This document shows, one piece after another, positions 1-64,000 of a stretch of DNA of 64,000 nucleotides. The DNA comes from an uncultured delta proteobacterium (lineage in GTDB: Bacteria; Desulfobacterota; Binatia; UBA9968), in NCBI GenBank assembly GCA_963771465.1, contig CAVYTU010000017.1:768001-832000 (forward strand), given 5' to 3'. The position numbers were made by a program, and so were the translations under genes. The notes under the pieces were generated by a model. It made no database searches. It saw only the letters and a program-made list of their open reading frames with translations, and was not told the DNA's origin. Numbering within the stretch: the stretch's first letter is position 1; the number at the start of each line of letters is the position of its first letter.

Positions 1-1
1 C

Positions 2-88
2 AAGGATGGCAAGCCGGCCGGTTACGACGCCGTGCAAACCGCTATCGTGATGATGACCAAGGGCACTCAGTACGTCATCCAAAAGTAA
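2..88 (+). CDS. C-terminal fragment of probable branched-chain amino-acid ABC substrate-binding protein (window edge)
   Basis: Open frame KDGKPAGYDAVQTAIVMMTKGTQYVIQK* ending 3 nt before livH; position typical of LivJ/K. Confidence 0.55.
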   Translation, partial: KDGKPAGYDAVQTAIVMMTKGTQYVIQK

Positions 89-91
89 CGG

Positions 92-973
92 ATGCTCACC
101 CAACAGTTGGTTAACGCGATCTCCCTCGGTGGTGTCTACGCACTGTTCGCGCTCGGTTTTACCTTAGTCTTCGGGGTACTCGGCGTCGTCAATTTGGCCC
201 ATGGCGCGCTCTTCATGCTCGGCGCCTATGCGGCGCTTCAAGCCGTGCTCATATTCCAGTTGCCATTATTGGCGGCGATTGTTGTCGCCATGCTGGTGAC
301 CGCCGCGGGCGGTTGGCTGCTCGACAAATTCATTTTCGCCCCCTTGCGCGCGCGCCAGGCGCCTCATCTGGCGCCGATGATCGCGACCATCGGTCTGGCG
401 ATCGCGCTTAACAGCACGATCCAAGGACTGTTCGGCGCGCAAAATTTGCGCTTTCCGGCCGAAGTTTTGCCTACGGACAGATTGCGCTTGGGCGCCGTTC
501 ACATCACTTGGCTCGAAGTCGAAATAATTGTTCTGGCGATTGCTTTGATGGCAGTTTTGCTCTGGGGACTGAAAAAAACTCAGGTCGGCCGGGCGCTGCG
601 GGGTCTGGCCGAGTCGGTCAAAGCCGCGGCGCTGGTCGGCGTCGATGTTGAAGGGCTATTTCGCGCCACCGCCCTGGTCGCTTCGCTGCTCGGCGGCGTT
701 GCCGGGGTCTTGATCGCGCTTTACAGTAATGCCGTCTATCCCAGCATGGGACAACCGATGTTGCATAAAGGCATTGCGGTGGTGATCCTCGGCGGCATGG
801 GCGATATTCGCGGCGCTTTGCTCGGCGGTTTTTTTCTCGGCTTCGCCGAGGTGTTTTCGGTCGCCTACATCGGCTCGACCATGCGCGACGCCGTCGCCTT
901 CGGACTCTTGTTTACGATCTTGCTGCTGCGGCCCCAGGGGCTGTTCGGTCGCGCCGCGCAGCGGCGCGCCTGA
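92..973 (+). CDS. livH: Branched-chain amino-acid ABC transporter permease
   Basis: QQLVNAISLGGVYALFALGFTLVFGVLGVVNLAHG start and VILGGMG motif. Confidence 0.93.
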   Translation: MLTQQLVNAISLGGVYALFALGFTLVFGVLGVVNLAHGALFMLGAYAALQAVLIFQLPLLAAIVVAMLVTAAGGWLLDKFIFAPLRARQAPHLAPMIATIGLAIALNSTIQGLFGAQNLRFPAEVLPTDRLRLGAVHITWLEVEIIVLAIALMAVLLWGLKKTQVGRALRGLAESVKAAALVGVDVEGLFRATALVASLLGGVAGVLIALYSNAVYPSMGQPMLHKGIAVVILGGMGDIRGALLGGFFLGFAEVFSVAYIGSTMRDAVAFGLLFTILLLRPQGLFGRAAQRRA

Positions 974-1023
974 CGGCGCTCGCCGTCGCGAGTCAGATTC
1001 AAAACCAGCGTTCAGCATATCAT

Positions 1024-1884
1024 ATGGATTGGCTCGACACTTTTTGGTCAACCTACAGCACCTTGGTGCTTTCCCTCGGCACCAATGTTTTGCTGGCGTT
1101 GTCGATTTATCTGACCTTGTCTTGCGGCATGCTGACCGTCGCCAATGCCGCATTCATGGGACTGGGTGCCTACACCGCTGCGTCGCTCACACTCAAGAGC
1201 GGCATGGCGCTCTGGCCGGCGCTTGTCGGCGGGGTTTTTCTGCCAGTAATCATTGCACTGGCGATCGGACGGCCGACGCTTAGGCTGTCGGGCGTCTATC
1301 TAGCGATGGCGACGCTCGCCTTTGGCGAGGTGGTGCGAATTATTATTCTCAACAGCGAGGAAGTGACCGGCGGCGCTCTAGGTCTCAACGCCATTCCTCA
1401 ACTCACCGAGTGGTACGATGTTGCTGCAGCTTTTGGCATCGCGCTTTATGTGCTTTTACGATTGGCGCAGTCGCGCATTGGCCGAACGATGCTCGCCATC
1501 GCCCAAGATGAAACCGCGACCGAATTGATGGGTTTGAACGTGCGCGCTTATAAACTGTTCGCCTTTGTTGCCGGTGCCGGCTTGGCCGGTTTGGCCGGCG
1601 GGCTCAACGCGCATTTCACTTTTTTCATCAGTCCCAATGAATATGGTTTCGATCGTGGCGTAGAAATTCTCGCCATGGGTGTGTTGGGCGGCACGGGAAG
1701 CCCCTGGGGCGCGGTTGTCGGCGGCGTGCTGATTACTTTGTTGCCTGAGGTATTGCGTGGCTTGGGCGATTATCGGCCTCTTATCAACGGCGTGATTTTG
1801 ATCGTGATTATTCTCTACTCGCCCAAGGGCCTTTGGGAGCTTTTCCGCCTGGCCCGGCCAAACCTAGCGAAAACCGCGCTTTAG
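1024..1884 (+). CDS. livM: Branched-chain amino-acid ABC transporter permease
   Basis: LRLSGVYLAMATLAFGE and VLGGTGS motifs; operon position. Confidence 0.92.
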   Translation: MDWLDTFWSTYSTLVLSLGTNVLLALSIYLTLSCGMLTVANAAFMGLGAYTAASLTLKSGMALWPALVGGVFLPVIIALAIGRPTLRLSGVYLAMATLAFGEVVRIIILNSEEVTGGALGLNAIPQLTEWYDVAAAFGIALYVLLRLAQSRIGRTMLAIAQDETATELMGLNVRAYKLFAFVAGAGLAGLAGGLNAHFTFFISPNEYGFDRGVEILAMGVLGGTGSPWGAVVGGVLITLLPEVLRGLGDYRPLINGVILIVIILYSPKGLWELFRLARPNLAKTAL

Positions 1885-1890
1885 CTCGCC

Positions 1891-2679
1891 ATGCTCACGC
1901 TCAGCAAAGTGTCGAAGAGTTTTGGCGGTCTCAAGGTACTCGACGATTTGAGTCTCACCGTTGCGACGCGCGGTATTTTTGGTCTGATCGGGCCCAACGG
2001 CGCTGGCAAAACTACCGTGTTCAATCTCATTACCGGACTACTCACTCCCAGCGCCGGCACTATCGATTTTCTTGGCCAGCGCCTGGATGGTATGGCGCCC
2101 TTCGAAATTACCCGGCGCGGAGTGGCGCGCACTTTCCAAAATATTCGTGTCTTCAAAGAGATGACGTTACTGGAAAATGTCTTGGTAGCGTTGGGCGATC
2201 ACCCGAGTTACAGCGCATTCAGCCTGCTCATGCCGCTGTCGAATCATCGCCGGGCAGAGGCCGATGAACGTGAGCGCGCGGCCGAGCTATTATCGCGCCT
2301 TGGGCTCGCTGAGAAAGCTAATCGCTTCGCGGGAACCCTATCTTACGGCGAACAGCGCCGCTTGGAAATCGCCCGGGCGTTGGCGACCGGACCAAAGTTG
2401 TTGCTCCTCGATGAACCCGCCGCGGGCATGAATAGCGCCGAGAAGCACAATCTCATGAATGAGATCGTCAAACTCGATGACGGTGCGTTGAGCATTCTTA
2501 TCATCGAGCATGACATGCGCTTTGTGATGGAGATCTGTCAACGTATCGCGGTGTTGAATTTTGGCCGTCTGATCGCTCAAGGTAACCCGGCGGAGATTCG
2601 CGCCAACGCTGAGGTCATCGAGGCTTACTTGGGCCAGGACGATGATGCAACTGACGGGCGAAGCGGTGCGGCTTCATGA
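1891..2679 (+). CDS. livG: ABC transporter ATP-binding protein
   Basis: Walker A GPNGAGKT, RTFQNIR, LSYGEQRRLEIARALA, LLLDEPAAG. Confidence 0.95.
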   Translation: MLTLSKVSKSFGGLKVLDDLSLTVATRGIFGLIGPNGAGKTTVFNLITGLLTPSAGTIDFLGQRLDGMAPFEITRRGVARTFQNIRVFKEMTLLENVLVALGDHPSYSAFSLLMPLSNHRRAEADERERAAELLSRLGLAEKANRFAGTLSYGEQRRLEIARALATGPKLLLLDEPAAGMNSAEKHNLMNEIVKLDDGALSILIIEHDMRFVMEICQRIAVLNFGRLIAQGNPAEIRANAEVIEAYLGQDDDATDGRSGAAS

Positions 2680-3389
2680 GCGGCTTTCTCCAGGTCAGTG
2701 GCCTGCGTGTACATTACGGCGTAATCGAAGCGGTTAAGGGCATTGATCTAAATCTCGAGCGCGGCAAGATCACGACGTTGCTTGGCGCCAACGGCGCCGG
2801 CAAATCAACCACGCTCTTGGCGCTATCGGGATTGATTCGAGCCACGGCGGGGTCGGTGGTATTTGACGGGGTTGAGCTGCAGAAGTTGCAGTCCTACCAC
2901 ATTGTCGCCAAGGGCTTGGTCCAGGTACCTGAAGGGCGAGAAATCCTCACTTCGCTCACGGTCAGAGAAAATCTGCTATTGGGCGCTTACCGGCGCCAAC
3001 AGCAGATTGACGTGGACAGCGACTTGGAGCGCTTATTGGAATTGTTTCCACGTCTGCGTGAGCGCGTTGAGGGCGCGGCTGGGAATCTTTCCGGCGGCGA
3101 ACAACAAATGCTGGCTATCGCGCGCGCCCTGATGTCTAAGCCGCGCTTGCTCCTACTCGACGAACCGTCGATGGGTTTGGCGCCCATGCTAGTCCAGGAG
3201 ATTTTTCGCACCTTGCGCGCTCTCAATCAACGCGGATTGACGATTTTTCTGGTGGAGCAGAACGTCCATCAGGCCCTCAAGATCGCCGATTATGCGTATG
3301 TCATGGAAAACGGTGCGATCACGCTTTTCGGACCGAGCACGGAGCTGATGAAGAATCCCAAGGTCGTCGAAGCTTATCTAGGCGGGTAG
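2676..3389 (+). CDS. livF: ABC transporter ATP-binding protein
   Basis: GANGAGKST, VPEGR, LSGGEQQMLAIARALM, LDEPSMGLAP, VEQN. Confidence 0.95.
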   Translation: MSGFLQVSGLRVHYGVIEAVKGIDLNLERGKITTLLGANGAGKSTTLLALSGLIRATAGSVVFDGVELQKLQSYHIVAKGLVQVPEGREILTSLTVRENLLLGAYRRQQQIDVDSDLERLLELFPRLRERVEGAAGNLSGGEQQMLAIARALMSKPRLLLLDEPSMGLAPMLVQEIFRTLRALNQRGLTIFLVEQNVHQALKIADYAYVMENGAITLFGPSTELMKNPKVVEAYLGG

Positions 3390-3625
3390 CCAGCCTTCGC
3401 GGTAACCCTCACCCTACCACATGAGTTTTAGGCAATCTGACGTAATCGGTGGAATATTAATTGATTTCGTCCATTAATACATTTCCGAGTGCTGCGAGGC
3501 GGCGCATTTACATATTTGTTTCAGTGCGCACGGGGTTTCGCTTTTCCTGCACTTCTACGTAGGATTTTCCTGCGGGACTCGTCTTTTTCTGTCGTCTTTT
3601 GTTACTTCTTGCATAGTTAAATTCA

Positions 3626-3640
3626 TGGCATGAAATCTGC
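3626..3640 (+). promoter_or_regulatory. Putative sigma54 -24/-12 promoter
   Basis: TGGCATGAAATCTGC matches TGGCAY-N5-NTGC, 44 nt before the ATG of the HTH gene (RBS AGGAGG between). Confidence 0.55.
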
Positions 3641-3683
3641 CTCTATTTTTGCCCTAGTAACAATTCAGGGTAGGAGGCCTGTT

Positions 3684-3887
3684 ATGGACGAAATACTGAC
3701 CGCTGGCGAAGTTGCAGAACTTTTACAAATCCATCCGCGTACGGTTTATAAGCTGGTGAAAGACGGGTCTATTCCCGGGCGAAAGTTTGGCGGCGGCTGG
3801 CGTTTTAGCCGTAGTGAGATCGTCGCCATGGTTTCACCGCAAGGAAATACTCCACCGCCGGGTAAAATGCACACCGAAGAGCGATAG
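3684..3887 (+). CDS. Small excisionase-like helix-turn-helix DNA-binding protein (HTH_17)
   Basis: MDEILTAGEVAELLQIHPRTVYKLVKDGSIPGRKFGGGWRF; RBS AGGAGG. Confidence 0.85.
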   Translation: MDEILTAGEVAELLQIHPRTVYKLVKDGSIPGRKFGGGWRFSRSEIVAMVSPQGNTPPPGKMHTEER

Positions 3888-4109
3888 ATCATTCTCCAAA
3901 CGAAGCGAATTCCCCGTTGTCGGGATTCGAATTGCGCGGCAAAAAAGATGCAGTGAGCCCCGGTCATTGGGACGGACGGTCGAGGACAACTAGCGTTGGC
4001 CGGAGAAGGCGATGCCTTGAGCGTCGGGTCTACCGGCCAGGGGTCATTGCGTCTAAGTCCGGGCAAAATCTGCTGCGCCGAACGGACAATCCATTTTAAT
4101 TGCCCATCG

Positions 4110-7019
4110 ATGGCTGATCAACCAGACGCATGGTTCGCGCGGCGGCGCTGGAGCATTCGCCATCGGCTAATGGCGTGGGGTCTCGGATTATTGGCCACCG
4201 CGCTGCTCGCCTACGTTATCATCGGTTCATACTACACTCGTGCGCAGATTCGCCGCGCTACGGCAGCGTTGCAAGCCCAAGTGGCGTCAGCCACAGCGCA
4301 GCGCGTCGAATCTTTGTTAGCGTATAAACTTGAACGACTCCACGATACTGCTCTCGATATGTCGGCCAGTCCCGCCGGTGGCGACGCGCAATATTTGCTC
4401 GGCTTACGGTTATTGAAAAGAGATGCCGGTTTTACCGAGCTTGCGGTTCTCAACGCGGATGGCCGGGAAGTCCTTAAATTTTCCGAATCTAGGCTCTACC
4501 CCGCTACTGATCTTCGCGATCGGAGCAACGCCGAATCATTTCGCCAAGCGAGTCGCGGCAGGAAGCTTTTCGCTAACGTCTCCAGCGCCGAGCCGGCGCA
4601 GTCCTCTCTCATCCTGGCCGTGCCGCTCGGGACAGAGTCAATGAACAGCGGTGTTTTGACCGCAAAGCTAAGTTTAGAAGTTTTCCGCGATACGATTAGT
4701 GACGTTCGCTTCGGTCACGGCGGTTACGCTTATCTCATCGAAAAGAGCGGCAATGTGATCGCTACGTCCGACCTGGCCGCGGTTCTCAAGCAGGTCCATC
4801 TTCACGGGCGAGCGAAACTCAACGGCTTCATTGAACGAGGCAAACCGGACAGTAATCCCGGGAGCGAGGAGCAGGGGATAGACGGTTCGCAGGTTCTCAG
4901 CACTTATGCGCCGGTGACCGGCTTGCCGTGGGCCGTGATTGTCGAGGAACCGGCGCGCCTGGCATTGGCCGATTTGGCAAGTTTGCGGCGCACCGACTCG
5001 CTACTGTTTCTGGCCCTTCTGTCGGTGGGAGCAGCGGTCATCATTTGGCTGAGCCGCAGGATAACGACTCCGATTCAGGATCTCAGAGCCGCCGTGGCGA
5101 TTATGGCGCATGGCAATCTGGAGCACCGCGCCAGCGTAACGAACTTCGATGAGATCGGCCAGCTCGCCGGTGAATTCAACACGATGGCTGATGTGTTGAA
5201 AAACTCCTATGCCAATCTCGAACAAAGAATAGAGCAGCGTACCGGCCAGGTCGCGGCGCTATACGGCGTTACCAAGACCGTCAATCAGTCCCTCGACTTG
5301 GATCGCGTGCTGCAGCAGGTGGTCGTGCAGATCACGGAAATTTTTCACTTCGATATGACACGGATTTACTTATTCGACGCCGAGCGAGAGCATCTTATCT
5401 CGCGCGCGGTGTTCGAGACTCACCCGGAGTCTTGGAGCGGTGTCGAACGCTTTGGCAAAGGTCAGAGCGTAGTGGGTCATGTTGCCGAAACCGGCGCCGC
5501 GATCATTTTTGACGATTTGCAGAGTGACCCGCGTTACGCCCAACTGAGCACGAGCAACGCCGGCCGGAACGCCAAGTTTCATTTTCTCGCGATATTGCCG
5601 ATCAAGATTCACGGCAAAATGTTAGGCACTTTAGCGCTGGCCGGCAAACAAAACCGCATCTTGGACGATGAGGAGCTGCGGCTTTTGACTTCCATGTGCG
5701 ATCATATCGCCTTGGCAGTGGAAAAGATCCATCTGTTTGATCAGGTGACGCGGCGGTCGCGCCATCTCGAAGTATTAAACACGATCGGCGCGGCGGTGAG
5801 CCAGTCGCTCAACTTGGATGAAGTGCTCGATCAGGCGGTGGATAAGATCGCCAAGGCTGTCGGCATCCACGCCGCCGTGATTTATCAGCTCAATATGGCG
5901 GATGGTCTTCTGCGCATGAAAGCGTTCCATGGAGTGCGCGACGACATGGCGGCGAGCATGGCGACGCTATCGGCCCACGCCGGTGTTGCCGGCAAAGTGA
6001 TCGAGACCGGACAGCGCGTGATTTTCGAAGATATTCAGAACGATGATCACTATCGCGCGTTAGCTCGTGAGGGCAAAGTCGTCGCCGTGGGGTTTGCCAG
6101 CGCTGCGGTGTTTCCGATCATAGCGAAGGAGAAAATCATCGGCACCCTGCACGTCGCCAGTCGCGCTAAGCGCCATTTTGCCGTTGACGAAACGGAACTG
6201 ATTCAAACCATCGCCGGCCAAGTCGGCGTCGCCATGGATAACGCCACGTTATTCACCGAAGTGAGCGACAAGACCAAGGCGTTAGGGCAAACCAACCAAG
6301 AGCTTCTCGATGCCACCCAGGCCAAGGCTGAGTTCATCGCGGCGATGTCCCATGAGCTGCGCACTCCTCTCAATATCGTCATGGGCAGCTCTGATCTGTT
6401 GCATGAAGGTTTTTTTGGCGAACTCAATGGTGGCCAGCAGGATGCCACGGAAAAAATTTGCCGCAACTCCCGGGTCTTGCTGAAAATGATCAATGACGTA
6501 TTGACGATCTCGCGCGTTGATGCCGGCCGCCTGACGTTGGAGTTGTCGACAGTTGAGGTCGAGGAAGTCATCGATCAGGCGCGCGCTTTGGTCGAGCAGG
6601 TTAACCGCGACAATCGATTGGAAGTGCGCTGGGATATTGACGCTAGCATTCCGCCGCTGGTGACCGATTCGTTGAAACTCGAGGAGATTTTACAAAACCT
6701 GATCGGCAACGCTTTCAAATTTACCCCCACCGGCCGCATCGAAGTGCGAGTGCAGAATCGGCCGGAGCAAGATCGAGTTGAATTTACCGTCGCCGATACC
6801 GGTATCGGCATCGCCGCCGAAGATCAAGGCAGAATTTTTGACGCCTTCGAGCAGTTAAAAGAAGCGCACACTGGTAGTTTTAATGGCGTCGGCCTGGGCC
6901 TGAACATTGTGCGCCGTTACCTCGACCTCATGCAGGGAGAAATTTCCGTCCAAAGCGAGCCCGGCCAGGGTGCTAAATTTACTTTCTCCGTGCCCCATTC
7001 CCTCCAGTTGAATTCCTGA
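4110..7019 (+). CDS. Membrane sensor histidine kinase (Cache-HAMP-GAF-GAF-HisKA-HATPase)
   Basis: Two TM helices, HAMP DEIGQLAGEFNTM, two GAF repeats, SHELRTPL, NLIGNAFKFT, DTGIGI, GVGLGL. Confidence 0.9.
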   Translation: MADQPDAWFARRRWSIRHRLMAWGLGLLATALLAYVIIGSYYTRAQIRRATAALQAQVASATAQRVESLLAYKLERLHDTALDMSASPAGGDAQYLLGLRLLKRDAGFTELAVLNADGREVLKFSESRLYPATDLRDRSNAESFRQASRGRKLFANVSSAEPAQSSLILAVPLGTESMNSGVLTAKLSLEVFRDTISDVRFGHGGYAYLIEKSGNVIATSDLAAVLKQVHLHGRAKLNGFIERGKPDSNPGSEEQGIDGSQVLSTYAPVTGLPWAVIVEEPARLALADLASLRRTDSLLFLALLSVGAAVIIWLSRRITTPIQDLRAAVAIMAHGNLEHRASVTNFDEIGQLAGEFNTMADVLKNSYANLEQRIEQRTGQVAALYGVTKTVNQSLDLDRVLQQVVVQITEIFHFDMTRIYLFDAEREHLISRAVFETHPESWSGVERFGKGQSVVGHVAETGAAIIFDDLQSDPRYAQLSTSNAGRNAKFHFLAILPIKIHGKMLGTLALAGKQNRILDDEELRLLTSMCDHIALAVEKIHLFDQVTRRSRHLEVLNTIGAAVSQSLNLDEVLDQAVDKIAKAVGIHAAVIYQLNMADGLLRMKAFHGVRDDMAASMATLSAHAGVAGKVIETGQRVIFEDIQNDDHYRALAREGKVVAVGFASAAVFPIIAKEKIIGTLHVASRAKRHFAVDETELIQTIAGQVGVAMDNATLFTEVSDKTKALGQTNQELLDATQAKAEFIAAMSHELRTPLNIVMGSSDLLHEGFFGELNGGQQDATEKICRNSRVLLKMINDVLTISRVDAGRLTLELSTVEVEEVIDQARALVEQVNRDNRLEVRWDIDASIPPLVTDSLKLEEILQNLIGNAFKFTPTGRIEVRVQNRPEQDRVEFTVADTGIGIAAEDQGRIFDAFEQLKEAHTGSFNGVGLGLNIVRRYLDLMQGEISVQSEPGQGAKFTFSVPHSLQLNS

Positions 7020-7086
7020 GCTTGCGTTCCGCTCAACGAGCGGCTAGGAAGTACAGAGTTCAAATTCTTTCTAGATTGGAATTGTT

Positions 7087-8262
7087 ATGGCCGGCGCACT
7101 GGCGGGAATCAAAGTCATCGAGGCGGCGAGTTACGTTACCGGCCCCTTCGCTTCTCAGCTGCTAGCGGACTTGGGCGCGGACGTGATCAAGATCGAAGAG
7201 CCCAAGCGCGGCGATCCCTTTCGCGGCTGGGGCGAGCGCAATTATGCCGCAACTTTTTGTAGCCTTAACCGCAACAAGAAGAGCATCACGTTGGACTTTC
7301 GCACAGACGAGGGACGGGATATTGCGTTTAAGTTAATCGCCGGCGCCGATGTATTTATTCAAAATTTTCGTCCCGGTGTACTAGATAAGCGCGGCTTGGG
7401 TTTCGACGATCTCAAGAAAGCCAATCCGAAACTGGTCTATTGTTCGATCTCGGGATTTGGTCCGACCGGACCTTATCGCGATATGCCGGGTTACGACACC
7501 ATCGGCCAAGCGCGCAGCGGGCTGCTCAGTTTGCTGACCGACCCGGGTAAGCCACAAGGAATGGGAATCTCATTCTCCGATCATCTTACCGGCATGTATG
7601 CCTGCTACGGCGTGCTCGGTGCGCTGATGAACCGGATGCTCACCGGCACAGGCCAACATGTCGAGACTTCGCTTTTGCGCGCGTCGGTTTCTTTTATTGC
7701 CGAAAATGCGGCGCGCTATTTCGAGACCGGCCACGTGCCGCGGCGCAAACATCGCACGACGACCGCAGGTGTATTCGCCTTCGAGGACGAAGACGGTCTG
7801 GCCTTCGTGCTGCACATGTCGTCGCCGGATAAATTTTGGCTTGCTCTTTTTGACGTCGTTGGCAAACCGGAATGGGCGCAAGACGCGCGCTTCAATAACC
7901 GCAAAGCCCGGGTGGAAAACTACGATGCGCTGAACGCGCAGCTGGCGCCGATTTTCCGCGGCGGTAAGCGCGAGGATTGGTTGCGCCGGCTGATTGAAAA
8001 AGATGTCCCCGCGGCGCCGATCAACACCCTCGACGAAGTGTTCGCCGATCCACAAGTGAAGACTTACGGTTTCCCTATCGAAGTCGAGCATGCGAAAATG
8101 GGCAAGATGAAATTGATCGGCAATGCCGTCGACATGAGCCGCACGCCGCCGTCCATCGATCGTCCGCCGCCCGTGCTGGGAGAGCATACTGAAGAAATCC
8201 TCGCCGATCTCGGCTACGACAGCGCGCGACTCGCCGCATTGAAAAACCAGGGAGCGATCTGA
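7087..8262 (+). CDS. CoA-transferase family III (CaiB/BaiF)
   Basis: LAGIKVIE...GPFASQLLADLGADVIKIE, NRNKKSITLD, NFRPG, SISGFG, PPVLGEHT. Confidence 0.93.
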   Translation: MAGALAGIKVIEAASYVTGPFASQLLADLGADVIKIEEPKRGDPFRGWGERNYAATFCSLNRNKKSITLDFRTDEGRDIAFKLIAGADVFIQNFRPGVLDKRGLGFDDLKKANPKLVYCSISGFGPTGPYRDMPGYDTIGQARSGLLSLLTDPGKPQGMGISFSDHLTGMYACYGVLGALMNRMLTGTGQHVETSLLRASVSFIAENAARYFETGHVPRRKHRTTTAGVFAFEDEDGLAFVLHMSSPDKFWLALFDVVGKPEWAQDARFNNRKARVENYDALNAQLAPIFRGGKREDWLRRLIEKDVPAAPINTLDEVFADPQVKTYGFPIEVEHAKMGKMKLIGNAVDMSRTPPSIDRPPPVLGEHTEEILADLGYDSARLAALKNQGAI

Positions 8263-8326
8263 AGAAGTTGGATTGATGGCGTATCTGGGATGCACCCATT
8301 GCGTCAACACTCCGCGAGTTCCCGAC

Positions 8327-8809
8327 ATGCGTCATCCCAGTCTCGTTCTTTTATCGCACGATCATCATCATGGCCTGGCGTTGGCGTTACGCTGCCGCAA
8401 GCAGGCGCTTGGCCAGCTAAAACCGATGGGCGCCGCCGGATTGCGCCAACGGGCCAATGAGGTCGTCGAATTTTTCCATGCCAATCTGGTCGCGCACTTT
8501 CGCGCCGAGGAAGAAGTTTTATTGCCGCTTATGCGCACCTTGGTGCCGGCTAGCGCTGCGTTGCTCGATGAGTTGCTGAGTCAACACGAGCAGCTGCGTC
8601 AAGCAGTTCCCAAACTCCAAGCCGGCAGCGGCCTGGCGAAACTTATTTTTGACCTGGGCGATTTACTTGAACGTCATATTCGCAAAGAGGAGCGGGAGCT
8701 GTTTCCGCTCTTCGAAGCGCATGTCGATGCGGCTAGAGCTGAATCCGTTGGGGCGGAACTTAAACGGATTCTCGACGAAGGCGGCAAGAAGCCGGCTAAA
8801 ATGAGCTAA
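8327..8809 (+). CDS. Hemerythrin/HHE cation-binding domain protein
   Basis: LSHDHHHGL, HFRAEEEVLLP, HIRKEERELFP. Confidence 0.8.
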   Translation: MRHPSLVLLSHDHHHGLALALRCRKQALGQLKPMGAAGLRQRANEVVEFFHANLVAHFRAEEEVLLPLMRTLVPASAALLDELLSQHEQLRQAVPKLQAGSGLAKLIFDLGDLLERHIRKEERELFPLFEAHVDAARAESVGAELKRILDEGGKKPAKMS

Positions 8810-8857
8810 AGCCCGGCCGAGCCAATCTCTACACTTTATCGAGATTTTCAGCTGCCT

Positions 8858-9211
8858 CTAATCCATCAGTTTTAAAAGCACATGGCGGCGATTTTTTGTG
8901 TACGGCCTGACTTGGTTGGGCCAGCGGCCGTCTTCGATCGCTTTATCCCACGCCGGGCTGGTGAGCACCTCGGGACTTTCTAACTCATAGATCGCCGTGT
9001 AGGTCGGTTCATTGGGGATCTCGATGGTTTTACTCTCGCCGCCGATGTTCATTGTCAAAGTGCCGCGTTTGTAACGGCTGATGCCAACCACCCCCGGCAC
9101 TTTGCTAAGATTGGGCACATGTTCCTGGTCATAGACTTCGTTGAAAATCGCGTCGTGCTCCGGGTCGACGTCCATGCTGGCGATCATCAGATATTTTGCT
9201 TTGCCTGCCAT
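8858..9211 (-). CDS. EthD/DUF4286-like dimeric alpha-beta barrel protein
   Basis: MDVDPEHDAIFNEVYDQEHVPNLSKVPGV...YTAIYELES; RBS GAGGAG upstream of ATG 9211. Confidence 0.65.
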   Translation of the reverse strand: MAGKAKYLMIASMDVDPEHDAIFNEVYDQEHVPNLSKVPGVVGISRYKRGTLTMNIGGESKTIEIPNEPTYTAIYELESPEVLTSPAWDKAIEDGRWPNQVRPYTKNRRHVLLKLMD

Positions 9212-9245
9212 GACTAAGGTCTCCTCGTCGTGTTTGCTGTTGGTT

Positions 9246-9608
9246 TTACATGCCCAGAAAGCTGCCGATATCCGGCGCCGGCGACTTAATTTCGACGACG
9301 ATCGATTCCTCGATGCCTTCGACGCCATGGGGCACGCCTTTGGGATGGCGGCAGACGTCGCCGGGGCCGAGAATATATTCTTCGCTGCCGACAATCATCT
9401 TGACCTTGCCCTTGACGACGTAGGCAAGGGATTCATGCTGATGCACATGTAACGGCGCGCCGACACCCGGCGTGTAGTGGATTTCCAAAAAAGTCATCTC
9501 ATCGCCTTTGATCAGCGGCTTTACCAGCAGATCGCCGCCATACATCGGCTTACCTTCGATGGCTTTGACCGTGATCGCCTTAACATCGGCGTTCTTTGAT
9601 AGAATCAT
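9246..9608 (-). CDS. Cupin_2 domain protein
   Basis: HVHQHESLAYVVKG...LGPGDVCRHPKGVPH. Confidence 0.88.
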   Translation of the reverse strand: MILSKNADVKAITVKAIEGKPMYGGDLLVKPLIKGDEMTFLEIHYTPGVGAPLHVHQHESLAYVVKGKVKMIVGSEEYILGPGDVCRHPKGVPHGVEGIEESIVVEIKSPAPDIGSFLGM

Positions 9609-9809
9609 TACAGTCTCCTCCGCAAAGCTAACGAATGAAGTTCATGCTAGATCGCTAAGTATCAGGAAAGCCGCTATGAGTCCATCATTGGCGGAACGCA
9701 AAGACAGTGATCCAGGATTCGCCGGCATTGTTTGACAACGGTTGGGCGGCATGATTCCTAGTTGGAAATCGCCGTGATTGTGAAATTTCGCTCGTCATAA
9801 ACTACTTTC

Positions 9810-10415
9810 ATGAAGAAATGGTTAAAATGTCTGGCTTTATCCGGCGCGCTAATGCTTTTTCAGCACGGCATGGTGTCAGCGGAGGAGAAACCGATACGAT
9901 TGGTACCCGTTCTCAAGATCAACAAAGAATTGGACAAGCGCACTGAAATCAAACCATCGGCGATCCCCGGCGCGGGCGATGGATTGTTTGCCGTAACGTC
10001 AATCAAGAAAGGTGATGTGGTGGGCGAGTTGGGCGGACGGCTGGTTGCCGCGGAAGATTATCCGTTGGGCAATTATTATCTCGCTTCGATACCCGAGTGT
10101 GCTTGGGAAGAAACCAAGCCGTATAAATTTCTCGACGCCAAAGACTTCGGTGCCCATGTCAGCCGGATCAATTTTGCGCCCAAGCTGATCAATAGCATTG
10201 AAACTAACTTTCAAAACGCGACGATCCATCAGCTTTGCAATTATCCCTATGTGATCTTCGTCGCGCTCCAAGACATCGCGCCTGGAGAGGAGATTTGGGC
10301 GAGCTACGGGCCGTACTATAGCTACGATAAATTCATGTACGTTGCCGAGGTGCGCGATTTCTTCTGCGGCTTGTTAAAGACCGATTGCAGCGAGGAATAT
10401 TCTTTCGATCCTTGA
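9810..10415 (+). CDS. Exported SET-domain protein (paralog 1)
   Basis: Signal peptide; SAIPGAGDGLFA, SRINFA, ALQDIAPGEEIWASYG SET motifs. Confidence 0.75.
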   Translation: MKKWLKCLALSGALMLFQHGMVSAEEKPIRLVPVLKINKELDKRTEIKPSAIPGAGDGLFAVTSIKKGDVVGELGGRLVAAEDYPLGNYYLASIPECAWEETKPYKFLDAKDFGAHVSRINFAPKLINSIETNFQNATIHQLCNYPYVIFVALQDIAPGEEIWASYGPYYSYDKFMYVAEVRDFFCGLLKTDCSEEYSFDP

Positions 10416-10481
10416 GCGATTGGTAAAATCATTTAGTTCGATTCGACCGTTGAAAAAATCACAGTCCTTTTAGGAGGCGAA

Positions 10482-11279
10482 ATGGAAATCTTCGATATTC
10501 ACCATCATCTCGGTTCGTTGACCGGCGGTAGTTTGCAGGAGGGCGACGGCTGGCAGGAGCGCGACTACACCAATAGGGTGCGGATCATGGATGCCAACGG
10601 CGTGGCGTCCGCGGCGATCCTGGCGGCGACGGGATACATTCAAGCGGACGGTATCAAGGATACCATGCGTAGTAATGACGTCGTTGCCGCCTATCGCCAG
10701 CGCGACCCCAAGCGTTTCCCCGTGGCCTGCGGCATCGTCGAGCCGTTGCACGGCGCGCGCTCGCTCGGCGAGCTGGAGCGGATGAAGCACGAGCTCCATC
10801 TTGACGGCGTGGTGTGGCACAGCCGCTTTCAAGGTGTCGCCGTCGACCATCAGCTGATGCGTCCATTATTAAAGAAAGTGAGCGACCTGGGTTTGATTCC
10901 GCTGATTCATACCAACGCCGAGTCCAATCTCGAAGCGGTGTGGCGCCTGGAGCGCTTGGCATTGGAATTCCCCGAGCTAACTTTCGTCTCCATGGACGCA
11001 TTGACCACCAATACCAACAGCCAGCTCGCCTTAGATATCGCCAAGCGGACGAAAAATATACTCTTCGACTCCGCCCATGTCCGCGGGTCGGCGTATGTGA
11101 AGAATTTCGTCGAGGCCGTGGGTTCCGAGCGGCTGATCTTTGGCAGTCTGTTTTACTCCACTCCGCCGAGCTATGAGCATTGCGCCACGCTGGCGGAGGT
11201 CAAAGAGGCGAAGATCAGCGATCAGGATAAGGCCAATGTTTTAGCGCTCAATGCCAAACGACTCTTTAAGATCGCATAG
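10482..11279 (+). CDS. Amidohydrolase_2 family protein
   Basis: N-terminal DIHHH metal motif, ERLIFGS, NAKRLF C-terminus. Confidence 0.85.
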   Translation: MEIFDIHHHLGSLTGGSLQEGDGWQERDYTNRVRIMDANGVASAAILAATGYIQADGIKDTMRSNDVVAAYRQRDPKRFPVACGIVEPLHGARSLGELERMKHELHLDGVVWHSRFQGVAVDHQLMRPLLKKVSDLGLIPLIHTNAESNLEAVWRLERLALEFPELTFVSMDALTTNTNSQLALDIAKRTKNILFDSAHVRGSAYVKNFVEAVGSERLIFGSLFYSTPPSYEHCATLAEVKEAKISDQDKANVLALNAKRLFKIA

Positions 11280-11369
11280 CGGCAGGCGCTAATTGACAAA
11301 CCGGCGACGCCATGGTTTTTACTACGGAACTTTTTGAATGAGCAAGGGCGAGGTTCGCGCTTAGAGAGT

Positions 11370-11972
11370 ATGAAGAGATATTTTATAATCGGGCTTTTTA
11401 TTTTTGCGGTGATTTTTGTTTGGAGCACTGTGACGCTTTGGTCGGCTGACGCGCCAGTGAAGCCGGGACGGCTGCTAAAAATTAACAAGGAACTGGACAA
11501 GCGCACCGTGATCAAGAAGTCTTTGATCCCGGGTGCGGGAAATGGGCTGTTCGCGGTGGTGAGAATCAAGAAAGGCGAAGTAATCGGCCAGTTGGGTGGC
11601 CGACTCCTCGAAGAGTTTCCCCAAGGTAATCATTACGTTGGCGCGCTCATCGAATGCGCGCAAAAGGAAGCTCACCCGTATAAGTATCTCGACAGCAAGG
11701 ATAACGGCGCCAACGTGAGCCGTATCAATTTTGCGCCGAGTAAGATCAATGGTATCGATACCCATTTTCAAAACGCCGGGATCAATCGCCTGTGCAAACA
11801 CCCGTATTTCGAATTCGTCGCCTTGAAAGACATCGCGGCGGGCGAAGAGCTTTGGTCAAGTTACGGCCCGAATTATGATTACGAAAGATTCATGAGAATT
11901 CCCGCGGTGCGGGATTTTTTCTGCGGCTTGATCAAAACCGACTGCCGGGGAAAATACAGCTACGAACATTAA
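11370..11972 (+). CDS. Exported SET-domain protein (paralog 2)
   Basis: Signal peptide; LKINKELDKRT, SLIPGAGNGLFA, SRINFAP, ALKDIAAGEELWSSYG, VRDFFCGLIKTDC shared with 9810..10415. Confidence 0.75.
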   Translation: MKRYFIIGLFIFAVIFVWSTVTLWSADAPVKPGRLLKINKELDKRTVIKKSLIPGAGNGLFAVVRIKKGEVIGQLGGRLLEEFPQGNHYVGALIECAQKEAHPYKYLDSKDNGANVSRINFAPSKINGIDTHFQNAGINRLCKHPYFEFVALKDIAAGEELWSSYGPNYDYERFMRIPAVRDFFCGLIKTDCRGKYSYEH

Positions 11973-12008
11973 TCCGTTCGGTGAAAAATTTTCCCAAGGA
12001 GACTAACG

Positions 12009-12143
12009 ATGAGCCAGGAAGATTGGGCGAAGAAATACGCGGCGATGGATCAACGGTTGATGCTCAAATATGAGCACTTGCCCAACGGCGAGCAAATCGG
12101 TAAGAAGCCAGCGCTGCCGAAGCCGGAAGCGAGGAAGTCCTAG
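12009..12143 (+). CDS. Small hypothetical protein (44 aa)
   Basis: AAGGAG RBS then MSQEDWAKKYAAMDQRLMLKYEHLPNGEQIGKKPALPKPEARKS*. Confidence 0.45.
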   Translation: MSQEDWAKKYAAMDQRLMLKYEHLPNGEQIGKKPALPKPEARKS

Positions 12144-12205
12144 CGTCACTGTCTGAAAGTCGTCAGTTCGTCGTCAGCGAGTGTTTTGTCGCCGCAAAGC
12201 GCGGA

Positions 12206-13384
12206 TTAGCCATTCTGCTGCCGCGCGGCCGCAAAGGAAAACGCGTCATAAGCGTTCTCGGGAATCATCTTGATCATTTCGTCCCGCGCTGGGTCGCGAT
12301 TGACTCCCACCGGATCGTTGCCGGCCTGCACCGCTTGAATCTGCCCCCGTAACAGATTTCTAAACATGACGACACCGCGGTCGCCTTCGCCGAGGTGTTC
12401 CTTGGCGCGGTCGGCGATGGCGCCTTGGGTTTCCCAGGCCATATGGTCCTGGCTGGTGAAATTATCCATGTGAAAGTCGCCGTGTTCATCGGTGGTGCCG
12501 ACGTATTCGATGGGCGTGTCTTCCGGTTGCTCGACGGTCCTACCGTCTTTCGATGGGCTGAAACGGAATTGATAAACTTGAGTCGTCTGATCGTCGATGG
12601 GTGTGCGGAAGTGCATGGCGTAGCCGATGCGTACGGGAACGAAAAGAATATTTGGAAAGACCAGCGGGTGGGGTGTTTCAGCTGGGGTGCTTTCATCAGC
12701 GAAGATTCTTTGTTTCTGGATGCCCGCCCAATTCGTATGAATGACCAAATCAAAATCGATCTTGCTGACCATACGATAGTGAAACGGCACGTGATCGGGA
12801 TCGCCCTTGAGCTTGAGCGTGTGCGAGTGGAGAAAGTAAGTGTGCGTCGGGTCGACGGAGTTCTCCATTGCCTGAAGCCAGTTGCAGCGTAGCGTCTCGC
12901 AGACGTCGATCTTTTTGCCGCCGTCTTGGCGTACCAGTACGTCCCATTTCGGCAACAGCGGTTTTTTCTCCGGCGGTCCCATGTAGGCGAACAGTAGGCC
13001 GCCTAACTTCTCCACCGGATACGCCGGATGCTGAATCCTATCTTTGAAACCCGCCTCGGGATTTTCAAAAGGCTGATCGATGCAATTGCCGCACGCGTCG
13101 TACTTCCAGCCGTGATAGGCACAGCGGATGCCGTCCGGTTCGACGAAGCCGTAATAGAGCGATACGCCGCGGTGCGAACATTTTTCGGCGACCAGTCCAT
13201 AGTTGCCGCTCTTATCCCGATACAGGATTAGATTTTCACCGAGAATTCTAACCCGTTTCTTGGGCTTCGCATCGGTAAGCTCCGCCGCCGCAGCGGCGAC
13301 ATGCCAGTAGCGTCGCAGCAAGTCGCCAGCCGGAGTTCCCGGATTAACTCGGGTGAGAAGATCGTTTTCCGCTTGAGTAAGCAT
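12206..13384 (-). CDS. Rieske non-heme iron oxygenase alpha subunit (phthalate 4,5-dioxygenase-like)
   Basis: CSHRG...CAYHGW Rieske motif, ENSVDPTHTYFLH mononuclear Fe motif, QDHMAWETQG, EHLG. Confidence 0.9.
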   Translation of the reverse strand: MLTQAENDLLTRVNPGTPAGDLLRRYWHVAAAAAELTDAKPKKRVRILGENLILYRDKSGNYGLVAEKCSHRGVSLYYGFVEPDGIRCAYHGWKYDACGNCIDQPFENPEAGFKDRIQHPAYPVEKLGGLLFAYMGPPEKKPLLPKWDVLVRQDGGKKIDVCETLRCNWLQAMENSVDPTHTYFLHSHTLKLKGDPDHVPFHYRMVSKIDFDLVIHTNWAGIQKQRIFADESTPAETPHPLVFPNILFVPVRIGYAMHFRTPIDDQTTQVYQFRFSPSKDGRTVEQPEDTPIEYVGTTDEHGDFHMDNFTSQDHMAWETQGAIADRAKEHLGEGDRGVVMFRNLLRGQIQAVQAGNDPVGVNRDPARDEMIKMIPENAYDAFSFAAARQQNG

Positions 13385-13582
13385 GGCTGATTCACTCCTT
13401 ATAGCTCACGACAGTACGTGAAACCGGCGCGCAGTGTCAATGTTGGGAAGGCTTGAGCCGCGAGCAAAATGGAATGGAGAGATTCGACGGCAGTCGTAAT
13501 TTCTATTCCACTTGACCGTATGATCTTGATCGCTCTATAAATGGCATTAACAATTAAATAAACTCTTCTATTGGAGGCTTTT

Positions 13583-14605
13583 ATGGCTCAAGCTTACGTC
13601 GATGCCGACGGGCATGTGATGGAGAATGCTGAGGACTTGCTCACATTCGTCAAGGCGCCATTTAATAATCGCGGCACGCGCAATTGGATGCCGAGTCTGG
13701 ATCATTTCCACACGCCAGCCGACGGCACACCGCGCACGCCAGGAACCTTCGATCCGAACACCGGACCGGAAGAGTGGCTGCAATTTCTTGATAAGACCGG
13801 CACCGAGTACACCGTGCTCTATCCGACAACGGGATTGGCCTACGGCAACGTCGCCTATCCCCAGTGGGCGCTGGCCTATGCGCAGGGCTACAATGATTAC
13901 ATTCACAAACGCTACTTGCAGCGCAGTACTAAGTTGCAGGCGGTGTCGCTGATTCCGATGCAGCATGTCGCCGATGCGGTCAAGGAACTACGGCGTTCGG
14001 TGCGGGATCTCGGTTTCATTGGCGCGATGATTCCATCCAACGGGCTGACGCGCCACCTGAGCCACGAAGAGTATTGGCCGATCTACGAGGAGGCAGAAAA
14101 GCTCAATTGTATCCTCGCCGTGCACGGCGGCAGTTATATCAACTTGGGCTTCAACACCTACACGGTTTTCCCGGCGACCCGCGCACTCGGCATGCCGTTC
14201 CCATTGGCCATCGCGATGACGGGCATGATGGTCGACGGCGTGCTCGATCGTTTCCCCAAGCTCCGCTTGGGTTTCATGGAAGGCGGCACGGCGTGGATTC
14301 CGCTGGTCATCGACCGTCTAGAGCGCGAACTGGAATACGGCGGGCTGAAACTCAAGCGCCATCCGCTCGACTATTTCACCGACGATCGAATTTTCATCGG
14401 CTGCGAGGGCAATGAGAAGGCGCTGGCTTACGCCATCGAACGGGTCGGCCCGAAACCTTTCATGTTCGCGTCGGATTTCCCGCACGAGATTTCCATCTCC
14501 AACTGCATGGAAGAAATCGACGAAGTGTTAGAGCGCGACGATCTCAAGAGGGAACACAAGGCCGCGATCCTCGGCGAGAACGCGCGGCGGTTTTACGGCC
14601 GGTAA
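13583..14605 (+). CDS. Amidohydrolase_2 family protein
   Basis: DADGHVME, DRFPKLRLGFMEGG, FASDFPH, ILGENARRFY. Confidence 0.9.
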   Translation: MAQAYVDADGHVMENAEDLLTFVKAPFNNRGTRNWMPSLDHFHTPADGTPRTPGTFDPNTGPEEWLQFLDKTGTEYTVLYPTTGLAYGNVAYPQWALAYAQGYNDYIHKRYLQRSTKLQAVSLIPMQHVADAVKELRRSVRDLGFIGAMIPSNGLTRHLSHEEYWPIYEEAEKLNCILAVHGGSYINLGFNTYTVFPATRALGMPFPLAIAMTGMMVDGVLDRFPKLRLGFMEGGTAWIPLVIDRLERELEYGGLKLKRHPLDYFTDDRIFIGCEGNEKALAYAIERVGPKPFMFASDFPHEISISNCMEEIDEVLERDDLKREHKAAILGENARRFYGR

Positions 14606-14685
14606 GCGCTGCAAAGTCTACTGTCATTGGTGACGCTGGCTTCCGCCGCGTCGAATTAGGATTCACAAGCAAGGAGTTTTTTACT

Positions 14686-15783
14686 ATGCGCATCGACATG
14701 GATACCCACTACACGCCTTTTGAGGCGCTGCGTCGGCTGGACGGACAATTTGGCGGCGATGGCCTTCGCTTTGGTTATGATCAGCGGGCTGCAGACGAGG
14801 TGATTTACTTTCAGAAGTATACTCACTCCAAGAAGTCCTCCATCCCCGATCTGAAAAGACGCATCGCGGATATGGACGTGGCAGAGTTCGACAAACAGGT
14901 GCTGATTTGCGGCAGTCGAATCACCTATTACGAAACACCTCCGGAGGTAGGTCTCGCAATCTGCCAGGCCTGCAATGACGGTTCGGCCGAGGCGATGAAT
15001 TTCTCCGAACGCTTTATCGGCGCCGCCATCGTGCCGCTGCAAGACGTTAACCTTGCCATCGAGGAACTTGAAAGAGCAGTCACGAAGCTCGGACTGAAAG
15101 CAGTTAACATCGCGACCAACATCAATGGCAAGCTACTCGATGCGCCGGAGTTGTGGCCGTTCTATCGCAAGGCCAGCGAACTCAATATCCCGGTGCTCGT
15201 TCATGGAGTATCCGATTTCATGGTCTACGGTGTGCGGCAAATTGATAAGCATCCGCCGTTTAGCCAGGTGCGCTTGACTGGCGTGCTCGGCTTCCCATTT
15301 GAAATGCAAATCGCGATTTCAAGTCTCATGTTGGGCGGTGTTCTCGATGAGTTTCCCGGCCTGAGATTTTGCTTTATGGAAGGCGGCGTCGGTTTCTTTG
15401 CGCATCTGATGGATCGGCTGACGGGTGATGCATACGCGTGGTTAACTTCCAAGTCCGAAGAGGAGAGAAAGACTGATCAAAAAAAGCGCGATCTTAGGGA
15501 CGCAGCGGGCAACCGCGAGGACATCGTCAAGGATCAACTGATTAAAAAATCTCCCGACCAGTATGTCGACAACTTGTACCTTTCAGTGGAGGTGTTTGAA
15601 AAACTGCTTCCCTATACGATTCAGAACTACGGCTGTGACAATCTCGTCTTGGGCAGCGATTACCCGCATCCCGACACTTTCTTTCCGCACACGGTGCCCC
15701 GACTCATGAGTCTGGACTCGATTTCAGCACAAGACAAAGAGAAGATCGTCGGAAAAAATGCGCAGCGACTGCTACGGCTTTAA
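14686..15783 (+). CDS. Amidohydrolase_2 family protein (ACMSD/decarboxylase-like)
   Basis: IDMDTH, GVLDEFPGLRFCFMEGG, LGSDYPH, NAQRLL. Confidence 0.88.
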   Translation: MRIDMDTHYTPFEALRRLDGQFGGDGLRFGYDQRAADEVIYFQKYTHSKKSSIPDLKRRIADMDVAEFDKQVLICGSRITYYETPPEVGLAICQACNDGSAEAMNFSERFIGAAIVPLQDVNLAIEELERAVTKLGLKAVNIATNINGKLLDAPELWPFYRKASELNIPVLVHGVSDFMVYGVRQIDKHPPFSQVRLTGVLGFPFEMQIAISSLMLGGVLDEFPGLRFCFMEGGVGFFAHLMDRLTGDAYAWLTSKSEEERKTDQKKRDLRDAAGNREDIVKDQLIKKSPDQYVDNLYLSVEVFEKLLPYTIQNYGCDNLVLGSDYPHPDTFFPHTVPRLMSLDSISAQDKEKIVGKNAQRLLRL

Positions 15784-15816
15784 ATGTTCAAAACTCGATT
15801 GATAGCTGGAGGCTCA

Positions 15817-16839
15817 ATGAAACTCTCCCGTCCCGGATTTCTTGTTAACTTCATCACCTGGAGCTTTTTCTGTAGCACCTTGGTCAACGCCGCTGAGCTT
15901 GACGATCGCAAGAAACTCGTCGAAGCGGCAAACAAAGAAGGCAATGTGGTTTTCTATACGTCGATGGACGCCGGCGACGCTCGGTCGTTAACTCAAGCCT
16001 TTCAGAAGAAATATCCTGGGATCAAAACTGACTTCTATCGGGCCGGAAGAGAGGCCGTGTTTAGCCGCTTTTCACTGGAACAGAAGGCCGGCCGTTTTGT
16101 CACCGACGTAGTTAGCGTCGGCGAATTTCATGTCCTGGAAATGAAGAAGCAGGGGCTCATCACACGTTATCTTTCGCCTGAGATGCAAGCGTTCGCGCCG
16201 GAGTTCAAAGACCCGCAAGGATATTGGACCTGCGTCTATCTGACGGTGGCGGTTTTGGCCTACAACACGAGGCGAGTCAAACCTGATGAAGCGCCGCGCC
16301 GCTACGAAGATTTGCTCACTCCCAAATGGAAAGGCCGCATGGCTCTGGATGCCAATGAAGAGCGTTGGGTGCCGGGGCTCATGCAAACCATGGGACGCGA
16401 TAAAACCGTGAGCTATCTAAAGGCGCTCTCGCAGCAGGATATCTATATCCGGCGCGGCCGAAGCTTGCTCACGCAGCTTCTGCTTGCCGGGGAATTTGAC
16501 GTGCAGATCGTTGCTTACTGGCACGAGGTGAATCGCTTGATGAGGGATAAGGCGCCCATCGGCTGGGTCGGCATGGAGCCGGCGATTAGCGGCGCGCCGC
16601 AGATTAGTTTGGTCTCCAAGGCGCCGCACCCCAATGCCGCGCGGTTGTTTATCGATTATGTTATCTCCGCCGAGGGTCAGGGAATCATCGCCAAGCTCGG
16701 ACGGGTTGCCGCGCGCCCTGGGATCAAACCGGAAGGGTATCCGGAGAAGCTCAAGCTCTTTCTTCCCAACGCGGAGTTAGTCGCCGCCCAGCTCGACGAA
16801 AATCACAAGCTGTATGAGTCTTTGTTTTTGAAAAAATAG
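15817..16839 (+). CDS. ABC extracellular solute-binding protein (Fe3+/thiamine-type cluster)
   Basis: Signal peptide, KEGNVVFYTS, AYNT, DLLTPKWKG, KAPHPNAARLFID. Confidence 0.85.
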   Translation: MKLSRPGFLVNFITWSFFCSTLVNAAELDDRKKLVEAANKEGNVVFYTSMDAGDARSLTQAFQKKYPGIKTDFYRAGREAVFSRFSLEQKAGRFVTDVVSVGEFHVLEMKKQGLITRYLSPEMQAFAPEFKDPQGYWTCVYLTVAVLAYNTRRVKPDEAPRRYEDLLTPKWKGRMALDANEERWVPGLMQTMGRDKTVSYLKALSQQDIYIRRGRSLLTQLLLAGEFDVQIVAYWHEVNRLMRDKAPIGWVGMEPAISGAPQISLVSKAPHPNAARLFIDYVISAEGQGIIAKLGRVAARPGIKPEGYPEKLKLFLPNAELVAAQLDENHKLYESLFLKK

Positions 16840-16868
16840 CCGCCGGATTTTGATGGCGCGATCGTCTG

Positions 16869-19277
16869 TCAGGAAAACGGACGCGCCGCGAGTCTTTCAC
16901 CGGGAGAAAAACCATGCGGAGCTTCGGGCTCGAGAGCAAGCCTTAAGGCCTCGTCCGCGGTTTTCAAAAACTCGAAGCGAATGCCCTCGCGGCCGGCGGG
17001 GGGAATCTCATCTAAATCTCTGCGGTTCATCTCAGGCAGCAAGACACAGGAAATCCCGGCCCTTTTTGCTGCCAGCATTTTTTCTTTAATCCCGCCTACC
17101 GGTAGCACCAAACCACGCAAGCTAATCTCGCCGGTCATGGCGATGTCTTTGCTAATGTGCCGTCCGGTTAACAGTGAAACGAGGGCGACGAAGAGCGTGA
17201 TTCCCGCGCTAGGGCCATCCTTTGGAATAGCGCCCGCGGGTATATGAATATGCAAGTCACTCTTTTTGAAGATCTCGGGATCAATGCCCAAGGTTTCCGC
17301 GCGCGATTTGACCAGGCTCAATGCTGCCTGGGCGCTTTCTTTCATGACTTCGCCCAACTGGCCGGTGAGAATTAACTTGCCGTCTCCCGCCATCTTGGTT
17401 GCTTCGACAAACAAGATATCTCCGCCAAACGGCGTCCAGGCCAAGCCCGTAGCTACGCCGGGTAAGCTGGTGCGCAGCGCGATCTCGTTGAAGAATCTCT
17501 TCGGGCCCAGGTAGCCATGGAGAGATTCTTGATCGATGGTGATGGTATCTTCATGACCATCCGCGACCCGCGTCGCTACGCTACGGCAGATAGCTCCCAG
17601 CTGACGCTCGAGTTGGCGCACGCCGGCTTCGCGCGTGTAGGAACGAATAACTTCCCGGATGGCATCATCGGTGAAATTAATCTGCTCCGCTTTGAGACCA
17701 TTCTCGGAGATTTGCCGAGGCACGAGGTAACCCTTGGCGATGACCAGTTTGTCCTCTTCGGTGTAGCCCGGCAATTCCAAAATTTCCATGCGGTCGCGTA
17801 GCGGGCCCGGCACCGTGTCGAGCACGTTCGCCGTCGCGATGAACAATACCTGAGATAGATCGAAGGGCACCGCAAGATAATGGTCTTGAAAGGTTGAATT
17901 CTGCGAAGGATCGAGGACCTCCAGCAACGCAGCGGAAGGGTCGCCATGAAAACTCGCGCTGAGTTTGTCGATCTCATCGAGCATGAAGACGGGATTTCGA
18001 CTGCCGGCCTTTTTAATCCCTTGAATAATATTTCCCGGCAGCGCGCCGATGTAGGTGCGCCGATGGCCGCGAATATCCGCTTCGTCATGGACGCCGCCGA
18101 GACTTTGGCGCACGAACTTACGATTCATCGCCCGAGCGATACTTTGTCCCAGGGAGGTCTTACCGACGCCCGGAGGGCCGACTAGACACAGGATAGGACT
18201 TTTCCCTTCCGGCATGAGCTTACGAACGGCGAGGAATTCGATGATACGCTTCTTCACTTTGTCGAGGCCGTAATGATCGGCGTCGAGAATCTCGCGGGCT
18301 TTTGGCAAGTCAATCTCTTCCTTGGTGACAATGCTCCAAGGCAGATCTACCAACCAATCGAAGTAGGTTCTCAACAACGAGTGTTCTGGCGACATCTCAG
18401 GAATTCGCTCCAGCCGCGCCAGCTCTTTGAGCGCTTCCGCCTCGACTTCGGGCGGCATCTTTGCGTCGTAGAGTTTTTGTCTAAGCTCTTCGACTGCAAC
18501 GCCTTTGCCGTCTTCTTCGCCCAGTTCTTTTTGAATTGCCTTCAATTGCTCGCGCAGGAAATATTGGCGCTGGGACTTATCCATGGATTCCTTGGTTTCC
18601 GCGCCAATTTTCTTGCTCAATTCCAGCAATTCGATCTGCCGCGCCAATTTTTCCGAAACTCTTTGGGCGCGCTTCTCGGGGTCAAGGATCGCCAGAACCT
18701 CTTGTTTCTCGGCGGTCGGCAGATCCAAGGTCGAAGCGATCATATCGATTACGGACAAAGGATCTTCAATCCGTTCGATCATCGCTCTCAGATCGTTCAT
18801 CGGATCAGGGAATAATGACAATGCCCGGGCGGCTTCCTGTCGCAGGTGTAGGATTCTCGCCTCGAACTCTTTTGTCTGCGGAACCAGTTCCTCCACCATG
18901 GTGACCCGCGCGATGAGGACGGGATCGGTCTCAATAAATTCGCGGATTTCAAAGCGGCGGCGGCCTTGAACGATGACCTGACGCCGACCGTCCGGTAGGG
19001 TAAACATTCGCAGCACGTCGGCGGCCGTACCGATATCGTAGAGGTCCTTGGGCTGCGGCGCGTCGGTATTTGGATCGCGTTGAACGACGAATCCGATCGG
19101 CACTTGTTGGCGCACCGCTTCTTCGACTGCGAGCAGCCGCGCCGGACGGCCGACCATCAATGGCATAATCATGGACGGATAGAGGACCCGGTTGCGCATT
19201 GGGATGATGATCAATGCGTCCGCGGGAATATTTAGGCGCGGCTTGGTTTTAGGGGTTTCCGTTGCTTCAGCGTTCAT
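16869..19277 (-). CDS. lon: ATP-dependent Lon protease
   Basis: LON_substr N-domain, GPPGVGKTS, DEIDK, PKDGPSAG catalytic Ser, GGIKEK. Confidence 0.97.
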   Translation of the reverse strand: MNAEATETPKTKPRLNIPADALIIIPMRNRVLYPSMIMPLMVGRPARLLAVEEAVRQQVPIGFVVQRDPNTDAPQPKDLYDIGTAADVLRMFTLPDGRRQVIVQGRRRFEIREFIETDPVLIARVTMVEELVPQTKEFEARILHLRQEAARALSLFPDPMNDLRAMIERIEDPLSVIDMIASTLDLPTAEKQEVLAILDPEKRAQRVSEKLARQIELLELSKKIGAETKESMDKSQRQYFLREQLKAIQKELGEEDGKGVAVEELRQKLYDAKMPPEVEAEALKELARLERIPEMSPEHSLLRTYFDWLVDLPWSIVTKEEIDLPKAREILDADHYGLDKVKKRIIEFLAVRKLMPEGKSPILCLVGPPGVGKTSLGQSIARAMNRKFVRQSLGGVHDEADIRGHRRTYIGALPGNIIQGIKKAGSRNPVFMLDEIDKLSASFHGDPSAALLEVLDPSQNSTFQDHYLAVPFDLSQVLFIATANVLDTVPGPLRDRMEILELPGYTEEDKLVIAKGYLVPRQISENGLKAEQINFTDDAIREVIRSYTREAGVRQLERQLGAICRSVATRVADGHEDTITIDQESLHGYLGPKRFFNEIALRTSLPGVATGLAWTPFGGDILFVEATKMAGDGKLILTGQLGEVMKESAQAALSLVKSRAETLGIDPEIFKKSDLHIHIPAGAIPKDGPSAGITLFVALVSLLTGRHISKDIAMTGEISLRGLVLPVGGIKEKMLAAKRAGISCVLLPEMNRRDLDEIPPAGREGIRFEFLKTADEALRLALEPEAPHGFSPGERLAARPFS

Positions 19278-19705
19278 GCATTTTTCCTTAGCTCGATGAT
19301 GAGGAGCCCATCCTTGAAGGATATCTCTGCTAGCAATAACGGTTTCTCGTTGCCGACCAGCCTGACGCGCCGCTCAAAGCGGCCAAGCGGAACTTCCCAT
19401 AGCTTTAGCTCCCCATCGTGGCAGCAATTTGGCAGCGGCCGGTCGCCGGCGATGACCAAGTCGTGTCCCTCAAGCCGTACCTCGACCCGTTCAACTGCAA
19501 CGCCAGCGAGGGCAGACATCACCCACACGCTTTCGTCGGTCTCGACTACGTTAACGGGAGGCTCCCATCTTGGCGTTCTGCCAGGCTGTGCACGATAACG
19601 CGCATTGGCGGCGACTTGGAGAAAATTTCTCCGGATCCGCTCTGCCTGCTGGAGCAGATCGTTCGCTCGCTGCCACATGATAAAATCCCAATCGTGCCCT
19701 GCCAT
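19274..19705 (-). CDS. Hsp20/alpha-crystallin family protein
   Basis: WEPPVNVVET, GRFERRVRL, FKDGLLIIEL; overlaps lon start (ATGA). Confidence 0.88.
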   Translation of the reverse strand: MAGHDWDFIMWQRANDLLQQAERIRRNFLQVAANARYRAQPGRTPRWEPPVNVVETDESVWVMSALAGVAVERVEVRLEGHDLVIAGDRPLPNCCHDGELKLWEVPLGRFERRVRLVGNEKPLLLAEISFKDGLLIIELRKNA

Positions 19706-19950
19706 CTGCCCGCCTCCACTACACTTAAGTAAAATAGGCTGATTTTCGCGATTCCCTAATAACCTAGGTATGGGATGGGCTATTGTCAAGGAAAGTAAGC
19801 TGCCGGCCACGGCATAATTTCTCTTAAAGTTGGTCTAATATTGAACAGAATCCTTCACTGTCCCGGCATAAATTAAACCAAAGCGGCGCAAATCATTGCG
19901 AATTTTAGAAGTCAATCTGCCGGCACGTGAACTGTCGCGTTACGGAGGAC

Positions 19951-20343
19951 ATGTTGCGCACCACGCATATCACGCACAGACGCCAAGCACGCCAGCCAGT
20001 GTCCACCCGCAGGCCCGCCTCATACGATCGCACGGTCGCCAGCGGACTTCCTGAGCAGTTCTTTGACTCTCGGATCAAACTCGCCGCGGTGTGCCCCGAA
20101 ACGGCAATGATGTACGCTGTGCTCGAAGATGCTTTTCTCTGCTTTCACAAGCAGTTTGAGCCGGAGCCACGGTTCATTGAGCGCGCCCGCGAGGCTGAAG
20201 ATTGGTTCTTCAGGGAAGACTCTCGCTGGCTGTTCTCCTTCGTGTCGATCTGTGCCGCACTGGGGCTGGATCCTCACTACATCCGAAAAAAGCTTAAGCA
20301 GTGGAACCTACCCCGTCTCGACATAGCGCCGGCCACGAGATAG
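19951..20343 (+). CDS. Conserved hypothetical protein (PExxxMxAVLEDA...FSFxxICxALG family)
   Basis: RBS GGAGGA; motif CPETAMMYAVLEDA...AEDWF...FSFVSICAALGLDPHYIR. Confidence 0.7.
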   Translation: MLRTTHITHRRQARQPVSTRRPASYDRTVASGLPEQFFDSRIKLAAVCPETAMMYAVLEDAFLCFHKQFEPEPRFIERAREAEDWFFREDSRWLFSFVSICAALGLDPHYIRKKLKQWNLPRLDIAPATR

Positions 20344-20456
20344 TATCCTTGGCGCAGGTTAACTGCCGAGGTTTCATTAGCCGAGAATAGATCACCGACC
20401 AAGCCCCGGGGAAAGTCGACTGTTTGATGTAGGCATCGTGGGCTTCGAAAGGAGAC

Positions 20457-21144
20457 ATGATGACGATTCAACAAACTCCCCAAGCCGACGAGTTCAAACA
20501 ACAACTGCGCGAATCGCTGCAGCGCGAGACCATGAATTCTCACGCCGTGAAGATCGCTCAGACACGACAACGTGTATTCCTGCGGCGATCAAGACGAGAC
20601 GGTTTATTTCATCGAGAGCGGGCAGATCAAACTGCTGATGGTCTCCACCGAGGGTAAAGAGTGTCTGTTGGCCATCCATAGCGGCGGCGATATTTTCGGT
20701 GAACTTTGCCTGTCGGGGTTGGGCGCGCGATTGGAGACCGCGACGGCGATGAAAGCAACGACTTTAAAACAGATACCGTGTTCACAGTTCTTTGCCCGTC
20801 TGAGCCACGACTCGCTGTATGAGGGGTTCGTGCGCTACCTGGCGGTGCGCATAGCCGACCAACAGCAGATCATCGCCAATCTCGTCACGGTCGATAGCGA
20901 GCAGCGGCTGGGCCAGACGTTGTTGCAGTTGGCCCGCACCATGGGCAAGAAGGATCCTCGCAGCATTCGCATCGAGCTCAAGATTACCCATGAAGAACTG
21001 TCCGAGATGGTCGGCACGACACGGCCGAGGATCAGCCTGTTCATGCAGCGGTTCCATAACCTTGGGCTGATCGAGACGAATAAGGACCATTTTCTCATCA
21101 TCAAAGAAACGAAACTCACCGATTACTTAGCGCACATTGCCTAG
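20457..21144 (+). CDS. Crp/Fnr family transcriptional regulator, copy A (one frameshift near 20557)
   Basis: GDIFGELCL, ITHEELSEMVGTTRPRIS HTH; N-terminus (QTPQADEFKQQLRESLQRET) is in another frame and aligns with copy B. Confidence 0.88.
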
Positions 21145-21278
21145 TGCTGCTGAGAGTCTAGGCGAGCCGCGCGATAGTTCTTTCTTGTTGGGTGCATCGC
21201 CGGTCAAAACATCGCGTGACGGCAGGGAAGTCAGGGGAACTCGACCTCTCTCTTCAAACTCCTATTTGCTAAGTCCCG

Positions 21279-21403
21279 TCGACCTTTTGGTCGGGCATCT
21301 CGACTGTTTCGTCGTACCGTCCCAGTGTTTGCTTCCGTCACGCTAGATATTACCCAGCGATGTTAGCTGTCTTCCTGATTGCGAGCACTGGCACATAAGC
21401 TGC
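21279..21403 (+). promoter_or_regulatory. Regulon promoter P1: tandem UAS + sigma54 -24/-12
   Basis: TCGACC-TTTT-GGTCGG (21279), TCGACT-GTTT-CGTCGT (21300), TGGCACATAAGCTGC (21389). Confidence 0.85.
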
Positions 21404-21448
21404 TCTCATAGTGATTGAGAAAAGATATTAGAAAGAAGGTGCCTGACT

Positions 21449-21598
21449 ATGAGCCTGCTGTTGTTGATCGTATTAGTTCTGTTGCTGGTCGGCGGTTTGC
21501 CCAACTGGGGTTATCATAAGTATGGCTTTGCGCCCTCCGGTTTCGCCGGAACGGTGCTGCTCGTCGTGGTCATTTTGCTTTTGACCGGCCGGCTTTAA
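21449..21598 (+). CDS. DUF3309-family small membrane protein, copy A
   Basis: MSLLLLIVLVLLLVGGLPNWGYHKYGFAPSGFAGTVLLVVVILLLTGRL*; below the ORF-track cut-off. Confidence 0.85.
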   Translation: MSLLLLIVLVLLLVGGLPNWGYHKYGFAPSGFAGTVLLVVVILLLTGRL

Positions 21599-21706
21599 AG
21601 AGACCGCAGAGAATTTAAGGCACAGGGTTTCATTCCGGAGGTTACTAGAAATTCTTCGAGTAAGCCTGACTCGACCCTGCTAATCAGTACAACCGAGGAG
21701 GCTGCG

Positions 21707-21935
21707 ATGAAAAAATTAATGTTAGTGTTAGTGCTGTTGATCGGCGTCAGTCAAAGCGGCTGTGCATTCTTGGGCGGCGCGGCGGTAGGCAGCCTTGGGC
21801 ACTGGCGCGGGTTACGAAATCAATGCTAATAGCCAGATGGGCAAGTTGGAAAATGATTACAAAGCCGAGAGAATCTCTCGAAGTGAATACCTAGCTCGTA
21901 AATCGCAGATCGAAAAAGGCTCGATCATCTATTAG
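21707..21935 (+). CDS. Small glycine-rich lipoprotein, copy A (extra G near 21797)
   Basis: MKKLMLVLVLLIGVSQSGC lipobox; one base longer than copies at 31681 and 39321. Confidence 0.75.
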
Positions 21936-22120
21936 GAAACATCATTATTCTGTTCGATCGTATCGCTTCGGATTTAGTCCTAGACCCAAGACTCAATAGA
22001 CTCCCGAAGCGGATGGTTCAAAGAGCAAATAGGCGAATCGTCGCAGCACGGGAAGTTGAACGCTCGCGCTGCGACGATCTTGCGAGGTAGCCAAGGATCA
22101 GCTTAGAAAGGGATAGTATT

Positions 22121-22609
22121 ATGGCCTTTAGCAACGCCTGGTCGAACTGGTGGCGCGGTGTTCTCGGGCCTTCTCCTGATACAAATCAAAAGGTGATTGA
22201 GATCTTGTGCCAGCGGTACGTCGATGAGATGCAGCGAATCGAACGGTTTAAGCAGTATGCGGAGAAGATGCACTACCCGCAGTATCGCGACAAACTCCTG
22301 CGCATGGTGACGGAAAAAAGTCACCATGCCGAGCGGATTGGCGAGCGCATAGTCGCCGTCGGAGGTCTGATGCCGGACGTGGTCGACCAGCGCTCGACCG
22401 CACAAAACAGTTGGCGCTCTTTGTCGATGGCTCTCGACGAGGAGAGTCGCTCGGCCGACCGTCTGGAAGAGCAACTCCGGAGCATTCAATCCGAGCACGC
22501 CGACATCGCCCAATTCCTGCAACAGATTTCTCAAGAGCAAGAGAATCACCGTGTGGTAATCCGCGATATGATGATGCGCAGCGATCCGTTTGCGCTCTCG
22601 CTCGCTTAG
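22121..22609 (+). CDS. Ferritin-like domain protein
   Basis: Four-helix pattern EKSHHAERIGERIVAVGG and EQENH. Confidence 0.7.
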   Translation: MAFSNAWSNWWRGVLGPSPDTNQKVIEILCQRYVDEMQRIERFKQYAEKMHYPQYRDKLLRMVTEKSHHAERIGERIVAVGGLMPDVVDQRSTAQNSWRSLSMALDEESRSADRLEEQLRSIQSEHADIAQFLQQISQEQENHRVVIRDMMMRSDPFALSLA

Positions 22610-22713
22610 GACCAAGCTTAGCTCGCCCTCTCGAAGTACAACATTCGCAGAATCCAAAACGCATCGTTACACGTTTTCATCGCGGTGATTCAGTGAGATC
22701 TGAATGATCCAAA

Positions 22714-22838
22714 CCGACCCTTTGGTCGAGAGTCTCGACGCTTTCGACGGAACTCTCTCCGCTTCTCGCTGCCAGACTATACAAAGCGATCGGATCACCT
22801 AGCTTTTTCCGCACTACAAGCCGTGGCACAGAGCTTGC
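22714..22838 (+). promoter_or_regulatory. Regulon promoter P2: tandem UAS + sigma54 -24/-12
   Basis: CCGACC-CTTT-GGTCGA (22714), TCGACG-CTTT-CGACGG (22735), TGGCACAGAGCTTGC (22824). Confidence 0.88.
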
Positions 22839-22878
22839 GCATTCTTAGTTCGATCGTCCCAAGAGACAAACTATCTAT

Positions 22879-23073
22879 ATGCTTGCAACCATTTTGATCG
22901 TCGTCATGATTTTGTTGCAGACAGGTGCGCTGTCACTGACTTTCATGATCGATCGACGATTTATTACCGCGGCGGTGAGGTCGAAACGTAAATCGGCTCA
23001 CTCAACAATACATAACCGGGAGCGGCCCAAAAGGCGCCGGTCTCGGAAACAGGGAGGTGCTTTATGCCTTTAG
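22879..23073 (+). CDS. Small membrane ORF, possibly a decayed DUF3309 paralog
   Basis: MLATILIVVMILLQTGAL resembles DUF3309 N-termini; first ORF after P2. Confidence 0.35.
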   Translation: MLATILIVVMILLQTGALSLTFMIDRRFITAAVRSKRKSAHSTIHNRERPKRRRSRKQGGALCL

Positions 23074-23282
23074 TTCAACTCGTAGTCGTCCTGATCGTGG
23101 TTGGTGTTCTGCTCGGCCTGGTCAATCGCTACATACCGATGGCAGGATCGATCAAATCGATTCTCAATGGCGTTGTCGTCATCGGCGTAGTGCTGTGGCT
23201 GTTGAATGTTTTCGGGCTCATTAACTCGATCTCGGCGATCCGTGTGGGGAAGTTGTCTTGGCTCGGCGCCATCGGCGCATAG
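23064..23282 (+). CDS. Thivi_2564-family small membrane protein
   Basis: MPLVQLVVVLIVVGVLLGLVNRYIPMAGSIKSILNGVVVIGVVLWLLNVFG; RBS GGAGGT. Confidence 0.8.
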   Translation: MPLVQLVVVLIVVGVLLGLVNRYIPMAGSIKSILNGVVVIGVVLWLLNVFGLINSISAIRVGKLSWLGAIGA

Positions 23283-23359
23283 TTGTGGCGAAGAGGACTC
23301 CCGAAGTTTCCAACCAGCCTGTAGTGTAACCGATAATCAGTGATCATGGAGTACCGTCT

Positions 23360-25930
23360 ATGTTGTATTGGTCACTGTTTTTTCTTTGTGTTACTCTAGC
23401 CGCGGGGCTACTAGGAATTGCTTTCACTGCGGCGCACGCGCGAAAAACTTTGCCGGCGCTCTATCCACACATTCGCTGGAACTGGGCGACTACTATTCCA
23501 ACTGGGTTCAGACGTTTGCGCGCGAGAGCACTGGCGGTGGCTCGCTTCACCAAACGACATTGGTGGCGAGGCATCCTTAATCTGGTAATTTGCACAACGC
23601 CGATAATAGCCGCTGTCGTGTCAATCGGAATTTATCGCGTCTATTTTGACCGCAAAGATTTGCCTGACATAGAAGCTTTCGTCCGCTTTGAATTTCCTAC
23701 CATCGGCACCGTCTACGATGCCAACGGCCAGCCGCTCATTGAACTGGCAAAAGAGTACCGCAAGATCACCCAGTATGAGGACATTCCGGCGATTGTTCGT
23801 GATGCCATCATCGCGACCGAAGACAAACACTTCTTCTCCCATAGCGGCGTTGATTATTCGGCATTTCCTCGCGTGCTGGGCAAAGTCAGGATTCGGGTTC
23901 TGGCGGCAGGGCTCACAGGTTTCGGCGGGCAAGACGAAGTTGAGAGCCCGGCGCTTCTGCCGCAAGGTGGATCGACGATCACTCAACAGCTCGTGCGCGG
24001 TCATTTTCTCAAAAACCTGACGGCGAATGAAAACAGCCACCAGCTCCAGCATGCCGGAATCGTACCGGGCGCGCTGTCTGCCGTGGTCGGCGGCCGGACC
24101 GTCAACATGCTGGTTCGCAAGCTGGAGGAGATGCGCCTCTCGTTGTGGCTCGAAAAAGCGATGGAGAATCGTTTCGGCTCGAAACGCAAGGCTAAGGAAG
24201 AGATTCTCGCCCGCTATGCCAGTTTCATTTACATGGGAAACAGCCAGTACGGGTTTGCCACCGCAGCGGAATATTATTTTGGCCGGCCGCTCGCCACTTT
24301 CACCGCCGATGACGCCGACAAGGCAGCGCTCCTCGCCGGCATCGCCAAGTCGCCGCGTTACTACGCTCCCACTGCGAAGGACAGCTCAAGGGTGTTGCGC
24401 CGCAGGAACCAAACCTTGGCGCTCATGGCAGGGAACGGTTTTATTTCTCGGGACACAAGGAGTGCAGCCGAACAGCGCCCAATTCAGGTGATCGCGCAGC
24501 GCAAAAGCAAGATGCTTGGGGCGCCCGCGGTCATGGATAATGTCCTTCAGGAACTCAAGCGCCGCGGCGACCTCGGCGTTGAGGATATTCTGCAAGGGCG
24601 TATCCAGGTTTACTCGACGGTGGATGTTCGCATGCAGCAACTGGCCAACCAGGCCCTGGAGCGCGGCCTCGAGCTCTACGAGCGGCGACACCCGAGTGCC
24701 AAAGGGATAGTCCAAGGTTCTGTGGTCGTGTTGAGGAACCGCGATGCGAGCATTCTCGCCGAGACGGGCGGCCGTCAGTTCTACAAGAACCGCTCCGCCG
24801 CATACAGCGACTTTAACCGCGTCACCAACTCCCTGCGGCAACCTGGATCAACGATGAAACCCATGGTTTATCTCGCTGCTTTTCGACAGGGAGGCTTTAA
24901 TCTTGAGACCGTGGTTCCCGACGAACCGATCGGTGTGCCGGACGGCGAGAAGCAGAATACGAAATGGATCTCGAACTACGATAAAACATTCAGAGGCATG
25001 ATTCCGCTCCGCGAGGCGCTCGCAGAATCCAGAAACGCCGTGGCGATTTGGCTCACGGGGGAGATCGGCATTGGCAGTGTTCTGGGCACGTCACGGAGTC
25101 TCGGGGTCAAGACGCGATTGCAGCCCTATGCGACGACGGGGTTGGGCGCGTCCGAAGTAAATTTGCTGGAGCTCGCCAATGCGTACCGCGCCATGGCATC
25201 GGGGATCTTCGCCGAGCCGTATGTGATCCGAAAAATCGTCCGCGATTCAGGCGAAGTGATGACCGAAAACGCAATGGAGCAGTCTGCGGTCAATATCAAC
25301 GACTCCGCGCTCGCGCTGATTCAGGAAGGCTTGCGCGGTGTGGTGCGTATGCCCAGCGGCACGGCCCATACGCTTAACTCTAACGTTTTCCCAATCGCGG
25401 TCATGGGCAAGACCGGGACGACAAACGAGTTCAGAGATGCGCTCTTTGTCGGCTCGACTTACGGCGCCGACGGCATCACCATCGCCGTCCGTGTCGGCTT
25501 CGACGATAACCGTTCGCTCGGAGCCAATGAAACCGGCGGTCGGCTGGCGTTGCCGGTTTTCAAAGAACTCATGCTCAACGTGTACCGCGAAAAGTTGGTC
25601 GGCGCCGCGCCCAAGTTTCCGCCGCAGATGGAGCAGAATATTAGCGATTATTTGGCGGGCGGCACCGTCGCAACGGGAGAGCCGTTAATCGAATTTAACC
25701 CTGTCAAATTTGCCAGTGCCCCTTTCGGTGCGTTTGACGGATCGCGGCGAAGCGTCTCAAGGACAGCCGTAGAAATATTTCAATCAAAATGTCTAAAATT
25801 GGACTGCGATCTATGTCAATTTGATCGACAATTCAAAAGTCTTCAAAAACTTATGGAAACTTTGAATAGACGGGATATCCTCCAGGAAGTTTCTAACCGA
25901 ATGCGGGTATTCCGGGTGGTATGTGGTTGA
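23360..25930 (+). CDS. Class A penicillin-binding protein (transglycosylase + transpeptidase) with DUF1328-like N-terminus
   Basis: EDKHFFSHSGVD, GGSTITQQL, RKLEE, QPGSTMKP (SxxK), SRN (SxN), GKTGT. Confidence 0.9.
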   Translation: MLYWSLFFLCVTLAAGLLGIAFTAAHARKTLPALYPHIRWNWATTIPTGFRRLRARALAVARFTKRHWWRGILNLVICTTPIIAAVVSIGIYRVYFDRKDLPDIEAFVRFEFPTIGTVYDANGQPLIELAKEYRKITQYEDIPAIVRDAIIATEDKHFFSHSGVDYSAFPRVLGKVRIRVLAAGLTGFGGQDEVESPALLPQGGSTITQQLVRGHFLKNLTANENSHQLQHAGIVPGALSAVVGGRTVNMLVRKLEEMRLSLWLEKAMENRFGSKRKAKEEILARYASFIYMGNSQYGFATAAEYYFGRPLATFTADDADKAALLAGIAKSPRYYAPTAKDSSRVLRRRNQTLALMAGNGFISRDTRSAAEQRPIQVIAQRKSKMLGAPAVMDNVLQELKRRGDLGVEDILQGRIQVYSTVDVRMQQLANQALERGLELYERRHPSAKGIVQGSVVVLRNRDASILAETGGRQFYKNRSAAYSDFNRVTNSLRQPGSTMKPMVYLAAFRQGGFNLETVVPDEPIGVPDGEKQNTKWISNYDKTFRGMIPLREALAESRNAVAIWLTGEIGIGSVLGTSRSLGVKTRLQPYATTGLGASEVNLLELANAYRAMASGIFAEPYVIRKIVRDSGEVMTENAMEQSAVNINDSALALIQEGLRGVVRMPSGTAHTLNSNVFPIAVMGKTGTTNEFRDALFVGSTYGADGITIAVRVGFDDNRSLGANETGGRLALPVFKELMLNVYREKLVGAAPKFPPQMEQNISDYLAGGTVATGEPLIEFNPVKFASAPFGAFDGSRRSVSRTAVEIFQSKCLKLDCDLCQFDRQFKSLQKLMETLNRRDILQEVSNRMRVFRVVCG

Positions 25931-26321
25931 ACCGTGTAGGTTAAGTACTGAAAACTTCCTCCTCTTTAATCCTAAGGAGAAAAAGATGGGGGAGATTTCG
26001 ATCCCCGATGAGTGGCTCGACGACCCGCACCAACGGAGCACCATCGGTGAATCGCTTGCGACGACGATCGAAAATTGCAAGGACGCTATTCCTAAGCGCG
26101 TCTAAGTTCTTCCCTTCATCCCGCCCTTGAGCTGTTCCGCGGCGGCGCGGCCGAGAACACGGCCTTAGATCGCCGCGGTTGGTTTGTCTTTCTCTCTCCC
26201 TTAGCCTCGCAATAGTTCTTTCGCGACCGTCCGGTATTGGACAGCATTCGATCCTGGTTACGTGCATGATGTGCGTCGAATAGCGCTTATCCAAAAAGCG
26301 CCATTTCAAAAGGAGTCTCAG

Positions 26322-28382
26322 ATGAAAACGGTAAAAGTTATTTTATTGGTGATGGCGGTACTTCTGCTGCCCAGATTCGCCGATGCATTAGACCTCGGTT
26401 CTGTGCGAATCAGCTTTTTGGAAGGCGATGTCCAGATGAGGACGACCGAGGCGGATGACTGGGTCCCTGCCGCGATTAACACACCTCTCGATGAAGGCGA
26501 CGAATTATGGGTGCCGGAGGGCGGCAGGATGGAGTTTCAGCTCAACACCGGGACTGCCGTGAGACTGGACCAGAATTCAGCGTTGCAGATACTGACTCTC
26601 GAGAGCAATTCTTCCCAGTTTTATCTAACTGAGGGGCATGTGTATGTGGATCATAATGCCCCGCGCGGTCATGTCCTCCAGTTCGACACCCCAGTATCAT
26701 CCCTGCGCGCCTATGACCGATCAGTTTTTAGAGTCGATGTCCCTGATCAGTATACCGATGTCTCGGTGTTTCGCGGTTCAGTAGACGCGGAAGGAAGCGA
26801 TGGCAGGACGCGGGTCAGCGCGGGCAGGACTCTGACACTCGGCGAGGGCAGAGAGGCGGAACTCTCGCCGGTCGGACGGGCCGATGCCTGGCAAAATTGG
26901 AATACTGAACGAGATCGGCGGTTCGCATTACGTGGAGACAGTTACCGATATCTCCCCGAAGAACTGCGAGTTTACTCCAGAGATTTGGATGACAATGGAA
27001 GGTGGATACAGGTTTCGGAATACGGTTACGTATGGACACCCCGCTCGGTCTCAACGGACTGGACGCCCTACCGAACCGGGAGGTGGATGTGGAGAGGCGG
27101 AGATTATGTATGGATAGGCTCTGAGCCCTGGGGATGGACACCGTATCATTACGGCAGATGGGCCCATGCTCCCCGAATCGGATGGTTTTGGGTTCCGCCC
27201 CAGCGGCGCCAAGTCTACTGGGGTCCCGGATACGTGGGGTGGGTTAAGACTCGCGATCACGTCGCTTGGGTGCCGCTGGCACCGCGGGAAGTGTACTACG
27301 GTTATGGCAACTACGGTCCGAACAGCGTGGACATTAGAAAGCGCAATGTAAGAGAGATCAACATAACCAACATCACCTACAAGAATGTGCAGGTGAACAA
27401 CAGCGTGACGGTCATCAATAATAATAGCTTCGTGAGCGGACGGCGCGATGTGGTCAATGTCAGAGAGAACCCGTTCTTGACCGAGAAGATAAACGTCGGC
27501 AGGCCGGACATAAAACCTGAAAAGGCGAGTTTTGCGCCGGTGGTAAAAACCATCGACCCCGCCAAGCTGCCGCCGCAGCAAGTCACCAAAATAGCGGTGA
27601 AAGATCTCAAACAAGAAAGGCGACTAGTCAAAGAGCAAAATCAGTCCGTGATCAACAAGGGTGAGCCGGTAAAATCCTTGGTCGTAAAGGCCGTGGCGCA
27701 ACCCAAGAGCCCAACGGAAAAAGTGCAAGAGCGTCAGCAGAAGGGCGCGAGCGCAGCAGCAGGAGAAACCCCTCGGGTGAAGAGTGAAGAAAAGTCTGCG
27801 AGCTCGAGCGCACCGCCTGCTGAGACCAAGGCAACAAAGGGCGGCAGTCCGTCAACCCCTCAACCGGCGGCGAAGCAAGCGGAGAGCGCTCGCGAAAAAG
27901 CGCAAGAGCCCCGGCAGACGCAGATGGAAAAGGGTAAGAGCGGTCCAGCAGTGGAAAGCCCCAGAGCCAAGGGAGAGGAAAAGTCCGCAGGCCCCGCCGC
28001 AACCACCGAGACAAAGGAGACTAAAGGCCGCAAGAGTCCTGCGCCAGTGTCTGAAACAAAACCTGAATCAACGGTCGAGCCGAGAGACAGAAAGTCGCCG
28101 CGGGCTGAAGAAAAGGCTGCAACCCCGGTCAAACCGGTCGAGACAATCGAGAGGAAAAGCGCAAAGCAATCAGGTCCTGACGACGGGCAAAAGTCAACGC
28201 CAAGTTCCGCTAAGGCCTCGAAGGCGAGCGATGAAACTAAAGGCAGCAAGCAAACCGTGGCGGAAAAAAAGGAATCAAGAGAAGAAAAGAAGGTCAAGAA
28301 AGAGGAACTCGACAGCAAGGGGAAATCCACTGAGACCAAAGAAGAGAAGATCGAGGAAAAACAGAAAACTCGCGATCAGTAG
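26322..28382 (+). CDS. Exported FecR-like + DUF6600-like (W/G/Y-rich) protein with long low-complexity K/E/S tail
   Basis: Signal peptide, AAINTPLDEGDELW, WTPYRTGRW, EPWGWTPYHYGRW, VAWVPLAPRE. Confidence 0.78.
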   Translation: MKTVKVILLVMAVLLLPRFADALDLGSVRISFLEGDVQMRTTEADDWVPAAINTPLDEGDELWVPEGGRMEFQLNTGTAVRLDQNSALQILTLESNSSQFYLTEGHVYVDHNAPRGHVLQFDTPVSSLRAYDRSVFRVDVPDQYTDVSVFRGSVDAEGSDGRTRVSAGRTLTLGEGREAELSPVGRADAWQNWNTERDRRFALRGDSYRYLPEELRVYSRDLDDNGRWIQVSEYGYVWTPRSVSTDWTPYRTGRWMWRGGDYVWIGSEPWGWTPYHYGRWAHAPRIGWFWVPPQRRQVYWGPGYVGWVKTRDHVAWVPLAPREVYYGYGNYGPNSVDIRKRNVREINITNITYKNVQVNNSVTVINNNSFVSGRRDVVNVRENPFLTEKINVGRPDIKPEKASFAPVVKTIDPAKLPPQQVTKIAVKDLKQERRLVKEQNQSVINKGEPVKSLVVKAVAQPKSPTEKVQERQQKGASAAAGETPRVKSEEKSASSSAPPAETKATKGGSPSTPQPAAKQAESAREKAQEPRQTQMEKGKSGPAVESPRAKGEEKSAGPAATTETKETKGRKSPAPVSETKPESTVEPRDRKSPRAEEKAATPVKPVETIERKSAKQSGPDDGQKSTPSSAKASKASDETKGSKQTVAEKKESREEKKVKKEELDSKGKSTETKEEKIEEKQKTRDQ

Positions 28383-29434
28383 GACGTTAATAAAGAGGAT
28401 TAGTTGACGACCGCTCCGTTTTGCATAGCAAATTATTTCAAAAAGCTAATGACACCATCTGGCAGCAGAGAGAATGATTCAGAAGTTGTTCTCTCTGCCG
28501 CGCGGCAATTGACAAATGCCTGTCTCGACTTTGAGAGCAATTCGAGCAGTCCGCAAACAGGATTTAATTGCATGGTGCTGCCTTAATCACTGCGACCTAA
28601 TTTCACTAACTCCGCTCCGTCATAGCGCGCCGCAGGTGTCGCGGCTCCAGCGATAAATCTTATCCAGTTCGTCCAATTTTGGACAGAAACCCTCGTTGAC
28701 TCGGCTTAGGCTATTTCGAAATAGATGGAGGTGACCGATGGCTGCTGACAACCGCCGTGCCGAGGGTCGACGACCGCCACACCGAGGCAGAAGTGACCGC
28801 GAAAGTAATCCAGTATTGGGGGAGATTCGAGATGAGGAAAGCATCCCTTTGGGGAAAGAGCTGCCAAATCGAGAAACACGTGATTGGCAACGACGGCGCG
28901 GGCGATCGCATTTACAGCCGTTGGACACGCACAATTAGAGCCGGCGCCATTACCAGTGGAATGCTTGTAAAGCTCAGCAAAATTATTCTTTCCACTTTGG
29001 AGCTCGGTTTAAGCTTGCCCCAGCATAGCACGCTGTAAACGCGATAATGGTCGGTGGGGCAGAAAGATCGTTTTTGCGTTTCGAAGACGGCGCTAGCGTC
29101 GATTAGAACGATATCGCGATGAAAAGAGCAAGATTGCTATTGCATCTAATGATGGCACTGGGTCTTGGTGGGGAATGCTTTGCACTTTCAAACCGAGCCG
29201 CAGCCGCTGGCACGCTCCGGGAGGGACGTGGCGTGCACCCCGTGTACGAAAATGGTTCCAAAGCTCAGATTGTCGCCATAGCGGAAAAGAGTCATAGAGA
29301 CGAAAAAAATTGTCTCGCGCCGGTCCGATTAACGAGGACGAGGCGAAACGATTGAGGTTGATTTTTCTGCTCATGATGAGTCTGGGTCAATATCGGACCC
29401 TAACTCATTAGAACGCGGAAAAAATTCGAGCGAT

Positions 29435-29560
29435 CCGACTGTTTAGTCGAAAGTCTCGACGCGATTGACGAGGTGCCTTGGCATTTCTCTTTTCCATTCC
29501 GAAAAATCCCGAGCTAAATCCGGCCGTCTCCGACATTTCAGCGTGCGGCACAACAGTTGC
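29435..29560 (+). promoter_or_regulatory. Regulon promoter P3: tandem UAS + sigma54 -24/-12
   Basis: CCGACT-GTTT-AGTCGA (29435), TCGACG-CGAT-TGACGA (29456), CGGCACAACAGTTGC (29546). Confidence 0.85.
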
Positions 29561-29613
29561 CCTAGAAAGTTTTATCGAGTCTGCGCTCGCCGCCGCGAAG
29601 GGAAGATGTGGTG

Positions 29614-29790
29614 ATGGACAAAATCATTCTGATTTTGCTGATCGGAATTTTCGGTTGGTGGATAGGAAACATGACGGGACAAGCTGCTTATGAGCCGGTA
29701 TTTGAAACCGACCCTAGCGAGATCGATATGATCTTCGGGATTGTCGGCGCTTCAGTCAGCGGTTACTTGTATGCGATTGTGCCCCGGTAG
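29614..29790 (+). CDS. GlsB/YeaQ/YmgE-like small stress membrane protein (divergent)
   Basis: ILLIGIFGWWIG...DMIFGIVGASVSGYL pattern; first ORF after P3. Confidence 0.55.
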   Translation: MDKIILILLIGIFGWWIGNMTGQAAYEPVFETDPSEIDMIFGIVGASVSGYLYAIVPR

Positions 29791-29972
29791 CTAAAAACCG
29801 CCGAGCGAATGAAACCCAACTTTCGCTCTTTGTTTGCGTCCGCATTGGAGCAACCCGACGGCTTTTTAATGTCATCGAGTGTTGGACTGGAGTATGGCGA
29901 TGATTCTAAATCATCATCAGCAATAGCAACCCGATCCTTGCGCAAGGATCCGAACATTGAATGGAGATCAGT

Positions 29973-30185
29973 ATGTGGAACAAAGATGAGATCAAAGGCA
30001 AGGGTAAGCAAATCACTGGGGCGATCAAGGACAAGACGGGGGAATTGACTAACAATCCCAAGCTCGAAGCTAAGGGCGAAGCCGAACGCAGCGTTGGAAA
30101 ACTTCAGGAGCAGAGCGGCAAAGCGCGCCGGAAAACCGGTGAAGCAATTCAGAAGGTCGGCAAGGCGATTGCCGGCAAATTATAA
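29973..30185 (+). CDS. csbD: CsbD-family general stress protein
   Basis: MWNKDEIKGKGKQITGAIKDKTGELTNNPKLEAKGEAERSVGKLQE. Confidence 0.9.
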   Translation: MWNKDEIKGKGKQITGAIKDKTGELTNNPKLEAKGEAERSVGKLQEQSGKARRKTGEAIQKVGKAIAGKL

Positions 30186-30301
30186 CTCGCGAGTTAGCTT
30201 ACTGACTCGTACCACGTTTGGCAGCAGAGAGTTGTTTAATCAACTCTCTGCCGCCGGGCAACCCATAGCGGAGCTGCTGACCGCGAACGGAGGACACCGT
30301 G

Positions 30302-30721
30302 ATGTATTCCTCATCGCCATTTTCCCGTTTCGCCAAGTGGACGGCACGAGCCACCGGCCATCCGGCGGCATTCGTCGCCGCCGCTTCGATCATTGTAGGC
30401 TGGGGCGTGACGGGCCCGATATTCAAGTTCAGCGACACGTGGCAACTGGTCATAAACACCGGCACGACGATCGTCACGTTCCTGATGGTATTTCTGATTC
30501 AAAATACCCAGAACCGCGATAGCCACGCCGTCCAACTCAAGCTCGACGAACTGATTCGCGCGGTGGGCGGCGCGCACAATGCGTTGCTCGACCTCGAAGA
30601 GCTTGAAGAAGCAGATCTCGAGCGCTTTCGCGCGCGCTATGAAGAACTCGCGTGCGCTGCACGGGAAGCGCTGGGGCGTGGGGAATTGGATACCGGCACG
30701 CCGGAAGTCAGATCGGATTGA
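30302..30721 (+). CDS. Low-affinity iron permease family small membrane protein
   Basis: FSDTWQLVINTGTTIVTFLMVFLIQNTQNRD...QLKLDELIRA. Confidence 0.92.
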   Translation: MYSSSPFSRFAKWTARATGHPAAFVAAASIIVGWGVTGPIFKFSDTWQLVINTGTTIVTFLMVFLIQNTQNRDSHAVQLKLDELIRAVGGAHNALLDLEELEEADLERFRARYEELACAAREALGRGELDTGTPEVRSD

Positions 30722-30903
30722 GTCACGCGTTCCGTGAAGATCGTTAGGCGCGACGCTTTGGCAAAATTTTAAGATAGCAGAATCGGGGCAAGGATTGCCT
30801 TTCGTTAATTTTTTCGTCGGTGATGCACTCAAGAGAGTCTCGTGGAGTCAGATAAAGCGAGTGGCATCAAAATATCGTTCGTTTAACACTTTAACTCAAG
30901 CTC

Positions 30904-31026
30904 TCGACCATTTGGTCGAGAGTTTCGACCATTTAGGTTTTATCTGTCGGTTTTTTTCAGACAACAGGAAACCAGCTACCGTAAACACAGCCTTTCTCGC
31001 CTAATAGCGCTTGGCATGGATAGTGC
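30904..31026 (+). promoter_or_regulatory. Regulon promoter P4: tandem UAS + sigma54 -24/-12
   Basis: TCGACC-ATTT-GGTCGA (30904), TCGACC-ATTT half site (30925), TGGCATGGATAGTGC (31012). Confidence 0.83.
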
Positions 31027-31072
31027 GCTAATCCAGGAGTGAAGAATCGACAACCCAAATAGAGGAGAGACT

Positions 31073-31153
31073 ATGGATACTATACTGATCGTTATTCTCG
31101 TGTTGCTTGTGGTCGGTGGTGGCGGCTGGGGATATTCTCGTCGGCGCCGGTAG
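31073..31153 (+). CDS. 26-aa single-TM membrane peptide
   Basis: RBS AGAGGAG; MDTILIVILVLLVVGGGGWGYSRRRR*. Confidence 0.75.
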   Translation: MDTILIVILVLLVVGGGGWGYSRRRR

Positions 31154-31209
31154 CGGCCGTTGACTAGTGCAGCGGTAAATCGCAAACGTGAATGAAAGGA
31201 GAATCTGAC

Positions 31210-31284
31210 ATGAATAATATTATTTACATCGTCGGTCTTGTAGTAGTAGTGCTTTTTGTCGCCGGTTATCTGGGACTGAGATAG
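31210..31284 (+). CDS. 24-aa single-TM membrane peptide, copy A
   Basis: RBS AAAGGAG; MNNIIYIVGLVVVVLFVAGYLGLR*; paralog at 47850. Confidence 0.8.
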   Translation: MNNIIYIVGLVVVVLFVAGYLGLR

Positions 31285-31379
31285 TTCGGAGCGTGCTCGG
31301 TACTACTTGCGACCAAGCTTTCCGGCCGGCCGCACGAAGTGAACAGAGAAATGTTTTATCCCATACGTCACCTGCTCAC

Positions 31380-31502
31380 TCGACCCTTCGTGGAGCGTTT
31401 CGACGTTCAATCGAGCCGTTTCTTCGTTTCCGTTAGGAAGCCTCCGGAACTTATTGGAAACGCAGGCTTTCCCTTGTTACGAAGTCCGGCAACTGATAGT
31501 GC
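31380..31502 (+). promoter_or_regulatory. Regulon promoter P5 (degenerate or miscalled)
   Basis: TCGACC-CTT-CGTGGA (31380), TCGACG-TTC-AATCGA (31400), CGGCAACTGATAGTGC (31487; one base too long). Confidence 0.5.
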
Positions 31503-31680
31503 GCACATATTTGATGGGGCAAAAAGCCCTGCGCAGGGGCTGGCCTCATGATTTTTCTTTTCGCTTCGGTCTCTTTTTAGACAGCAATCTCTCAATTGTC
31601 AGGGTATCGGTAAAGACAACTAAGGCGTGGGGGCTGCACCAGACTTGACCCTACTAATCAGTCACAACCACGGAGTTAAA

Positions 31681-31908
31681 ATGAAAAAGTTAATGTTGGT
31701 GTTAGTGCTTTTGATCGGTGTCAGTCAAAGCGGTTGCGCGTTCCTCGGCGGAGCGGCGGTAGGCGGCCTAGCAACCGGAGCAGGCTACGAAATCAATGCT
31801 CATAGCCAGATGAACAAACTCGACGATGATTACAAAGCCGAGAGAATATCGCGCGCCGAATACCAAGCCCGGAAATCGCAGATCGAGAAGGGCTCAATTA
31901 TTTACTAG
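31681..31908 (+). CDS. Small glycine-rich lipoprotein, copy C
   Basis: MKKLMLVLVLLIGVSQSGCAFLGGAAVGGLATGAGYE...KSQIEKGSIIY. Confidence 0.85.
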   Translation: MKKLMLVLVLLIGVSQSGCAFLGGAAVGGLATGAGYEINAHSQMNKLDDDYKAERISRAEYQARKSQIEKGSIIY

Positions 31909-31914
31909 GAGGTT

Positions 31915-32553
31915 ATGATGAACTTATTCAATCGTGCGGCAGCGAGTTTAACTTTCGCCATGGCATTGACGCTAAGCGCTGGGTGCATGGAGAACATCGC
32001 ACTCGTAGGCCGACCGAGTCTCGAAGAGGGCCGAGAGGACATCGTAGGGGAGGTAGCGCGTCTGGATACGTCATCTCGGCAAATCTATTTACGGGCGACC
32101 GAGAGTCGCACCCGGGTGGTCGGTTATAGCGCCAACGCCCAAGTAGTCTATCGCGGCCGCGATTATGCAGTCAGCCAATTAGAGCCTGGCGACCTGGTTG
32201 CCATGCAAGTAAATCAGGACTCTCGCGGCAACTACCATACGGATCTGATCCGCGTCCAAGAAAGCAGCCGAGATCGTAATCAGAGTCGGCGCGGTGATGC
32301 CAGTCCAGACTCCAGGATGCTAACGCTCGATGGGCGGGTGGAGCAGCTGGACTTTCAGCGCAGATCCTTCGAAATACGCGATCAGTCCAGAGAGCGGGTC
32401 ATCGTTTCTCTTGCGTCCAACGCTGAGAGATCGGATGTGGATCGTTTCCGGAACCTTCGGGATGGCGATTACGTTCGAGTCGAAGGCAGATTTCTCGATC
32501 GGCAACGATTTGAGCTGGCTACTTTCCTGCGTGACAATCGCGATAACCGATAA
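31915..32553 (+). CDS. Lipoprotein with two OB-fold-like (DUF5666-like) repeats
   Basis: LSAGC lipobox; GEVARLD...QLEPGDLVAM and GRVEQLD...LRDGDYVRVEG repeats. Confidence 0.65.
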   Translation: MMNLFNRAAASLTFAMALTLSAGCMENIALVGRPSLEEGREDIVGEVARLDTSSRQIYLRATESRTRVVGYSANAQVVYRGRDYAVSQLEPGDLVAMQVNQDSRGNYHTDLIRVQESSRDRNQSRRGDASPDSRMLTLDGRVEQLDFQRRSFEIRDQSRERVIVSLASNAERSDVDRFRNLRDGDYVRVEGRFLDRQRFELATFLRDNRDNR

Positions 32554-32625
32554 CGGAGCAATGCAATAGAGCGAAAAAGTGGGTCGGAATTATTACGTTT
32601 CAAAAACAAGCGGTGGAGGTGATTC

Positions 32626-32937
32626 ATGTTACGGACATTCAAAAGACTGACGGTGACGCTGGCGGTTTTGTTCCTCTTAAACGGCTGCCAAGCAATGACG
32701 GGCGAAACCGCGGGACAGAACCTCGATGATGGAGTTCTGACGACCTCCGTCAAGAGCCACCTCGCATCAGACAAACTTGTCACCCTGACTCGTGTAGGCG
32801 TCGAGACCGACAACAGCATTGTGCACCTTACTGGCGAGGTTGAGACTACCGAACAGAAGGCGCGCATTGGATCGCTTGCCTCTGAGGTCAAAGGCGTCAA
32901 ACGGGTCGTCAACAACCTGCAAGTCATCAAGCGTTAG
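32626..32937 (+). CDS. BON-domain lipoprotein (OsmY-like)
   Basis: LNGC lipobox; DDGVLTTSVKSHL...VETDNSIVHLTGEV...VKGVKRVVNNLQV. Confidence 0.9.
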   Translation: MLRTFKRLTVTLAVLFLLNGCQAMTGETAGQNLDDGVLTTSVKSHLASDKLVTLTRVGVETDNSIVHLTGEVETTEQKARIGSLASEVKGVKRVVNNLQVIKR

Positions 32938-32982
32938 GGCTGACTGTGCCAACCCGAGAGGATTCAATTAAAGGAGAAACCT

Positions 32983-33285
32983 ATGACAACCAATGGCGAA
33001 TCCAAATCTTCAAACTTACTTATCGGCCTGGCGCTGGGAGCGATCGGCGGCCTAGTGGCCGCGATGCTCGCTCATAGAGAGACCCGCGAGGCATTGCGTG
33101 AACGCAGCGCTAAAAGCTTGGACTACCTGAATCAGCAGGCCGGCAAGCTGCGCGAGGGTGCCGACGTAATCGTGCAGCAGGGAAAGAAGCTCATAGCGGG
33201 CAACGGCGCGGACATCGTCGATCGGTCTACGGAAGCTAGTAAGCAAGCGTATCAAGAAACCAAGCGAGAAAATTTGGGCGGCTAA
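32983..33285 (+). CDS. YtxH-like small membrane-anchored protein
   Basis: LLIGLALGAIGGLVAAML...ETREALRE then amphipathic helix. Confidence 0.7.
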   Translation: MTTNGESKSSNLLIGLALGAIGGLVAAMLAHRETREALRERSAKSLDYLNQQAGKLREGADVIVQQGKKLIAGNGADIVDRSTEASKQAYQETKRENLGG

Positions 33286-33324
33286 GCTATCCGCCGGCTT
33301 TTCGAGAAGAATGGGAATGGAAAA

Positions 33325-33498
33325 ATGCTTTGGGTCATCTTTGCGATCCTGTTGGGTGTGGGCGTAGCGGGCTTTCTCACATCCTCCACGCTCGCTGGCG
33401 GGGTTTTCCAATTGTTATTGATTAGCGCTCTGGTGGCGCTCGGGATCAATCGCATTCGTGCGGTATCGAGTCGTATTCGGCGCTATCAGGTGGATTAG
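33325..33498 (+). CDS. lmo0937/DUF5670-like small membrane protein
   Basis: MLWVIFAILLGVGVAGFLTSSTLAGGVFQLLLISALVALGINRI; not in ORF track. Confidence 0.6.
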   Translation: MLWVIFAILLGVGVAGFLTSSTLAGGVFQLLLISALVALGINRIRAVSSRIRRYQVD

Positions 33499-33531
33499 AC
33501 ATTTCGACTTAAAAACGAAGGAACAAATACG

Positions 33532-33757
33532 ATGCGTATGAATCCGATAACGCTGGTTGGGATCGTTCTGATCGTACTCGGAATAGTGGCGTTTGCTTAC
33601 CAGGGCATCACTTACACAAGCCGCGAGACGGTGATCGATATTGGCCCGATCAAGGCCACCGCCGACACCCAGAAAACCATCCCGCTCCCGCCGCATCTTG
33701 GGCGGATTGATGTTTGTCGGTGGGATCGCTTTGGTCGTGGTCGGAAACCGGAAATAG
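33532..33757 (+). CDS. Small two-TM membrane protein (DUF3185-like; +1 frameshift near 33694)
   Basis: LVGIVLIVLGIVAFAYQGITYTSRETVIDIGPIKATADTQKTIPLPP continues as ILGGLMFVGGIALVVVGNRK* after removing one C. Confidence 0.7.
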
Positions 33758-33955
33758 TCTTAGTGCCGGAGGGTCGCCTGCAATGGACAAGCTCGTAGCC
33801 GAAGCGACGTGGATCGATTTACAGAAGATTGGCTCGAGGGAATTGACCTAGTGAGCTTGCTTTCGATGCTGGCGATCGTGTTCGTCGCGACTTGTTGGGT
33901 CTATTTATGATCTGGGCGACGAATCTGATCGTAGGCTTCTCAGGTGGGAGGAATC

Positions 33956-35176
33956 ATGAACCACGGAACCATGGCTGGAAAGTTTCGTCAAATCGCGTTC
34001 CTCGGCAATCACTTACCGCGCCAGTGCGGCATCGCTACGTTCACCACCGATCTCAGCGGAGCGATCGCTGCGGAGTTTCCGACTGCCGATTGCTTAGTGG
34101 TTGCGATGAACGATGCCGGCAAACAGTATGCGTATCCACCGCGGGTGCGCTTCGAAGTCCCAGAGAATGATCTCGCGTCGTACCGCGTCGCAGCCGATTT
34201 TTTGAACGCTAAAAAGATCGATGTCGTATCCGTGCAGCACGAGTACGGCATCTTTGGCGGCAAGGCGGGTAGTTACCTGCTCACGCTCCTACGTAAACTG
34301 CGCATGCCGATCGTGACCACCCTTCACACCGTCCTCGGCAGGCCAGATTCCCAGCAGCGTCGAGCGATGAATGAGATCGCCCAACTTTCGCGCCGGCTCG
34401 TCGTCATGAGCGCCCACGGCGCCGCTCTGCTCCATCATGTTCACGGCGTGCCCGAGCATAAAATCGATATCATCCCCCACGGAATTCCGAGTGTGCCGGT
34501 CGACGGCCGGAGCAAGCATGAACTCGGGATCGAAGGCAAGTCGGTAATTCTTACATTCGGACTGTTATCGCCGGACAAAGGCATCGAACATGTCATCGAC
34601 GCGCTGCCGGCGATTCTTGAACGTGCCCCGGACACGGTTTACGTCGTGCTCGGTGCAACCCATCCACATATCAAAGAGCGTGACGGCGAGAGCTACCGTG
34701 AAAGCCTCGAGCTACGGGCGCAAAGACTCGGCATAGAATCTAGCGTAATCTTCCACAATCGTTTCGTGAGCCGCGGCGAACTCGTCAAGTTTCTCTCCGC
34801 CGCAGATATCTATGTAACGCCGTACCTCAACCCGGAGCAAAGCACGTCCGGGACGCTAGCCTATGCGGTGGGCTCCGGCAAAGCCGTTATCTCCACGCCT
34901 TATCTTTATGCGCGCGAACTCCTCGCTGACGGGCGCGGCATACTCGTGCCGTGGAGAGACTCGCAGACCATCGCATGCGCGGTGGTGGATCTCCTAAGTG
35001 ACGATGCAAAACGATTGGCTCTCTGCGCCCGTGCGGCCGCGCACGGCCGCGGTATGGTCTGGCCCGCGGTGGCGCGCCGCTACCTGCGGAGCTTCGACCG
35101 GGCATGTAGTCGAGATCAATCAGTGGTTCGGATTAGCCAAGGACTCGACGTTCATGCTCGCCGGGTCTCGACTTAA
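33956..35176 (+). CDS. Glycosyltransferase family 4 protein
   Basis: PRQCGIATFT, QHEYGIFGG, FGLLSPDKG, SGTLAYAVGSGKAVISTPY. Confidence 0.92.
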   Translation: MNHGTMAGKFRQIAFLGNHLPRQCGIATFTTDLSGAIAAEFPTADCLVVAMNDAGKQYAYPPRVRFEVPENDLASYRVAADFLNAKKIDVVSVQHEYGIFGGKAGSYLLTLLRKLRMPIVTTLHTVLGRPDSQQRRAMNEIAQLSRRLVVMSAHGAALLHHVHGVPEHKIDIIPHGIPSVPVDGRSKHELGIEGKSVILTFGLLSPDKGIEHVIDALPAILERAPDTVYVVLGATHPHIKERDGESYRESLELRAQRLGIESSVIFHNRFVSRGELVKFLSAADIYVTPYLNPEQSTSGTLAYAVGSGKAVISTPYLYARELLADGRGILVPWRDSQTIACAVVDLLSDDAKRLALCARAAAHGRGMVWPAVARRYLRSFDRACSRDQSVVRISQGLDVHARRVST

Positions 35177-35218
35177 AAAACCTCGCGCGGCGCGAAAATT
35201 CAAAAGGAGGTTCACTCC

Positions 35219-35872
35219 ATGAACAAACTCTCGATTTACCAAACTGCTCATACAAAATATCCGTATACTCTGCCGCCGCTCGCCTATGCGTATGATGCGC
35301 TCGAGCCGCATATCGACGCACAAACGATGCATTTGCACCATGACAAGCATCATCAGGCTTATATCGATCATGCCAACGACGCGGTCGGCAAATATCCCGA
35401 GCTGCAGAAAACCGACCTAGTCACTCTATTGGCTCATCTTGATGAGTTGCCCGATGAGATCAGGACGCCACTGCAAGGCAACGGCGGCGGTCACCTAAAT
35501 CACGCGTTATTCTGGGAATACATGACGCCAAGGGGCGGCGGTGAGCCCCAGGGCAAGCTGGCACAAGCGATTACAAAGACGTTTGGCGGATTCGCTCAAT
35601 TTAAAGAAGAGTTTGATGCTGCTGCCAAAAATCGCTCGGGGAGCGGATGGGCGTGGCTATCTGTGGCATCTACGGGTGACTTGGAGACAAGCTCAACGGC
35701 GAACCAGGAAACTCCAATCTCAAACGGCCGGCTGCCAATTTTAGCTCTCGATGTTTGGGAACACGCGTATTATCTCAAGTACCACAACCAGCGACCCGAA
35801 TACATTACCCATTGGTGGCAGTTGGTGAACTGGAAGAAGGTCCAGGAACAGTTCGACCACATTACAGCTTAA
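35219..35872 (+). CDS. sodA: Superoxide dismutase (Mn-type signature)
   Basis: LPPLAYAYDALEPHID, HHDKHH, NGGGHLNH, DVWEHAYY. Confidence 0.95.
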   Translation: MNKLSIYQTAHTKYPYTLPPLAYAYDALEPHIDAQTMHLHHDKHHQAYIDHANDAVGKYPELQKTDLVTLLAHLDELPDEIRTPLQGNGGGHLNHALFWEYMTPRGGGEPQGKLAQAITKTFGGFAQFKEEFDAAAKNRSGSGWAWLSVASTGDLETSSTANQETPISNGRLPILALDVWEHAYYLKYHNQRPEYITHWWQLVNWKKVQEQFDHITA

Positions 35873-36112
35873 TCGAGTCGCAAAAGGACGATCAGCGAGT
35901 GCGCTTTTGAATATGGCACTGATACCAGAGAAGCCAATGATCTCGCCCGTTTGGCGCAATTCTTTTCGCGCGCTGTATCCGAATGAAAAGTACGACGTCT
36001 AACAAGGTGTATCATATACGTAGCGACGGCATCGAGGTCTAGCCAACTGTAGGAATAATCATTATCGCGCTAAATCTCAAATTTACGTGTCGGAGCGACC
36101 ACTAGGAATAGA

Positions 36113-37236
36113 ATGAAAAATAAAATGTTTGATCGGATAGCGATGGCGCTAGTCATCGGCACGCTGGCGGTTTCGGGGATCGGCATGGCGGCCGAGAGAG
36201 AGCGAGACCCTCAGGACGATCTCGACCGAAAGCGCGATAGGAATGAAAAGCAGCAAGAACGGGAGCAAAAAAAATCAGCGCAGGACGAAAAGCAAGAGCA
36301 AAAGCGCGCTGAGCAAAAACAGAAGCAGGAAGAGCAAAAACAGAAACAAGTCCAGCAGCAGCAAGAGCGCGTGCAGCGCAAAGTAGAGCAAGAACAGAAG
36401 CAAGAGCAACATCGCGCTGAGCAAAAACAGCACCAGCTGGAGCAAAAGCAGAAACAAGACCAGCAGCAGCGTGAACGCGCGCAGCGGGAATCAGAGCAGA
36501 ACCAGAAGGAATTTCGCGCGCGCCAACAGCAGCAGCAAGAGCGGGTCGAGCGCCAATCCGAACAAATCCAGGAACAGCGGCGCGCTCAGAACAGCAGCGG
36601 CAAGACCAAGTACAGCAAGAGAGACAACGCCAGCGTTTGTCCGAGCAGCAGCAACGACAGCGGATTAACGAGCAGCGAGAACGTGTGGCGCAGTACCGAC
36701 AACATCTGGAACAGCAGGAGCGTCTCGCCCAAGAGCGCGCGGCATTGCTACAGCGCCAAAAGCGCATGGCGCAGTATCGTTTTCAAGAACAGTATCTAGA
36801 GCGAGTGCGGCAGCAGCGGAACTATCTCCGGGACGATCGGTTCGACTACGATCGCGACCCGTATTTCTATACGGCGCCGAGCTATCGGTACAATCGCGGC
36901 GGCACGTACTACGAAACAAACGAATACGGCGCCAAGACGCTACGGCAGGCGGTCAACTATGGCTATGAGGAAGGCTTCCGCGCCGGCAAGGCAGACCGGG
37001 ACGACCGTTGGGGCTCCAATTACAAAGATTCTTATGCCTATCGGGACGCGAACTACGGCTATAGTGGCTATTACGTAAATCGGACTGATTACAACCACTA
37101 CTTCCGCGAGGGCTTTCGACGCGGTTATGAAGATGGCTACAATAGCCGCTATCGATATGGTCGCGAAGCTGACGGAAACGATTCCATCTTGGAGACCATT
37201 TTGTCGCAAATCCTCAATTTCCAGAATCTTCGCTAA
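36113..37236 (+). CDS. Exported Q/E/K/R-rich coiled-coil protein with Y/G-rich C-terminal domain (frameshift near 36590)
   Basis: Signal peptide; ORFs 36113..36799 and 36637..37236 join into a continuous EQQQR-rich protein. Confidence 0.7.
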
Positions 37237-37261
37237 CGCGCGCTCCGTGCGTCCGTTCAAC

Positions 37262-37300
37262 CAACGCCCAGCCATTTACGAGTAAAGTGGCTGGGCGTTG
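37262..37300 (+). terminator. Stem-loop, probable terminator
   Basis: CAACGCCCAGCCA...TGGCTGGGCGTTG perfect 13-bp inverted repeat just after the stop codon; no long U-tract. Confidence 0.6.
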
Positions 37301-37488
37301 CTCATTGAAGGCTACACGATGGCCGTATTCCCGTGATAGGCAACTGTTACCAAGGATTTAGCCGTAACTAAGTGTCCCGGCGCGCCCAGTTGCATTCACC
37401 TGAAACTTCGATATGTCGACTCGCAATGTTTGCCGGTGACCAAACGGACTGGTTAGTCGTCAAGTTTCCAATGGATAAGTTAGACCCA

Positions 37489-38745
37489 ATGAAAAACACC
37501 AAACGCTGGTTTCTGGTTTTGTTCTTACTCGCGGGCTGCGCTAATCTAACAGCGATTAATGATTTGCCGAATGTTGTTTTCGGCGAACCATCATTTTATC
37601 CCACTCTCGCTGCACATACCGATGCCTCGATCATAAGTGGCAATCGAGTCCAGCTGCTGTTCAATGGCGAGCAGATATTTCCCGCGATGCTCGAAGCGAT
37701 CCGTGGCGCGCGCAAAAGCATTACTTACCAACAATACTTTTTCGAAGACGGCGCGATTGCCCATGAGATTGCCGAAGCCTTCGCCGAGCGCTGCCGCGCC
37801 GGCGTCCAGGTAAAAATATTGCTGGACTCCCTGGGCGGCGGCAATATTCCTAAAGAGATTCCAGAGCTCTGGAAAAACGCCGGTTGTCAGATGGACTGGT
37901 TCGAGCGCATCAAGGTATTTCAGTTCATCACGCCGTGGGAGCTATTAAATTATAATCATCGAAGTCATCGCCGGATTCTCGTGGTCGATGGAAAAATTGG
38001 TTTTACCGGCGGACACGGCGTGAGCGAAGCTTGGACTGGCAATGGCCGGACTGCGGAGCGTTGGCGACAAACCGATGTCCGGGTCGAAGGGCCGATTGTC
38101 CAGCAACTGCAAGCCGCCTTCGTCGAGAGTTGGCGGCGAACGACCGGCAACGTGCTTGGCGACGACGCCTATTTTCCAGCGCTCGATTCGCAGGGAAAAG
38201 TTTATGCGCAAGTAGTCAAAAGCTCGCCGTTGGGCGGCACCTTCGGCTCATACCTGCTATTCTTGCTGTCGATTACATCGGCGCAAAAGAGCATTCATAT
38301 CGCGAACCCCTATTTTTTCCCTGATGATAGGATCGAAGCGGCGCTGATTAATGCGGCGAAAAGGGGTGTGAAGGTAGTGGTCCTCACTCCGGCAAAAAGC
38401 GACATCGCAGCGACCTCTGCGGCCAGCCGTAGCGGCTTTGGCGATTTCTTGCTGGCTGGCGTTGAAATCTACGAATATCAGCCGGCTCTCATGCACGCTA
38501 AAGCCATGGTTGTGGATGGCGTGTGGGCGACCGTAGGCAGCGCGAACCTTGATTATCGTTCCCTCGCGATCAACGAAGAAATCAATCTGGTTGTTTACGA
38601 CGCCGGGTTTGCCGGGCAGCTCGAGCAATCTTTTCAGGACGATCTGAAGCATTCTAAAAAACTAACTTACGAAGCTTGGACTTCGCGTTCCTTTATGGAC
38701 AAACTTTTCGAACTGTTCACTATCCCGATAAAAGAACAGTTGTGA
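37489..38745 (+). CDS. Cardiolipin synthase-like phospholipase D family protein (lipoprotein signal)
   Basis: LLAGC lipobox, GNRVQLLFNGEQIFPAML, HRRILVVDG and HAKAMVVDG motifs, VGSANLD. Confidence 0.88.
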   Translation: MKNTKRWFLVLFLLAGCANLTAINDLPNVVFGEPSFYPTLAAHTDASIISGNRVQLLFNGEQIFPAMLEAIRGARKSITYQQYFFEDGAIAHEIAEAFAERCRAGVQVKILLDSLGGGNIPKEIPELWKNAGCQMDWFERIKVFQFITPWELLNYNHRSHRRILVVDGKIGFTGGHGVSEAWTGNGRTAERWRQTDVRVEGPIVQQLQAAFVESWRRTTGNVLGDDAYFPALDSQGKVYAQVVKSSPLGGTFGSYLLFLLSITSAQKSIHIANPYFFPDDRIEAALINAAKRGVKVVVLTPAKSDIAATSAASRSGFGDFLLAGVEIYEYQPALMHAKAMVVDGVWATVGSANLDYRSLAINEEINLVVYDAGFAGQLEQSFQDDLKHSKKLTYEAWTSRSFMDKLFELFTIPIKEQL

Positions 38746-38880
38746 GCCGCACCCCTTTTATTTACCATCTTTTCGGTATGGGATTCCGCGTGTACCGATA
38801 AATCGAACTTTCCCCAGCACTTTTCATAATGCTCTTCCTACCGTATTGAGTCAGTCGTTATTGTTTGGGCCTCCGGTCAA

Positions 38881-39005
38881 TCGACCTTTTGGTCGAGGGT
38901 ATCGACCGTTTCGCCGCGCCGTCTCGTAGTTGTCTTCGACCACTCTGAATAATCCCTAGCGATATTGGCTGTCTCCCTGATCCCGATCGCCGGCACGTAA
39001 GCTGC
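38881..39005 (+). promoter_or_regulatory. Regulon promoter P6: tandem UAS + sigma54 -24/-12
   Basis: TCGACC-TTTT-GGTCGA (38881), TCGACC-GTTT-CGCCGC (38902), CGGCACGTAAGCTGC (38991). Confidence 0.88.
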
Positions 39006-39049
39006 TCTCCTAGTCATTGGGAACAAAAATAGAAAGAAGGTACCTGACT

Positions 39050-39199
39050 ATGAGCCTGCTGTTGTTGATCGTATTAGTTTTATTGCTGGTCGGCGGTTTG
39101 CCTAACTGGGGTTATCACTCGTACGGCTTTGCGCCCTCGGGTGTCGCCGGAACGGTGCTGCTAGTCGTGGTCATTTTGCTTTTGACCGGCCGGCTTTAA
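39050..39199 (+). CDS. DUF3309-family small membrane protein, copy B
   Basis: Near-identical to 21449..21598. Confidence 0.85.
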   Translation: MSLLLLIVLVLLLVGGLPNWGYHSYGFAPSGVAGTVLLVVVILLLTGRL

Positions 39200-39320
39200 A
39201 GGGATCGAAAACATGGTCGTGCGGATCAGGGTATTACGGCGCAGGGTTCCTGAGGTTACTTGAAATTCTTCAAGTTAGCCTGACTCAACCCTGCTAATCA
39301 GTACAACCGAGGAGGTTGCG

Positions 39321-39548
39321 ATGAAAAAGTTAATGTTGGTGTTAGTGCTCTTGATCGGTGTCAGTCAAAGCGGTTGCGCGTTTTTAGGCGGAGCGGCGCT
39401 GGGCGGTCTCGCGACCGGAGCAGGCTACGAAGTCAACGCGAATAGCCAGATGGGCAAGTTGGAAAGCGATTACAAAGCCGAGAGAATCTCGCGCAGTGAA
39501 TACCTAGCCCGTAAATCGCAGATCGAAAAAGGCTCGATCATCTACTAG
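39321..39548 (+). CDS. Small glycine-rich lipoprotein, copy B
   Basis: SQSGC lipobox; paralog of 21707 and 31681. Confidence 0.85.
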   Translation: MKKLMLVLVLLIGVSQSGCAFLGGAALGGLATGAGYEVNANSQMGKLESDYKAERISRSEYLARKSQIEKGSIIY

Positions 39549-39555
39549 AGCGATT

Positions 39556-39951
39556 ATGAAACAAAGCAATCGAGCGGTAATGGTGTTCGCTCTGGGCTTG
39601 GTCTTGGTGGCGAGCGTGGGTTGTAGCGACCACAACGTTTCCCTGGTCGGCAGAGATACGCTTCCCGCCCGGGCCAGTAAAACGGTCCGTAACGAGATGG
39701 TGGGAACGGTGGCGCGGGTCGATGCCGGATCCAATGAGATTCATCTTCGAGCCAGTCCTGGTCATCCGGGAATGGTGACTTATAGCACGGAGACCCGGGT
39801 GACGTATCTTGGCCGGGCCTATCCGGTCAGCCAATTGCGATTAGGCGACGTCGTGGCGATGCAACTGGATCAAGACGCTCGTGGCAATCCTCATACGCAC
39901 GCGATCCGCCTTGAAAAGAGCACCGGTGATTGGGCTCTGCGTAACAATTAG
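39556..39951 (+). CDS. Lipoprotein, single-repeat paralog of 31915..32553
   Basis: SVGC lipobox; VGTVARVD...YPVSQLRLGDVVAMQLDQDARGN. Confidence 0.7.
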   Translation: MKQSNRAVMVFALGLVLVASVGCSDHNVSLVGRDTLPARASKTVRNEMVGTVARVDAGSNEIHLRASPGHPGMVTYSTETRVTYLGRAYPVSQLRLGDVVAMQLDQDARGNPHTHAIRLEKSTGDWALRNN

Positions 39952-39966
39952 CAAAGAACGTAGCCG

Positions 39967-40647
39967 ATGATTCAAGAAACTCCCGAAGCCGAACGGTTCA
40001 AACAGCAAATGCGCGATTCGTTGCAGCATGAGACGGTGAAATCTCGTGTTACGACGATCCCGCGGCACGCGAATATTTACACCTGTGGCGATCAAGACGA
40101 GATGGTCTATTTCATTGAGAGCGGCCAGATCAAACTGCTGCTACTCTCGCCCGCAGGTAAAGAGTGTCTCTTGGCCATCCATAGCGGCGGCGATATTTTT
40201 GGCGAGCTCTGTTTGTCCGGGCTCGGGGCGCGTCAGGAAACCGCGACTGCGATGAAAGCGACGAAAGTAAAACAAATACCCTGTGCTCAGTTCTTTGCGC
40301 GTCTGCAAAAGGACTCGTTGTTCGAAGGCTTCGTCCGCTACTTAGCTGTGCGGATTGCCGACCAACAGCAGGTTATCGCCAATTTGGTGACGGTGGACAG
40401 CGAGCAGAGGTTGGGCAAGACGTTGTTACAGTTGGCTCGAACCCTCGGCAAAAAAGACCCGCGCAGCATTCGCATCGAACTGAAGATTACCCATGAGGAA
40501 CTGTCCGGAATGGTCGGCACGACGCGGCCAAGGATCAGCTTGTTCATGCAGAGATTTCGCAACTTGGGATTGATCGAAACCAATAGCGATCATTTTCTCA
40601 TCATCAAGGAACACAAGCTGACCGATTACCTCGCGCAGATTGCCTAG
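39967..40647 (+). CDS. Crp/Fnr family transcriptional regulator, copy B
   Basis: GDIFGELCL, ITHEELSGMVGTTRPRIS; highly similar to copy A. Confidence 0.92.
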   Translation: MIQETPEAERFKQQMRDSLQHETVKSRVTTIPRHANIYTCGDQDEMVYFIESGQIKLLLLSPAGKECLLAIHSGGDIFGELCLSGLGARQETATAMKATKVKQIPCAQFFARLQKDSLFEGFVRYLAVRIADQQQVIANLVTVDSEQRLGKTLLQLARTLGKKDPRSIRIELKITHEELSGMVGTTRPRISLFMQRFRNLGLIETNSDHFLIIKEHKLTDYLAQIA

Positions 40648-40709
40648 ATTGACTGTGCATTCCGCGTGATGAGTCTTATACTGAATTCTGGTCATTCGAG
40701 TTTCACCCT

Positions 40710-40753
40710 GAACAAGTCCGGACACCCCGAACAAGTCCGAACACTTCGAACAG
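40710..40753. repeat. Short 19-nt-period tandem repeat
   Basis: GAACAAGTCCGGACACCCC / GAACAAGTCCGAACACTTC / GAACAG. Confidence 0.55.
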
Positions 40754-41075
40754 CAACACCTTCGCGCTGCCGGTGGAGATGACGATCATCATTCAAGTGA
40801 ATTTCTTTGCGGAACCAGACGATCAGTGGATTTATCCCGTCTTGTGCGTCACTGCCCTGCGATCGAGCAGCCCAGGTCAGTCCCAGACCACGTCGGCGTG
40901 TGTCCGCGGCACCCATAGTGCATTGTCGTCTCGCCGTATCAGTGAACTTCCCATAGTGCCTCAAGCGCTGCCATTTAAGCCAAACCAATCGGTGCTGACA
41001 GCCTATCCCATCGCGGGTGCAATCTGTCGAGTTCAAAGAGTGTAAATTCAAGCCTGCCGCTCGCCTGAGTCGGGG

Positions 41076-41200
41076 CAGTCTTTTTGGTCGAATGGCTCGA
41101 CGATTCGGTCGAGCTTACTCTTGATATTCATCGTCGACGCGCCGGTAATCTATCGGAAACTCCAGCTTTCGTTCGTGACAAAACGTGGCACAAATAGTGC
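41076..41200 (+). promoter_or_regulatory. Regulon promoter P7: tandem UAS + sigma54 -24/-12
   Basis: CAGTCT-TTTT-GGTCGA (41076), TCGACG-ATTC-GGTCGA (41097), TGGCACAAATAGTGC (41186). Confidence 0.85.
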
Positions 41201-41257
41201 TCACCATCACTGGTGTAAGAAATAAGATCAGCAAACAGCAAACTAGGAGGAAAGAAG

Positions 41258-41587
41258 ATGATTCAATCGTTAATGAACAAGTCGCCGATGCTAGTGCTGG
41301 CAGGCACGCTTATGGTTGTCGGTTGTTCGGGAGGGCCGCTCACGACCCGTGAAAAGGGCGCCGGGATCGGTGCTGTCGGTGGCGCCGTTGCGGGCGGGCT
41401 TATTGGCGCCGCAGTTGGCCATCCAGGCGCTGGGGCGGCGATAGGCGGTGGTTTGGGCTTGGGCGCGGGTGCTTTGGTCGGTGACCAATTGCAGGGCCAA
41501 GAAAATCGCAGCTCTAGCCAAGACGCACAAATCCAGCAAAACCAATATGAGATCGACCGGTTAAGACGAGAACGCGGAGAATACTAA
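41258..41587 (+). CDS. Glycine-zipper lipoprotein
   Basis: VVGC lipobox; REKGAGIGAVGGAVAGGLIGAAVGHPGAGAAIGG. Confidence 0.85.
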   Translation: MIQSLMNKSPMLVLAGTLMVVGCSGGPLTTREKGAGIGAVGGAVAGGLIGAAVGHPGAGAAIGGGLGLGAGALVGDQLQGQENRSSSQDAQIQQNQYEIDRLRRERGEY

Positions 41588-41788
41588 AACTGACAGTCGA
41601 TCATCAGATCGGCAGCGGGAGAGAGTTTCGTCCTCCCGCCGCCGATCTCCATGTCTGGATCTACCGGAAGCAGTTTTCCAGAGTGTACCCAACAATAAAT
41701 CAGCACTGCGTGATCGGAAAAAATAAATAGGCACAAGAAAACTCCCTACGGTAGCCACGGGCCACGAGCATTCGAGATTTTACCGGTG

Positions 41789-42937
41789 ATGGAAGTACAG
41801 ACTCACAGCGACGATGCGCCGGAAGTTTCATTGGAAACTGTCGGCGATGGCACGCTCGTCGTGCAACTGTCCGGTAGTTGGCGACTGCAAAACAACACTG
41901 CCTCTGCCAACCCGATCCAAAGCGCAATCGCGACCTCCCATATCCGACGGGTTCGCTTCGATACCAAAGCACTCTCATCGTGGGACAGCAGCATACTGAT
42001 GTTTTTGCTGAAAGTGACTGAGCTGTGCCGCCAACAGGACATTGTCACCGAGCGCGAAGGATTGCCGAACGGGATTCGGCGACTGCTCGAACTCGCCGAG
42101 ATAGTGCCGGAGCAAAAAGGAGCCAAACAGGCGACGGATCCGCCGTCTTTGTTGGCCCGGGTCGGTAACAGCTCGATCGCTTCTTACATCTCTTTGTCGG
42201 AGATGCTGCACTTTCTCGGCGAAGTGACGTTGGCGTTGGTCAAGCTCGTCAAGATGCGCGCGCGCTATCGAACCACCGATCTGTTCATGATTGTCCAAGA
42301 ATGCGGCCCGCAAGCTCTGCCCATCGTTACACTCATCAGCTTTCTAGTCGGTGCGATCTTGGCATTTGTCGGCGCGGTTCAGTTGCAGCAATTCGGCGCC
42401 CAGATTTATGTGGCGGACCTCGTGGCCATCGCCGTGGTTCGCGATATGGGCGCGATGATGACCGGGATCATCATGGCCGGTCGGACCGGCGCCGCGTTCG
42501 CGGCAAAGCTCGGCACGATGAAAGTGACCCAGGAAATCGACGCATTGATCACGCTGGGATTCTCGCCGCTGGAATTTCTTGTGCTGCCGCGCGTGATCGC
42601 GCTTTTCCTGATGATGCCTTTGTTGTGTCTGTACTCCAACCTGATGGGAATCTTGGGTGGCGCTGCGGTGGGCTTGTGGATGCTCGACCTTTCGTTGACC
42701 ACTTACTACCACCAGACCGTTAATGCAATTAGCTTAACGGCCCTGTTTGGCGGCGTCTTTAAAAGCGTAATTTACGGCGTGCTGATCGCCCTTTCGGGAT
42801 GTCTGCGCGGTATCCAGTGTGGTGCCAGCGCTGCGGCAGTCGGCGAGGCTACGACCTCCGCCGTGGTCACGAGCATCGTTTTTATCGTCGCCGCCTGCGG
42901 TGTCTTGTCCGTGATATTTCATATCATTGGGGTTTGA
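41789..42937 (+). CDS. mlaE: MlaE-family ABC permease with N-terminal STAS-like domain
   Basis: WDSS STAS motif, MAGRTGAAFAAKLGTMKVTQEIDAL, VGEATTSAVV. Confidence 0.9.
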   Translation: MEVQTHSDDAPEVSLETVGDGTLVVQLSGSWRLQNNTASANPIQSAIATSHIRRVRFDTKALSSWDSSILMFLLKVTELCRQQDIVTEREGLPNGIRRLLELAEIVPEQKGAKQATDPPSLLARVGNSSIASYISLSEMLHFLGEVTLALVKLVKMRARYRTTDLFMIVQECGPQALPIVTLISFLVGAILAFVGAVQLQQFGAQIYVADLVAIAVVRDMGAMMTGIIMAGRTGAAFAAKLGTMKVTQEIDALITLGFSPLEFLVLPRVIALFLMMPLLCLYSNLMGILGGAAVGLWMLDLSLTTYYHQTVNAISLTALFGGVFKSVIYGVLIALSGCLRGIQCGASAAAVGEATTSAVVTSIVFIVAACGVLSVIFHIIGV

Positions 42938-42938
42938 G

Positions 42939-43727
42939 ATGAACAGTGAAAGTCCAAACCAAATCGCAGCCGACGCGGCAATTACCGTGCGCAATCTTAC
43001 CCTTGGCTACGGCTCGGTCGTCTTGATGCGCGATCTCAACTTTACGGTCAAGCGGGGAGATGTGTTTATCATCATGGGCGGCAGTGGCTGCGGCAAGAGC
43101 ACGTTGCTGCGCAACATGATCGGTCTGATCGAACCGAGCGAGGGAGAGATCTTCTACGAAAAGGCGAATTTTACCCGCTCGGATGCCGAGGAGCGGCGCA
43201 GTTTTTTTCGTCGCTTTGGCGTCTTGTATCAGAGCGGTGGGCTGTGGAGCTCCTTGACTCTCGCCGAGAACGTCGCACTACCGCTGGAAGAATACACCGA
43301 TCTCGGTCCGAACGAGATTCGCGAGATCGCGGCATTCAAGCTCGCGCTGGTCGGTCTTAACGGCTTTGAAGACTATTACCCGTCGCAGATCAGCGGTGGC
43401 ATGCAGAAGCGCCTGGGATTGGCCCGCGCTATCGCGCTCGACCCCGAGGTGCTTTTCTTTGATGAACCTTCGGCCGGGCTCGATCCCATCAATTCGCGTC
43501 GGCTCGACGACCTGATCTTGGCGGTGCGCGACAGCTTGGGCACGACGGTGGTTGCGGTCACGCACGAGTTGCCAAGTATTTTTGCCATCGGTAATAACAG
43601 CATTTTTCTCGATGCTGAAACTAAAACTGCGATTGCCGGCGGTGATCCCAAGGAACTGCTCGCCCATTGCGAAAATGCCAAGGTGCGAGAATTTCTCACC
43701 CGAGGAGAAGGGCGGCCGGATGAGTAA
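42939..43727 (+). CDS. mlaF: MlaF-family ABC ATPase
   Basis: GGSGCGKST, ISGGMQKR, FDEPSAGLDP. Confidence 0.92.
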   Translation: MNSESPNQIAADAAITVRNLTLGYGSVVLMRDLNFTVKRGDVFIIMGGSGCGKSTLLRNMIGLIEPSEGEIFYEKANFTRSDAEERRSFFRRFGVLYQSGGLWSSLTLAENVALPLEEYTDLGPNEIREIAAFKLALVGLNGFEDYYPSQISGGMQKRLGLARAIALDPEVLFFDEPSAGLDPINSRRLDDLILAVRDSLGTTVVAVTHELPSIFAIGNNSIFLDAETKTAIAGGDPKELLAHCENAKVREFLTRGEGRPDE

Positions 43728-44721
43728 AAAAGCCAATCCGACGCTCATCGGTGCCTTCGTGGTCGGCGCCATCTTTTTGGTTGTCGGCGCGGTTACGATC
43801 CTGGGCTCGGGGCGGCTGTTCCACAAAACCTATGAGTTTGTCCTCTACTTCGAAGGCTCGGTAAGCGGCCTACGAGAAGGCGCGCCGGTGAAGTACAAGG
43901 GCGTCGAAATCGGCGCGGTTACCAAGATCGTACTGCAACTCGATAACGGTGCGGAGACTAATCGAATTCCGGTAATTATCAAACTCGATGCCAAAAAGAT
44001 CAGCGGCAGGGGAGTCGGCGGCAATTTGACAGATCCAGCCGGGCTCAAAGCGGCAATCGACCGGGGGCTGCGCGGGCAATTGCAGACCGAAAGTATCGTT
44101 ACCGGTGTGCTGTTCGTGGCGCTCGATCTTGATCCTGATAGCCCGGCTAAATTCGTTCAGTCAGCGGGCTCACGGTATCAGGAAATCCCGACGGTCTCGA
44201 CGACGCTGCAAAAAGCGCAAGATATCCTCGGCAAGCTGCTTGCCAAGCTCGATGATGTTGATTTCAAACAGTTACTCACCTCCATTACTGACGCGGTTAA
44301 AAATATCGAAGGGCTGGCGAATAACAAGGATCTGCGGGAAACCTTTGCCGGGGTCAATCAATTAGTCAATAAGCCTGAGTTGCATGCGGCCATCCGCTCT
44401 CTCGATCAAACGGTGGTGAAAATTTCTCAAGCCGCCGACGGCGTTCACACGGTTGCCGGAAGTTTAGATCGCGGCGTCGCTACGCTCTCGGCAGATTTGA
44501 AAGAGACGCTGACCGGCGTTCGTGATGCGGTCAAGCAGATCCAGGTCACGGTGGCAAACGTGGACGGCTTCGTCGACCCGAACTCGCCGACCGCTTATGA
44601 ATTGACCAAAGCTGTGAAAGAGTTTACCGGCGCGGCGCGGTCGCTCAGACTAATGGCCGATTTTATCGAACGGAATCCTCGGGCGCTCTTATTCGGTAGG
44701 GCGGAAAGCGAGAAAAAATAA
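43720..44721 (+). CDS. mlaD: MCE/MlaD (PqiB-like) protein
   Basis: MSKKANPTLIGAFVVG, GLREGAPVKYKGVEIG, ERNPRALLFGR. Confidence 0.9.
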   Translation: MSKKANPTLIGAFVVGAIFLVVGAVTILGSGRLFHKTYEFVLYFEGSVSGLREGAPVKYKGVEIGAVTKIVLQLDNGAETNRIPVIIKLDAKKISGRGVGGNLTDPAGLKAAIDRGLRGQLQTESIVTGVLFVALDLDPDSPAKFVQSAGSRYQEIPTVSTTLQKAQDILGKLLAKLDDVDFKQLLTSITDAVKNIEGLANNKDLRETFAGVNQLVNKPELHAAIRSLDQTVVKISQAADGVHTVAGSLDRGVATLSADLKETLTGVRDAVKQIQVTVANVDGFVDPNSPTAYELTKAVKEFTGAARSLRLMADFIERNPRALLFGRAESEKK

Positions 44722-45353
44722 TGACTGGGGTGACGAGAAGGATTCTAGCAATCGTCGCGGTGTGGGTTTGGTTTGGCGGTTGTGCCACCTTCGCCCCGCG
44801 AGCCGATCCGTCAAGTTTCTATGTCCTTGACGCTCTACCCGAGGCAGACTTGCTGGTAGAGATTAGCACAGCCGGCGTCAATGCCAATTTTACCGTAGGC
44901 CTTGGCACCATTGAATTACCCGGTTACCTCGACCGCCAACAGATCGTCACCCGCACTTCCAACAATCGATTGAGCTATTCCGAGAACGACCGTTGGGCCA
45001 CGCCGTTAGCCGAAAACTTCAGTCGCGTTTTGGGGCAAAATATTTCGCATCTTCTTAAACCCGCGCAAATGATCCAGTTCCCCGGGCAAAGTACCGACGT
45101 ACCGGATTACCAGGTGAAAATAGAGGTGATCCAATTCGAGGCCAACAGCGATCAGCAGGTTTGGCTGATCGCGCGCTGGAGCGTGATCGACAGAAGCAAA
45201 AAAATTCTGGTCCACCAAAGATCGCAACTGAATCGGCGCGCCGGATCGTCAGCCACCGAAGATTTCGTGAAAGGGTTGAGTGCGACACTCGGGGATCTGA
45301 GCCGTGAAATCGTAAAAACTTTACTGTCTTTGGAGAAGCAGGATAAAACGTAG
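44721..45353 (+). CDS. PqiC-like ABC auxiliary lipoprotein
   Basis: FGGC lipobox; LPGYLDRQQIVTR...DRWATPL. Confidence 0.85.
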   Translation: MTGVTRRILAIVAVWVWFGGCATFAPRADPSSFYVLDALPEADLLVEISTAGVNANFTVGLGTIELPGYLDRQQIVTRTSNNRLSYSENDRWATPLAENFSRVLGQNISHLLKPAQMIQFPGQSTDVPDYQVKIEVIQFEANSDQQVWLIARWSVIDRSKKILVHQRSQLNRRAGSSATEDFVKGLSATLGDLSREIVKTLLSLEKQDKT

Positions 45354-45513
45354 ATCCCCACCCGTTCTCTTCGGAAGTCTACGGTTGCGTATAGCGCACT
45401 TTTTTTCTCGACTTGTCTCGTATTGAACAGCAAAGTTTAGCGAGCCTTTATACGCTCATGGTCGGGAAAAATCGGAACGATTCAGTATAAGTAATAATCA
45501 AGGAGAAATCGCC

Positions 45514-45687
45514 ATGTCATTTGGAATCTATCTCGTCGGATACATCATACTGATCGCTGGGCTGGCGATCGGAGCCAATCTACTCAACGTGCCGATGCAG
45601 TGGATCGGCGTGGCCATTCTCTGTATGGTCGGCATAGCAATCGTCCATGGCGTGACGGCGACCCGACAAAAGGATCCTCAGTCGTAG
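45514..45687 (+). CDS. 57-aa two-TM small membrane protein
   Basis: RBS AAGGAG; MSFGIYLVGYIILIAGLAIGANLLNVPMQWIGVAILCMVGIAIVHGVTATRQKDPQS*. Confidence 0.75.
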   Translation: MSFGIYLVGYIILIAGLAIGANLLNVPMQWIGVAILCMVGIAIVHGVTATRQKDPQS

Positions 45688-45798
45688 ATGTAGCAGGATC
45701 TCATTCCGGGCGACTTAGCGACGAGCAGTGGCGGTTAACCTATATGTTTTGCTTGAGGGAAGACCTAAGGCAAAGCTAGCCAATGTATTTACCGTTCC

Positions 45799-46359
45799 CT
45801 ATTGACCCGATGGCAGATCGAGTCGAACAGTGGCGGTGCCCGATTCTTTCATCTCCAATACTTTTGCCGCTGCCTGCGATAGATCGATGATCCGATTACC
45901 GGCAAAAGGTCCGCGATCGGTAATCTCTACTTCCACTGATTTTCCGTTGGCTAGATTGGTAACTTTTATTTTGCTACCGAAGGGTAGGCTTGGATGCGCG
46001 GCTGTGAGTCCAGCTTGATCATAGATAGATCCGCTAGCCGTCTGTTTGCCTTGATGTTGCGCTCCATACCACGAAGCTTCCCCGGTTTGTGGCAGTTTCG
46101 CGGGGACAGTGGGACTTGTTTTAGCCGTCGGTTGAACTGGCGCAACCGGGCTCGGCGCAGGTTGGACACCGCCTGAAGACTTGGGAGCGGCCGGTTGCGC
46201 CGGGGTTTCGCTCGGCGCGGCGGTTTCCGCCGGACGTTGCAGCAATGCGCAGCCGTGAAAAAGTAGCACACCAAAGCAGAGCGCTAACCGGCTCAGGCGC
46301 CGTCCGTAACAACCACAAAGCAGCGATCTGATTAGCGACAAATATTTAGATTTCGCCAT
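45799..46359 (-). CDS. rlpA: RlpA-family lytic transglycosylase lipoprotein (DPBB)
   Basis: GEASWYG, TAAHPSLPFG, DRGPF, RIIDLS. Confidence 0.9.
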   Translation of the reverse strand: MAKSKYLSLIRSLLCGCYGRRLSRLALCFGVLLFHGCALLQRPAETAAPSETPAQPAAPKSSGGVQPAPSPVAPVQPTAKTSPTVPAKLPQTGEASWYGAQHQGKQTASGSIYDQAGLTAAHPSLPFGSKIKVTNLANGKSVEVEITDRGPFAGNRIIDLSQAAAKVLEMKESGTATVRLDLPSGQ

Positions 46360-46610
46360 CGGTTTGTATCCTCTCCTGCTAGCGAGGTTATGCGTGCGGG
46401 ATGAGAAAATTTCTCACTCGTATTATGGCATTTTGCCGCGCTTAACAAGGGAAACTGTGCAATCGGCAGGAGGGGTGGCAGTAGATTATTTTTCACCTTC
46501 GTTCAGTATTAGACAGCAACACCCGCCGAGTGAGCGCAGGATGAATCTCGATAGACTCTGGGGATTCAGCCTCAGAGTACATTTGGCGCAAAAGAGAGAA
46601 GGATAAACAT

Positions 46611-46961
46611 ATGTTGGTATTACTCGTGGCAGTTATTTCCGGGATCGCGATCGCTTACTTTGGAATGCAAAACATTGCGCCGGTTACGATCCGACTCAAT
46701 GAATTTGTCTGGAATGATGTCCCGCTCTATCTGGTCATCGTCGGGTCGTTGTTTGTCGGCCTTTTCATCGCATGGATTCTCTATTTTGCTAGATCGGTTT
46801 CCTCGACGCTGACGATCTATGGAAAAGATCGCGCGATGAAAAAAGCCAAACATACGATGGCCGATCTGGAACATCGGGTGCACGAACTCGAAGCCGAAAA
46901 GGCGCAACTAAAAAAGGAACTCTCATCTCCGTCTGAAATTCCGCACCATACACTGAGGTAA
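46611..46961 (+). CDS. LapA-family membrane protein
   Basis: FGMQNIAPVTI...VPLYLVIVGSLFVG plus C-terminal coiled coil. Confidence 0.75.
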   Translation: MLVLLVAVISGIAIAYFGMQNIAPVTIRLNEFVWNDVPLYLVIVGSLFVGLFIAWILYFARSVSSTLTIYGKDRAMKKAKHTMADLEHRVHELEAEKAQLKKELSSPSEIPHHTLR

Positions 46962-47186
46962 TATTAAGTTGGTCAACCGGTCGCCGTTGTGTCGAGTCCG
47001 TCCGACGGTCGGTGCCGTTAAGAGATATAGCCGCGATCAAGCACCGGCATACTCGCTAAAATTTTTTTTGCAAAAGTTGCCATGCGCGAAACCAGCGCAA
47101 AAGTCTTTACAACGCCCCCTATTCAGATCCTATACGGCAAACGCATTATGCAAGAAAAAACAGTCGCAGGAACTAAATAGTCTCGT

Positions 47187-47309
47187 TCGACCGTTTGGTC
47201 GAAACTCTCGACGCTTTTGCCGAGCCACGTCTATTGTCCGTCCTGAAGGCCTAAAAATCTAATGGAAATCCAGTGCGTTTCTTTCCAAAGGGTCTGGCAC
47301 ACAACCTGC
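47187..47309 (+). promoter_or_regulatory. Regulon promoter P8: tandem UAS + sigma54 -24/-12
   Basis: TCGACC-GTTT-GGTCGA (47187), TCGACG-CTTT-TGCCGA (47208), TGGCACACAACCTGC (47295). Confidence 0.88.
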
Positions 47310-47326
47310 TGTTACATAGAACTACA

Positions 47327-47575
47327 ATGAAAACCGGCGATTCACTTCGAACTACAATGCCTATTCGGTCGCGGAATACAGGTGTTGTTTTGCCGCGACA
47401 AGGGACATTCATTAGGGACGTCGAAAATTTGGGACGCAAACTGATTCTGGTTGATTTCGGTTCGGCAGGGGAAGAGTACTTACTTCCGAACGAAATATTG
47501 GACGAGCCACGAAGCGTGGAATCGGTAGCCGGGCTTCGGTTGGGAATGCCAAGAGGTTTGAACCCATTGGGTTAA
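47327..47575 (+). CDS. Small hypothetical protein (predicted beta-rich)
   Basis: First ORF after P8; GTFIRDVENLGRKLILVDFGSAGEEYLLPNEI; start uncertain (47327 or 47357). Confidence 0.55.
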   Translation: MKTGDSLRTTMPIRSRNTGVVLPRQGTFIRDVENLGRKLILVDFGSAGEEYLLPNEILDEPRSVESVAGLRLGMPRGLNPLG

Positions 47576-47609
47576 GAGTGACATGGAGAGAAGCAAACGG
47601 AGTAAAAAT

Positions 47610-47750
47610 ATGAATTGTCCGCGCTGCGAAAAATACATTGTGCCTGAGTTTTATTGCATAAACTGTGGCTACGTGCCGCCAAGGATGCAGTACCCCGATC
47701 CGAATAATATCGCTGAACTTGAGATCCCAATGAGCCTCAGCGGACGGTAA
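47610..47750 (+). CDS. 46-aa putative zinc-ribbon protein
   Basis: GGAG RBS; MNCPRCEKYIVPEFYCINCGYVPP (CxxC-x9-CxxC). Confidence 0.55.
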   Translation: MNCPRCEKYIVPEFYCINCGYVPPRMQYPDPNNIAELEIPMSLSGR

Positions 47751-47849
47751 GACATCAAGCTAAGCCTCTCACCTGCGCTTTCTCTGATTAATGTTACGGG
47801 CGTCTGGCTCAAGGTAAATCCGATCAGGCGAAAGAAAGGAGAAACTAAC

Positions 47850-47924
47850 ATGAACAGTATTGTCTATATAGTTGGTCTTGTTGTCGTAGTGCTTTTCGTT
47901 GCCGGCTTTCTTGGACTGAGGTAG
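47850..47924 (+). CDS. 24-aa single-TM membrane peptide, copy B
   Basis: RBS AAAGGAG; MNSIVYIVGLVVVVLFVAGFLGLR*. Confidence 0.8.
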   Translation: MNSIVYIVGLVVVVLFVAGFLGLR

Positions 47925-48081
47925 CCCCGGGGCCTCGCGAATCACGCGGAACTTCACCGATAGTTTTATTTACACCTTTCTAATACTGGACCGCGAGTGG
48001 AAAAACCGCCAGCTAGCACGGAGCTGGAACGGGATTTCATTTTGGCGGATCTACAAAGCGCAGTCGAGGAGGACTACGGTC

Positions 48082-48561
48082 ATGACGATTTCCACAAATG
48101 AAGACGTGATTGCCGGAGACGACCTTACCGTTCATGGAAAAAAGCAGCTTCATACCGACGACATCGCCGGCACGGCGAAGCCGGCTCCCGAAAAATTCAT
48201 CGAGGCGAAACGTAGCGATGGTAACGTTAACACTAAAGTAGATCTCGAACCGCTTTTCGCTGACGGTGTCGACCGGGATTTTCGCAATCGATGGCGCGAT
48301 ATTCAGTCGGGTTTCGTTGACGAGCCGCGCGCGGCCGTAGAGCAGGCCGATCAACTGGTGGCGCAGTTAATGCAGAGATTGGCGCAAAGCTTTTCGGAGC
48401 AGAGAAGCAACCTGGAAAAACAGTGGGAAGCGGCCGAGAAAGTTTCCACTGAAGAGCTGCGGGTAGGGTTCACTCGATATCGCTCTTTTTTTGAACGTCT
48501 CCTTTCTATCAACGGGGCTGACGGGGCAACCACGGCAATTCCTCGCGCGTCAACAGCATAA
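48082..48561 (+). CDS. Conserved hypothetical helical protein
   Basis: RWRDIQSGFVDEPRAAVEQADQLV...STEELRVGFTRYRSFFERLL. Confidence 0.75.
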   Translation: MTISTNEDVIAGDDLTVHGKKQLHTDDIAGTAKPAPEKFIEAKRSDGNVNTKVDLEPLFADGVDRDFRNRWRDIQSGFVDEPRAAVEQADQLVAQLMQRLAQSFSEQRSNLEKQWEAAEKVSTEELRVGFTRYRSFFERLLSINGADGATTAIPRASTA

Positions 48562-48785
48562 CTTTAAAATCCAATGCAACGCCGGCGCGATGCCACTGGT
48601 CGCGACGCCTCTGCACGGAAGGAAAGGCCGCTTAATAAATGTTTTAAGGACCGTTCACTATTGGACAGCAGTGTCTGCCGAATCGGCGTATCTCATCGAA
48701 CAACTGGTGCGCCTAGGGCAGGGACAAATTCGCATGAGTTTGTTTCGAGGATTAACGAGCTATCAGATTCGATACGGAGGTACAG

Positions 48786-49376
48786 ATGGAAACGTTAGAT
48801 ACCCAAACATGGATTATACTTGCTGCGGTTGTAGTCCTTGCATTGGTTGCCCTTGGGGCGTGGATTTTCTACCAAAAAAATCAATCCCACAAGCTCCAAG
48901 ATCGATTCGGGCCGGAGTATGGCCGAACCGTGAATGAATTGGGCAGTCGAACCAAAGCAGAGTCGGAACTTAAGGCGCGCGAAAAGCGCGTCGAGCGGCT
49001 CGAAATCATTGCGCTCGCGCCATCGGAAGCCGCCAGATTCACCGAGGCCTGGCAAGCATTACAGGGCCGATTCGTCGACAACCCCAAGGGAGTGGTTGTC
49101 CAAGCCGAACAGCTGGTTCGTGAGCTGATGGAAAAGCGCGGTTACCCCATGGGTGATTTTGAGCGCCGTGCGGGCGATATTTCGGTCGACCATCCCGACG
49201 TTGTGGCCAATTACCGATTGGCGCAGGCCATCGCTGTGCGCGATCGTCAGGGCACGGCGGACACCGAGGAGCTGCGCAAAGCGGTCGTGCATTACCGTGC
49301 GCTCTTCGATGAGCTGCTCGAGGTGAGGGCGGCGAAGCAAGAAATTATCGTCGAGAAACGCGTTGCGGCGCGCTGA
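48786..49376 (+). CDS. Membrane-anchored conserved hypothetical protein homologous to 48082..48561
   Basis: N-terminal TM, RFGPEY, WQALQGRFVDNP...DTEELRKAVVHYRALFDELL. Confidence 0.8.
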   Translation: METLDTQTWIILAAVVVLALVALGAWIFYQKNQSHKLQDRFGPEYGRTVNELGSRTKAESELKAREKRVERLEIIALAPSEAARFTEAWQALQGRFVDNPKGVVVQAEQLVRELMEKRGYPMGDFERRAGDISVDHPDVVANYRLAQAIAVRDRQGTADTEELRKAVVHYRALFDELLEVRAAKQEIIVEKRVAAR

Positions 49377-49403
49377 AAAAAGCAGCCTGGTTAGGAGAAT
49401 CCC

Positions 49404-49619
49404 ATGGAACGAACGTACAAGAAAATTGAAATCGTCGGCATGTCTGAGACCAGCTTCGGCGAGGCCACTCAAAACGCTGTGGCGAAGGCCTGTCAGTCGC
49501 TACGCCACGTCGACTGGTTCGAAGTGACCGAAATGCGCGGGCTGGTTGAGAAAGACAAAGTCAAAGAATTCCAGGTCACCGTGAAGATCGGGTTTCGCCT
49601 GGAAGACCAGCCGGCATGA
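49404..49619 (+). CDS. Dodecin (flavin-binding)
   Basis: TYKKIEIVGMS...SLRHVDWFEV...FQVTVKIGFRL. Confidence 0.93.
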   Translation: MERTYKKIEIVGMSETSFGEATQNAVAKACQSLRHVDWFEVTEMRGLVEKDKVKEFQVTVKIGFRLEDQPA

Positions 49620-49668
49620 ACCGCAGATGACGAAACTACGAAAAACCGTCGAGAACGCCTGCGCCAGA

Positions 49669-49791
49669 CCGACCGTTTGGTCGACGTCTTCGACGCTTTC
49701 GCCGGGTGGGTTCGCGGATTACCGCAATCCGTTGGGGAATGTTTGGCGAAAATCGCCTTTGTCCGGCGCCAAGGCGCGGCATAACAGTTGC
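49669..49791 (+). promoter_or_regulatory. Regulon promoter P9: tandem UAS + sigma54 -24/-12
   Basis: CCGACC-GTTT-GGTCGA (49669), TCGACG-CTTT-CGCCGG (49690), CGGCATAACAGTTGC (49777). Confidence 0.87.
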
Positions 49792-49835
49792 GCTGGAAAC
49801 GACCTAGTTTAAAACTTTAGTGGAGGAAAAAAGTT

Positions 49836-50723
49836 ATGAAAAGATTACGATCAGTTCTATCGCCGATGATTACGGCAGCGGGTATTGTCGCGCTGTCGGG
49901 TGTCGGCTTGGCTCAAACACCGAGTGATTCCCACCGTGCTGCGGCTGCCAGGGCGCATGAAATTATGTCCAGCGCGCCTTGCCCGCTACCCAGGGTCACC
50001 AAGGATAAAATAACCGAGGACCAAGCGCGGGATTTGGCCCAAGGTTTTGCGGACAAAAACATGACCGGCTTTAAAGTAGTGCGGCCGTCGGTTACGGCGG
50101 CGGCTACAACACGATGTGCTACCAGACAGTCAGCGGCGCTCCCGCACGGCCTCTGGTGTTATACTCGGTTGAGTATTCCATCGATCTAAAAAACCCAGCC
50201 GGTGAAACGCGCAATCTCTGCGTCGATCAGTACGGCACGACAAGCGAGTATTGCAGCGATTTCGGCTTCGCCGGAGCAAACGGCCCAGCTGGCCCCATGG
50301 GCCCAGCCGGCCCGATGGGTGCGCAAGGTCCAGCCGGACCAGCGGGCACGCAGACGGCGGCGGTAAAGAACTGGTCTTCGTTCAGGGATTTCCTGTTCGA
50401 TTTCGATAAGTCGGCGATTCGCTCTAACGAGACGAGCCATGTAACTGACATCGCGGCGCTACCTAAAGCAGAATCCGAGCGCCCGGGTGGGCATCGACGG
50501 CCACACCGATCCGCGCGGAACAGACGCTTACAATCAAGGCCTGAGTGAGCGTCGCGTCAACAACATTAGTGATGCGCTCGTTGCCGCTGGAGTGACGAAT
50601 GCTAGGATCCTTACCGGCGCTTTCGGTGAGTCGCGGCCCAAATGCAATGAATCCACTGAGCCTTGCTGGCAGCGCGACCGCCGCGTCGAGGTGCTGATCG
50701 GCACCGACACAGCGAGCAGATAA
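49836..50723 (+). CDS. Exported protein: Cys-containing N-domain + collagen-like linker + OmpA C-terminal domain (frameshifts near 50088 and 50459)
   Basis: Three ORFs join; GPAGPMGPAGPMGAQGPAGPAG; FDFDKS, GHTD, YNQGLSERR, RRVE. Confidence 0.8.
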
Positions 50724-50778
50724 CCGGCAAGATCGATCATTCTGGCTGAGCAACTCTTGCAGCCAGAGAGGTAAATCG

Positions 50779-50818
50779 ACAACGACCCCTGGGACCAACC
50801 GGCCCCGGGGGTCGTTGT
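50779..50818 (+). terminator. Stem-loop between OmpA gene and kinase gene
   Basis: ACAACGACCCC...GGGGTCGTTGT 11-bp inverted repeat, no U-tract. Confidence 0.45.
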
Positions 50819-50840
50819 GCGTCAGCTGCAAATCGTGCCT

Positions 50841-52586
50841 ATGATACTTGCATCCATGAAAAGAGTTTTCCTGCCACGCCACTTCCTTGCGTCTGGTTTG
50901 CTACTTCTCATCTTAGCGTCTCTCTATGTTCTCTTCGAAGCCCAGAGGCTCCAGCAAGACCTCTTGCGCCAGACTGAGGACAAGGGGACGGCATTGGCGA
51001 AGGCCATGGAGACCAGTGTTAAAAACGCTATTGTCGGCAACGCTCTATTGGAGGATTTGATCCGGCAGCGTTTGGTGGATAATGCCCAGCTGATCGATCA
51101 ACTGCTGCTCTCTCGTCATGTCGATCAGGCGATGCTTAACGAGATCAGTGCGATGAACCGCCTGCAAAAAATCGATCTTCTCGATGAGCAGGGCCGGCCC
51201 TGGAAACTCGCCGTACTGCCAACAGTGATAGCCCAGAAAAAAGCCCGAGAAGAAACTATTCAGCCGCAGCGCCCGACGATAAGCTACGCGTGGGGAAAGC
51301 GCTGGCGGTTGCCCACGGAAAAAGCCGACGACAAGACCAGCGAACCGCCGCCCCTCATCAAGGGTAAAGAATTCTGGAAAGGCAGTGCCTTCGGCGTCGC
51401 CGTGGGCGCGCGTAGTTTTCCGGGCATGATCGCGATCCACGCCAACGCCGACTATATTTTCAACTTCGAGAAAGCGATCGGAGTGCAAAGTCAGATCGAG
51501 GATCTCGGCCGCCAATCGGACAGTGAGTTTGTGTCTTTTCTCGATAGCGACCTTAACGTCGTAGCGCATACCGACCCGCGTCGTATCGGACAGCAGGAAA
51601 AAGAGCCGCTGGTTTTGAAAGCCAAAGTCGACCGTCAGCTTTTCACTCAGATCATCGACAGCGGCGGGGGTAAACGGTATCTTGAAGTGGTTAAGCCGGT
51701 GGCGCTCGACGAAGCCAATCTGGGATTCCTTAAGATAGGGTTGTCGCTCGGATCGATGGAAGTCGCCTGGCGCAACAGCCTGCGTGCCGTCGTTATTTTG
51801 GGAATCGCTATTTTAGCCGCGGGCATTCTGGGAATGGCGGCGATTTTCCATAACCAGCACTCGCATCTGCAAGAGGTCAAAGCCCTGGAGGCTGAAGTGT
51901 TACACAGAGAGCGTCTGTCAGCGCTCGGAAACCTGGCGGCGACCGTCGCCCATGAGGTGCGCAATCCGCTCAATGCTATTTCAATGGGACTGCAGCGTCT
52001 CAAGATGGAGTTTCAGCCCGCTGAGGATCGCGATCAATACTCTCACCTAACCGAGTTGTTGCTCGGGGAAGCGCGCCGCATCAACTCCATCGTCGAGCAA
52101 TTCCTTTCGCTGGCGCGTCCCATCGAGATCAAAGCCGAAGCGTTGCCGCTGCAAGAAATCCTAAAAGAGCTAGCCGCGTTACAAGAGAGCCACGCTAAAC
52201 AATCGAACGTGCGGATCCAAGTGATCACCGCGCCGAATCTGCCGCCGCTTACGGCCGACCCCAGTCATCTTACCCAAGTCTTGTTGAACCTCATGCTCAA
52301 TGGTTTGCAGGCGATGCCGCACGGCGGAACATTGACACTGGAGGCGAAAACGTCGAACGGCAATTTTCTCATCGCCGTGACTGATACCGGAAGCGGGATC
52401 GACGCGGAAAACCTGCGGCGAATTTTTGAGCCCTACTTCACGACCAAGACCAAGGGCACCGGTCTGGGGCTGGCGATCTCACGCAGGATTATCGAATCTC
52501 ACGGCGGAACGATTACTGTTAGCAGTGAAGTGGGCCAAGGGTCGCGCTTCGAGATTTCCTTGCCGCTCAACGGTGCGGAGGTGTAA
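50841..52586 (+). CDS. Membrane sensor histidine kinase (ZraS/AtoS-like, NtrB-class H-box)
   Basis: Two TMs, ERLSALGNLAATVAHEVRNPL, QVLLNL, FEPYFTTK, GTGLGL. Confidence 0.92.
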   Translation: MILASMKRVFLPRHFLASGLLLLILASLYVLFEAQRLQQDLLRQTEDKGTALAKAMETSVKNAIVGNALLEDLIRQRLVDNAQLIDQLLLSRHVDQAMLNEISAMNRLQKIDLLDEQGRPWKLAVLPTVIAQKKAREETIQPQRPTISYAWGKRWRLPTEKADDKTSEPPPLIKGKEFWKGSAFGVAVGARSFPGMIAIHANADYIFNFEKAIGVQSQIEDLGRQSDSEFVSFLDSDLNVVAHTDPRRIGQQEKEPLVLKAKVDRQLFTQIIDSGGGKRYLEVVKPVALDEANLGFLKIGLSLGSMEVAWRNSLRAVVILGIAILAAGILGMAAIFHNQHSHLQEVKALEAEVLHRERLSALGNLAATVAHEVRNPLNAISMGLQRLKMEFQPAEDRDQYSHLTELLLGEARRINSIVEQFLSLARPIEIKAEALPLQEILKELAALQESHAKQSNVRIQVITAPNLPPLTADPSHLTQVLLNLMLNGLQAMPHGGTLTLEAKTSNGNFLIAVTDTGSGIDAENLRRIFEPYFTTKTKGTGLGLAISRRIIESHGGTITVSSEVGQGSRFEISLPLNGAEV

Positions 52587-54010
52587 ATGCCCAATCGTTT
52601 TCATATTCTGGTAGTCGACGACGAACCGGTGCAGCGCGAGTTGGTTGGCGGCTTTCTCAAGAAACAAGGCTTTGAAGTGATGCTCGCCGATAGCGCTGAG
52701 AGAGCCTTGGAACTGTTTCGTCAGGACGTCTTCGATTTGGTTCTCACCGATCAAAAGATGGCTAACATGTCGGGCCTGGAACTTTTGCAGGCCGTGCACG
52801 CCATCAATCCTGAAACGCCGGTCATTTTGATTACCGCTTTCGGCACTGTCGAAACGGCCGTCGCCGCCCTCAAGCAAGGCGCTCTCGATTACCTGACCAA
52901 GCCGGTGAATTTGGAGGAGCTGCTTTACCGTATTCAACAGGTGAGCGATCACTATCGAATCATCAACGAGAATCGCGAGCTGCGCGAAGTCTTACAGGAA
53001 CGCCATCGCATCGAAGGAATCATCGGCGAGAGCGGGCCAGATGCTGGAAGTCCTTTCCTTGGTGCGCCGCGTGGCTCCGAGTGAAGCGACGGTGTTGATT
53101 CGCGGCGAGAGCGGCACGGGAAAAGAGCTGATTGCCCAAGCGATTCATTTTGCCAGCCCAAGAGCGCGCGGTCCGCTCGTCAAGGTCAACTGCGCGGCGC
53201 TTCCCGAAGCGCTTCTCGAATCGGAATTGTTCGGCCATGAAAAAGGCGCTTTTACCGGCGCGCATCACTTCGCGCCAAGGGCGTTTTGAGTTGGCCAATG
53301 GCGGAACTATATTTCTCGACGAAATCGGCGACCTTCCTTTGCACCTGCAGGCAAAACTCTTGCGCGTGCTGCAGGAGCGGGAATACGAGAAGGTCGGCTC
53401 CAGCCGTTCGGTCAAGGTCAACGTCAGAATTCTGGCTGCCAGCCACAGACCACTCGAGGATCTCATCAAAGCGGGACAGTTGCGGGAGGATCTCTACTAC
53501 CGGCTTAACGTCGTCACGATTCTCATTCCACCGCTGCGTGAGAGACGCTCGGATCTTTCGCTGCTGATCGATCACTTCCTGCGGCGCTTCGCAGCGAAGA
53601 ACGGCAAGACGATCCGCGGTCTAACCCATGAAGCGCGGGATATTCTTTTACGCTACGACTATCCGGGCAACGTGCGGGAGCTGGAAAATCTTATTGAGCG
53701 GGCCGTGGTTCTTACCCGAGACGAAGTCATCGGCAGCGGTGATTTACCTTTGACTGTCCATGACTCCGAGGCAGAGGACGAGCAAGGAACGAACCTAACG
53801 GTTGCGGTGGAAGCGCTGGAGCGCCGTATGATCAGGGACGCTCTGGCCCGATCCGATGGCGTCCAAACCCGCGCCGCGGAACTGCTCGGAATCAGTGAAC
53901 GGGCGCTGCGGTACAAACTAACTAAATACGGTTTTAGGGAGGAAGCTTCAGATCCTGATTCCGATCTTAAAGTTCAATCTCCAGGGGAAGATGCTGAACC
54001 ACACGATTAA
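52587..54010 (+). CDS. Sigma54-dependent NtrC-family response regulator (REC-AAA+-Fis HTH; frameshifts near 53034 and 53263)
   Basis: ILVVDDE receiver, [55 protein letters not shown] across three frames. Confidence 0.93.
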
Positions 54011-54539
54011 TTAATCAAACCTGAGGGCAACCCAATTTCTAAAACACCAGAAATCTGACAGGAATGTATGGGCAAGATTTAGTTCTGGATGGCAAACTAT
54101 GTTGAGCGCTACGATTGGTGCGCAGGAGATTTACCTCTTGACCTTGGGATTCTCCAAAAAAGTTGAGACTCATATTCACGCGCTGGCGCTTACGCTTTCC
54201 ATTACAACTCTTGCAAGATTCACGAGACTTTGAGAGTAACCCAGCGCTGACTACGATTTGTTCTTTACTCGCAAATGCAGTCACTTGATTTGTGGGCCGT
54301 TAAAGCTACTACCCCGGTGAGTTTTCCGATCTTCGGGATACGGTTCAAACTCTTTCAACCGTCCCGACCTGAATCAGCGTTTTAACTGCATCTGGTCAAA
54401 ATGAGCCGGTCATCGCCGCCAAGGAAGAGAGGCCATGGAGTTGGTAGGATTCTACTTCTACATAACGATAATTTCGGACAAATTGAACCAATGGGAGTGG
54501 AAAACCGTATCTAATCCAGAGTTTTTTAATCGAATCTCG

Positions 54540-54554
54540 TGGCATGGTGTTTGC
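54540..54554 (+). promoter_or_regulatory. Putative sigma54 -24/-12 promoter without the TCGAC UAS
   Basis: TGGCATGGTGTTTGC 71 nt before receiver-domain gene. Confidence 0.65.
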
Positions 54555-54624
54555 CATTTATAGAAAGAGTTGAAGCGACATTCGCCGTGAAAAGGGGACC
54601 AGATCATGTTAACGAGGTTAGCCA

Positions 54625-54984
54625 ATGATTCTATTCGTTGACGATAATGCAGAGAGCCGACAGGCGTTCGCCACGATCATTCAACTTCATGGACATGAGG
54701 TTATGGAAGCGGCTAACGCCACTGAAGCATTAAAAATTCTGGATAGCTTTCATTTGGAGCTTGTGATCACCGATTTCGTCATGCCCAATGTGAACGGCTT
54801 TCAGCTTACCGCGCACATTCGGCAAAAATGGCCAGATATGCCGATACTCTTGATGTCAGGACACCTTTCACCGGAGATGGCCGATATCATTTCCGGATGG
54901 AGTGGAGTGGAATTTATTCCCAAGCCTATAAATGCACCGGCGTTTCTAGCGACAGTTGATAGGCTCGCTGGTAAATCAAACTAA
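54625..54984 (+). CDS. Single-domain response regulator (CheY-like)
   Basis: ILFVDDN, ITDFVMP, LMSG, FIPKP. Confidence 0.88.
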   Translation: MILFVDDNAESRQAFATIIQLHGHEVMEAANATEALKILDSFHLELVITDFVMPNVNGFQLTAHIRQKWPDMPILLMSGHLSPEMADIISGWSGVEFIPKPINAPAFLATVDRLAGKSN

Positions 54985-55655
54985 ATATTCCCGAAGGATT
55001 TCCCGCGCCTCTTTTATCCTCTCGCAATCCGACGAAACTGCATGTCGCAAATGTTGATCAGCTATCCATTCAGTGAACTCTATCTGGGCGACAAGCCGTG
55101 GCTTAGCCATTGGCAGTTTTACATTCGTCTGCGTCAGTCGCCTCTAGCTCTAATTAGAGGTGTTACGAGGCGTTGATTGGGTTACTATATCGTTTGCTCT
55201 GGTGGCGCCGGGGCAATGAATTTATGACCCGGTTTCCTGATATCGCTGGAACTTGGCCGCGAGGCAACGGTAGCCGTAAGCTTTGCCTCGCAGGTTCGGA
55301 TCGCTGGGAAACCTAGAAAGTTCTTTCGTGAGCATGGTGAAGGAATCAGATTAGCGGCGCGAGTGGGCATCTTAGTGCGGAATGGTTGCAGGGTGCTCGT
55401 CTGTTGACAGTGGTGTTCGTGCTTTACTAATTTGGTGCCGTGGAAGTTACGATTCTGATGTCGTTGCCCGTCTTCGACGGCTTTATGGATAGGTGCGACA
55501 AGGACTCACGGGAATTTGCTATCCTCAAAAACGGCGTGAGCGCCGCACAGGGCCGCGGATATTTTCCATCAGTTCTTTAGATTGCTCACGATTGTCATCC
55601 ATGACGTGAGTTCCAATCTTACTGGACTAACAACAGTCATCCCTCGCGCTCAGCT

Positions 55656-57737
55656 TCAGTGCTTTGTTATCTGACCTGCCCGCTCGGAGAGGGATGCAAG
55701 CAAGTTCATGAGTTCGGCGTGGTCCACCGGCTTGACGATATGGCCGTTGAATCCGGCGTCGCGGGATTTTTGCCGGTCTTCATCCTGACCCCATCCCGTC
55801 ACGGCTATCAGCACCATGCTCTTACCCCATGACTGGTCTCGTATCTTGCGGGCCGCTTCGTAGCCGTTCAATTTCGGCAGGCCGATGTCGAGCAAGACCA
55901 CTTCTGGCTGGAACGTCGCCGCCGCTTCAACTGCCGCGACGCCGTCGTGGGCGGTGCATGTCTCGTTCCCGGTCATTTGCAACAATTTCGCCAGAGACAC
56001 TGCCGAGACCCGGTTGTCATCGACAACGAGGATGCGTCGGCTGGTCGTGGTCGTCGCTTCACCGGTAGTTGGCTCTGACAGCGACGGTTTCGACGTTTCG
56101 ATCACGATCGGCAGCCGCACGACGAACTCACTACCCTGTCCAAGTCCGGCACTCTGTACTTCCACGGTGCCGCCGTGCATCTCCGCCAAGGTCTTCACCA
56201 GCGTCAGGCCGATGCCCAGACCGCTCACCGAACGCTCCAGCGAAGTATCGACCTGCGCGAACATTTCAAAAATGTGGAGCAGCTGGTCGGCGGCGATGCC
56301 GATGCCGTTGTCCCGTACTCGGATAACGGCCTGCGCGCCTTCGCGCTCGACGGTCAACCCAACGCGACCGCCTTTGTCGGTAAACTTGCAGGCGTTATTG
56401 AGCAGATTGCCGACCAACTGAGTCAACCGGGCCGGGTCGGCGTTCAAGTAGATCGGTTGCGCCGGTAGCGTCACCGTCAGTACACGCTCCATGTTGTCGT
56501 AGTGCGGCTGGGCGGCGACGACAGCGTGATGGATACTGGAGGCCAGTTCGACCCGCCCCCGACGGAGTTCGATCTTGCCCCGGCTTATGCGGCTCACATC
56601 GAGCAGGTCGTCCACCAAGCGGACCAACTGGCCGACCTGGCCCTCGATCATGTCGGCCGCCGCTTGGATGTCCTTCGCTCTTTTCCGTGTGCCGCAGGAT
56701 TTGCACGACAGTTGCCAATTGGCGCCAGGGGATTGCGGAGTTCGTGGGCTAGCATCGCCAAGAACTCGTTCTTGTGGCGGTCGGACTCGGCCAACTCGGC
56801 GGCATGTCGTCGCAACGAAGTGGACAACCGCATGCGCTCGGAGATGTCTATACTATAGCAGACCACGCCGTATCGCCCATCGGGCAGGGAAATGCGATGG
56901 AGCTGCCAGTCGTAGTATTCAAACTTCTTGCGGTCAGCGCGTTCCTCGGAGAATTCAGGGGCGTGGTATGGCTCACCGGTTTCGAGGGTTTGCCGGAAAT
57001 GAGTCACGATCTCGTCGGCGGTTTTGGGCGACCACAGGATGTGCATGACCTCGACAAAGTCCCTACCGATCAACTCTCCGATGTCGCCAAAGGTCGGACG
57101 GGCCGTCCGGCTCACCATCCGGATGCGGAGGTCGGCGTCCACCAGGTACATGCCGACCGGAGAGGCGTCAAAGAGGGCCTCGAACCGAGTGTGGCTGTCG
57201 CGCAGCGCGGCTTCGGCGCGCTTGCGCTCGGTGATGTCGTAAAAGCAATTGATTGCTCCGGTGATTTCTCCTCGTTCGTTCTTCAGCGGACGGATATTGA
57301 CGATGACGGTAACCCGTGAGCCGTCGGGTCGCTCGATGATCACTTCCGCGTCACGTGCGCCATGCTATTTTGCCGCTCAACACCTCGGCCATGGGACACT
57401 GCTCGTGGGGCAGAAACTGCCGTCCGGACGTAACATCTTGAACGAGCCGCAAAACCGCTCGTCGGTATCTCCCAGCGCCGGGGCGCGGCCCCATAATTCC
57501 GCCGCGCGCCGGTTGAACTCCTGGATCACGCCCGAGGCATCGCAGGAATAGATGGCCACCGGACCCAAGTCGAACAAGATGCGATAGCGTTCTTTGGTCT
57601 CGCGCAGCGCAGCCTCGGACATTCTTGAGCCTGCTCGGTCAACTCGTGCTGGTGGACCGAGGAGACCAGCAGCGCCTCGTTCATATCGCGCAGTTGCTGT
57701 TCCGTTGTCATTGGGGGGGCGTGGCGGTGCTTTTCAT
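55656..57737 (-). CDS. Cytoplasmic hybrid PAS-PAS-HisKA-HATPase-REC kinase (several frameshifts)
   Basis: PAS/PAC segments, LAHELRNPLAP, NLLNNACKFT, GLGIGL, RILVVDDN, DIGLP across ORF fragments. Confidence 0.85.
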
Positions 57738-59334
57738 TTCGTTTTTCCTCCGGGCTTTTCAATCTTGCGCGGGCGGCGCCGAGAATTTTTCCGGGCAGGC
57801 CGGTCGGTTTTCGCGTCGGGAACATTCTTCCCTGACTCCAACGACCACGGGCCGGGGATGCCGCTGGTCAGGGCGCGGTAGCCGCGCATCGGCTCGCCGA
57901 TGACCAGGCCCTTGGCGGTGACCTCGTAGGCGCACATGTCGATCGAGTGCTGGCTGCGGCGCATCTTCACCACCATCAGCATCTTGCGCAATTGGCCGTT
58001 GATCGAGACGTAGCGCAGGCGCACGATGTCGTCGGCGAGGAACGAGACGGTGAAGTTGCTCAGGCCCATCGAGGTGAAGTTCTCCTCGACCTCGACGGTG
58101 CTGACGATGGTCACGCCCAGCCGGGTGAGCGCCGCCGATCATCCGGTAAAGCGATTCGCGAAAATCGGTGCGGAAGCCGGGGGCCAGCGCCATCTCGAAG
58201 CCGACCAGCGAGTCGATGACCAGCCGCTTGCAGCCGATTTCTTTGACCGCGTTGACGATCTCGTGCACCGTCTCATCCACGGAGAGGTCCAGCGGCCGCA
58301 GGTAGATGAGCTTGAGCGTGCCGTCTTTCGGGGTCTTGTCGAAGTCGAAGCCGAACATGGCGGCCCGCTGCATGTACTCGGCGGGCAGCTCCTCGAAGAT
58401 GGCGACGATGCCCGGCTCGCCGCTGCCGCAGACCCTCGGCGATGAACTGGATGCCGAGCATGGACTTGCCCGATCCGGAGGGTCCGGCCACGAGCAGGCT
58501 GTCGCCTTCGGGGATGCCGCCGCCCATGCATCGCGTCGAGTTCGCGGATGCCGGTGGAAAGACGCCGCCGGCCCTTGACGTGGTCTGATTTGTTCGGTGA
58601 GGCCGAAGGTGCGCGGGAAGGTTTGCAGGCCATGCGTCGGTGATGCGGAAGGTGTGCAGGCCGGGCACGGACTCCTGGCCGCGCAGCTTCATGACCTGCA
58701 GCTTGCGCACGATCGAGTTGCGCTCGACGCTCTGGTAGAGCCAGAACAGCCCGTCGGCCACGGTGAAGACCGGGTTGTCGCGCAGCTCGCCTTCGACGTA
58801 CTCGCCGATCAGGAACGTGGTGGCCTGCCAACTGGTCAGGTGCAGCGCCAGGCGCTGGACGAAGCCCTGGAGCTCCATTTCGCTCGCGTCTGGTTCGAGC
58901 GCCTTGCGCACCACGGTGCGGAACGAATCCACCACGACGATCTCGCGCTTGGACGCCTCGACCTCCTTGATGATCGCATCGAGGACCGCGCCGAGGTCCT
59001 GTTCCAGAACGATCTGGCTGAGGTTGACGAAGCGGATCGCTCGCCGTCCATCTTGGCGTGGTCGAAGAACGTGAACTGCTGCTGGTAGCGCAGCATCTTG
59101 ATGGCCGGCTCGCCCAGCACGGTGAAGTACAGCGCCGGCCGCTCTGGGGTGGCGTTGGCGAACATGATCTGATGCGCCAGCGTGGTCTTGCCGCATCCGG
59201 GAGCGCCGGCGATGATGTTGAAGGAGTACTCGGGCAGGCCGCCGCCGAGGATCTCATCGAGGCCCGGCACGCCGGTGGGCAGTTGCCGAATGATCACTCG
59301 ACCTTGTCGCTTGATCTTGTTCTGGCGTGCTCAT
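57734..59334 (-). CDS. KaiC/RAD55-like double-domain ATPase (several frameshifts)
   Basis: TGVPGLDEILGGG, GAPGCGKT, VVVDS, VMKLRG, GPSGSGKS, LVIDS, VVKMRRSQH. Confidence 0.85.
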
Positions 59335-59770
59335 GAAGTAGCCTCGATTCTCTTAATGTTATTCGTCCAACGATGCGTCGGGCCAAGCCTCGCGCACCAA
59401 GCGCAGCGTGAGGGGTTCGCCGATGAAAGTCACCAGCAGCCCGAGCAGATGGGCGATGATCGCGACTGCCGCCTCGGGTCCAGCGTTCGTCGCATCAGCT
59501 GCGAGCAGTTCAAGTCCTTCCACGGAGCAGTCGGGCTTGAGCTTGACGGTTGCAGCGAAGGGACTTCCGCGCGGGCCAGAGCCAGCGCCCGCCGCAGGAG
59601 CGACGTGAAGCCGTCTGCGCCGGCGAATCGCGTCAGCGAGATGCGCAGCTTCTCACAGACCCGCACCGCTGCTTCATGCACGTGCGACCGGTGGCGCTCT
59701 GGCTCGCTGCTTCCACAGCCAGCAATCGCCGGGCCAGGTCTCTCATCGATGTAGATGACCCATCCATCAT
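59331..59770 (-). CDS. Conserved hypothetical partner upstream of KaiC-like ATPase (frameshifted)
   Basis: MRDLARRLLAVEA, VCEKLRISLTRFAGADGFTSLLRRAL, LLVTFIGEPLTLRLVREAWP across frames; stop overlaps ATPase start. Confidence 0.7.
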
Positions 59771-59990
59771 CCAATGGTGTATCAAATCGATTCAAACATT
59801 GCGATTCTTTTAATGGTCAGAAATCGGACACATTTGTATCCGTCTCAGATCGCGAGAACGGACTGAACCGCTTCGACAACCAGAAGCAGAAGGGCTGAAT
59901 CCTAAAAAATAGAAATGTCAGCTTTCTGACAGCTTCGTGTCCCAATTCTGATATAAACGGCAGACATCTTGATGCGGCACAGAGAACTTA

Positions 59991-60242
59991 ATGCAACTAA
60001 AGGACCTTCCTGACTGGTCTAAACGTTTTGGGTCACTTGAGCTTTCCGATTCCATCGTTTTAAGAAGTGCAGAATCTTCGCCGTTGGGCCACTTCGCAAT
60101 GCTTGTTATTGAATCCAAAGGAGTCCAGACACTTACATTACTCGAGGTGGGTTCCGGTAATATTAAAAAAGTTCTTTCCGTGCTTAAGGTTCATATTGGA
60201 CGACCCCTCCATGAAATCGCGCAACTCGAAATAGGCGTCTAA
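59991..60242 (+). CDS. Hypothetical protein (83 aa)
   Basis: Uninterrupted ORF directly upstream of Crp gene. Confidence 0.45.
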   Translation: MQLKDLPDWSKRFGSLELSDSIVLRSAESSPLGHFAMLVIESKGVQTLTLLEVGSGNIKKVLSVLKVHIGRPLHEIAQLEIGV

Positions 60243-60267
60243 TTAGATAATCAGGGACATCATACTT

Positions 60268-60964
60268 ATGGCCGACATTCATGCTAAAGCTCTACAGCAA
60301 CTAAAAGACCTGGCTTCATATCCGTTACCCCAGTTGGAGAAGCTCGCGGCCAATCTGTCGATAAGACAATTGAAGAAAAATAAAATTATCTTCGAGCAGG
60401 ACGAGGACGCAACGCTCGTTTATCTACTCCTATCAGGGGTCGTTAAGTTTTCTTACCTGCACAGCGATGAAAAACAAACTATAGTCAGTCTCCATTCCAG
60501 CGGGCGAGTTTTTCGGCCTCGATTCGCTGATGCCGCAAATGAAGCATCCTTTCAGATGCGAAGCGTTCGAAAACTGTACGGTAGGGGTTATTAAGCCGCA
60601 AACCTTGATTGAAATACTCTTGGGGATATCCTATGAATCTTTCCTTCGGTGGCACGCCGCGACAGCGGATGGCAGCCGAAAAATCTACGTCCATTGCATC
60701 AAAGGCATTGGACTTGACCTTCGTAAACGGCTCGCTCTCGAACTCATGAATTTGGCTGATCGTTTCGGTACGACCGACGCTCGCGGGATCGTTATCGACG
60801 TAAATATCAGTCATGAAGACCTTGCCGGTATCGTCGGAGCGTCGCGCCAGCAGGTCACGGAACATTTAAATCAATTTGATCGTGAGAAGTGTATTTCAAG
60901 AGATGGACGCCGGATCATAATAAACGCGCCAAAACTTCGCCGGATCATCGAGCTCGGGGACTAG
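60268..60964 (+). CDS. Crp/Fnr family regulator, third divergent copy (frameshift near 60501)
   Basis: IFEQDEDATLVYLLLSGVVK, GEFFG after shift, ISHEDLAGIVGASRQQV HTH. Confidence 0.85.
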
Positions 60965-61203
60965 TAAAGAGCGTGAGCTTTAGTCTAACTCGTTCGCGGT
61001 GGTATTTTATTATAAGACTCTTGCCCGTCTGATTAACGTTTCCCTTTAATCTCGCTTTGACTTCGCCTTCACTCCGACGCCGCTAGCCTTGCGCAGCAAC
61101 ATTGTCGCTGCTTGAATTTCCCACAGTCGACATTTTCGGCTCGACATTTCTGGGGTTTTCTCGGGATGAGTTCTATCGTATATAGTCGTGCCGAGGTCGT
61201 GGC

Positions 61204-62242
61204 ATGAAGATCGCTCAGATTACTAGCGTTTACATCTCCGTTCCGCCCAAGACCCATGGAGGAACGGAGCGTATCGTCTATCATCTTTGCCAGCAGCTCA
61301 GCCGGCGCGGACATCAGGTGGAACTTTTCGCTTCGGGGGACTCGAAGGTTGACTGCACTCTCCAGTCTGTCTTGCCCATCGCTTGCCAGGATGATCCCCA
61401 GTCGACCTTTTATCTTGAAAAGGAGTTTGAGGCGCGACACACCTATCACCTCTATCGCCAGGCCGAACGTTTCGACCTAATTCATGCTCACTGGCCTACG
61501 CTGTCTCCCTATTTTTCCATTTTTACCACAACGCCGACGTTGGTCACTTACGGTTATATAGAAAAAGAACTCCACGAATATTATCGCTCACACTTCCCGC
61601 AGTGCCTGCCGGTATGTGTAAGTGAGGCTCAAAGAAAAATGTTGGGGGACGAATCGATCCCGGTTGTTTATAACGGAATCGATTTGGACGAGATACTTTT
61701 TAACGATAAACCGGAAGATTTCTTCATCATCGTCGGCCGCATGACGCCGGGAAAGGGGATTGCCGAGGCGATCCGCATTGCTAAGAAGGCTGGTGTGAGG
61801 CTGCTCATCGTCGGCCATGTCACCACTCACCTGCCGTGGAGCGAGGAGTACTTTCTCAAGGAGGTGAAGCCGCATATTGACGGCGATAAGATCCGCTACA
61901 TCGAAAAGTTGCCTTATCACGAGATCGTTCAACTGATGGGCAAGGCCAAAGGATTTCTTTTCCCGCTGCAGTGGGATGAGCCGTTCGGCATGGTCGTAAT
62001 CGAAGCCATGGCCGCGGGAACTCCGGTGGTGGCCTACCGGCGTGGCTCCATGCCTGAGTTGATCAAGCACGGCGAGACCGGTTATTTGCTCGACATGGAA
62101 GGATGAGATGGTCGAGATGATCGATCGAATCGGGACGCTGGATCGCGCGCGCTGCAGGGAGTGGGTCGAGGAAAGTTTCTCTGTGGAGCGCATGGTCGAT
62201 GGCTATGAGGCGCTCTATCAAATGGCCGCGAGCGGGCGTTGA
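61204..62242 (+). CDS. Glycosyltransferase family 4 protein (frameshift near 62100)
   Basis: VPPKTHGGTER, EPFGMVVIEAMAAGTPV; tail DRARCREWVEESFSVERMVDGYEALY in next frame. Confidence 0.9.
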
Positions 62243-62269
62243 ACCGAAACGTGAGGTCAACGGCAAGCA

Positions 62270-63265
62270 ATGGCCAGTAAAAAATGGAACCTTGAAAGAC
62301 TTCGAAGCGAAAGCAGCTATTGGCGCTCGTGCATCTTGATCACCGCGGCCCATCTTGATCTGTTCGGTTGGATGGGCAAGCAGGAAAAAAGTTCCAGAGC
62401 GCTGGCTGCTCATTTTGGCGGCCATGCGGTGGGGTGGGAGATGTTTCTCAGTGCGCTCTGCGGCATGGGCTTGATGCGGAAGCGCGGCGCAAAATTTCGC
62501 AACTCCGCTTTTGCTTCGCGTCATCTTAGCGGCGCCGGAGCAACTTTGCTGCGGCCTAATTATGACGCTTGGAACAGCTGGGGTGGACTCGCTTCCAGCC
62601 TCATAAGCGGAAATAGACCGAGGACCCAAAAACCTTTCGTCTCGGATCGCGCCCAGGCTAAGCGCTTACTTTGCGCTCTGGATCTCCACGCTCAGCAGAT
62701 TGCGCCTTATCTGATCGAGAAATTACCTCTGGCCCGCTGCCGAACTCTGCTGGATGTCGGCGGCGGGCTGGGAAGTTTTGTCGGCGCTTTTTGTCGTCAT
62801 TATCCTCACCTGCGTGGAACTCTTGTTGAGCATCCGAAGATTCTTTCTCTGGCGCGACGAGCGCTCAGCGACTCGGGTATGGCGAAAAGAGTGCGCCTCA
62901 TCGGACTGGATTTTTCACGGGATGCTCTGCCCCGAGGATTCGATTGCGTATTCCTCTCCAATGTCTTACACGCCCATGGGGTCGCTGAAAATCGCTCCCT
63001 ACTTACCCAACTCCATCGCTGTCTGAATACTCGGGGGCATTTGATCCTGCGCGATGTTTTCATGAGTCGGGATAGGACCGCTCCCGAGTGGGGGACGCTT
63101 TTTTCCGTTTCACTTCTTTTGCACACGCCCCAAGGACGCTGTTACGCTTTGGACGAGATTCTCGGATGGCTGCGCCAAGCTGGGTTCTCACGCATAAGAG
63201 GCCCCTTCCGCAGCAGCCCGCTGCCTTTTGATCCCGATTCGATTTTAATCGCGACGAAGAGCTAG
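62270..63265 (+). CDS. O-methyltransferase (dimerisation + Methyltransf_2)
   Basis: ITAAHLDLF, LLDVGGGLG, FLSNVLH, WLRQAGF. Confidence 0.87.
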   Translation: MASKKWNLERLRSESSYWRSCILITAAHLDLFGWMGKQEKSSRALAAHFGGHAVGWEMFLSALCGMGLMRKRGAKFRNSAFASRHLSGAGATLLRPNYDAWNSWGGLASSLISGNRPRTQKPFVSDRAQAKRLLCALDLHAQQIAPYLIEKLPLARCRTLLDVGGGLGSFVGAFCRHYPHLRGTLVEHPKILSLARRALSDSGMAKRVRLIGLDFSRDALPRGFDCVFLSNVLHAHGVAENRSLLTQLHRCLNTRGHLILRDVFMSRDRTAPEWGTLFSVSLLLHTPQGRCYALDEILGWLRQAGFSRIRGPFRSSPLPFDPDSILIATKS

Positions 63266-63317
63266 CGATCAAATAATGGACATAGTGTGACTCGAAATAA
63301 TCAGGGACATCATAGTT

Positions 63318-64000
63318 ATGATCGGTATTAGTGCTAAACCGCTATTGCAGAAACGTCACCGTGCCTTGCTAACTATCCAAAGTATCGCACTGAGTATCGT
63401 GCTCTATGGGACGGCGCTTTGCTTGGCTCAAGAGCGACCGACGATTCTCGCCGGCCATGGGACTTTATCGGCGTCGATCCTGCCGCTCTGGGTGGGCGTT
63501 GACGCCAAGCTGTTCGAGAAGCACGGCTTGCAAGTCAAACCGATCTATTTGCCGCGCGCCGCCGGCCGGCCGGCGCTGCTCAGCGGCGACATACAGGTTT
63601 ATTTTTCTGCCGGCCCGCCGTTGGTGCAGATGCGTTTGGGCGGCGCCGACGTCGCGGTGGCGTCGTGTGTGGTGCACAAGCTGACATCGAAGATCATGGT
63701 CATTCCCGCCATTCAGAAAATTGCCGATCTGCGCGGTAAAGTTTTGGCGGTGGCCAATCCGGGTTCGGCCAGCGATTTTGCCGCCAAGTTATTTTTCGCG
63801 CGCCAAGGCATGAAGCCCGGTCAGGATATTTCCATCATCTACAGCGGCTCGACCAGCGCGGCCTTCGCGGCGCTGGTCAATGGCAGAGTTCAGGGTATCT
63901 TCGCTTCCTCGCCGAACGATATCCAGGCGGCGGCGGCAGGTTTTAAGCCGCTCTTGGAATTGGGCGATTTGAACATTCCCTATGCCGGTAATTGCAGCGC
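63318..64000 (+). CDS. NMT1/THI5/TauA-like ABC substrate-binding protein (runs off window)
   Basis: Open frame from ATG 63318: LPLWVGVDAKLFEKHGL...IADLRGKVLAVANPGSAS. Confidence 0.8.
   Translation, partial: MIGISAKPLLQKRHRALLTIQSIALSIVLYGTALCLAQERPTILAGHGTLSASILPLWVGVDAKLFEKHGLQVKPIYLPRAAGRPALLSGDIQVYFSAGPPLVQMRLGGADVAVASCVVHKLTSKIMVIPAIQKIADLRGKVLAVANPGSASDFAAKLFFARQGMKPGQDISIIYSGSTSAAFAALVNGRVQGIFASSPNDIQAAAAGFKPLLELGDLNIPYAGNCS

Follow-up and report, generated by a model that had tools for sequence, protein, structure and literature searches.

A block of stress-related genes in this uncultured Binatia genome probably forms a self-contained sigma-54 regulon, in which a histidine kinase and its neighboring activator would drive eight promoters and which would descend from a single-operon envelope-stress system. 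The promoters are all on the forward strand, between 21.4 and 49.8 kb of the window (the whole 64-kb stretch of DNA analysed), and precede about 42 genes in 32.7 kb, the regulator genes included (Table 1). The first-pass annotation of this DNA had noticed stress genes wired to sigma-54 and had read them as a different general stress response packaged with its targets; the observation is confirmed here, while the interpretation is partly supported.

Table 1. Promoter modules, operons and neighboring genes, in window positions (UAS, upstream element)
Feature	Position	Strand	Content
Module P1	21276..21403	+	double-dyad UAS 21276-21317; sigma-54 promoter TGGCACATAAGCTGC at 21389-21403
Module P2	22711..22838	+	UAS; promoter TGGCACAGAGCTTGC
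Module P3	29432..29560	+	UAS; promoter CGGCACAACAGTTGC
Module P4	30901..31026	+	UAS; promoter TGGCATGGATAGTGC
Module P5	38878..39005	+	UAS; promoter CGGCACGTAAGCTGC
Module P6	41073..41200	+	UAS with degenerate first half-site; promoter TGGCACAAATAGTGC
Module P7	47184..47309	+	UAS; promoter TGGCACACAACCTGC
Module P8	49666..49791	+	UAS; promoter CGGCATAACAGTTGC; precedes regulator operon
Operon 1	21449..22609	+	DUF3309 21449-21598; 75-aa lipoprotein paralogue 21707-21935, broken by a frame change; ferritin-like protein 22121-22609
Operon 2	22879..28382	+	small membrane protein 22879-23073; Thivi_2564 23064-23282; PBP1A-type transglycosylase/transpeptidase 23360-25930; FecR/DUF6600 protein 26262-28382
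Operon 3	29608..30721	+	60-aa membrane protein; CsbD 29961-30185; low-affinity iron permease family 30299-30721
Operon 4 (12 genes)	31073..38745	+	26-aa and 24-aa membrane peptides; 75-aa and 212-aa lipoproteins; BON lipoprotein 32626-32937; YtxH-like 32983-33285; 57-aa and 88-aa membrane proteins; GT4 33956-35176; Fe/Mn SOD 35219-35872; Q/E-rich protein in two frames 36113-37236; cardiolipin synthase-like PLD 37372-38745
Operon 5	39050..40647	+	DUF3309; 75-aa lipoprotein; 131-aa ORF; Crp/FNR-family regulator 39967-40647
Operon 6	41258..45687	+	glycine-zipper lipoprotein; STAS-MlaE permease; MlaF-type ATPase; MlaD-domain protein 43720-44721; PqiC/ABC_trans_aux lipoprotein; 57-aa membrane protein
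Operon 7	47610..49619	+	after the leader: 46-aa Cys-rich protein; 24-aa membrane peptide 47850-47924; 159-aa ORF; 196-aa membrane-anchored protein; dodecin 49404-49619
Operon 8, secreted OmpA-like protein	49836..50723	+	first gene; conserved N-domain, collagen-like Gly-rich linker, OmpA-type peptidoglycan-binding C-domain
Operon 8, sensor histidine kinase	50817..52586	+	two membrane helices flanking a ~285-aa periplasmic domain (Cache-like); HisKA, HATPase_c
Operon 8, NtrC-family enhancer-binding response regulator	52587..54010	+	REC, AAA+ with GAFTGA, Fis-type HTH (HTH_8)
Hsp20	19274-19810	-	no module
First Crp/FNR	20572-21144		no module
LapA	46611-46961		no module

Promoter modules and their upstream element

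In the window, the pattern GG[CT]A[CT]N6TGC has 13 matches on the forward strand and 2 on the reverse strand. The pattern TGGCAYN6TGC has seven matches, all forward, against 1.18 expected, and none of 100 shuffles reaches seven; the stricter textbook sigma-54 consensus at two mismatches is not enriched (24 found, 23.7 expected). Eight of the 13 forward sites, with their GG at 21390, 22825, 29547, 31013, 38992, 41187, 47296 and 49778, share an upstream element, which is missing from the sites at 3627, 13118, 26357, 40908 and 54541. This element of 40 nt consists of two tandem 16-bp dyads, TCGAC-N6-GTCGA and, in the second, TCGAC-N6-GaCGA, with centers 21 bp apart, that is, on one face of the helix. 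At all eight promoters it lies 102-105 nt from the -24 GG, and the TGC of the -12 region is followed by the start codon after 40-57 nt in seven of them, P7 being the exception with a 300-nt leader. The region of P1 (21279-21935) is 84% identical to that of P5.

The element is practically restricted to this block. A 42-nt weight matrix made from the eight elements, applied to both strands of the 6.9-Mb genome, returned nine sites above 40 bits, which are the eight themselves (matching by construction) and an orphan at position 26410 of contig C18; the next best site scored 19.7 bits. A looser scan added one module on contig C2, with a disrupted first dyad, in front of an entericidin-family gene.

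Predicted target operons

The operons of Table 1 are predicted from strand and gaps alone, and this applies also to the co-transcription of operon 4, whose widest gaps measure 396 and 240 nt. Terminator-like and sigma-70-like sites occur at chance level. Weak ORFs follow operon 2 up to 29038.

Most of the gene identities first proposed hold at curated family cut-offs: both DUF3309 genes (58.4 and 57.1 bits; cut-off 22.3), CsbD (49.1; 40), the ferritin-like protein (27.3; 24.5), Thivi_2564 (66.9; 33), the iron permease (179), BON (60.6) and dodecin (94.2), as well as Fe/Mn SOD, GT4 and the MlaE/ABC/MlaD/ABC_trans_aux set. YtxH (24.6 bits, below 37.5) and lmo0937 (16.2, below 30) fall short of theirs, and the gene called GlsB/YeaQ-like has no Pfam or NCBIfam match at E<=0.01. 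The tiny membrane proteins listed there are borne out, as ORFs of 24-26 aa judged real and conserved in relatives. The list lacked the PBP1A, FecR/DUF6600, cardiolipin synthase-like, Crp/FNR and OmpA-like proteins of the operons. The three genes at the foot of Table 1 lie within 19274..54010 without a module. As for the proposed island of ~35-45 kb, targets and regulator are indeed clustered, and neither mobility genes nor a composition shift mark the block as an island.

Outside the block, DUF3309 genes (that of this genome and 10 orthologues) have no conserved sigma-54 promoter; the copy in this genome has a strict promoter match, and one orthologue has a match at another position.

The regulator operon and a proposed mechanism

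The last operon encodes the putative regulators, and rpoN is present on contig C14. The OmpA-like gene runs through three frames here and is intact, with 296-330 aa, in relatives. The activator gene has two +1 frame changes, near 53034-53040 and 53262, and its orthologue in G018 is intact (473 aa).

In the proposed mechanism, the membrane kinase would sense a periplasmic or envelope condition and phosphorylate the adjacent activator, whose dimers would occupy the two dyads about 103 bp upstream of each -24/-12 promoter. The assembled AAA+ ring would then open the closed complexes of RNA polymerase with sigma-54 at the eight promoters, and about 42 genes for envelope remodeling and stress protection would be switched on. 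The envelope targets would include PBP1A, cardiolipin synthase, the Mla-type lipid transporter, GT4, and the OmpA-like and BON lipoproteins; the protective ones CsbD, DUF3309, the ferritin-like protein, SOD, dodecin and many tiny membrane peptides. A Crp/FNR-type secondary regulator would also be induced. Since the regulator operon would be among the targets of its own circuit, positive feedback is predicted.

Conservation among relatives

A 19-nt core pattern of the element was sought in 24 congeners, 5 genomes of family f2 and 11 of family f3. It was found in 10 congeners, in clusters of up to seven, in three f2 genomes, once each, and in no f3 genome; a reversed-pattern control gave three matches altogether. 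When 34 modules from fetched loci of nine relatives are added to the eight described here, 41 of the 42 keep a spacing of 102-105 nt. Mean pairwise identity in this set is higher in the UAS (0.68) and the promoter (0.65) than in the spacer (0.37) and downstream (0.30). Among the UAS copies of relatives, four have no promoter matching the search pattern.

The modules stand before the same gene families in congeners. In five congeners the first gene behind a module encodes DUF3309, the same count holds for entericidin (PF08085, 29.2 bits) and for the OmpA-like protein, and the Thivi_2564-PBP1A, CsbD, BON-YtxH-GT4-SOD, Mla and dodecin genes also follow modules in relatives. The order of operon 2 behind a module is kept in G015, G018 and G020, the three in which the P7 promoter has the same letters, and operon 6 is kept behind a module in G015 and G020. 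Clusters resembling the whole block, with targets and regulator, occur in congeners. Modules orthologous to P8 precede the kinase operon in G018, G020, G014, G019, G004, G027 and G029, and in four genomes of family f3.

The tie between kinase-activator pair and element, suspected in the first-pass annotation, is reflected in their co-occurrence. With the kinase scored by its sensor half at a minimum of 60% identity, 8 of the 24 congeners have both kinase and element and 13 have neither; two have the element alone (both 88% complete) and one the kinase alone, at a contig end. In a sample of the class (120 genomes plus this one), the dyad-plus-promoter pattern occurs only in the order of families f1, f2 and f3, with no genome of any other family; it was found in seven genomes besides this one, at one site each (control 0), and the f2 site and the four f3 sites adjoin the kinase gene. 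In a sample of the phylum (400 plus this one) it occurs only here and in one genome of the same family. Binatia records with a kinase 51-59% identical carry the same dyads and a strong promoter before the operon, which reads as small protein, HtrA, kinase and activator in L018, and as HtrA, kinase and activator in L022. Both HtrA proteins have two PDZ domains, and the small protein of L018 is periplasmic.

Comparison with known systems

The ZraPSR system of Enterobacteria also combines a membrane kinase and an NtrC-family activator with sigma-54 promoters, autoregulation, a theme of envelope stress and a periplasmic protein as first target. In NCBIfam the kinase, which is ZraS/AtoS-like, scores highest with ZraS (253.5 bits), and ZraR is, with Aquifex NtrC-family proteins, among the closest solved structures of the activator. 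However, the equivalog cut-offs (479 and 760) lie far above the scores obtained, the sensor domain here differs in being Cache-like and larger, the first target has no relationship to ZraP, and eight promoters with about 42 genes contrast with the very small known Zra regulon. In the available text of PMC12314577, ZraS is thought to sense envelope stress.

The promoter layout recalls NtrBC at glnAp2, with tandem same-face dyads some 100-140 bp upstream of a GG-N10-GC promoter and a REC-AAA+-Fis-type HTH activator with GAFTGA, but the half-site is TCGAC instead of TGCAC, the spacing is rigid and the targets have no nitrogen role. With the Cpx and sigma-E responses, where DegP and CpxP are under Cpx control, the system shares the HtrA protease of the L018 and L022 operons and the small periplasmic protein of L018; it differs by relying on NtrC and sigma-54 and not on an OmpR-type or ECF regulator, and an OmpA-like fusion protein takes the place of HtrA in the genus of the window. 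The Psp response is likewise a sigma-54 membrane-stress regulon with small membrane proteins, but PspF, which PspA restrains, has no receiver domain, and the block has no genes for PspA, PspB or PspC.

The targets themselves resemble the regulons of RpoS (Gammaproteobacteria), SigB (Bacillota) and EcfG (Alphaproteobacteria) in CsbD, BON/OsmY-like, ferritin-like, SOD and small membrane proteins, and in the entericidin of relatives. Here, in contrast, an ATP-driven activator at sigma-54 promoters would replace the swapping of a sigma-70-family factor, no module for partner-switching or proteolysis is seen, and the targets cluster beside the regulator.

Alternative readings

With two frame changes each in the activator and the OmpA-like gene, both could be pseudogenes and the eight promoters silent, and the X1 soil contigs favor this reading, as none shows a deletion at 53034 (0 of depth 18.6). 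Contigs from two other soil studies, on the other hand, are one base shorter at both 53034 and 53262 (two contigs of X2, one of X3), and those of X1, X3 and X7 have an additional G behind 50089, in the OmpA-like gene. Split genes are also frequent elsewhere: across the genome they include about 3 of some 25 activator genes and, in the right flank, those for KaiC and a PAS kinase. The first activator shift sits in a G run. Taken together, these observations form the indel-error pattern of an assembly, and the upstream elements and promoters are intact. Because soil contigs lack both extra bases, the activator frameshifts are probably assembly errors. A relic regulon is thus unlikely; were the changes real, the regulon would be silent in this genome. 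It is most improbable that another protein uses the dyads, be it the Crp/FNR paralogues of the block, one encoded behind P5, or one of about 24 other enhancer-binding proteins. The 5-N6-5 geometry would suit Crp-family dimers too, but a sigma-54 promoter requires an AAA+ activator, and proteins of the NtrC family usually bind sites of this kind, with two dyads on the same face near -115. Moreover, the module is followed by kinase and activator in two of the three fetched f2 loci, where tblastn found no Crp/FNR gene, and the dyads precede the kinase operon in the other Binatia records as well.

The physiological role of a kinase-driven sigma-54 regulon can also be read differently. The system could stand in for RpoS, SigB or EcfG as the master switch that responds to starvation, drying, and osmotic and oxidative stress, as first proposed, and the gene content does parallel known general stress regulons: according to the available portions of two studies, EcfG directly targets CsbD and ecnAB in Sphingopyxis (PMC7083833), and in Salmonella the small proteins under sigma-S control include ecnB and the CsbD-like yjbJ (PMC5437024). 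Near-identical DNA occurs in soil and rhizosphere metagenomes. The window has no sigma70-family gene, as the first-pass annotation stated (all 16 genomic Sigma70_r2 matches are elsewhere), and in the genome RpoS (best 294 bits against 378.7) and SigB/F/G (135.6 against 234) stay below their cut-offs and NepR has no match. Nevertheless, the genome has about 11 ECF-size sigma genes and a second RpoD-like sigma factor of 509 aa, which could act as a stationary-phase factor. The circuit has no integrating module and just one membrane sensor, itself with a single periplasmic domain, its ancestral operon is of the HtrA envelope-stress type, and the absence of the block from 13 of the 24 congeners, several of them 97-100% complete, would be odd for a master response. 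We therefore consider a true general stress response doubtful, while the sigma-54 wiring and the clustering stand. Enhancer-binding proteins also serve in Myxococcus development, and a resting-cell programme with cyst- or spore-like envelope thickening would agree with the PBP1A, GT4, cardiolipin synthase, lipid transport and many lipoproteins of the regulon, and with positive feedback and a secondary regulator. Such a programme is very unlikely, given that sporulation or cyst marker genes are absent and that in the accessible text of the Binatota genome paper (PMC8262859) desiccation comes up only where carotenoids are concerned.

Proposed origin of the regulon

The sigma-54 regulon would derive from one operon with a module, a small periplasmic protein, HtrA in some lineages, kinase and activator, a form that is conserved in the order. 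The older single operon with HtrA/DegP in other Binatia records points to an origin in envelope stress and to a single periplasmic input. The regulon would then have grown in one soil genus, in part through segmental duplication, reaching 5-9 modules with a matched promoter in each genome. Considering that sister families have one module directly upstream of the kinase operon and other Binatia have HtrA in it, an older two-component envelope-stress system seems to have gained a large, general-stress-like regulon in one genus of soil bacteria.

Eight Sigma-54 Promoters Sharing One Upstream Element

The hallmark of sigma-54 promoters is a pair of GG and GC dinucleotides placed 10 nt apart (-24/-12), which extends to TGGCAC-N5-TTGC. 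A scan of the window for this textbook consensus with two mismatches is uninformative, since the number of sites found equals the number expected (24 versus 23.7). The stricter TGGCAYN6TGC matches seven times, always on the + strand, against 1.18 expected, and the looser GG[CT]A[CT]N6TGC yields 13 matches on the + strand and two on the - strand. Eight + strand promoters, P1 to P8, all fit YGGCAY-N6-TGC and only loosely the full textbook consensus. They are convincing because the same upstream activator site (UAS), yCGACCnTTTGGTCGAnnnnnTCGACgcTTTcGaCG, stands upstream of each.

The 42 modules of UAS and promoter gathered from this genome and its relatives all fit GG[CT][AC][CT]-N6-[TC]GC, the very pattern by which they were chosen; four additional UAS copies in the relatives have no promoter match. 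In the consensus of these modules, the element consists of two 16-bp dyads, TCGAC-N6-GTCGA followed by TCGAC-N6-GaCGA, whose centers are 21 bp apart, that is, two helical turns. In 41 of the 42 modules, 102-105 nt separate the start of the double dyad from the GG, within the range of about 80-150 bp taken for an upstream activator site. The -24/-12 dinucleotides and the upstream site are accompanied by a single genomic copy of rpoN (Sigma54_DBD, 214 bits, in an open frame of 494 aa). Pairwise identity is 0.68 in the UAS and 0.65 in the promoter, versus 0.37 in the spacer between them. The distance from the -12 TGC to the first start codon is 40-57 nt in seven of the eight promoters, while P7 has a leader of 300 nt. 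This leader was considered as a small RNA and rejected, being variable among the aligned relatives and followed by conserved small ORFs.

A weight matrix built from the eight window sites and run on the whole genome returned 12 sites above 18 bits. Nine of them exceed 40 bits, namely the eight sites themselves (by construction) and one orphan element, and the rest reach at most 19.7. From this near-confinement to the eight window sites it follows that the element is not a dispersed repeat. The orphan (45 bits) has neither a sigma-54 promoter nor a co-directional gene behind it. A looser scan additionally pointed to a gene for an entericidin-family lipoprotein on another contig, where the first dyad of the element is interrupted; this gene stands alone amid sequence with a low coding score, and relatives have the same gene within the cluster. 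Three sigma-54-like sites of the window stand without the shared element and probably belong to other activators. Scans of the window for sigma-70 promoters and for terminators stayed at chance level, and zero Rfam families were matched there.

Coordinates of the features discussed (plain numbers refer to the window, C numbers to contigs of the same genome)
Feature	Position	Strand	Remarks
Sigma-54-like site without shared element	3626-3640		TGGCATGAAATCTGC, 356 nt ahead of the dCache-GAF histidine kinase gene
dCache-GAF histidine kinase gene	3996-7019		
Lon protease and Hsp20 genes	16869-19810	-	directly flank the block
Duplicated segment, one copy	20462-21935		
75-aa lipoprotein gene	21707-21935		split
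Q/E-rich protein gene	36113-37236		split
Duplicated segment, other copy	38881-40647		
Sigma-54-like site without shared element	40907-40921		in the gap after a Crp/FNR gene
P7 leader	47310-47609		GAACTACAATG repeated twice; mostly deleted in the relative G018
OmpA-like gene	49836-50723	+	split
Sensor kinase gene	50817-52586	+	
NtrC-family activator gene	52587-54010	+	split, three frames
Sigma-54-like site without shared element	54540-54554		TGGCATGGTGTTTGC, 70 nt ahead of the single-domain receiver gene
Single-domain receiver gene	54625-54984		
PAS kinase gene	55656-57622		split; right flank
KaiC gene	57734-59196		split; right flank
Entericidin-family lipoprotein gene	C2:7471-7790	-	GGCACAGATAGTGC 59 nt upstream
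Third DUF3309 gene	C13:158690-158941	-	near-consensus TGGCATGGCTGTTGC 102 nt upstream
rpoN (Sigma54_DBD match)	C14:367875-368351		
Second RpoD-like sigma factor gene	C17:914981-915793		
Orphan element	C18:26400-26441		

The Regulator Pair

The activator encoded in operon 8 has the domain set of the NtrC family: a receiver (Response_reg, 111.3), the AAA+ sigma-54 interaction domain (Sigma54_activat, 120 over profile positions 83-167 and 107.6 over positions 5-83 in another frame), and a Fis-type helix-turn-helix (HTH_8, 55.8), all of which lie in one ORF of 473 aa in the relative G018. Its translations contain the Walker A motif GESGTGKE and the GAFTGA loop. The nearest named relatives of the pair are ZraSR and AtoSC, although both proteins remain below the equivalog cut-offs, the kinase with 253.5 versus 479 (ZraS) and 243.2 versus 646 (AtoS), and the activator pieces with 113.1 and 265.5 versus 714 (AtoC) and 107 and 224.8 versus 760 (ZraR). 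The records with full-length relatives of the kinase (51-78% identity) all bear the title 'Candidatus Binatia bacterium' or the older label 'Deltaproteobacteria bacterium'.

The N-domain of the OmpA-like protein has no Pfam match when tested for PepSY. Its residues 56-140 are modelled as one helix and four strands (pLDDT 72-86), and this low-confidence model gives weak structure matches to 4exr (Z 7.0), 5boi (5.9), 7atk (5.9), and 2gu3 (5.7), which we take to be PepSY-type entries. The C-domain beside it has a clear OmpA-like structure match (Z 12).

In the window, the activator is spread over three frames, one each for the receiver, the front half of its AAA+ domain, and the remainder, and the OmpA-like gene is likewise split. 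The frame changes, those of the activator being located with the intact orthologue of G018, were compared with contigs of independent soil metagenomes. One base fewer is present at position 53034 in two contigs of run X2 and one of X3 (none of X1), and at position 53262 again in two contigs of X2 and one of X3, while contigs of X1, X3, and X7 hold an extra G behind position 50089. Split genes also occur elsewhere in the block and in its right flank, and genome-wide about three of about 25 activator genes are split. Quite probably, the frame changes are assembly indels and not signs of decay, with such errors probably arising at roughly one per 5-10 kb.

Cargo of the Eight Operons

Judged by strand and spacing, about 42 genes follow the eight promoters.

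Gene content of the operons headed by P1 to P8
Operon	Genes
1	DUF3309, 75-aa lipoprotein, ferritin-like protein
2	small membrane protein, Thivi_2564, PBP1A, FecR/DUF6600 protein
3	60-aa membrane protein, CsbD, iron-permease-family protein
4	26-aa and 24-aa peptides, two lipoproteins, BON, YtxH-like, two small membrane proteins, GT4, SOD, Q/E-rich protein, cardiolipin-synthase-like PLD
5	DUF3309, second copy of the 75-aa lipoprotein, 131-aa ORF, Crp/FNR regulator
6	glycine-zipper lipoprotein, STAS-MlaE/MlaF/MlaD/PqiC-like transporter
7	46-aa Cys-rich protein, 24-aa peptide, two unknown proteins, dodecin
8	OmpA-like protein, kinase, activator

The families listed in the first-pass annotation were largely recovered (CsbD, two DUF3309, BON, dodecin, SOD, GT4, and Thivi_2564), but YtxH and lmo0937 remain below their cut-offs, and the protein described as GlsB/YeaQ-like has no family match. 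Typical targets of general stress responses, such as CsbD, OsmY/BON, Dps/ferritin-like proteins, SOD or catalase, entericidin, and small hydrophobic proteins, are represented, entericidin behind modules of the relatives. The transporter of operon 6 is of the Mla/Pqi type, with an MlaE permease (225.6), an MlaF ATPase (ABC_tran, 104.9), an MlaD protein (43.0), and a PqiC-like ABC_trans_aux lipoprotein (132.3); neither MlaA nor MlaC was seen in the operon. The PLD protein of operon 4 scores 287.4 with TIGR04265, slightly below the cut-off of 290.

Part of this cargo derives from a segmental duplication with rearrangement. The stretches at P1 and P5, each with its module, DUF3309, and lipoprotein, share 84% identity, and the two Crp/FNR genes share 81%. 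Such a duplication represents one way in which the regulon grew. A third DUF3309 gene lies outside the block behind a near-consensus promoter sequence. A conserved sigma-54 promoter at this gene was rejected, as only one of 10 orthologues has a strict site, and there it is positioned elsewhere.

Distribution of the Element and of the Kinase

A 19-nt core of the element was found in 10 of 24 congeners, where it is clustered (7, 6, 5, 4, 3 copies, and so on), in three of five genomes of the sister family f2, once each, and in none of 11 genomes of the family f3. These counts take in the unpublished genome G005, and the reversed core used as control gave three matches in total. The clusters fetched from nine genomes contain 34 promoter-bearing modules. 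The first gene behind the module in congeners encodes DUF3309 (5 cases), an entericidin-family lipoprotein (PF08085; 5), an OmpA-like protein (5), and, among others, Thivi_2564 or a ferritin-like protein. Later operon members are also kept, including PBP1A, CsbD, BON, YtxH-like, GT4, SOD, Mla, and dodecin. The first-pass note proposed to look for the motif upstream of csbD, DUF3309, and BON homologs in relatives; in congeners, modules stand ahead of operons with these families.

The proposed association between the element and the kinase and activator also holds. The kinase, counted where the sensor half is at least 60% identical, occurs together with the element in eight of the 24 congeners, and neither is present in 13. 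Of the three discordant genomes, two have the element alone (both 88% complete) and one has the kinase alone, at a contig end. A module precedes the kinase/activator operon in this genome and in G018, G020, G014, G019, and G004.

At a wider scale, a dyad-plus-promoter pattern with a variable dyad center was applied to 120 genomes of the class in addition to this one. It is found only in the order of the families f1, f2, and f3, in seven further genomes with one site each; the four sites of f3 and the one of f2 adjoin the kinase gene, and the other families and the control gave zero. Among 400 further genomes of the phylum, one of the same family has the pattern, besides the present genome. In other Binatia records, whose kinase is 51-59% identical, these dyads again stand at the head of the operon, together with a strong promoter of the TGGCAC type. 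The gene order is small protein-HtrA-kinase-activator in the record L018 and HtrA-kinase-activator in L022, with an HtrA that combines Trypsin_2 with two PDZ domains. At 34-39% identity, the small protein that comes first is a homolog of the N-domain found in the OmpA-like protein of the present genus.

Based on this pattern, we infer that the activator encoded in the window would bind the dyads, and the pair is the likely regulator of the modules. The ancestral job of the system would have been an envelope-stress response, later enlarged in this genus.

Genomic Setting: Island and Sigma Factors

The genome (6.9 Mb in 19 contigs; completeness 99.4%, contamination 6.3%), of which the window covers C17:768001-832000, has near-identical DNA in public soil and rhizosphere metagenome runs. 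Together with the records of the kinase relatives, this led us to regard the organism as a soil-dwelling representative of the uncultured class Binatia. The block had been described as an island that packages the regulon with its targets. The cargo does lie beside its regulator, but the traits looked for in a mobile genomic island (an integrase or transposase, a tRNA or repeat border, a shift in composition) were not found: the flanking genes have no such Pfam domains, and the GC content of the block is 0.50-0.57 versus 0.52-0.58 on its left. In G018, the Lon and Hsp20 pair adjoins the opposite end, that of the activator; the right flank is unconserved, and flank searches in congeners revealed no clean insertion site. 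The patchy distribution within the genus is the sole island-like trait.

As initially claimed, no sigma factor of the RpoS, SigB, or EcfG type is encoded in the window, all sigma-70-family genes being located elsewhere. A profile search of the whole genome found RpoD, a second RpoD-like protein, RpoH, FliA, and about 11 genes of ECF size. Nothing in the genome reaches the cut-off for RpoS (best rpoS_proteo 294 versus 378.7) or SigB/F/G (best SigBFG 135.6 versus 234.35), and NepR has zero matches, so that a dedicated alternative stress factor of the RpoS, SigB, or EcfG type was not found in the sigma-70 family of this organism. The second RpoD-like protein (509 aa) scores 416 with the RpoD model, whose cut-off is 555, and 261.5 with the RpoS model, whose cut-off is 378.7; judged from its sequence, it could be a candidate group-2 sigma factor with a role in stationary phase.

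Standing and Meaning of the Regulon

The mechanism is that of an ordinary NtrC-class two-component system at enhancer-dependent promoters. What is unusual is that cargo resembling that of EcfG and RpoS stands under sigma-54 and is packaged beside its regulator. The overlap with the EcfG regulon of Sphingopyxis (PMC7083833) and the sigma-S regulon of Salmonella (PMC5437024) concerns the non-envelope genes of the block. The argument in PMC3162934 that sigma-54 governs the cell exterior agrees with the PBP, lipid, and lipoprotein part of the cargo. The titles and abstract openings retrieved in literature searches mention no sigma-54-driven regulon of CsbD or DUF3309, and those on DUF3309 contain nothing on its regulation; a 2025 cross-phylum survey of sigma-54 regulons (PMC12316311) is without the terms 'CsbD', 'general stress', and 'Binat'.

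Comparative evidence leaves little doubt that the predicted regulon is real. That it serves to protect the cell and its envelope against stress is plausible and somewhat favored; that it would constitute the general stress response of the organism is rather unlikely. Contigs from one RNA-library run extend across parts of 47.1-53.8 kb, and the one spanning P7 covers both UAS and promoter, thus revealing neither start site nor transcription. Also rather unlikely is the broader proposal that Binatia of this soil genus rely for their protection against many stresses on an enhancer-binding protein with sigma-54 and not on a stress sigma factor. In this proposal, dozens of small stress genes would have come under an old two-component system for envelope stress, of the HtrA type, as its dyad-plus-promoter module spread.

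Textbooks present general stress responses as examples of sigma factor swapping. If the proposal is true, this would be an instance of a third, undescribed way in which bacteria build such a response. Cargo of the same kind placed under one two-component system via sigma-54 would work differently from sigma factor swapping. A sigma-54 promoter gives no transcription unless its activator is present, and its opening consumes ATP, so that expression would be near all-or-none. The boundary of the regulon is unusually sharp, with one element that stands at eight window sites and is nearly absent from the rest of the genome. This places about 20 uncharacterized small proteins in a common stress context and, for an uncultured phylum, supplies a set of genes that can be tested directly. 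Across the order, the comparison traces growth from one operon to up to nine promoter-bearing modules in a genus, a clear example of how a regulatory network grows.

Follow-up and report, generated by a model that had tools for sequence, protein, structure and literature searches.

Do the eight promoter-like elements that recur across this locus, each combining a tandem palindrome with a sigma-54-type promoter, belong to one regulon, and if so, which protein controls it? Across the window, i.e. the whole 64,000-nucleotide stretch of DNA analysed, the same pair of candidate activator sites precedes a sigma-54 promoter at a fixed spacing in all eight cases, hence a single regulator is probably responsible. 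We consider it likely that these elements form a conserved sigma-54 regulon, with eight promoters in the window and a ninth elsewhere in the genome, governed by a two-component system whose genes close the cluster; this one regulator would probably switch on ~40 stress-protection genes together in this soil bacterium. The wiring is textbook; the operator sequence and gene set are new, and, in line with an earlier note on this DNA that did not recognise the operator from known enhancer-binding proteins, no matching motif or regulon description was found in the literature searched.

The pattern YCGACY-N4-RGTCGA yielded 11 strand-matches at eight places in the window, against 0.05 expected and a maximum of two in 100 shuffles. 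The palindrome starts listed previously were recovered under the strict pattern in seven of eight cases (21279, 22714, 29435, 30904, 38881, 47187, and 49669); at 41076, the left half of site 1 is degenerate (CAGTCT), while its right half is good and site 2 is near-perfect. In every enhancer, site 2 begins exactly 21 bp after site 1, as had been noted. The consensus is TCGACC-NTTT-GGTCGA for site 1 and TCGACN-NTTT-NGNCGA for site 2, the proximal site being consistently weaker than the distal one in its right half. The eight elements, listed below in window coordinates, are indeed intergenic, on the + strand, and directly upstream of genes, 18–57 nt from plausible start codons. Each also sits directly 3′ of a gene end.

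Promoter 1, 21279..21403, + strand: tandem enhancer 21279-21315, spacer, and -24/-12 element TGGCACATAAGCTGC at 21389-21403, with a predicted transcription start at ~21414; paralogous copy of promoter 5
Promoter 2, 22714..22838, + strand: tandem enhancer and TGGCACAGAGCTTGC at 22824-22838; orthologous promoters in relatives
Promoter 3, 29435..29560, + strand: tandem enhancer with site 1 CCGACTGTTTAGTCGA, and CGGCACAACAGTTGC at 29546-29560
Promoter 4, 30904..31026, + strand: tandem enhancer and TGGCATGGATAGTGC at 31012-31026
Promoter 5, 38881..39005, + strand: tandem enhancer and CGGCACGTAAGCTGC at 38991-39005
Promoter 6, 41076..41200, + strand: degenerate site 1, site 2 TCGACGATTCGGTCGA, and TGGCACAAATAGTGC at 41186-41200; the same degenerate half-site occurs in the orthologous promoters of two relatives
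Promoter 7, 47187..47309, + strand: tandem enhancer and TGGCACACAACCTGC at 47295-47309
Promoter 8 (putatively autoregulatory), 49669..49791, + strand: tandem enhancer and CGGCATAACAGTTGC at 49777-49791; in relatives, its counterpart precedes the orthologous operon

Two details of the earlier description required revision. The duplicated pair is not P1/P6 but 21279/38881 (83.8% identity across 672 bp), and the supposed compensatory change at 29435 does not reflect covariation: among 51 promoters, palindrome positions 6 and 11 carry C.G in 38, a single change in 12, and T.A in one, namely the site at 29435 itself. An extra strict match at 58201 lies inside a long ORF and has no TTT centre, second site, or sigma-54 element; we read it as a chance occurrence.

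Elements resembling TGGCAC-N5-TTGC begin 110, 110, 111, 108, 110, 110, 108, and 108 bp past site 1 at the eight promoters in order, exactly reproducing the distances given previously, and all have the sigma-54 form GG-N10-GC within this 108–111 bp range. On its own, the sigma-54 motif hardly exceeds expectation in the window, with 16 matches at up to one mismatch against 8.95 expected (2 of 100 shuffles reach 16), and a random genome position has such an element 105–112 bp downstream in only 0.9% of cases (1775 of 200000). The promoter signal thus resides in the fixed enhancer–promoter distance rather than in the sigma-54 motif alone. The genome encodes a single copy of rpoN. In contigs from one RNA library, transcription starts were not visible.

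We scanned the 6.9-Mb genome for the composite element, using a 37-bp weight matrix trained on the eight window sites, so that only a ninth site and the score gap constitute independent results. The window sites scored 39.5–52.6 bits, the ninth (C18:26403, in inverted orientation) 43.2 bits, and the next-best match 24.0 bits. This ninth site is accompanied by CGGCACGAGCCTTGC on the opposite strand and lies 5′ of a gene for a 78-aa lipoprotein. No matrix match fell in coding DNA, leaving 9 copies in total in 6.9 Mb.

The architecture is conserved beyond this genome. At up to two mismatches, the enhancer pattern was found in 25 of 41 related genomes, and five genomes of the same genus carry 5–11 sites clustered on one contig and strand, against 0–2 matches per strand in each genome for the reversed pattern used as control. 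Among 56 unique enhancers from the window and relatives, 51 are followed by a promoter (at least 7/10 match with invariant GG/GC) at 106–111 bp, most often 109 bp (24 cases), then 110 (13), 108 (8), 111 (5), and 106 bp (1); for the other five, no promoter stands at the usual spacing. Tandem sites together with a sigma-54 element at 99–111 bp are also retained in three genomes from another family. Across species, the half-sites, 21-bp offset, and ~109-bp distance are kept while flanks and spacers diverge, except that the spacer carries a conserved element centred near -49, an A-rich stretch followed by GGAAA-N7-TTTCC. Judged by their first gene, promoters are orthologous for DUF3309, a Thivi_2564-family membrane protein, entericidin, a zinc-ribbon peptide, and the OmpA-domain protein encoded behind promoter 8. 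The operon at this last promoter also includes the candidate regulators:

49836..50548, + strand: secreted protein with a collagen-like stretch, split in the assembly into 49836-50189 and 50114-50548; intact orthologs have 283–330 aa and a C-terminal OmpA peptidoglycan-binding domain
50817..52586, + strand: sensor histidine kinase (HisKA, HATPase_c, sCache_3_2-like region)
52587..54010, + strand: NtrC-family response regulator/enhancer-binding protein, with receiver, Sigma54_activat (Walker A GESGTGKE, GAFTGA), AAA lid, and Fis-type HTH (HTH_8) domains

The palindromes are probably bound by this particular activator, as linkage and co-occurrence suggest. Wherever a genome examined had enough upstream DNA, an enhancer was found 5′ of the kinase–activator operon, including at three loci where it precedes the complete OmpA-domain protein, kinase, and activator operon (L055, L057, and L059), and an enhancer is present at seven of the eight loci with the closest orthologs. 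Among same-genus genomes with an activator ortholog of at least 79% identity, seven of eight carry an enhancer 3.5–4.5 kb upstream of that ortholog on the same strand. At least one site with up to one mismatch was likewise present in 7/8 genus genomes with such an ortholog vs 3/16 without, these genomes being relatives and hence not independent of one another. The enhancer motif therefore largely co-occurs with the NtrC-family activator across genomes. Exceptions go both ways: two genomes (G002 and G003, 84% and 88% complete) have 2–3 good sites with no ortholog found at this identity, and another (G001, 65% complete) has the ortholog and no site at up to one mismatch. In G014 and G015, a 64–66% identical paralog of the activator lies on contigs without a site at up to one mismatch; on the G015 contig, a single 2-mismatch match is found >40 kb away. 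Together, the single rpoN, the restriction to nine places, the conservation, and this linkage support the earlier suggestion of co-regulation by one enhancer-binding protein.

The main alternative reading, which we regard as unlikely, accepts the sigma-54 promoters and assigns the palindromes to another protein, either one of the ~27 further enhancer-binding proteins that the genome encodes or the cluster's own Crp/Fnr-family regulator, in which case the adjacent activator would bind elsewhere, e.g. at the spacer element. AAA+ activators are indeed numerous in this genome, palindromes of 16 bp around a 4-bp centre are what Crp/Fnr-type sites generally look like, and the Crp-like gene is a conserved regulon member that is the first gene past an enhancer in one relative locus (L058). 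Yet enhancer-binding proteins canonically occupy tandem sites 80–130 bp upstream of -24/-12, and Crp-type proteins are unable to open sigma-54 complexes. The motif also tracks the close activator ortholog and its operon, and is missing around the more distant paralogs of G014 and G015, all of which argues for the neighbouring activator. Far less probable is a non-regulatory element, i.e. a dispersed REP- or MITE-like repeat or an RNA hairpin such as the terminator of the upstream gene. A hairpin comes into question because GGTCGA-N5-TCGAC and TCGACC-N4-GGTCGA are both foldable, all elements directly follow gene ends, and a terminator scan picked 30913-30931, where the inter-site inverted repeat runs into a T-rich tail. 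Against this, the scan picked only that one of the eight elements, terminator-like matches were at chance level (26 vs 22.6 and 25 vs 21.2 expected), and the stems are just 5–6 bp. Conservation confined to half-sites, spacing, and promoter distance, and nine copies with none in coding DNA, do not suit a mobile repeat either, which would not hold 109 ± 2 bp to GG-N10-GC in 51/56 cases.

It is also conceivable, if quite improbable, that the regulon is live in the lineage and dead in this strain, with promoters persisting as relics. The earlier note took 52587..54010 as the activator gene, and its NtrC-family domains bear this out, but the frame is not intact: two 1-base insertions (near 53034-53037 and at 53262) spread the gene across three frames, while orthologs are intact at 458–473 aa. 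The first gene of the operon is split as well, as are a lipoprotein (21707-21935) and a kinase (55656-57343) in the window. Genuine activator frameshifts would leave this strain with a silent regulon. The enhancers and promoters, however, equal those of relatives in quality in all eight cases, and contigs of related strains from three DNA runs of different studies have no extra bases at 53034/53037 and 53262; for the OmpA-domain gene, related-strain contigs differ by one additional base after 50089 and one fewer at 50457. Given the many split genes in the window and two more split activator genes elsewhere in the genome, the frameshifts probably reflect assembly indel errors rather than decay of this system.

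Under the favoured reading of a single two-component regulon, the targets comprise the following units, with predicted extents, in addition to the operon of promoter 8.

Unit 1, 21449..22609, + strand: DUF3309 peptide 21449-21598; small lipoprotein 21707-21935 (frameshift-split); ferritin-like protein 22121-22609
Unit 2, 22879..28382, + strand: small hydrophobic ORF 22879-23073; Thivi_2564-family membrane protein 23064-23282; class A penicillin-binding protein 23360-25930; FecR/DUF6600 protein 26262-28382
Unit 3, 29614..30721, + strand: 58-aa membrane peptide 29614-29790; CsbD-like protein 29961-30185; low-affinity iron permease family protein 30299-30721
Unit 4, 31073..38745, + strand, ~12 genes: 26-aa DUF3309-like peptide 31073-31153; 24-aa hydrophobic peptide 31210-31284; lipoproteins 31627-31908 and 31915-32553; BON protein 32626-32937; YtxH protein 32983-33285; GT4 glycosyltransferase 33944-35176; Fe/Mn superoxide dismutase 35219-35872; unknown protein 36113-36799; PLD-family (cardiolipin-synthase-like) enzyme 37372-38745
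Unit 5, 39050..40647, + strand: DUF3309 peptide 39050-39199; lipoproteins 39321-39548 and 39556-39951; Crp/Fnr-family regulator 39967-40647 (with a paralog at 20462-21144)
Unit 6, 41258..45353, + strand: Gly-zipper lipoprotein 41258-41587; Mla-like transporter genes, namely STAS-MlaE 41786-42937, ATPase 42927-43727, MlaD-domain protein ending at 44721, and auxiliary lipoprotein 44721-45353
Unit 7, 47327..49619, + strand: 82-aa unknown protein 47327-47575; zinc-ribbon peptide 47583-47750; unknown proteins 48082-48561 and 48786-49376; dodecin 49404-49619

Judging from family names, these targets (DUF3309, CsbD, BON, YtxH, dodecin, SOD, ferritin-like, Gly-zipper, Mla-like transporter, PBP1, and PLD-family enzyme) would represent general or envelope stress families. 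Many of them lack a known function. By analogy with NtrC, a presumed signal would lead the kinase to phosphorylate the activator, dimers of which would fill the two sites centred ~126 and ~105 bp upstream of the transcription start, on the same helix face given their 21-bp offset, and assemble into an active AAA+ ring. DNA looping would bring the enhancer to the promoter, probably assisted by the spacer element near -49, which may bind a DNA-bending protein or a second regulator, and the ring would then open the sigma-54 holoenzyme complex at GG(-24)/GC(-12) at the expense of ATP. Through promoter 8, the system, together with the co-transcribed secreted OmpA-domain protein, would amplify itself. 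The output of ~40 genes, spanning small membrane peptides, envelope lipoproteins, lipid and cell-wall functions, and oxidative-stress proteins, may constitute an envelope or general stress protection programme.

Among known systems, glnAp2/NtrC of enteric bacteria, the model case of an enhancer-binding protein of the response-regulator type, has tandem dyad-symmetric 6-N-6 sites ~100–140 bp upstream of a GG/GC promoter and an autoregulated regulator operon. The system described here resembles it in site type, in the domain order of the activator (receiver, AAA+ with GAFTGA, Fis-type HTH), and in the proposed autoregulation. It differs in its half-sites (TCGACC-N4-GGTCGA, against TGCACC-N5-GGTGCA for NtrC), the 21-bp offset, the very tightly fixed promoter distance, and the stress rather than nitrogen targets, and an intact activator ortholog scores 435 bits against the NtrC profile (cut-off 558.6 bits). 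The best-scoring named families for both kinase and regulator are ZraSR/AtoSC of Enterobacteria, and ZraR is the closest solved structure to the activator (1ojl, E = 1.2e-63), yet scores fall far under the equivalog cut-offs (ZraR 440/760, AtoC 526/714, ZraS 245/479; AtoS is likewise below its own). ZraSR acts in envelope stress and controls the operon that encodes it, with the single zraP/zraSR locus as target, in contrast to the nine promoters and ~40 genes here, and no ZraP-like gene was found among 51 window proteins scanned against Pfam. The ZraR-protected sequence described in fimS is a 21-bp site unrelated to the palindrome (PMC13577287). A further parallel is DVU3305 of Desulfovibrio vulgaris, described as a sigma-54-dependent response regulator of the general stress response, which similarly targets its own operon and membrane or hypothetical stress-induced genes; unlike the present activator, it has GAFSGA, a Lon-protease response regulator partner, and UspA-type and kdp targets, and the strings TCGAC and GTCGA are absent from the main text of these papers (PMC3333781, PMC4641369).

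No proteobacterial RpoS above cut-off was detected in the genome (best 294 vs 378.7 bits). Genes for BON/OsmY-like, YtxH, Gly-zipper, ferritin-like, and SOD proteins are typical of the sigma-S, sigma-B, and EcfG stress regulons. These regulons rely on sigma-70-family factors acting via partner-switching or proteolysis, whereas the cluster here would use sigma-54 and an ATP-dependent activator. The likeness to the EcfG regulon extends to the CsbD and entericidin families, csbD and ecnAB being described for Sphingopyxis as genes under direct EcfG control in the general stress response (PMC7083833).

Within the window, the palindrome YCGACY-N4-RGTCGA gave 11 strand-matches at 8 places, against 0.05 expected and a maximum of 2 in 100 dinucleotide-preserving shuffles. 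Seven of these places are enhancer positions proposed in the earlier note; the other strict match, at 58201, lacks a TTT centre, a second site and a promoter and lies within a long ORF, and was set aside as a chance occurrence. At the eighth proposed position, 41076, the strict pattern fails in the left half (CAGTCT), while the right half holds and is followed by a near-perfect second site, TCGACGATTCGGTCGA. In all eight elements the second copy begins exactly 21 bp after the first, a TGGCAC-N5-TTGC-like sigma-54 element follows at the claimed distance, and the whole is intergenic and on the + strand, as the earlier note had it. The elements and the sensor operon behind the last of them are as follows.

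Composite promoters (start of site 1; distance from there to the sigma-54 element) and the proposed activator operon
21279, + strand, promoter 1, 110 bp
22714, + strand, promoter 2, 110 bp
29435, + strand, promoter 3, 111 bp
30904, + strand, promoter 4, 108 bp
38881, + strand, promoter 5, 110 bp
41076, + strand, promoter 6, 110 bp
47187, + strand, promoter 7, 108 bp
49669, + strand, promoter 8, 108 bp, followed by the operon
49836-50548, + strand, secreted OmpA-domain protein
50817-52586, + strand, histidine kinase
52587-54010, + strand, NtrC-family response regulator (the proposed activator)

Each of the eight sigma-54 elements has GG and GC exactly 10 bp apart, matches 8–10 of 10 consensus positions, and is followed by a plausible start codon 18–57 nt past the -12 GC. 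Because the sigma-54 motif alone is hardly enriched in the window (16 matches with at most one mismatch vs 8.95 expected, a count reached by 2 of 100 shuffles), and because only 1775 of 200000 random genome positions (0.9%) have such an element 105–112 bp downstream, the signal is the coupling of enhancer to sigma-54 element at a fixed distance. The arrangement is that of a predicted binding platform for an enhancer-binding protein, for which two or more dyad sites 80–150 bp upstream of the -24/-12 element are expected: the two sites here are conserved along with the activator, and their centres fall about 126 and 105 bp before the inferred start. The additional degenerate promoter counted in the earlier note was not identified, no further window site scoring above 18 bits, and the sigma-54-like element at 40907 is not preceded by an enhancer.

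A whole-genome motif scan, which the earlier note had proposed as a check, was run on the assembly (6.9 Mb in 19 contigs, 55.7% G+C, 99.4% complete, 6.3% contaminated) with a 37-bp weight matrix. It returned the eight window sites at 39.5–52.6 bits and a single additional one, scoring 43.2 bits, at position 26403 of contig C18; the next-best match reached 24.0 bits, and 16 matches in all exceeded 18 bits. Since the matrix was trained on the eight window sites, only the ninth site and the score gap beneath it count as independent findings. In this ninth site (C18:26289-26439, equivalent to 10289-10439 of locus L151) the enhancer is inverted relative to its promoter: 115 bp separate the start of the strong site from CGGCACGAGCCTTGC, which lies on the minus strand, and a gene for a 78-aa Arg/Asp/Tyr-rich lipoprotein is found downstream on that strand. 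With both CGGCACGAGCCTTGC and the lipoprotein gene in place, the ninth site is predicted to be a complete promoter with an inverted enhancer rather than an orphan, and hence a putative regulon member.

The same module recurs in related genomes. Searching 41 genomes (the window's own and 40 relatives) for site 1 together with the left half-site of site 2, with at most two mismatches, gave matches in 25, against 0–2 per strand in each genome for a reversed-pattern control. Five genomes of the same genus (G014, G015, G018, G019 and G020) each carry a cluster of 5–11 sites confined to a single contig and strand. A matrix scan of 27 loci, comprising site-bearing regions and the eight closest activator-encoding loci, yielded 50 enhancers above 25 bits, and window and loci together, once identical copies had been removed, gave 56 unique enhancers. 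A sigma-54 element matching at least 7 of 10 positions, with GG and GC in place, lies at 106–111 bp in 51 of these (109 bp in 24, 110 in 13, 108 in 8, 111 in 5 and 106 in 1); the five exceptions are L059:5, L133:12756 (distance 115), L134:19879 (at the locus end), L137:18475 and the inverted C18 site. Promoters could be recognized as orthologous by their first gene, which encodes a DUF3309 peptide, a Thivi_2564-family membrane protein, an entericidin-family lipoprotein, a zinc-ribbon peptide, a Gly-zipper lipoprotein or an OmpA-domain protein. Tandem sites and sigma-54 element are also kept in a sister family of the same order (G025, G027 and G029), whose five promoters have distances of 99, 101, 101, 110 and 111 bp. 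These distances form two groups that differ by about one turn of the helix; for five promoters this is suggestive, and no more, of a face-of-helix constraint.

Alignment of the 51 promoters from the window and relatives resolved the fine structure of the module. Site 1 has the consensus TCGACC-NTTT-GGTCGA, and in 46 of 51 cases its centre is NTTT when read on the promoter-directed strand, so that the dyad is oriented. Site 2 keeps the TCGAC left half and has a right half (G-N-CGA) that is weaker throughout, position 13 being A in 25, C in 16, T in 7 and G in 3 promoters. GGC and TGC of the sigma-54 element are invariant. Spacers are variable save for a conserved 28-bp element located 41 to 14 bp before TGGCAC (e.g. 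21348-21375), which consists of an A-rich stretch followed by GGAAA-N7-TTTCC and is centred near -49 from the inferred start. By eye, this -49 element did not match the IHF consensus; a bending protein may bind there, or else the cluster's own Crp-like regulator. The change at 29435 (T and A at positions 6 and 11), which the earlier note read as compensatory, finds no parallel in the alignment: the pair is C.G in 38 promoters, singly changed in 12 and T.A in that site only, and positions 6 and 11 show no covariation. Likewise, the duplicated pair is not promoters 1 and 6, as labelled there, but 21279 and 38881, where 21279-21935 and 38881-39548 are 83.8% identical. Nearby Crp-like genes (20462-21144 and 39966-40647) are 80.6% identical, and the whole is a segmental duplication at 80–84% identity (20462-21935 vs 38881-40647) of promoter, DUF3309 and lipoprotein genes plus the Crp-like gene; the small lipoprotein gene exists in three copies (also 21665-21937 vs 31639-31910).

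The product of 52587-54010 has the domain make-up of an NtrC-type regulator, namely a receiver (Response_reg, 3.6e-32), an AAA+ domain with Walker A and GAFTGA motifs (Sigma54_activat, profile positions 83-167, 1.1e-34) and a C-terminal Fis-type helix-turn-helix (HTH_8, 3.7e-15). In the window's assembly, and there only, these parts are spread over three frames instead of a single uninterrupted one: the first holds the receiver, the second Walker A (GESGTGKE) and GAFTGA, and the third the rest of AAA+, the lid and the helix-turn-helix. The whole architecture is seen in an intact ortholog (L055:5457-6878). In three DNA runs, each from a different study, contigs 90–99% similar to the window have one base fewer at 53034 or 53037 and one fewer at 53262, and in the first operon gene they show single-base differences at 50089 and 50457; without the extra bases, the activator frames are intact in these related strains. 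Other genes of the window are split as well (a lipoprotein at 21707-21935, a PAS histidine kinase at 55656-57343 and the OmpA-domain gene of the operon), as are two activator genes elsewhere in the genome (C17:491019-491386 and C5:30768-31233). Given so many split genes and intact frames in related strains, the breaks in the source strain are probably assembly indel errors rather than gene decay. In relatives, the first operon gene encodes 283–330 aa in three intact operons, and the two products scanned combine a collagen-like stretch with a C-terminal OmpA peptidoglycan-binding domain; kinases have 578–620 aa and regulators 458–473 aa. The genome holds one rpoN (Sigma54_DBD 214 bits, a 494-aa open frame on contig C14) and 35 sigma-54 interaction domain matches, or about 27 activator genes.

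The link between operator and activator was assessed by co-occurrence. Enhancers are present in seven of the eight closest ortholog loci, the eighth (L053) having only 1.2 kb of upstream DNA. Among 24 same-genus genomes, eight encode an ortholog (at least 79% identity), and seven of these have at least one site with at most one mismatch, the enhancer lying 3.5–4.5 kb upstream of the activator gene on the same strand. Three of the 16 genomes lacking an ortholog at that identity also have a site: G002 (84% complete), G003 (88% complete, with its cluster at a contig end) and G012. G014 and G015 additionally encode a 64–66% paralog on contigs devoid of a site at up to one mismatch, and in G015 the only two-mismatch match on that contig lies over 40 kb away from the paralog. 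Operator and activator thus appear associated among related genomes, which, as these genomes are kin, does not amount to statistical proof. All closest-ortholog records are metagenome-assembled genomes, titled Deltaproteobacteria, Thermodesulfobacteriota or Candidatus Binatia, and no cultured relative is among them.

The eight window promoters would head eight co-directional units of about forty genes, whose boundaries are predicted from the direction of the genes and from finding no further recognisable promoter. Scans of 20000-56000 for sigma-70 promoters (12 vs 12.5 and 8 vs 10.7 expected) and terminators (26 vs 22.6 and 25 vs 21.2 expected) were at chance level and so did not help to delimit units. 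Small membrane peptides are represented by DUF3309 peptides, hydrophobic peptides of 24–72 aa and a Thivi_2564-family protein, general stress families by CsbD, BON, YtxH and dodecin, and oxidative stress and iron by an Fe/Mn superoxide dismutase, a ferritin-like protein and a low-affinity iron permease family protein. Envelope genes encode Gly-zipper and other lipoproteins, an Mla-like ABC transporter, a class A penicillin-binding protein, a FecR/DUF6600 protein, a glycosyltransferase and a PLD-family (cardiolipin-synthase-like) enzyme; a Crp/Fnr-family regulator and the sensor operon itself complete the units, to which those of relatives add entericidin. CsbD and entericidin apart, the target families would be typical members of sigma-S and sigma-B regulons. 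For the EcfG general stress response of Sphingopyxis, csbD and ecnAB are described as direct targets (PMC7083833). No proteobacterial RpoS above cut-off was found in the genome, a weak sign at most, and another general stress sigma factor may be present, two further sigma-70-family genes (335 and 519 aa) being encoded.

Taken together, the best-supported mechanism, proposed by analogy, is the NtrC paradigm, with a standard regulon of sigma-54 and an enhancer-binding protein. The kinase, perhaps with the OmpA-domain protein, would sense an envelope-related signal, and the phosphorylated regulator would fill two sites on one face of the helix, the distal one strong and the proximal one weaker, and build an AAA+ ring. 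DNA would then loop, probably aided by a protein binding or bending the -49 element, ATP hydrolysis would open the sigma-54 complex, and promoter 8 would provide positive feedback. The near-invariant distance, the oriented T-tracts and a second site that is weak throughout suggest that the geometry of the assembly is constrained. As part of a wider reading, oriented T-tracts in both sites, the fixed 109 ± 2 bp, sister-family variants one turn shorter and the -49 element might even reflect control through an unusually rigid module resembling a pre-set nucleoprotein assembly more than a position-independent enhancer, a proposition we consider tentative and rather unlikely. A mobile island was also considered for the cluster and dropped, because no tRNA genes and no Rfam family were found, nor any compositional break across 20–56 kb. 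Metatranscriptome library X15 has contigs on 26 of the 30 bins of 49600-54100, one beginning at 49642, upstream of the enhancer; these were not taken as evidence for transcription or for a start site, as DNA carry-over is possible and contigs cannot show transcript ends.

For this NtrC-type regulon, NtrC is the closest precedent in architecture, and ZraSR and AtoSC are closest in sequence, with activator and kinase below their cut-offs. Against NCBIfam, the intact ortholog scores 526.1 of 714 for AtoC, 439.7 of 760 for ZraR and 434.7 of 558.6 for NtrC, and its kinase 244.8 of 479 for ZraS and 231.8 of 646 for AtoS; the closest solved structure to the activator is ZraR (1ojl, E = 1.2e-63). In Desulfovibrio vulgaris, the sigma-54 response regulator DVU3305 is assigned to a general stress response (PMC3333781, PMC4641369), with partners and targets that, as given in these accounts, differ from those of the window's activator. 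Full-text literature searches returned no description of the operator or regulon. The proposed mechanism is textbook; the operator and gene set, undescribed in the papers searched, are well supported computationally. The predicted circuit gives an uncultured soil lineage a defined operator, nine promoters, a sensor pair and about forty targets, and offers a shared physiological context for many small, functionally uncharacterised proteins, among them DUF3309, the Thivi_2564 family, zinc-ribbon peptides and several lipoproteins. Its 51 natural promoter variants, with their tight spacing and orientation, form a data set on how enhancer geometry limits sigma-54 activation. Should the gene set prove to be a general stress response, it would show that such a response need not depend on a sigma-70-family factor and can rest on sigma-54 with ATP-dependent activation.

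Other features adjoin the cluster. An Lon protease and an Hsp20-family gene (16869-19810, minus strand), just upstream, carry no enhancer motif and apparently stand outside the regulon. At 54540-54554, an intergenic sigma-54-type element, TGGCATGGTGTTTGC, with one mismatch to TGGCAC-N5-TTGC, stands 70 bp before a stand-alone receiver-domain gene (54625-54984); since its upstream 140 bp contain no TCGACC-type enhancer, it presumably answers to a different activator. Farther on, 56001-60000 has 61.7% G+C vs 51–56% in the rest of the window, with minus-strand ORFs at 57734-59257.
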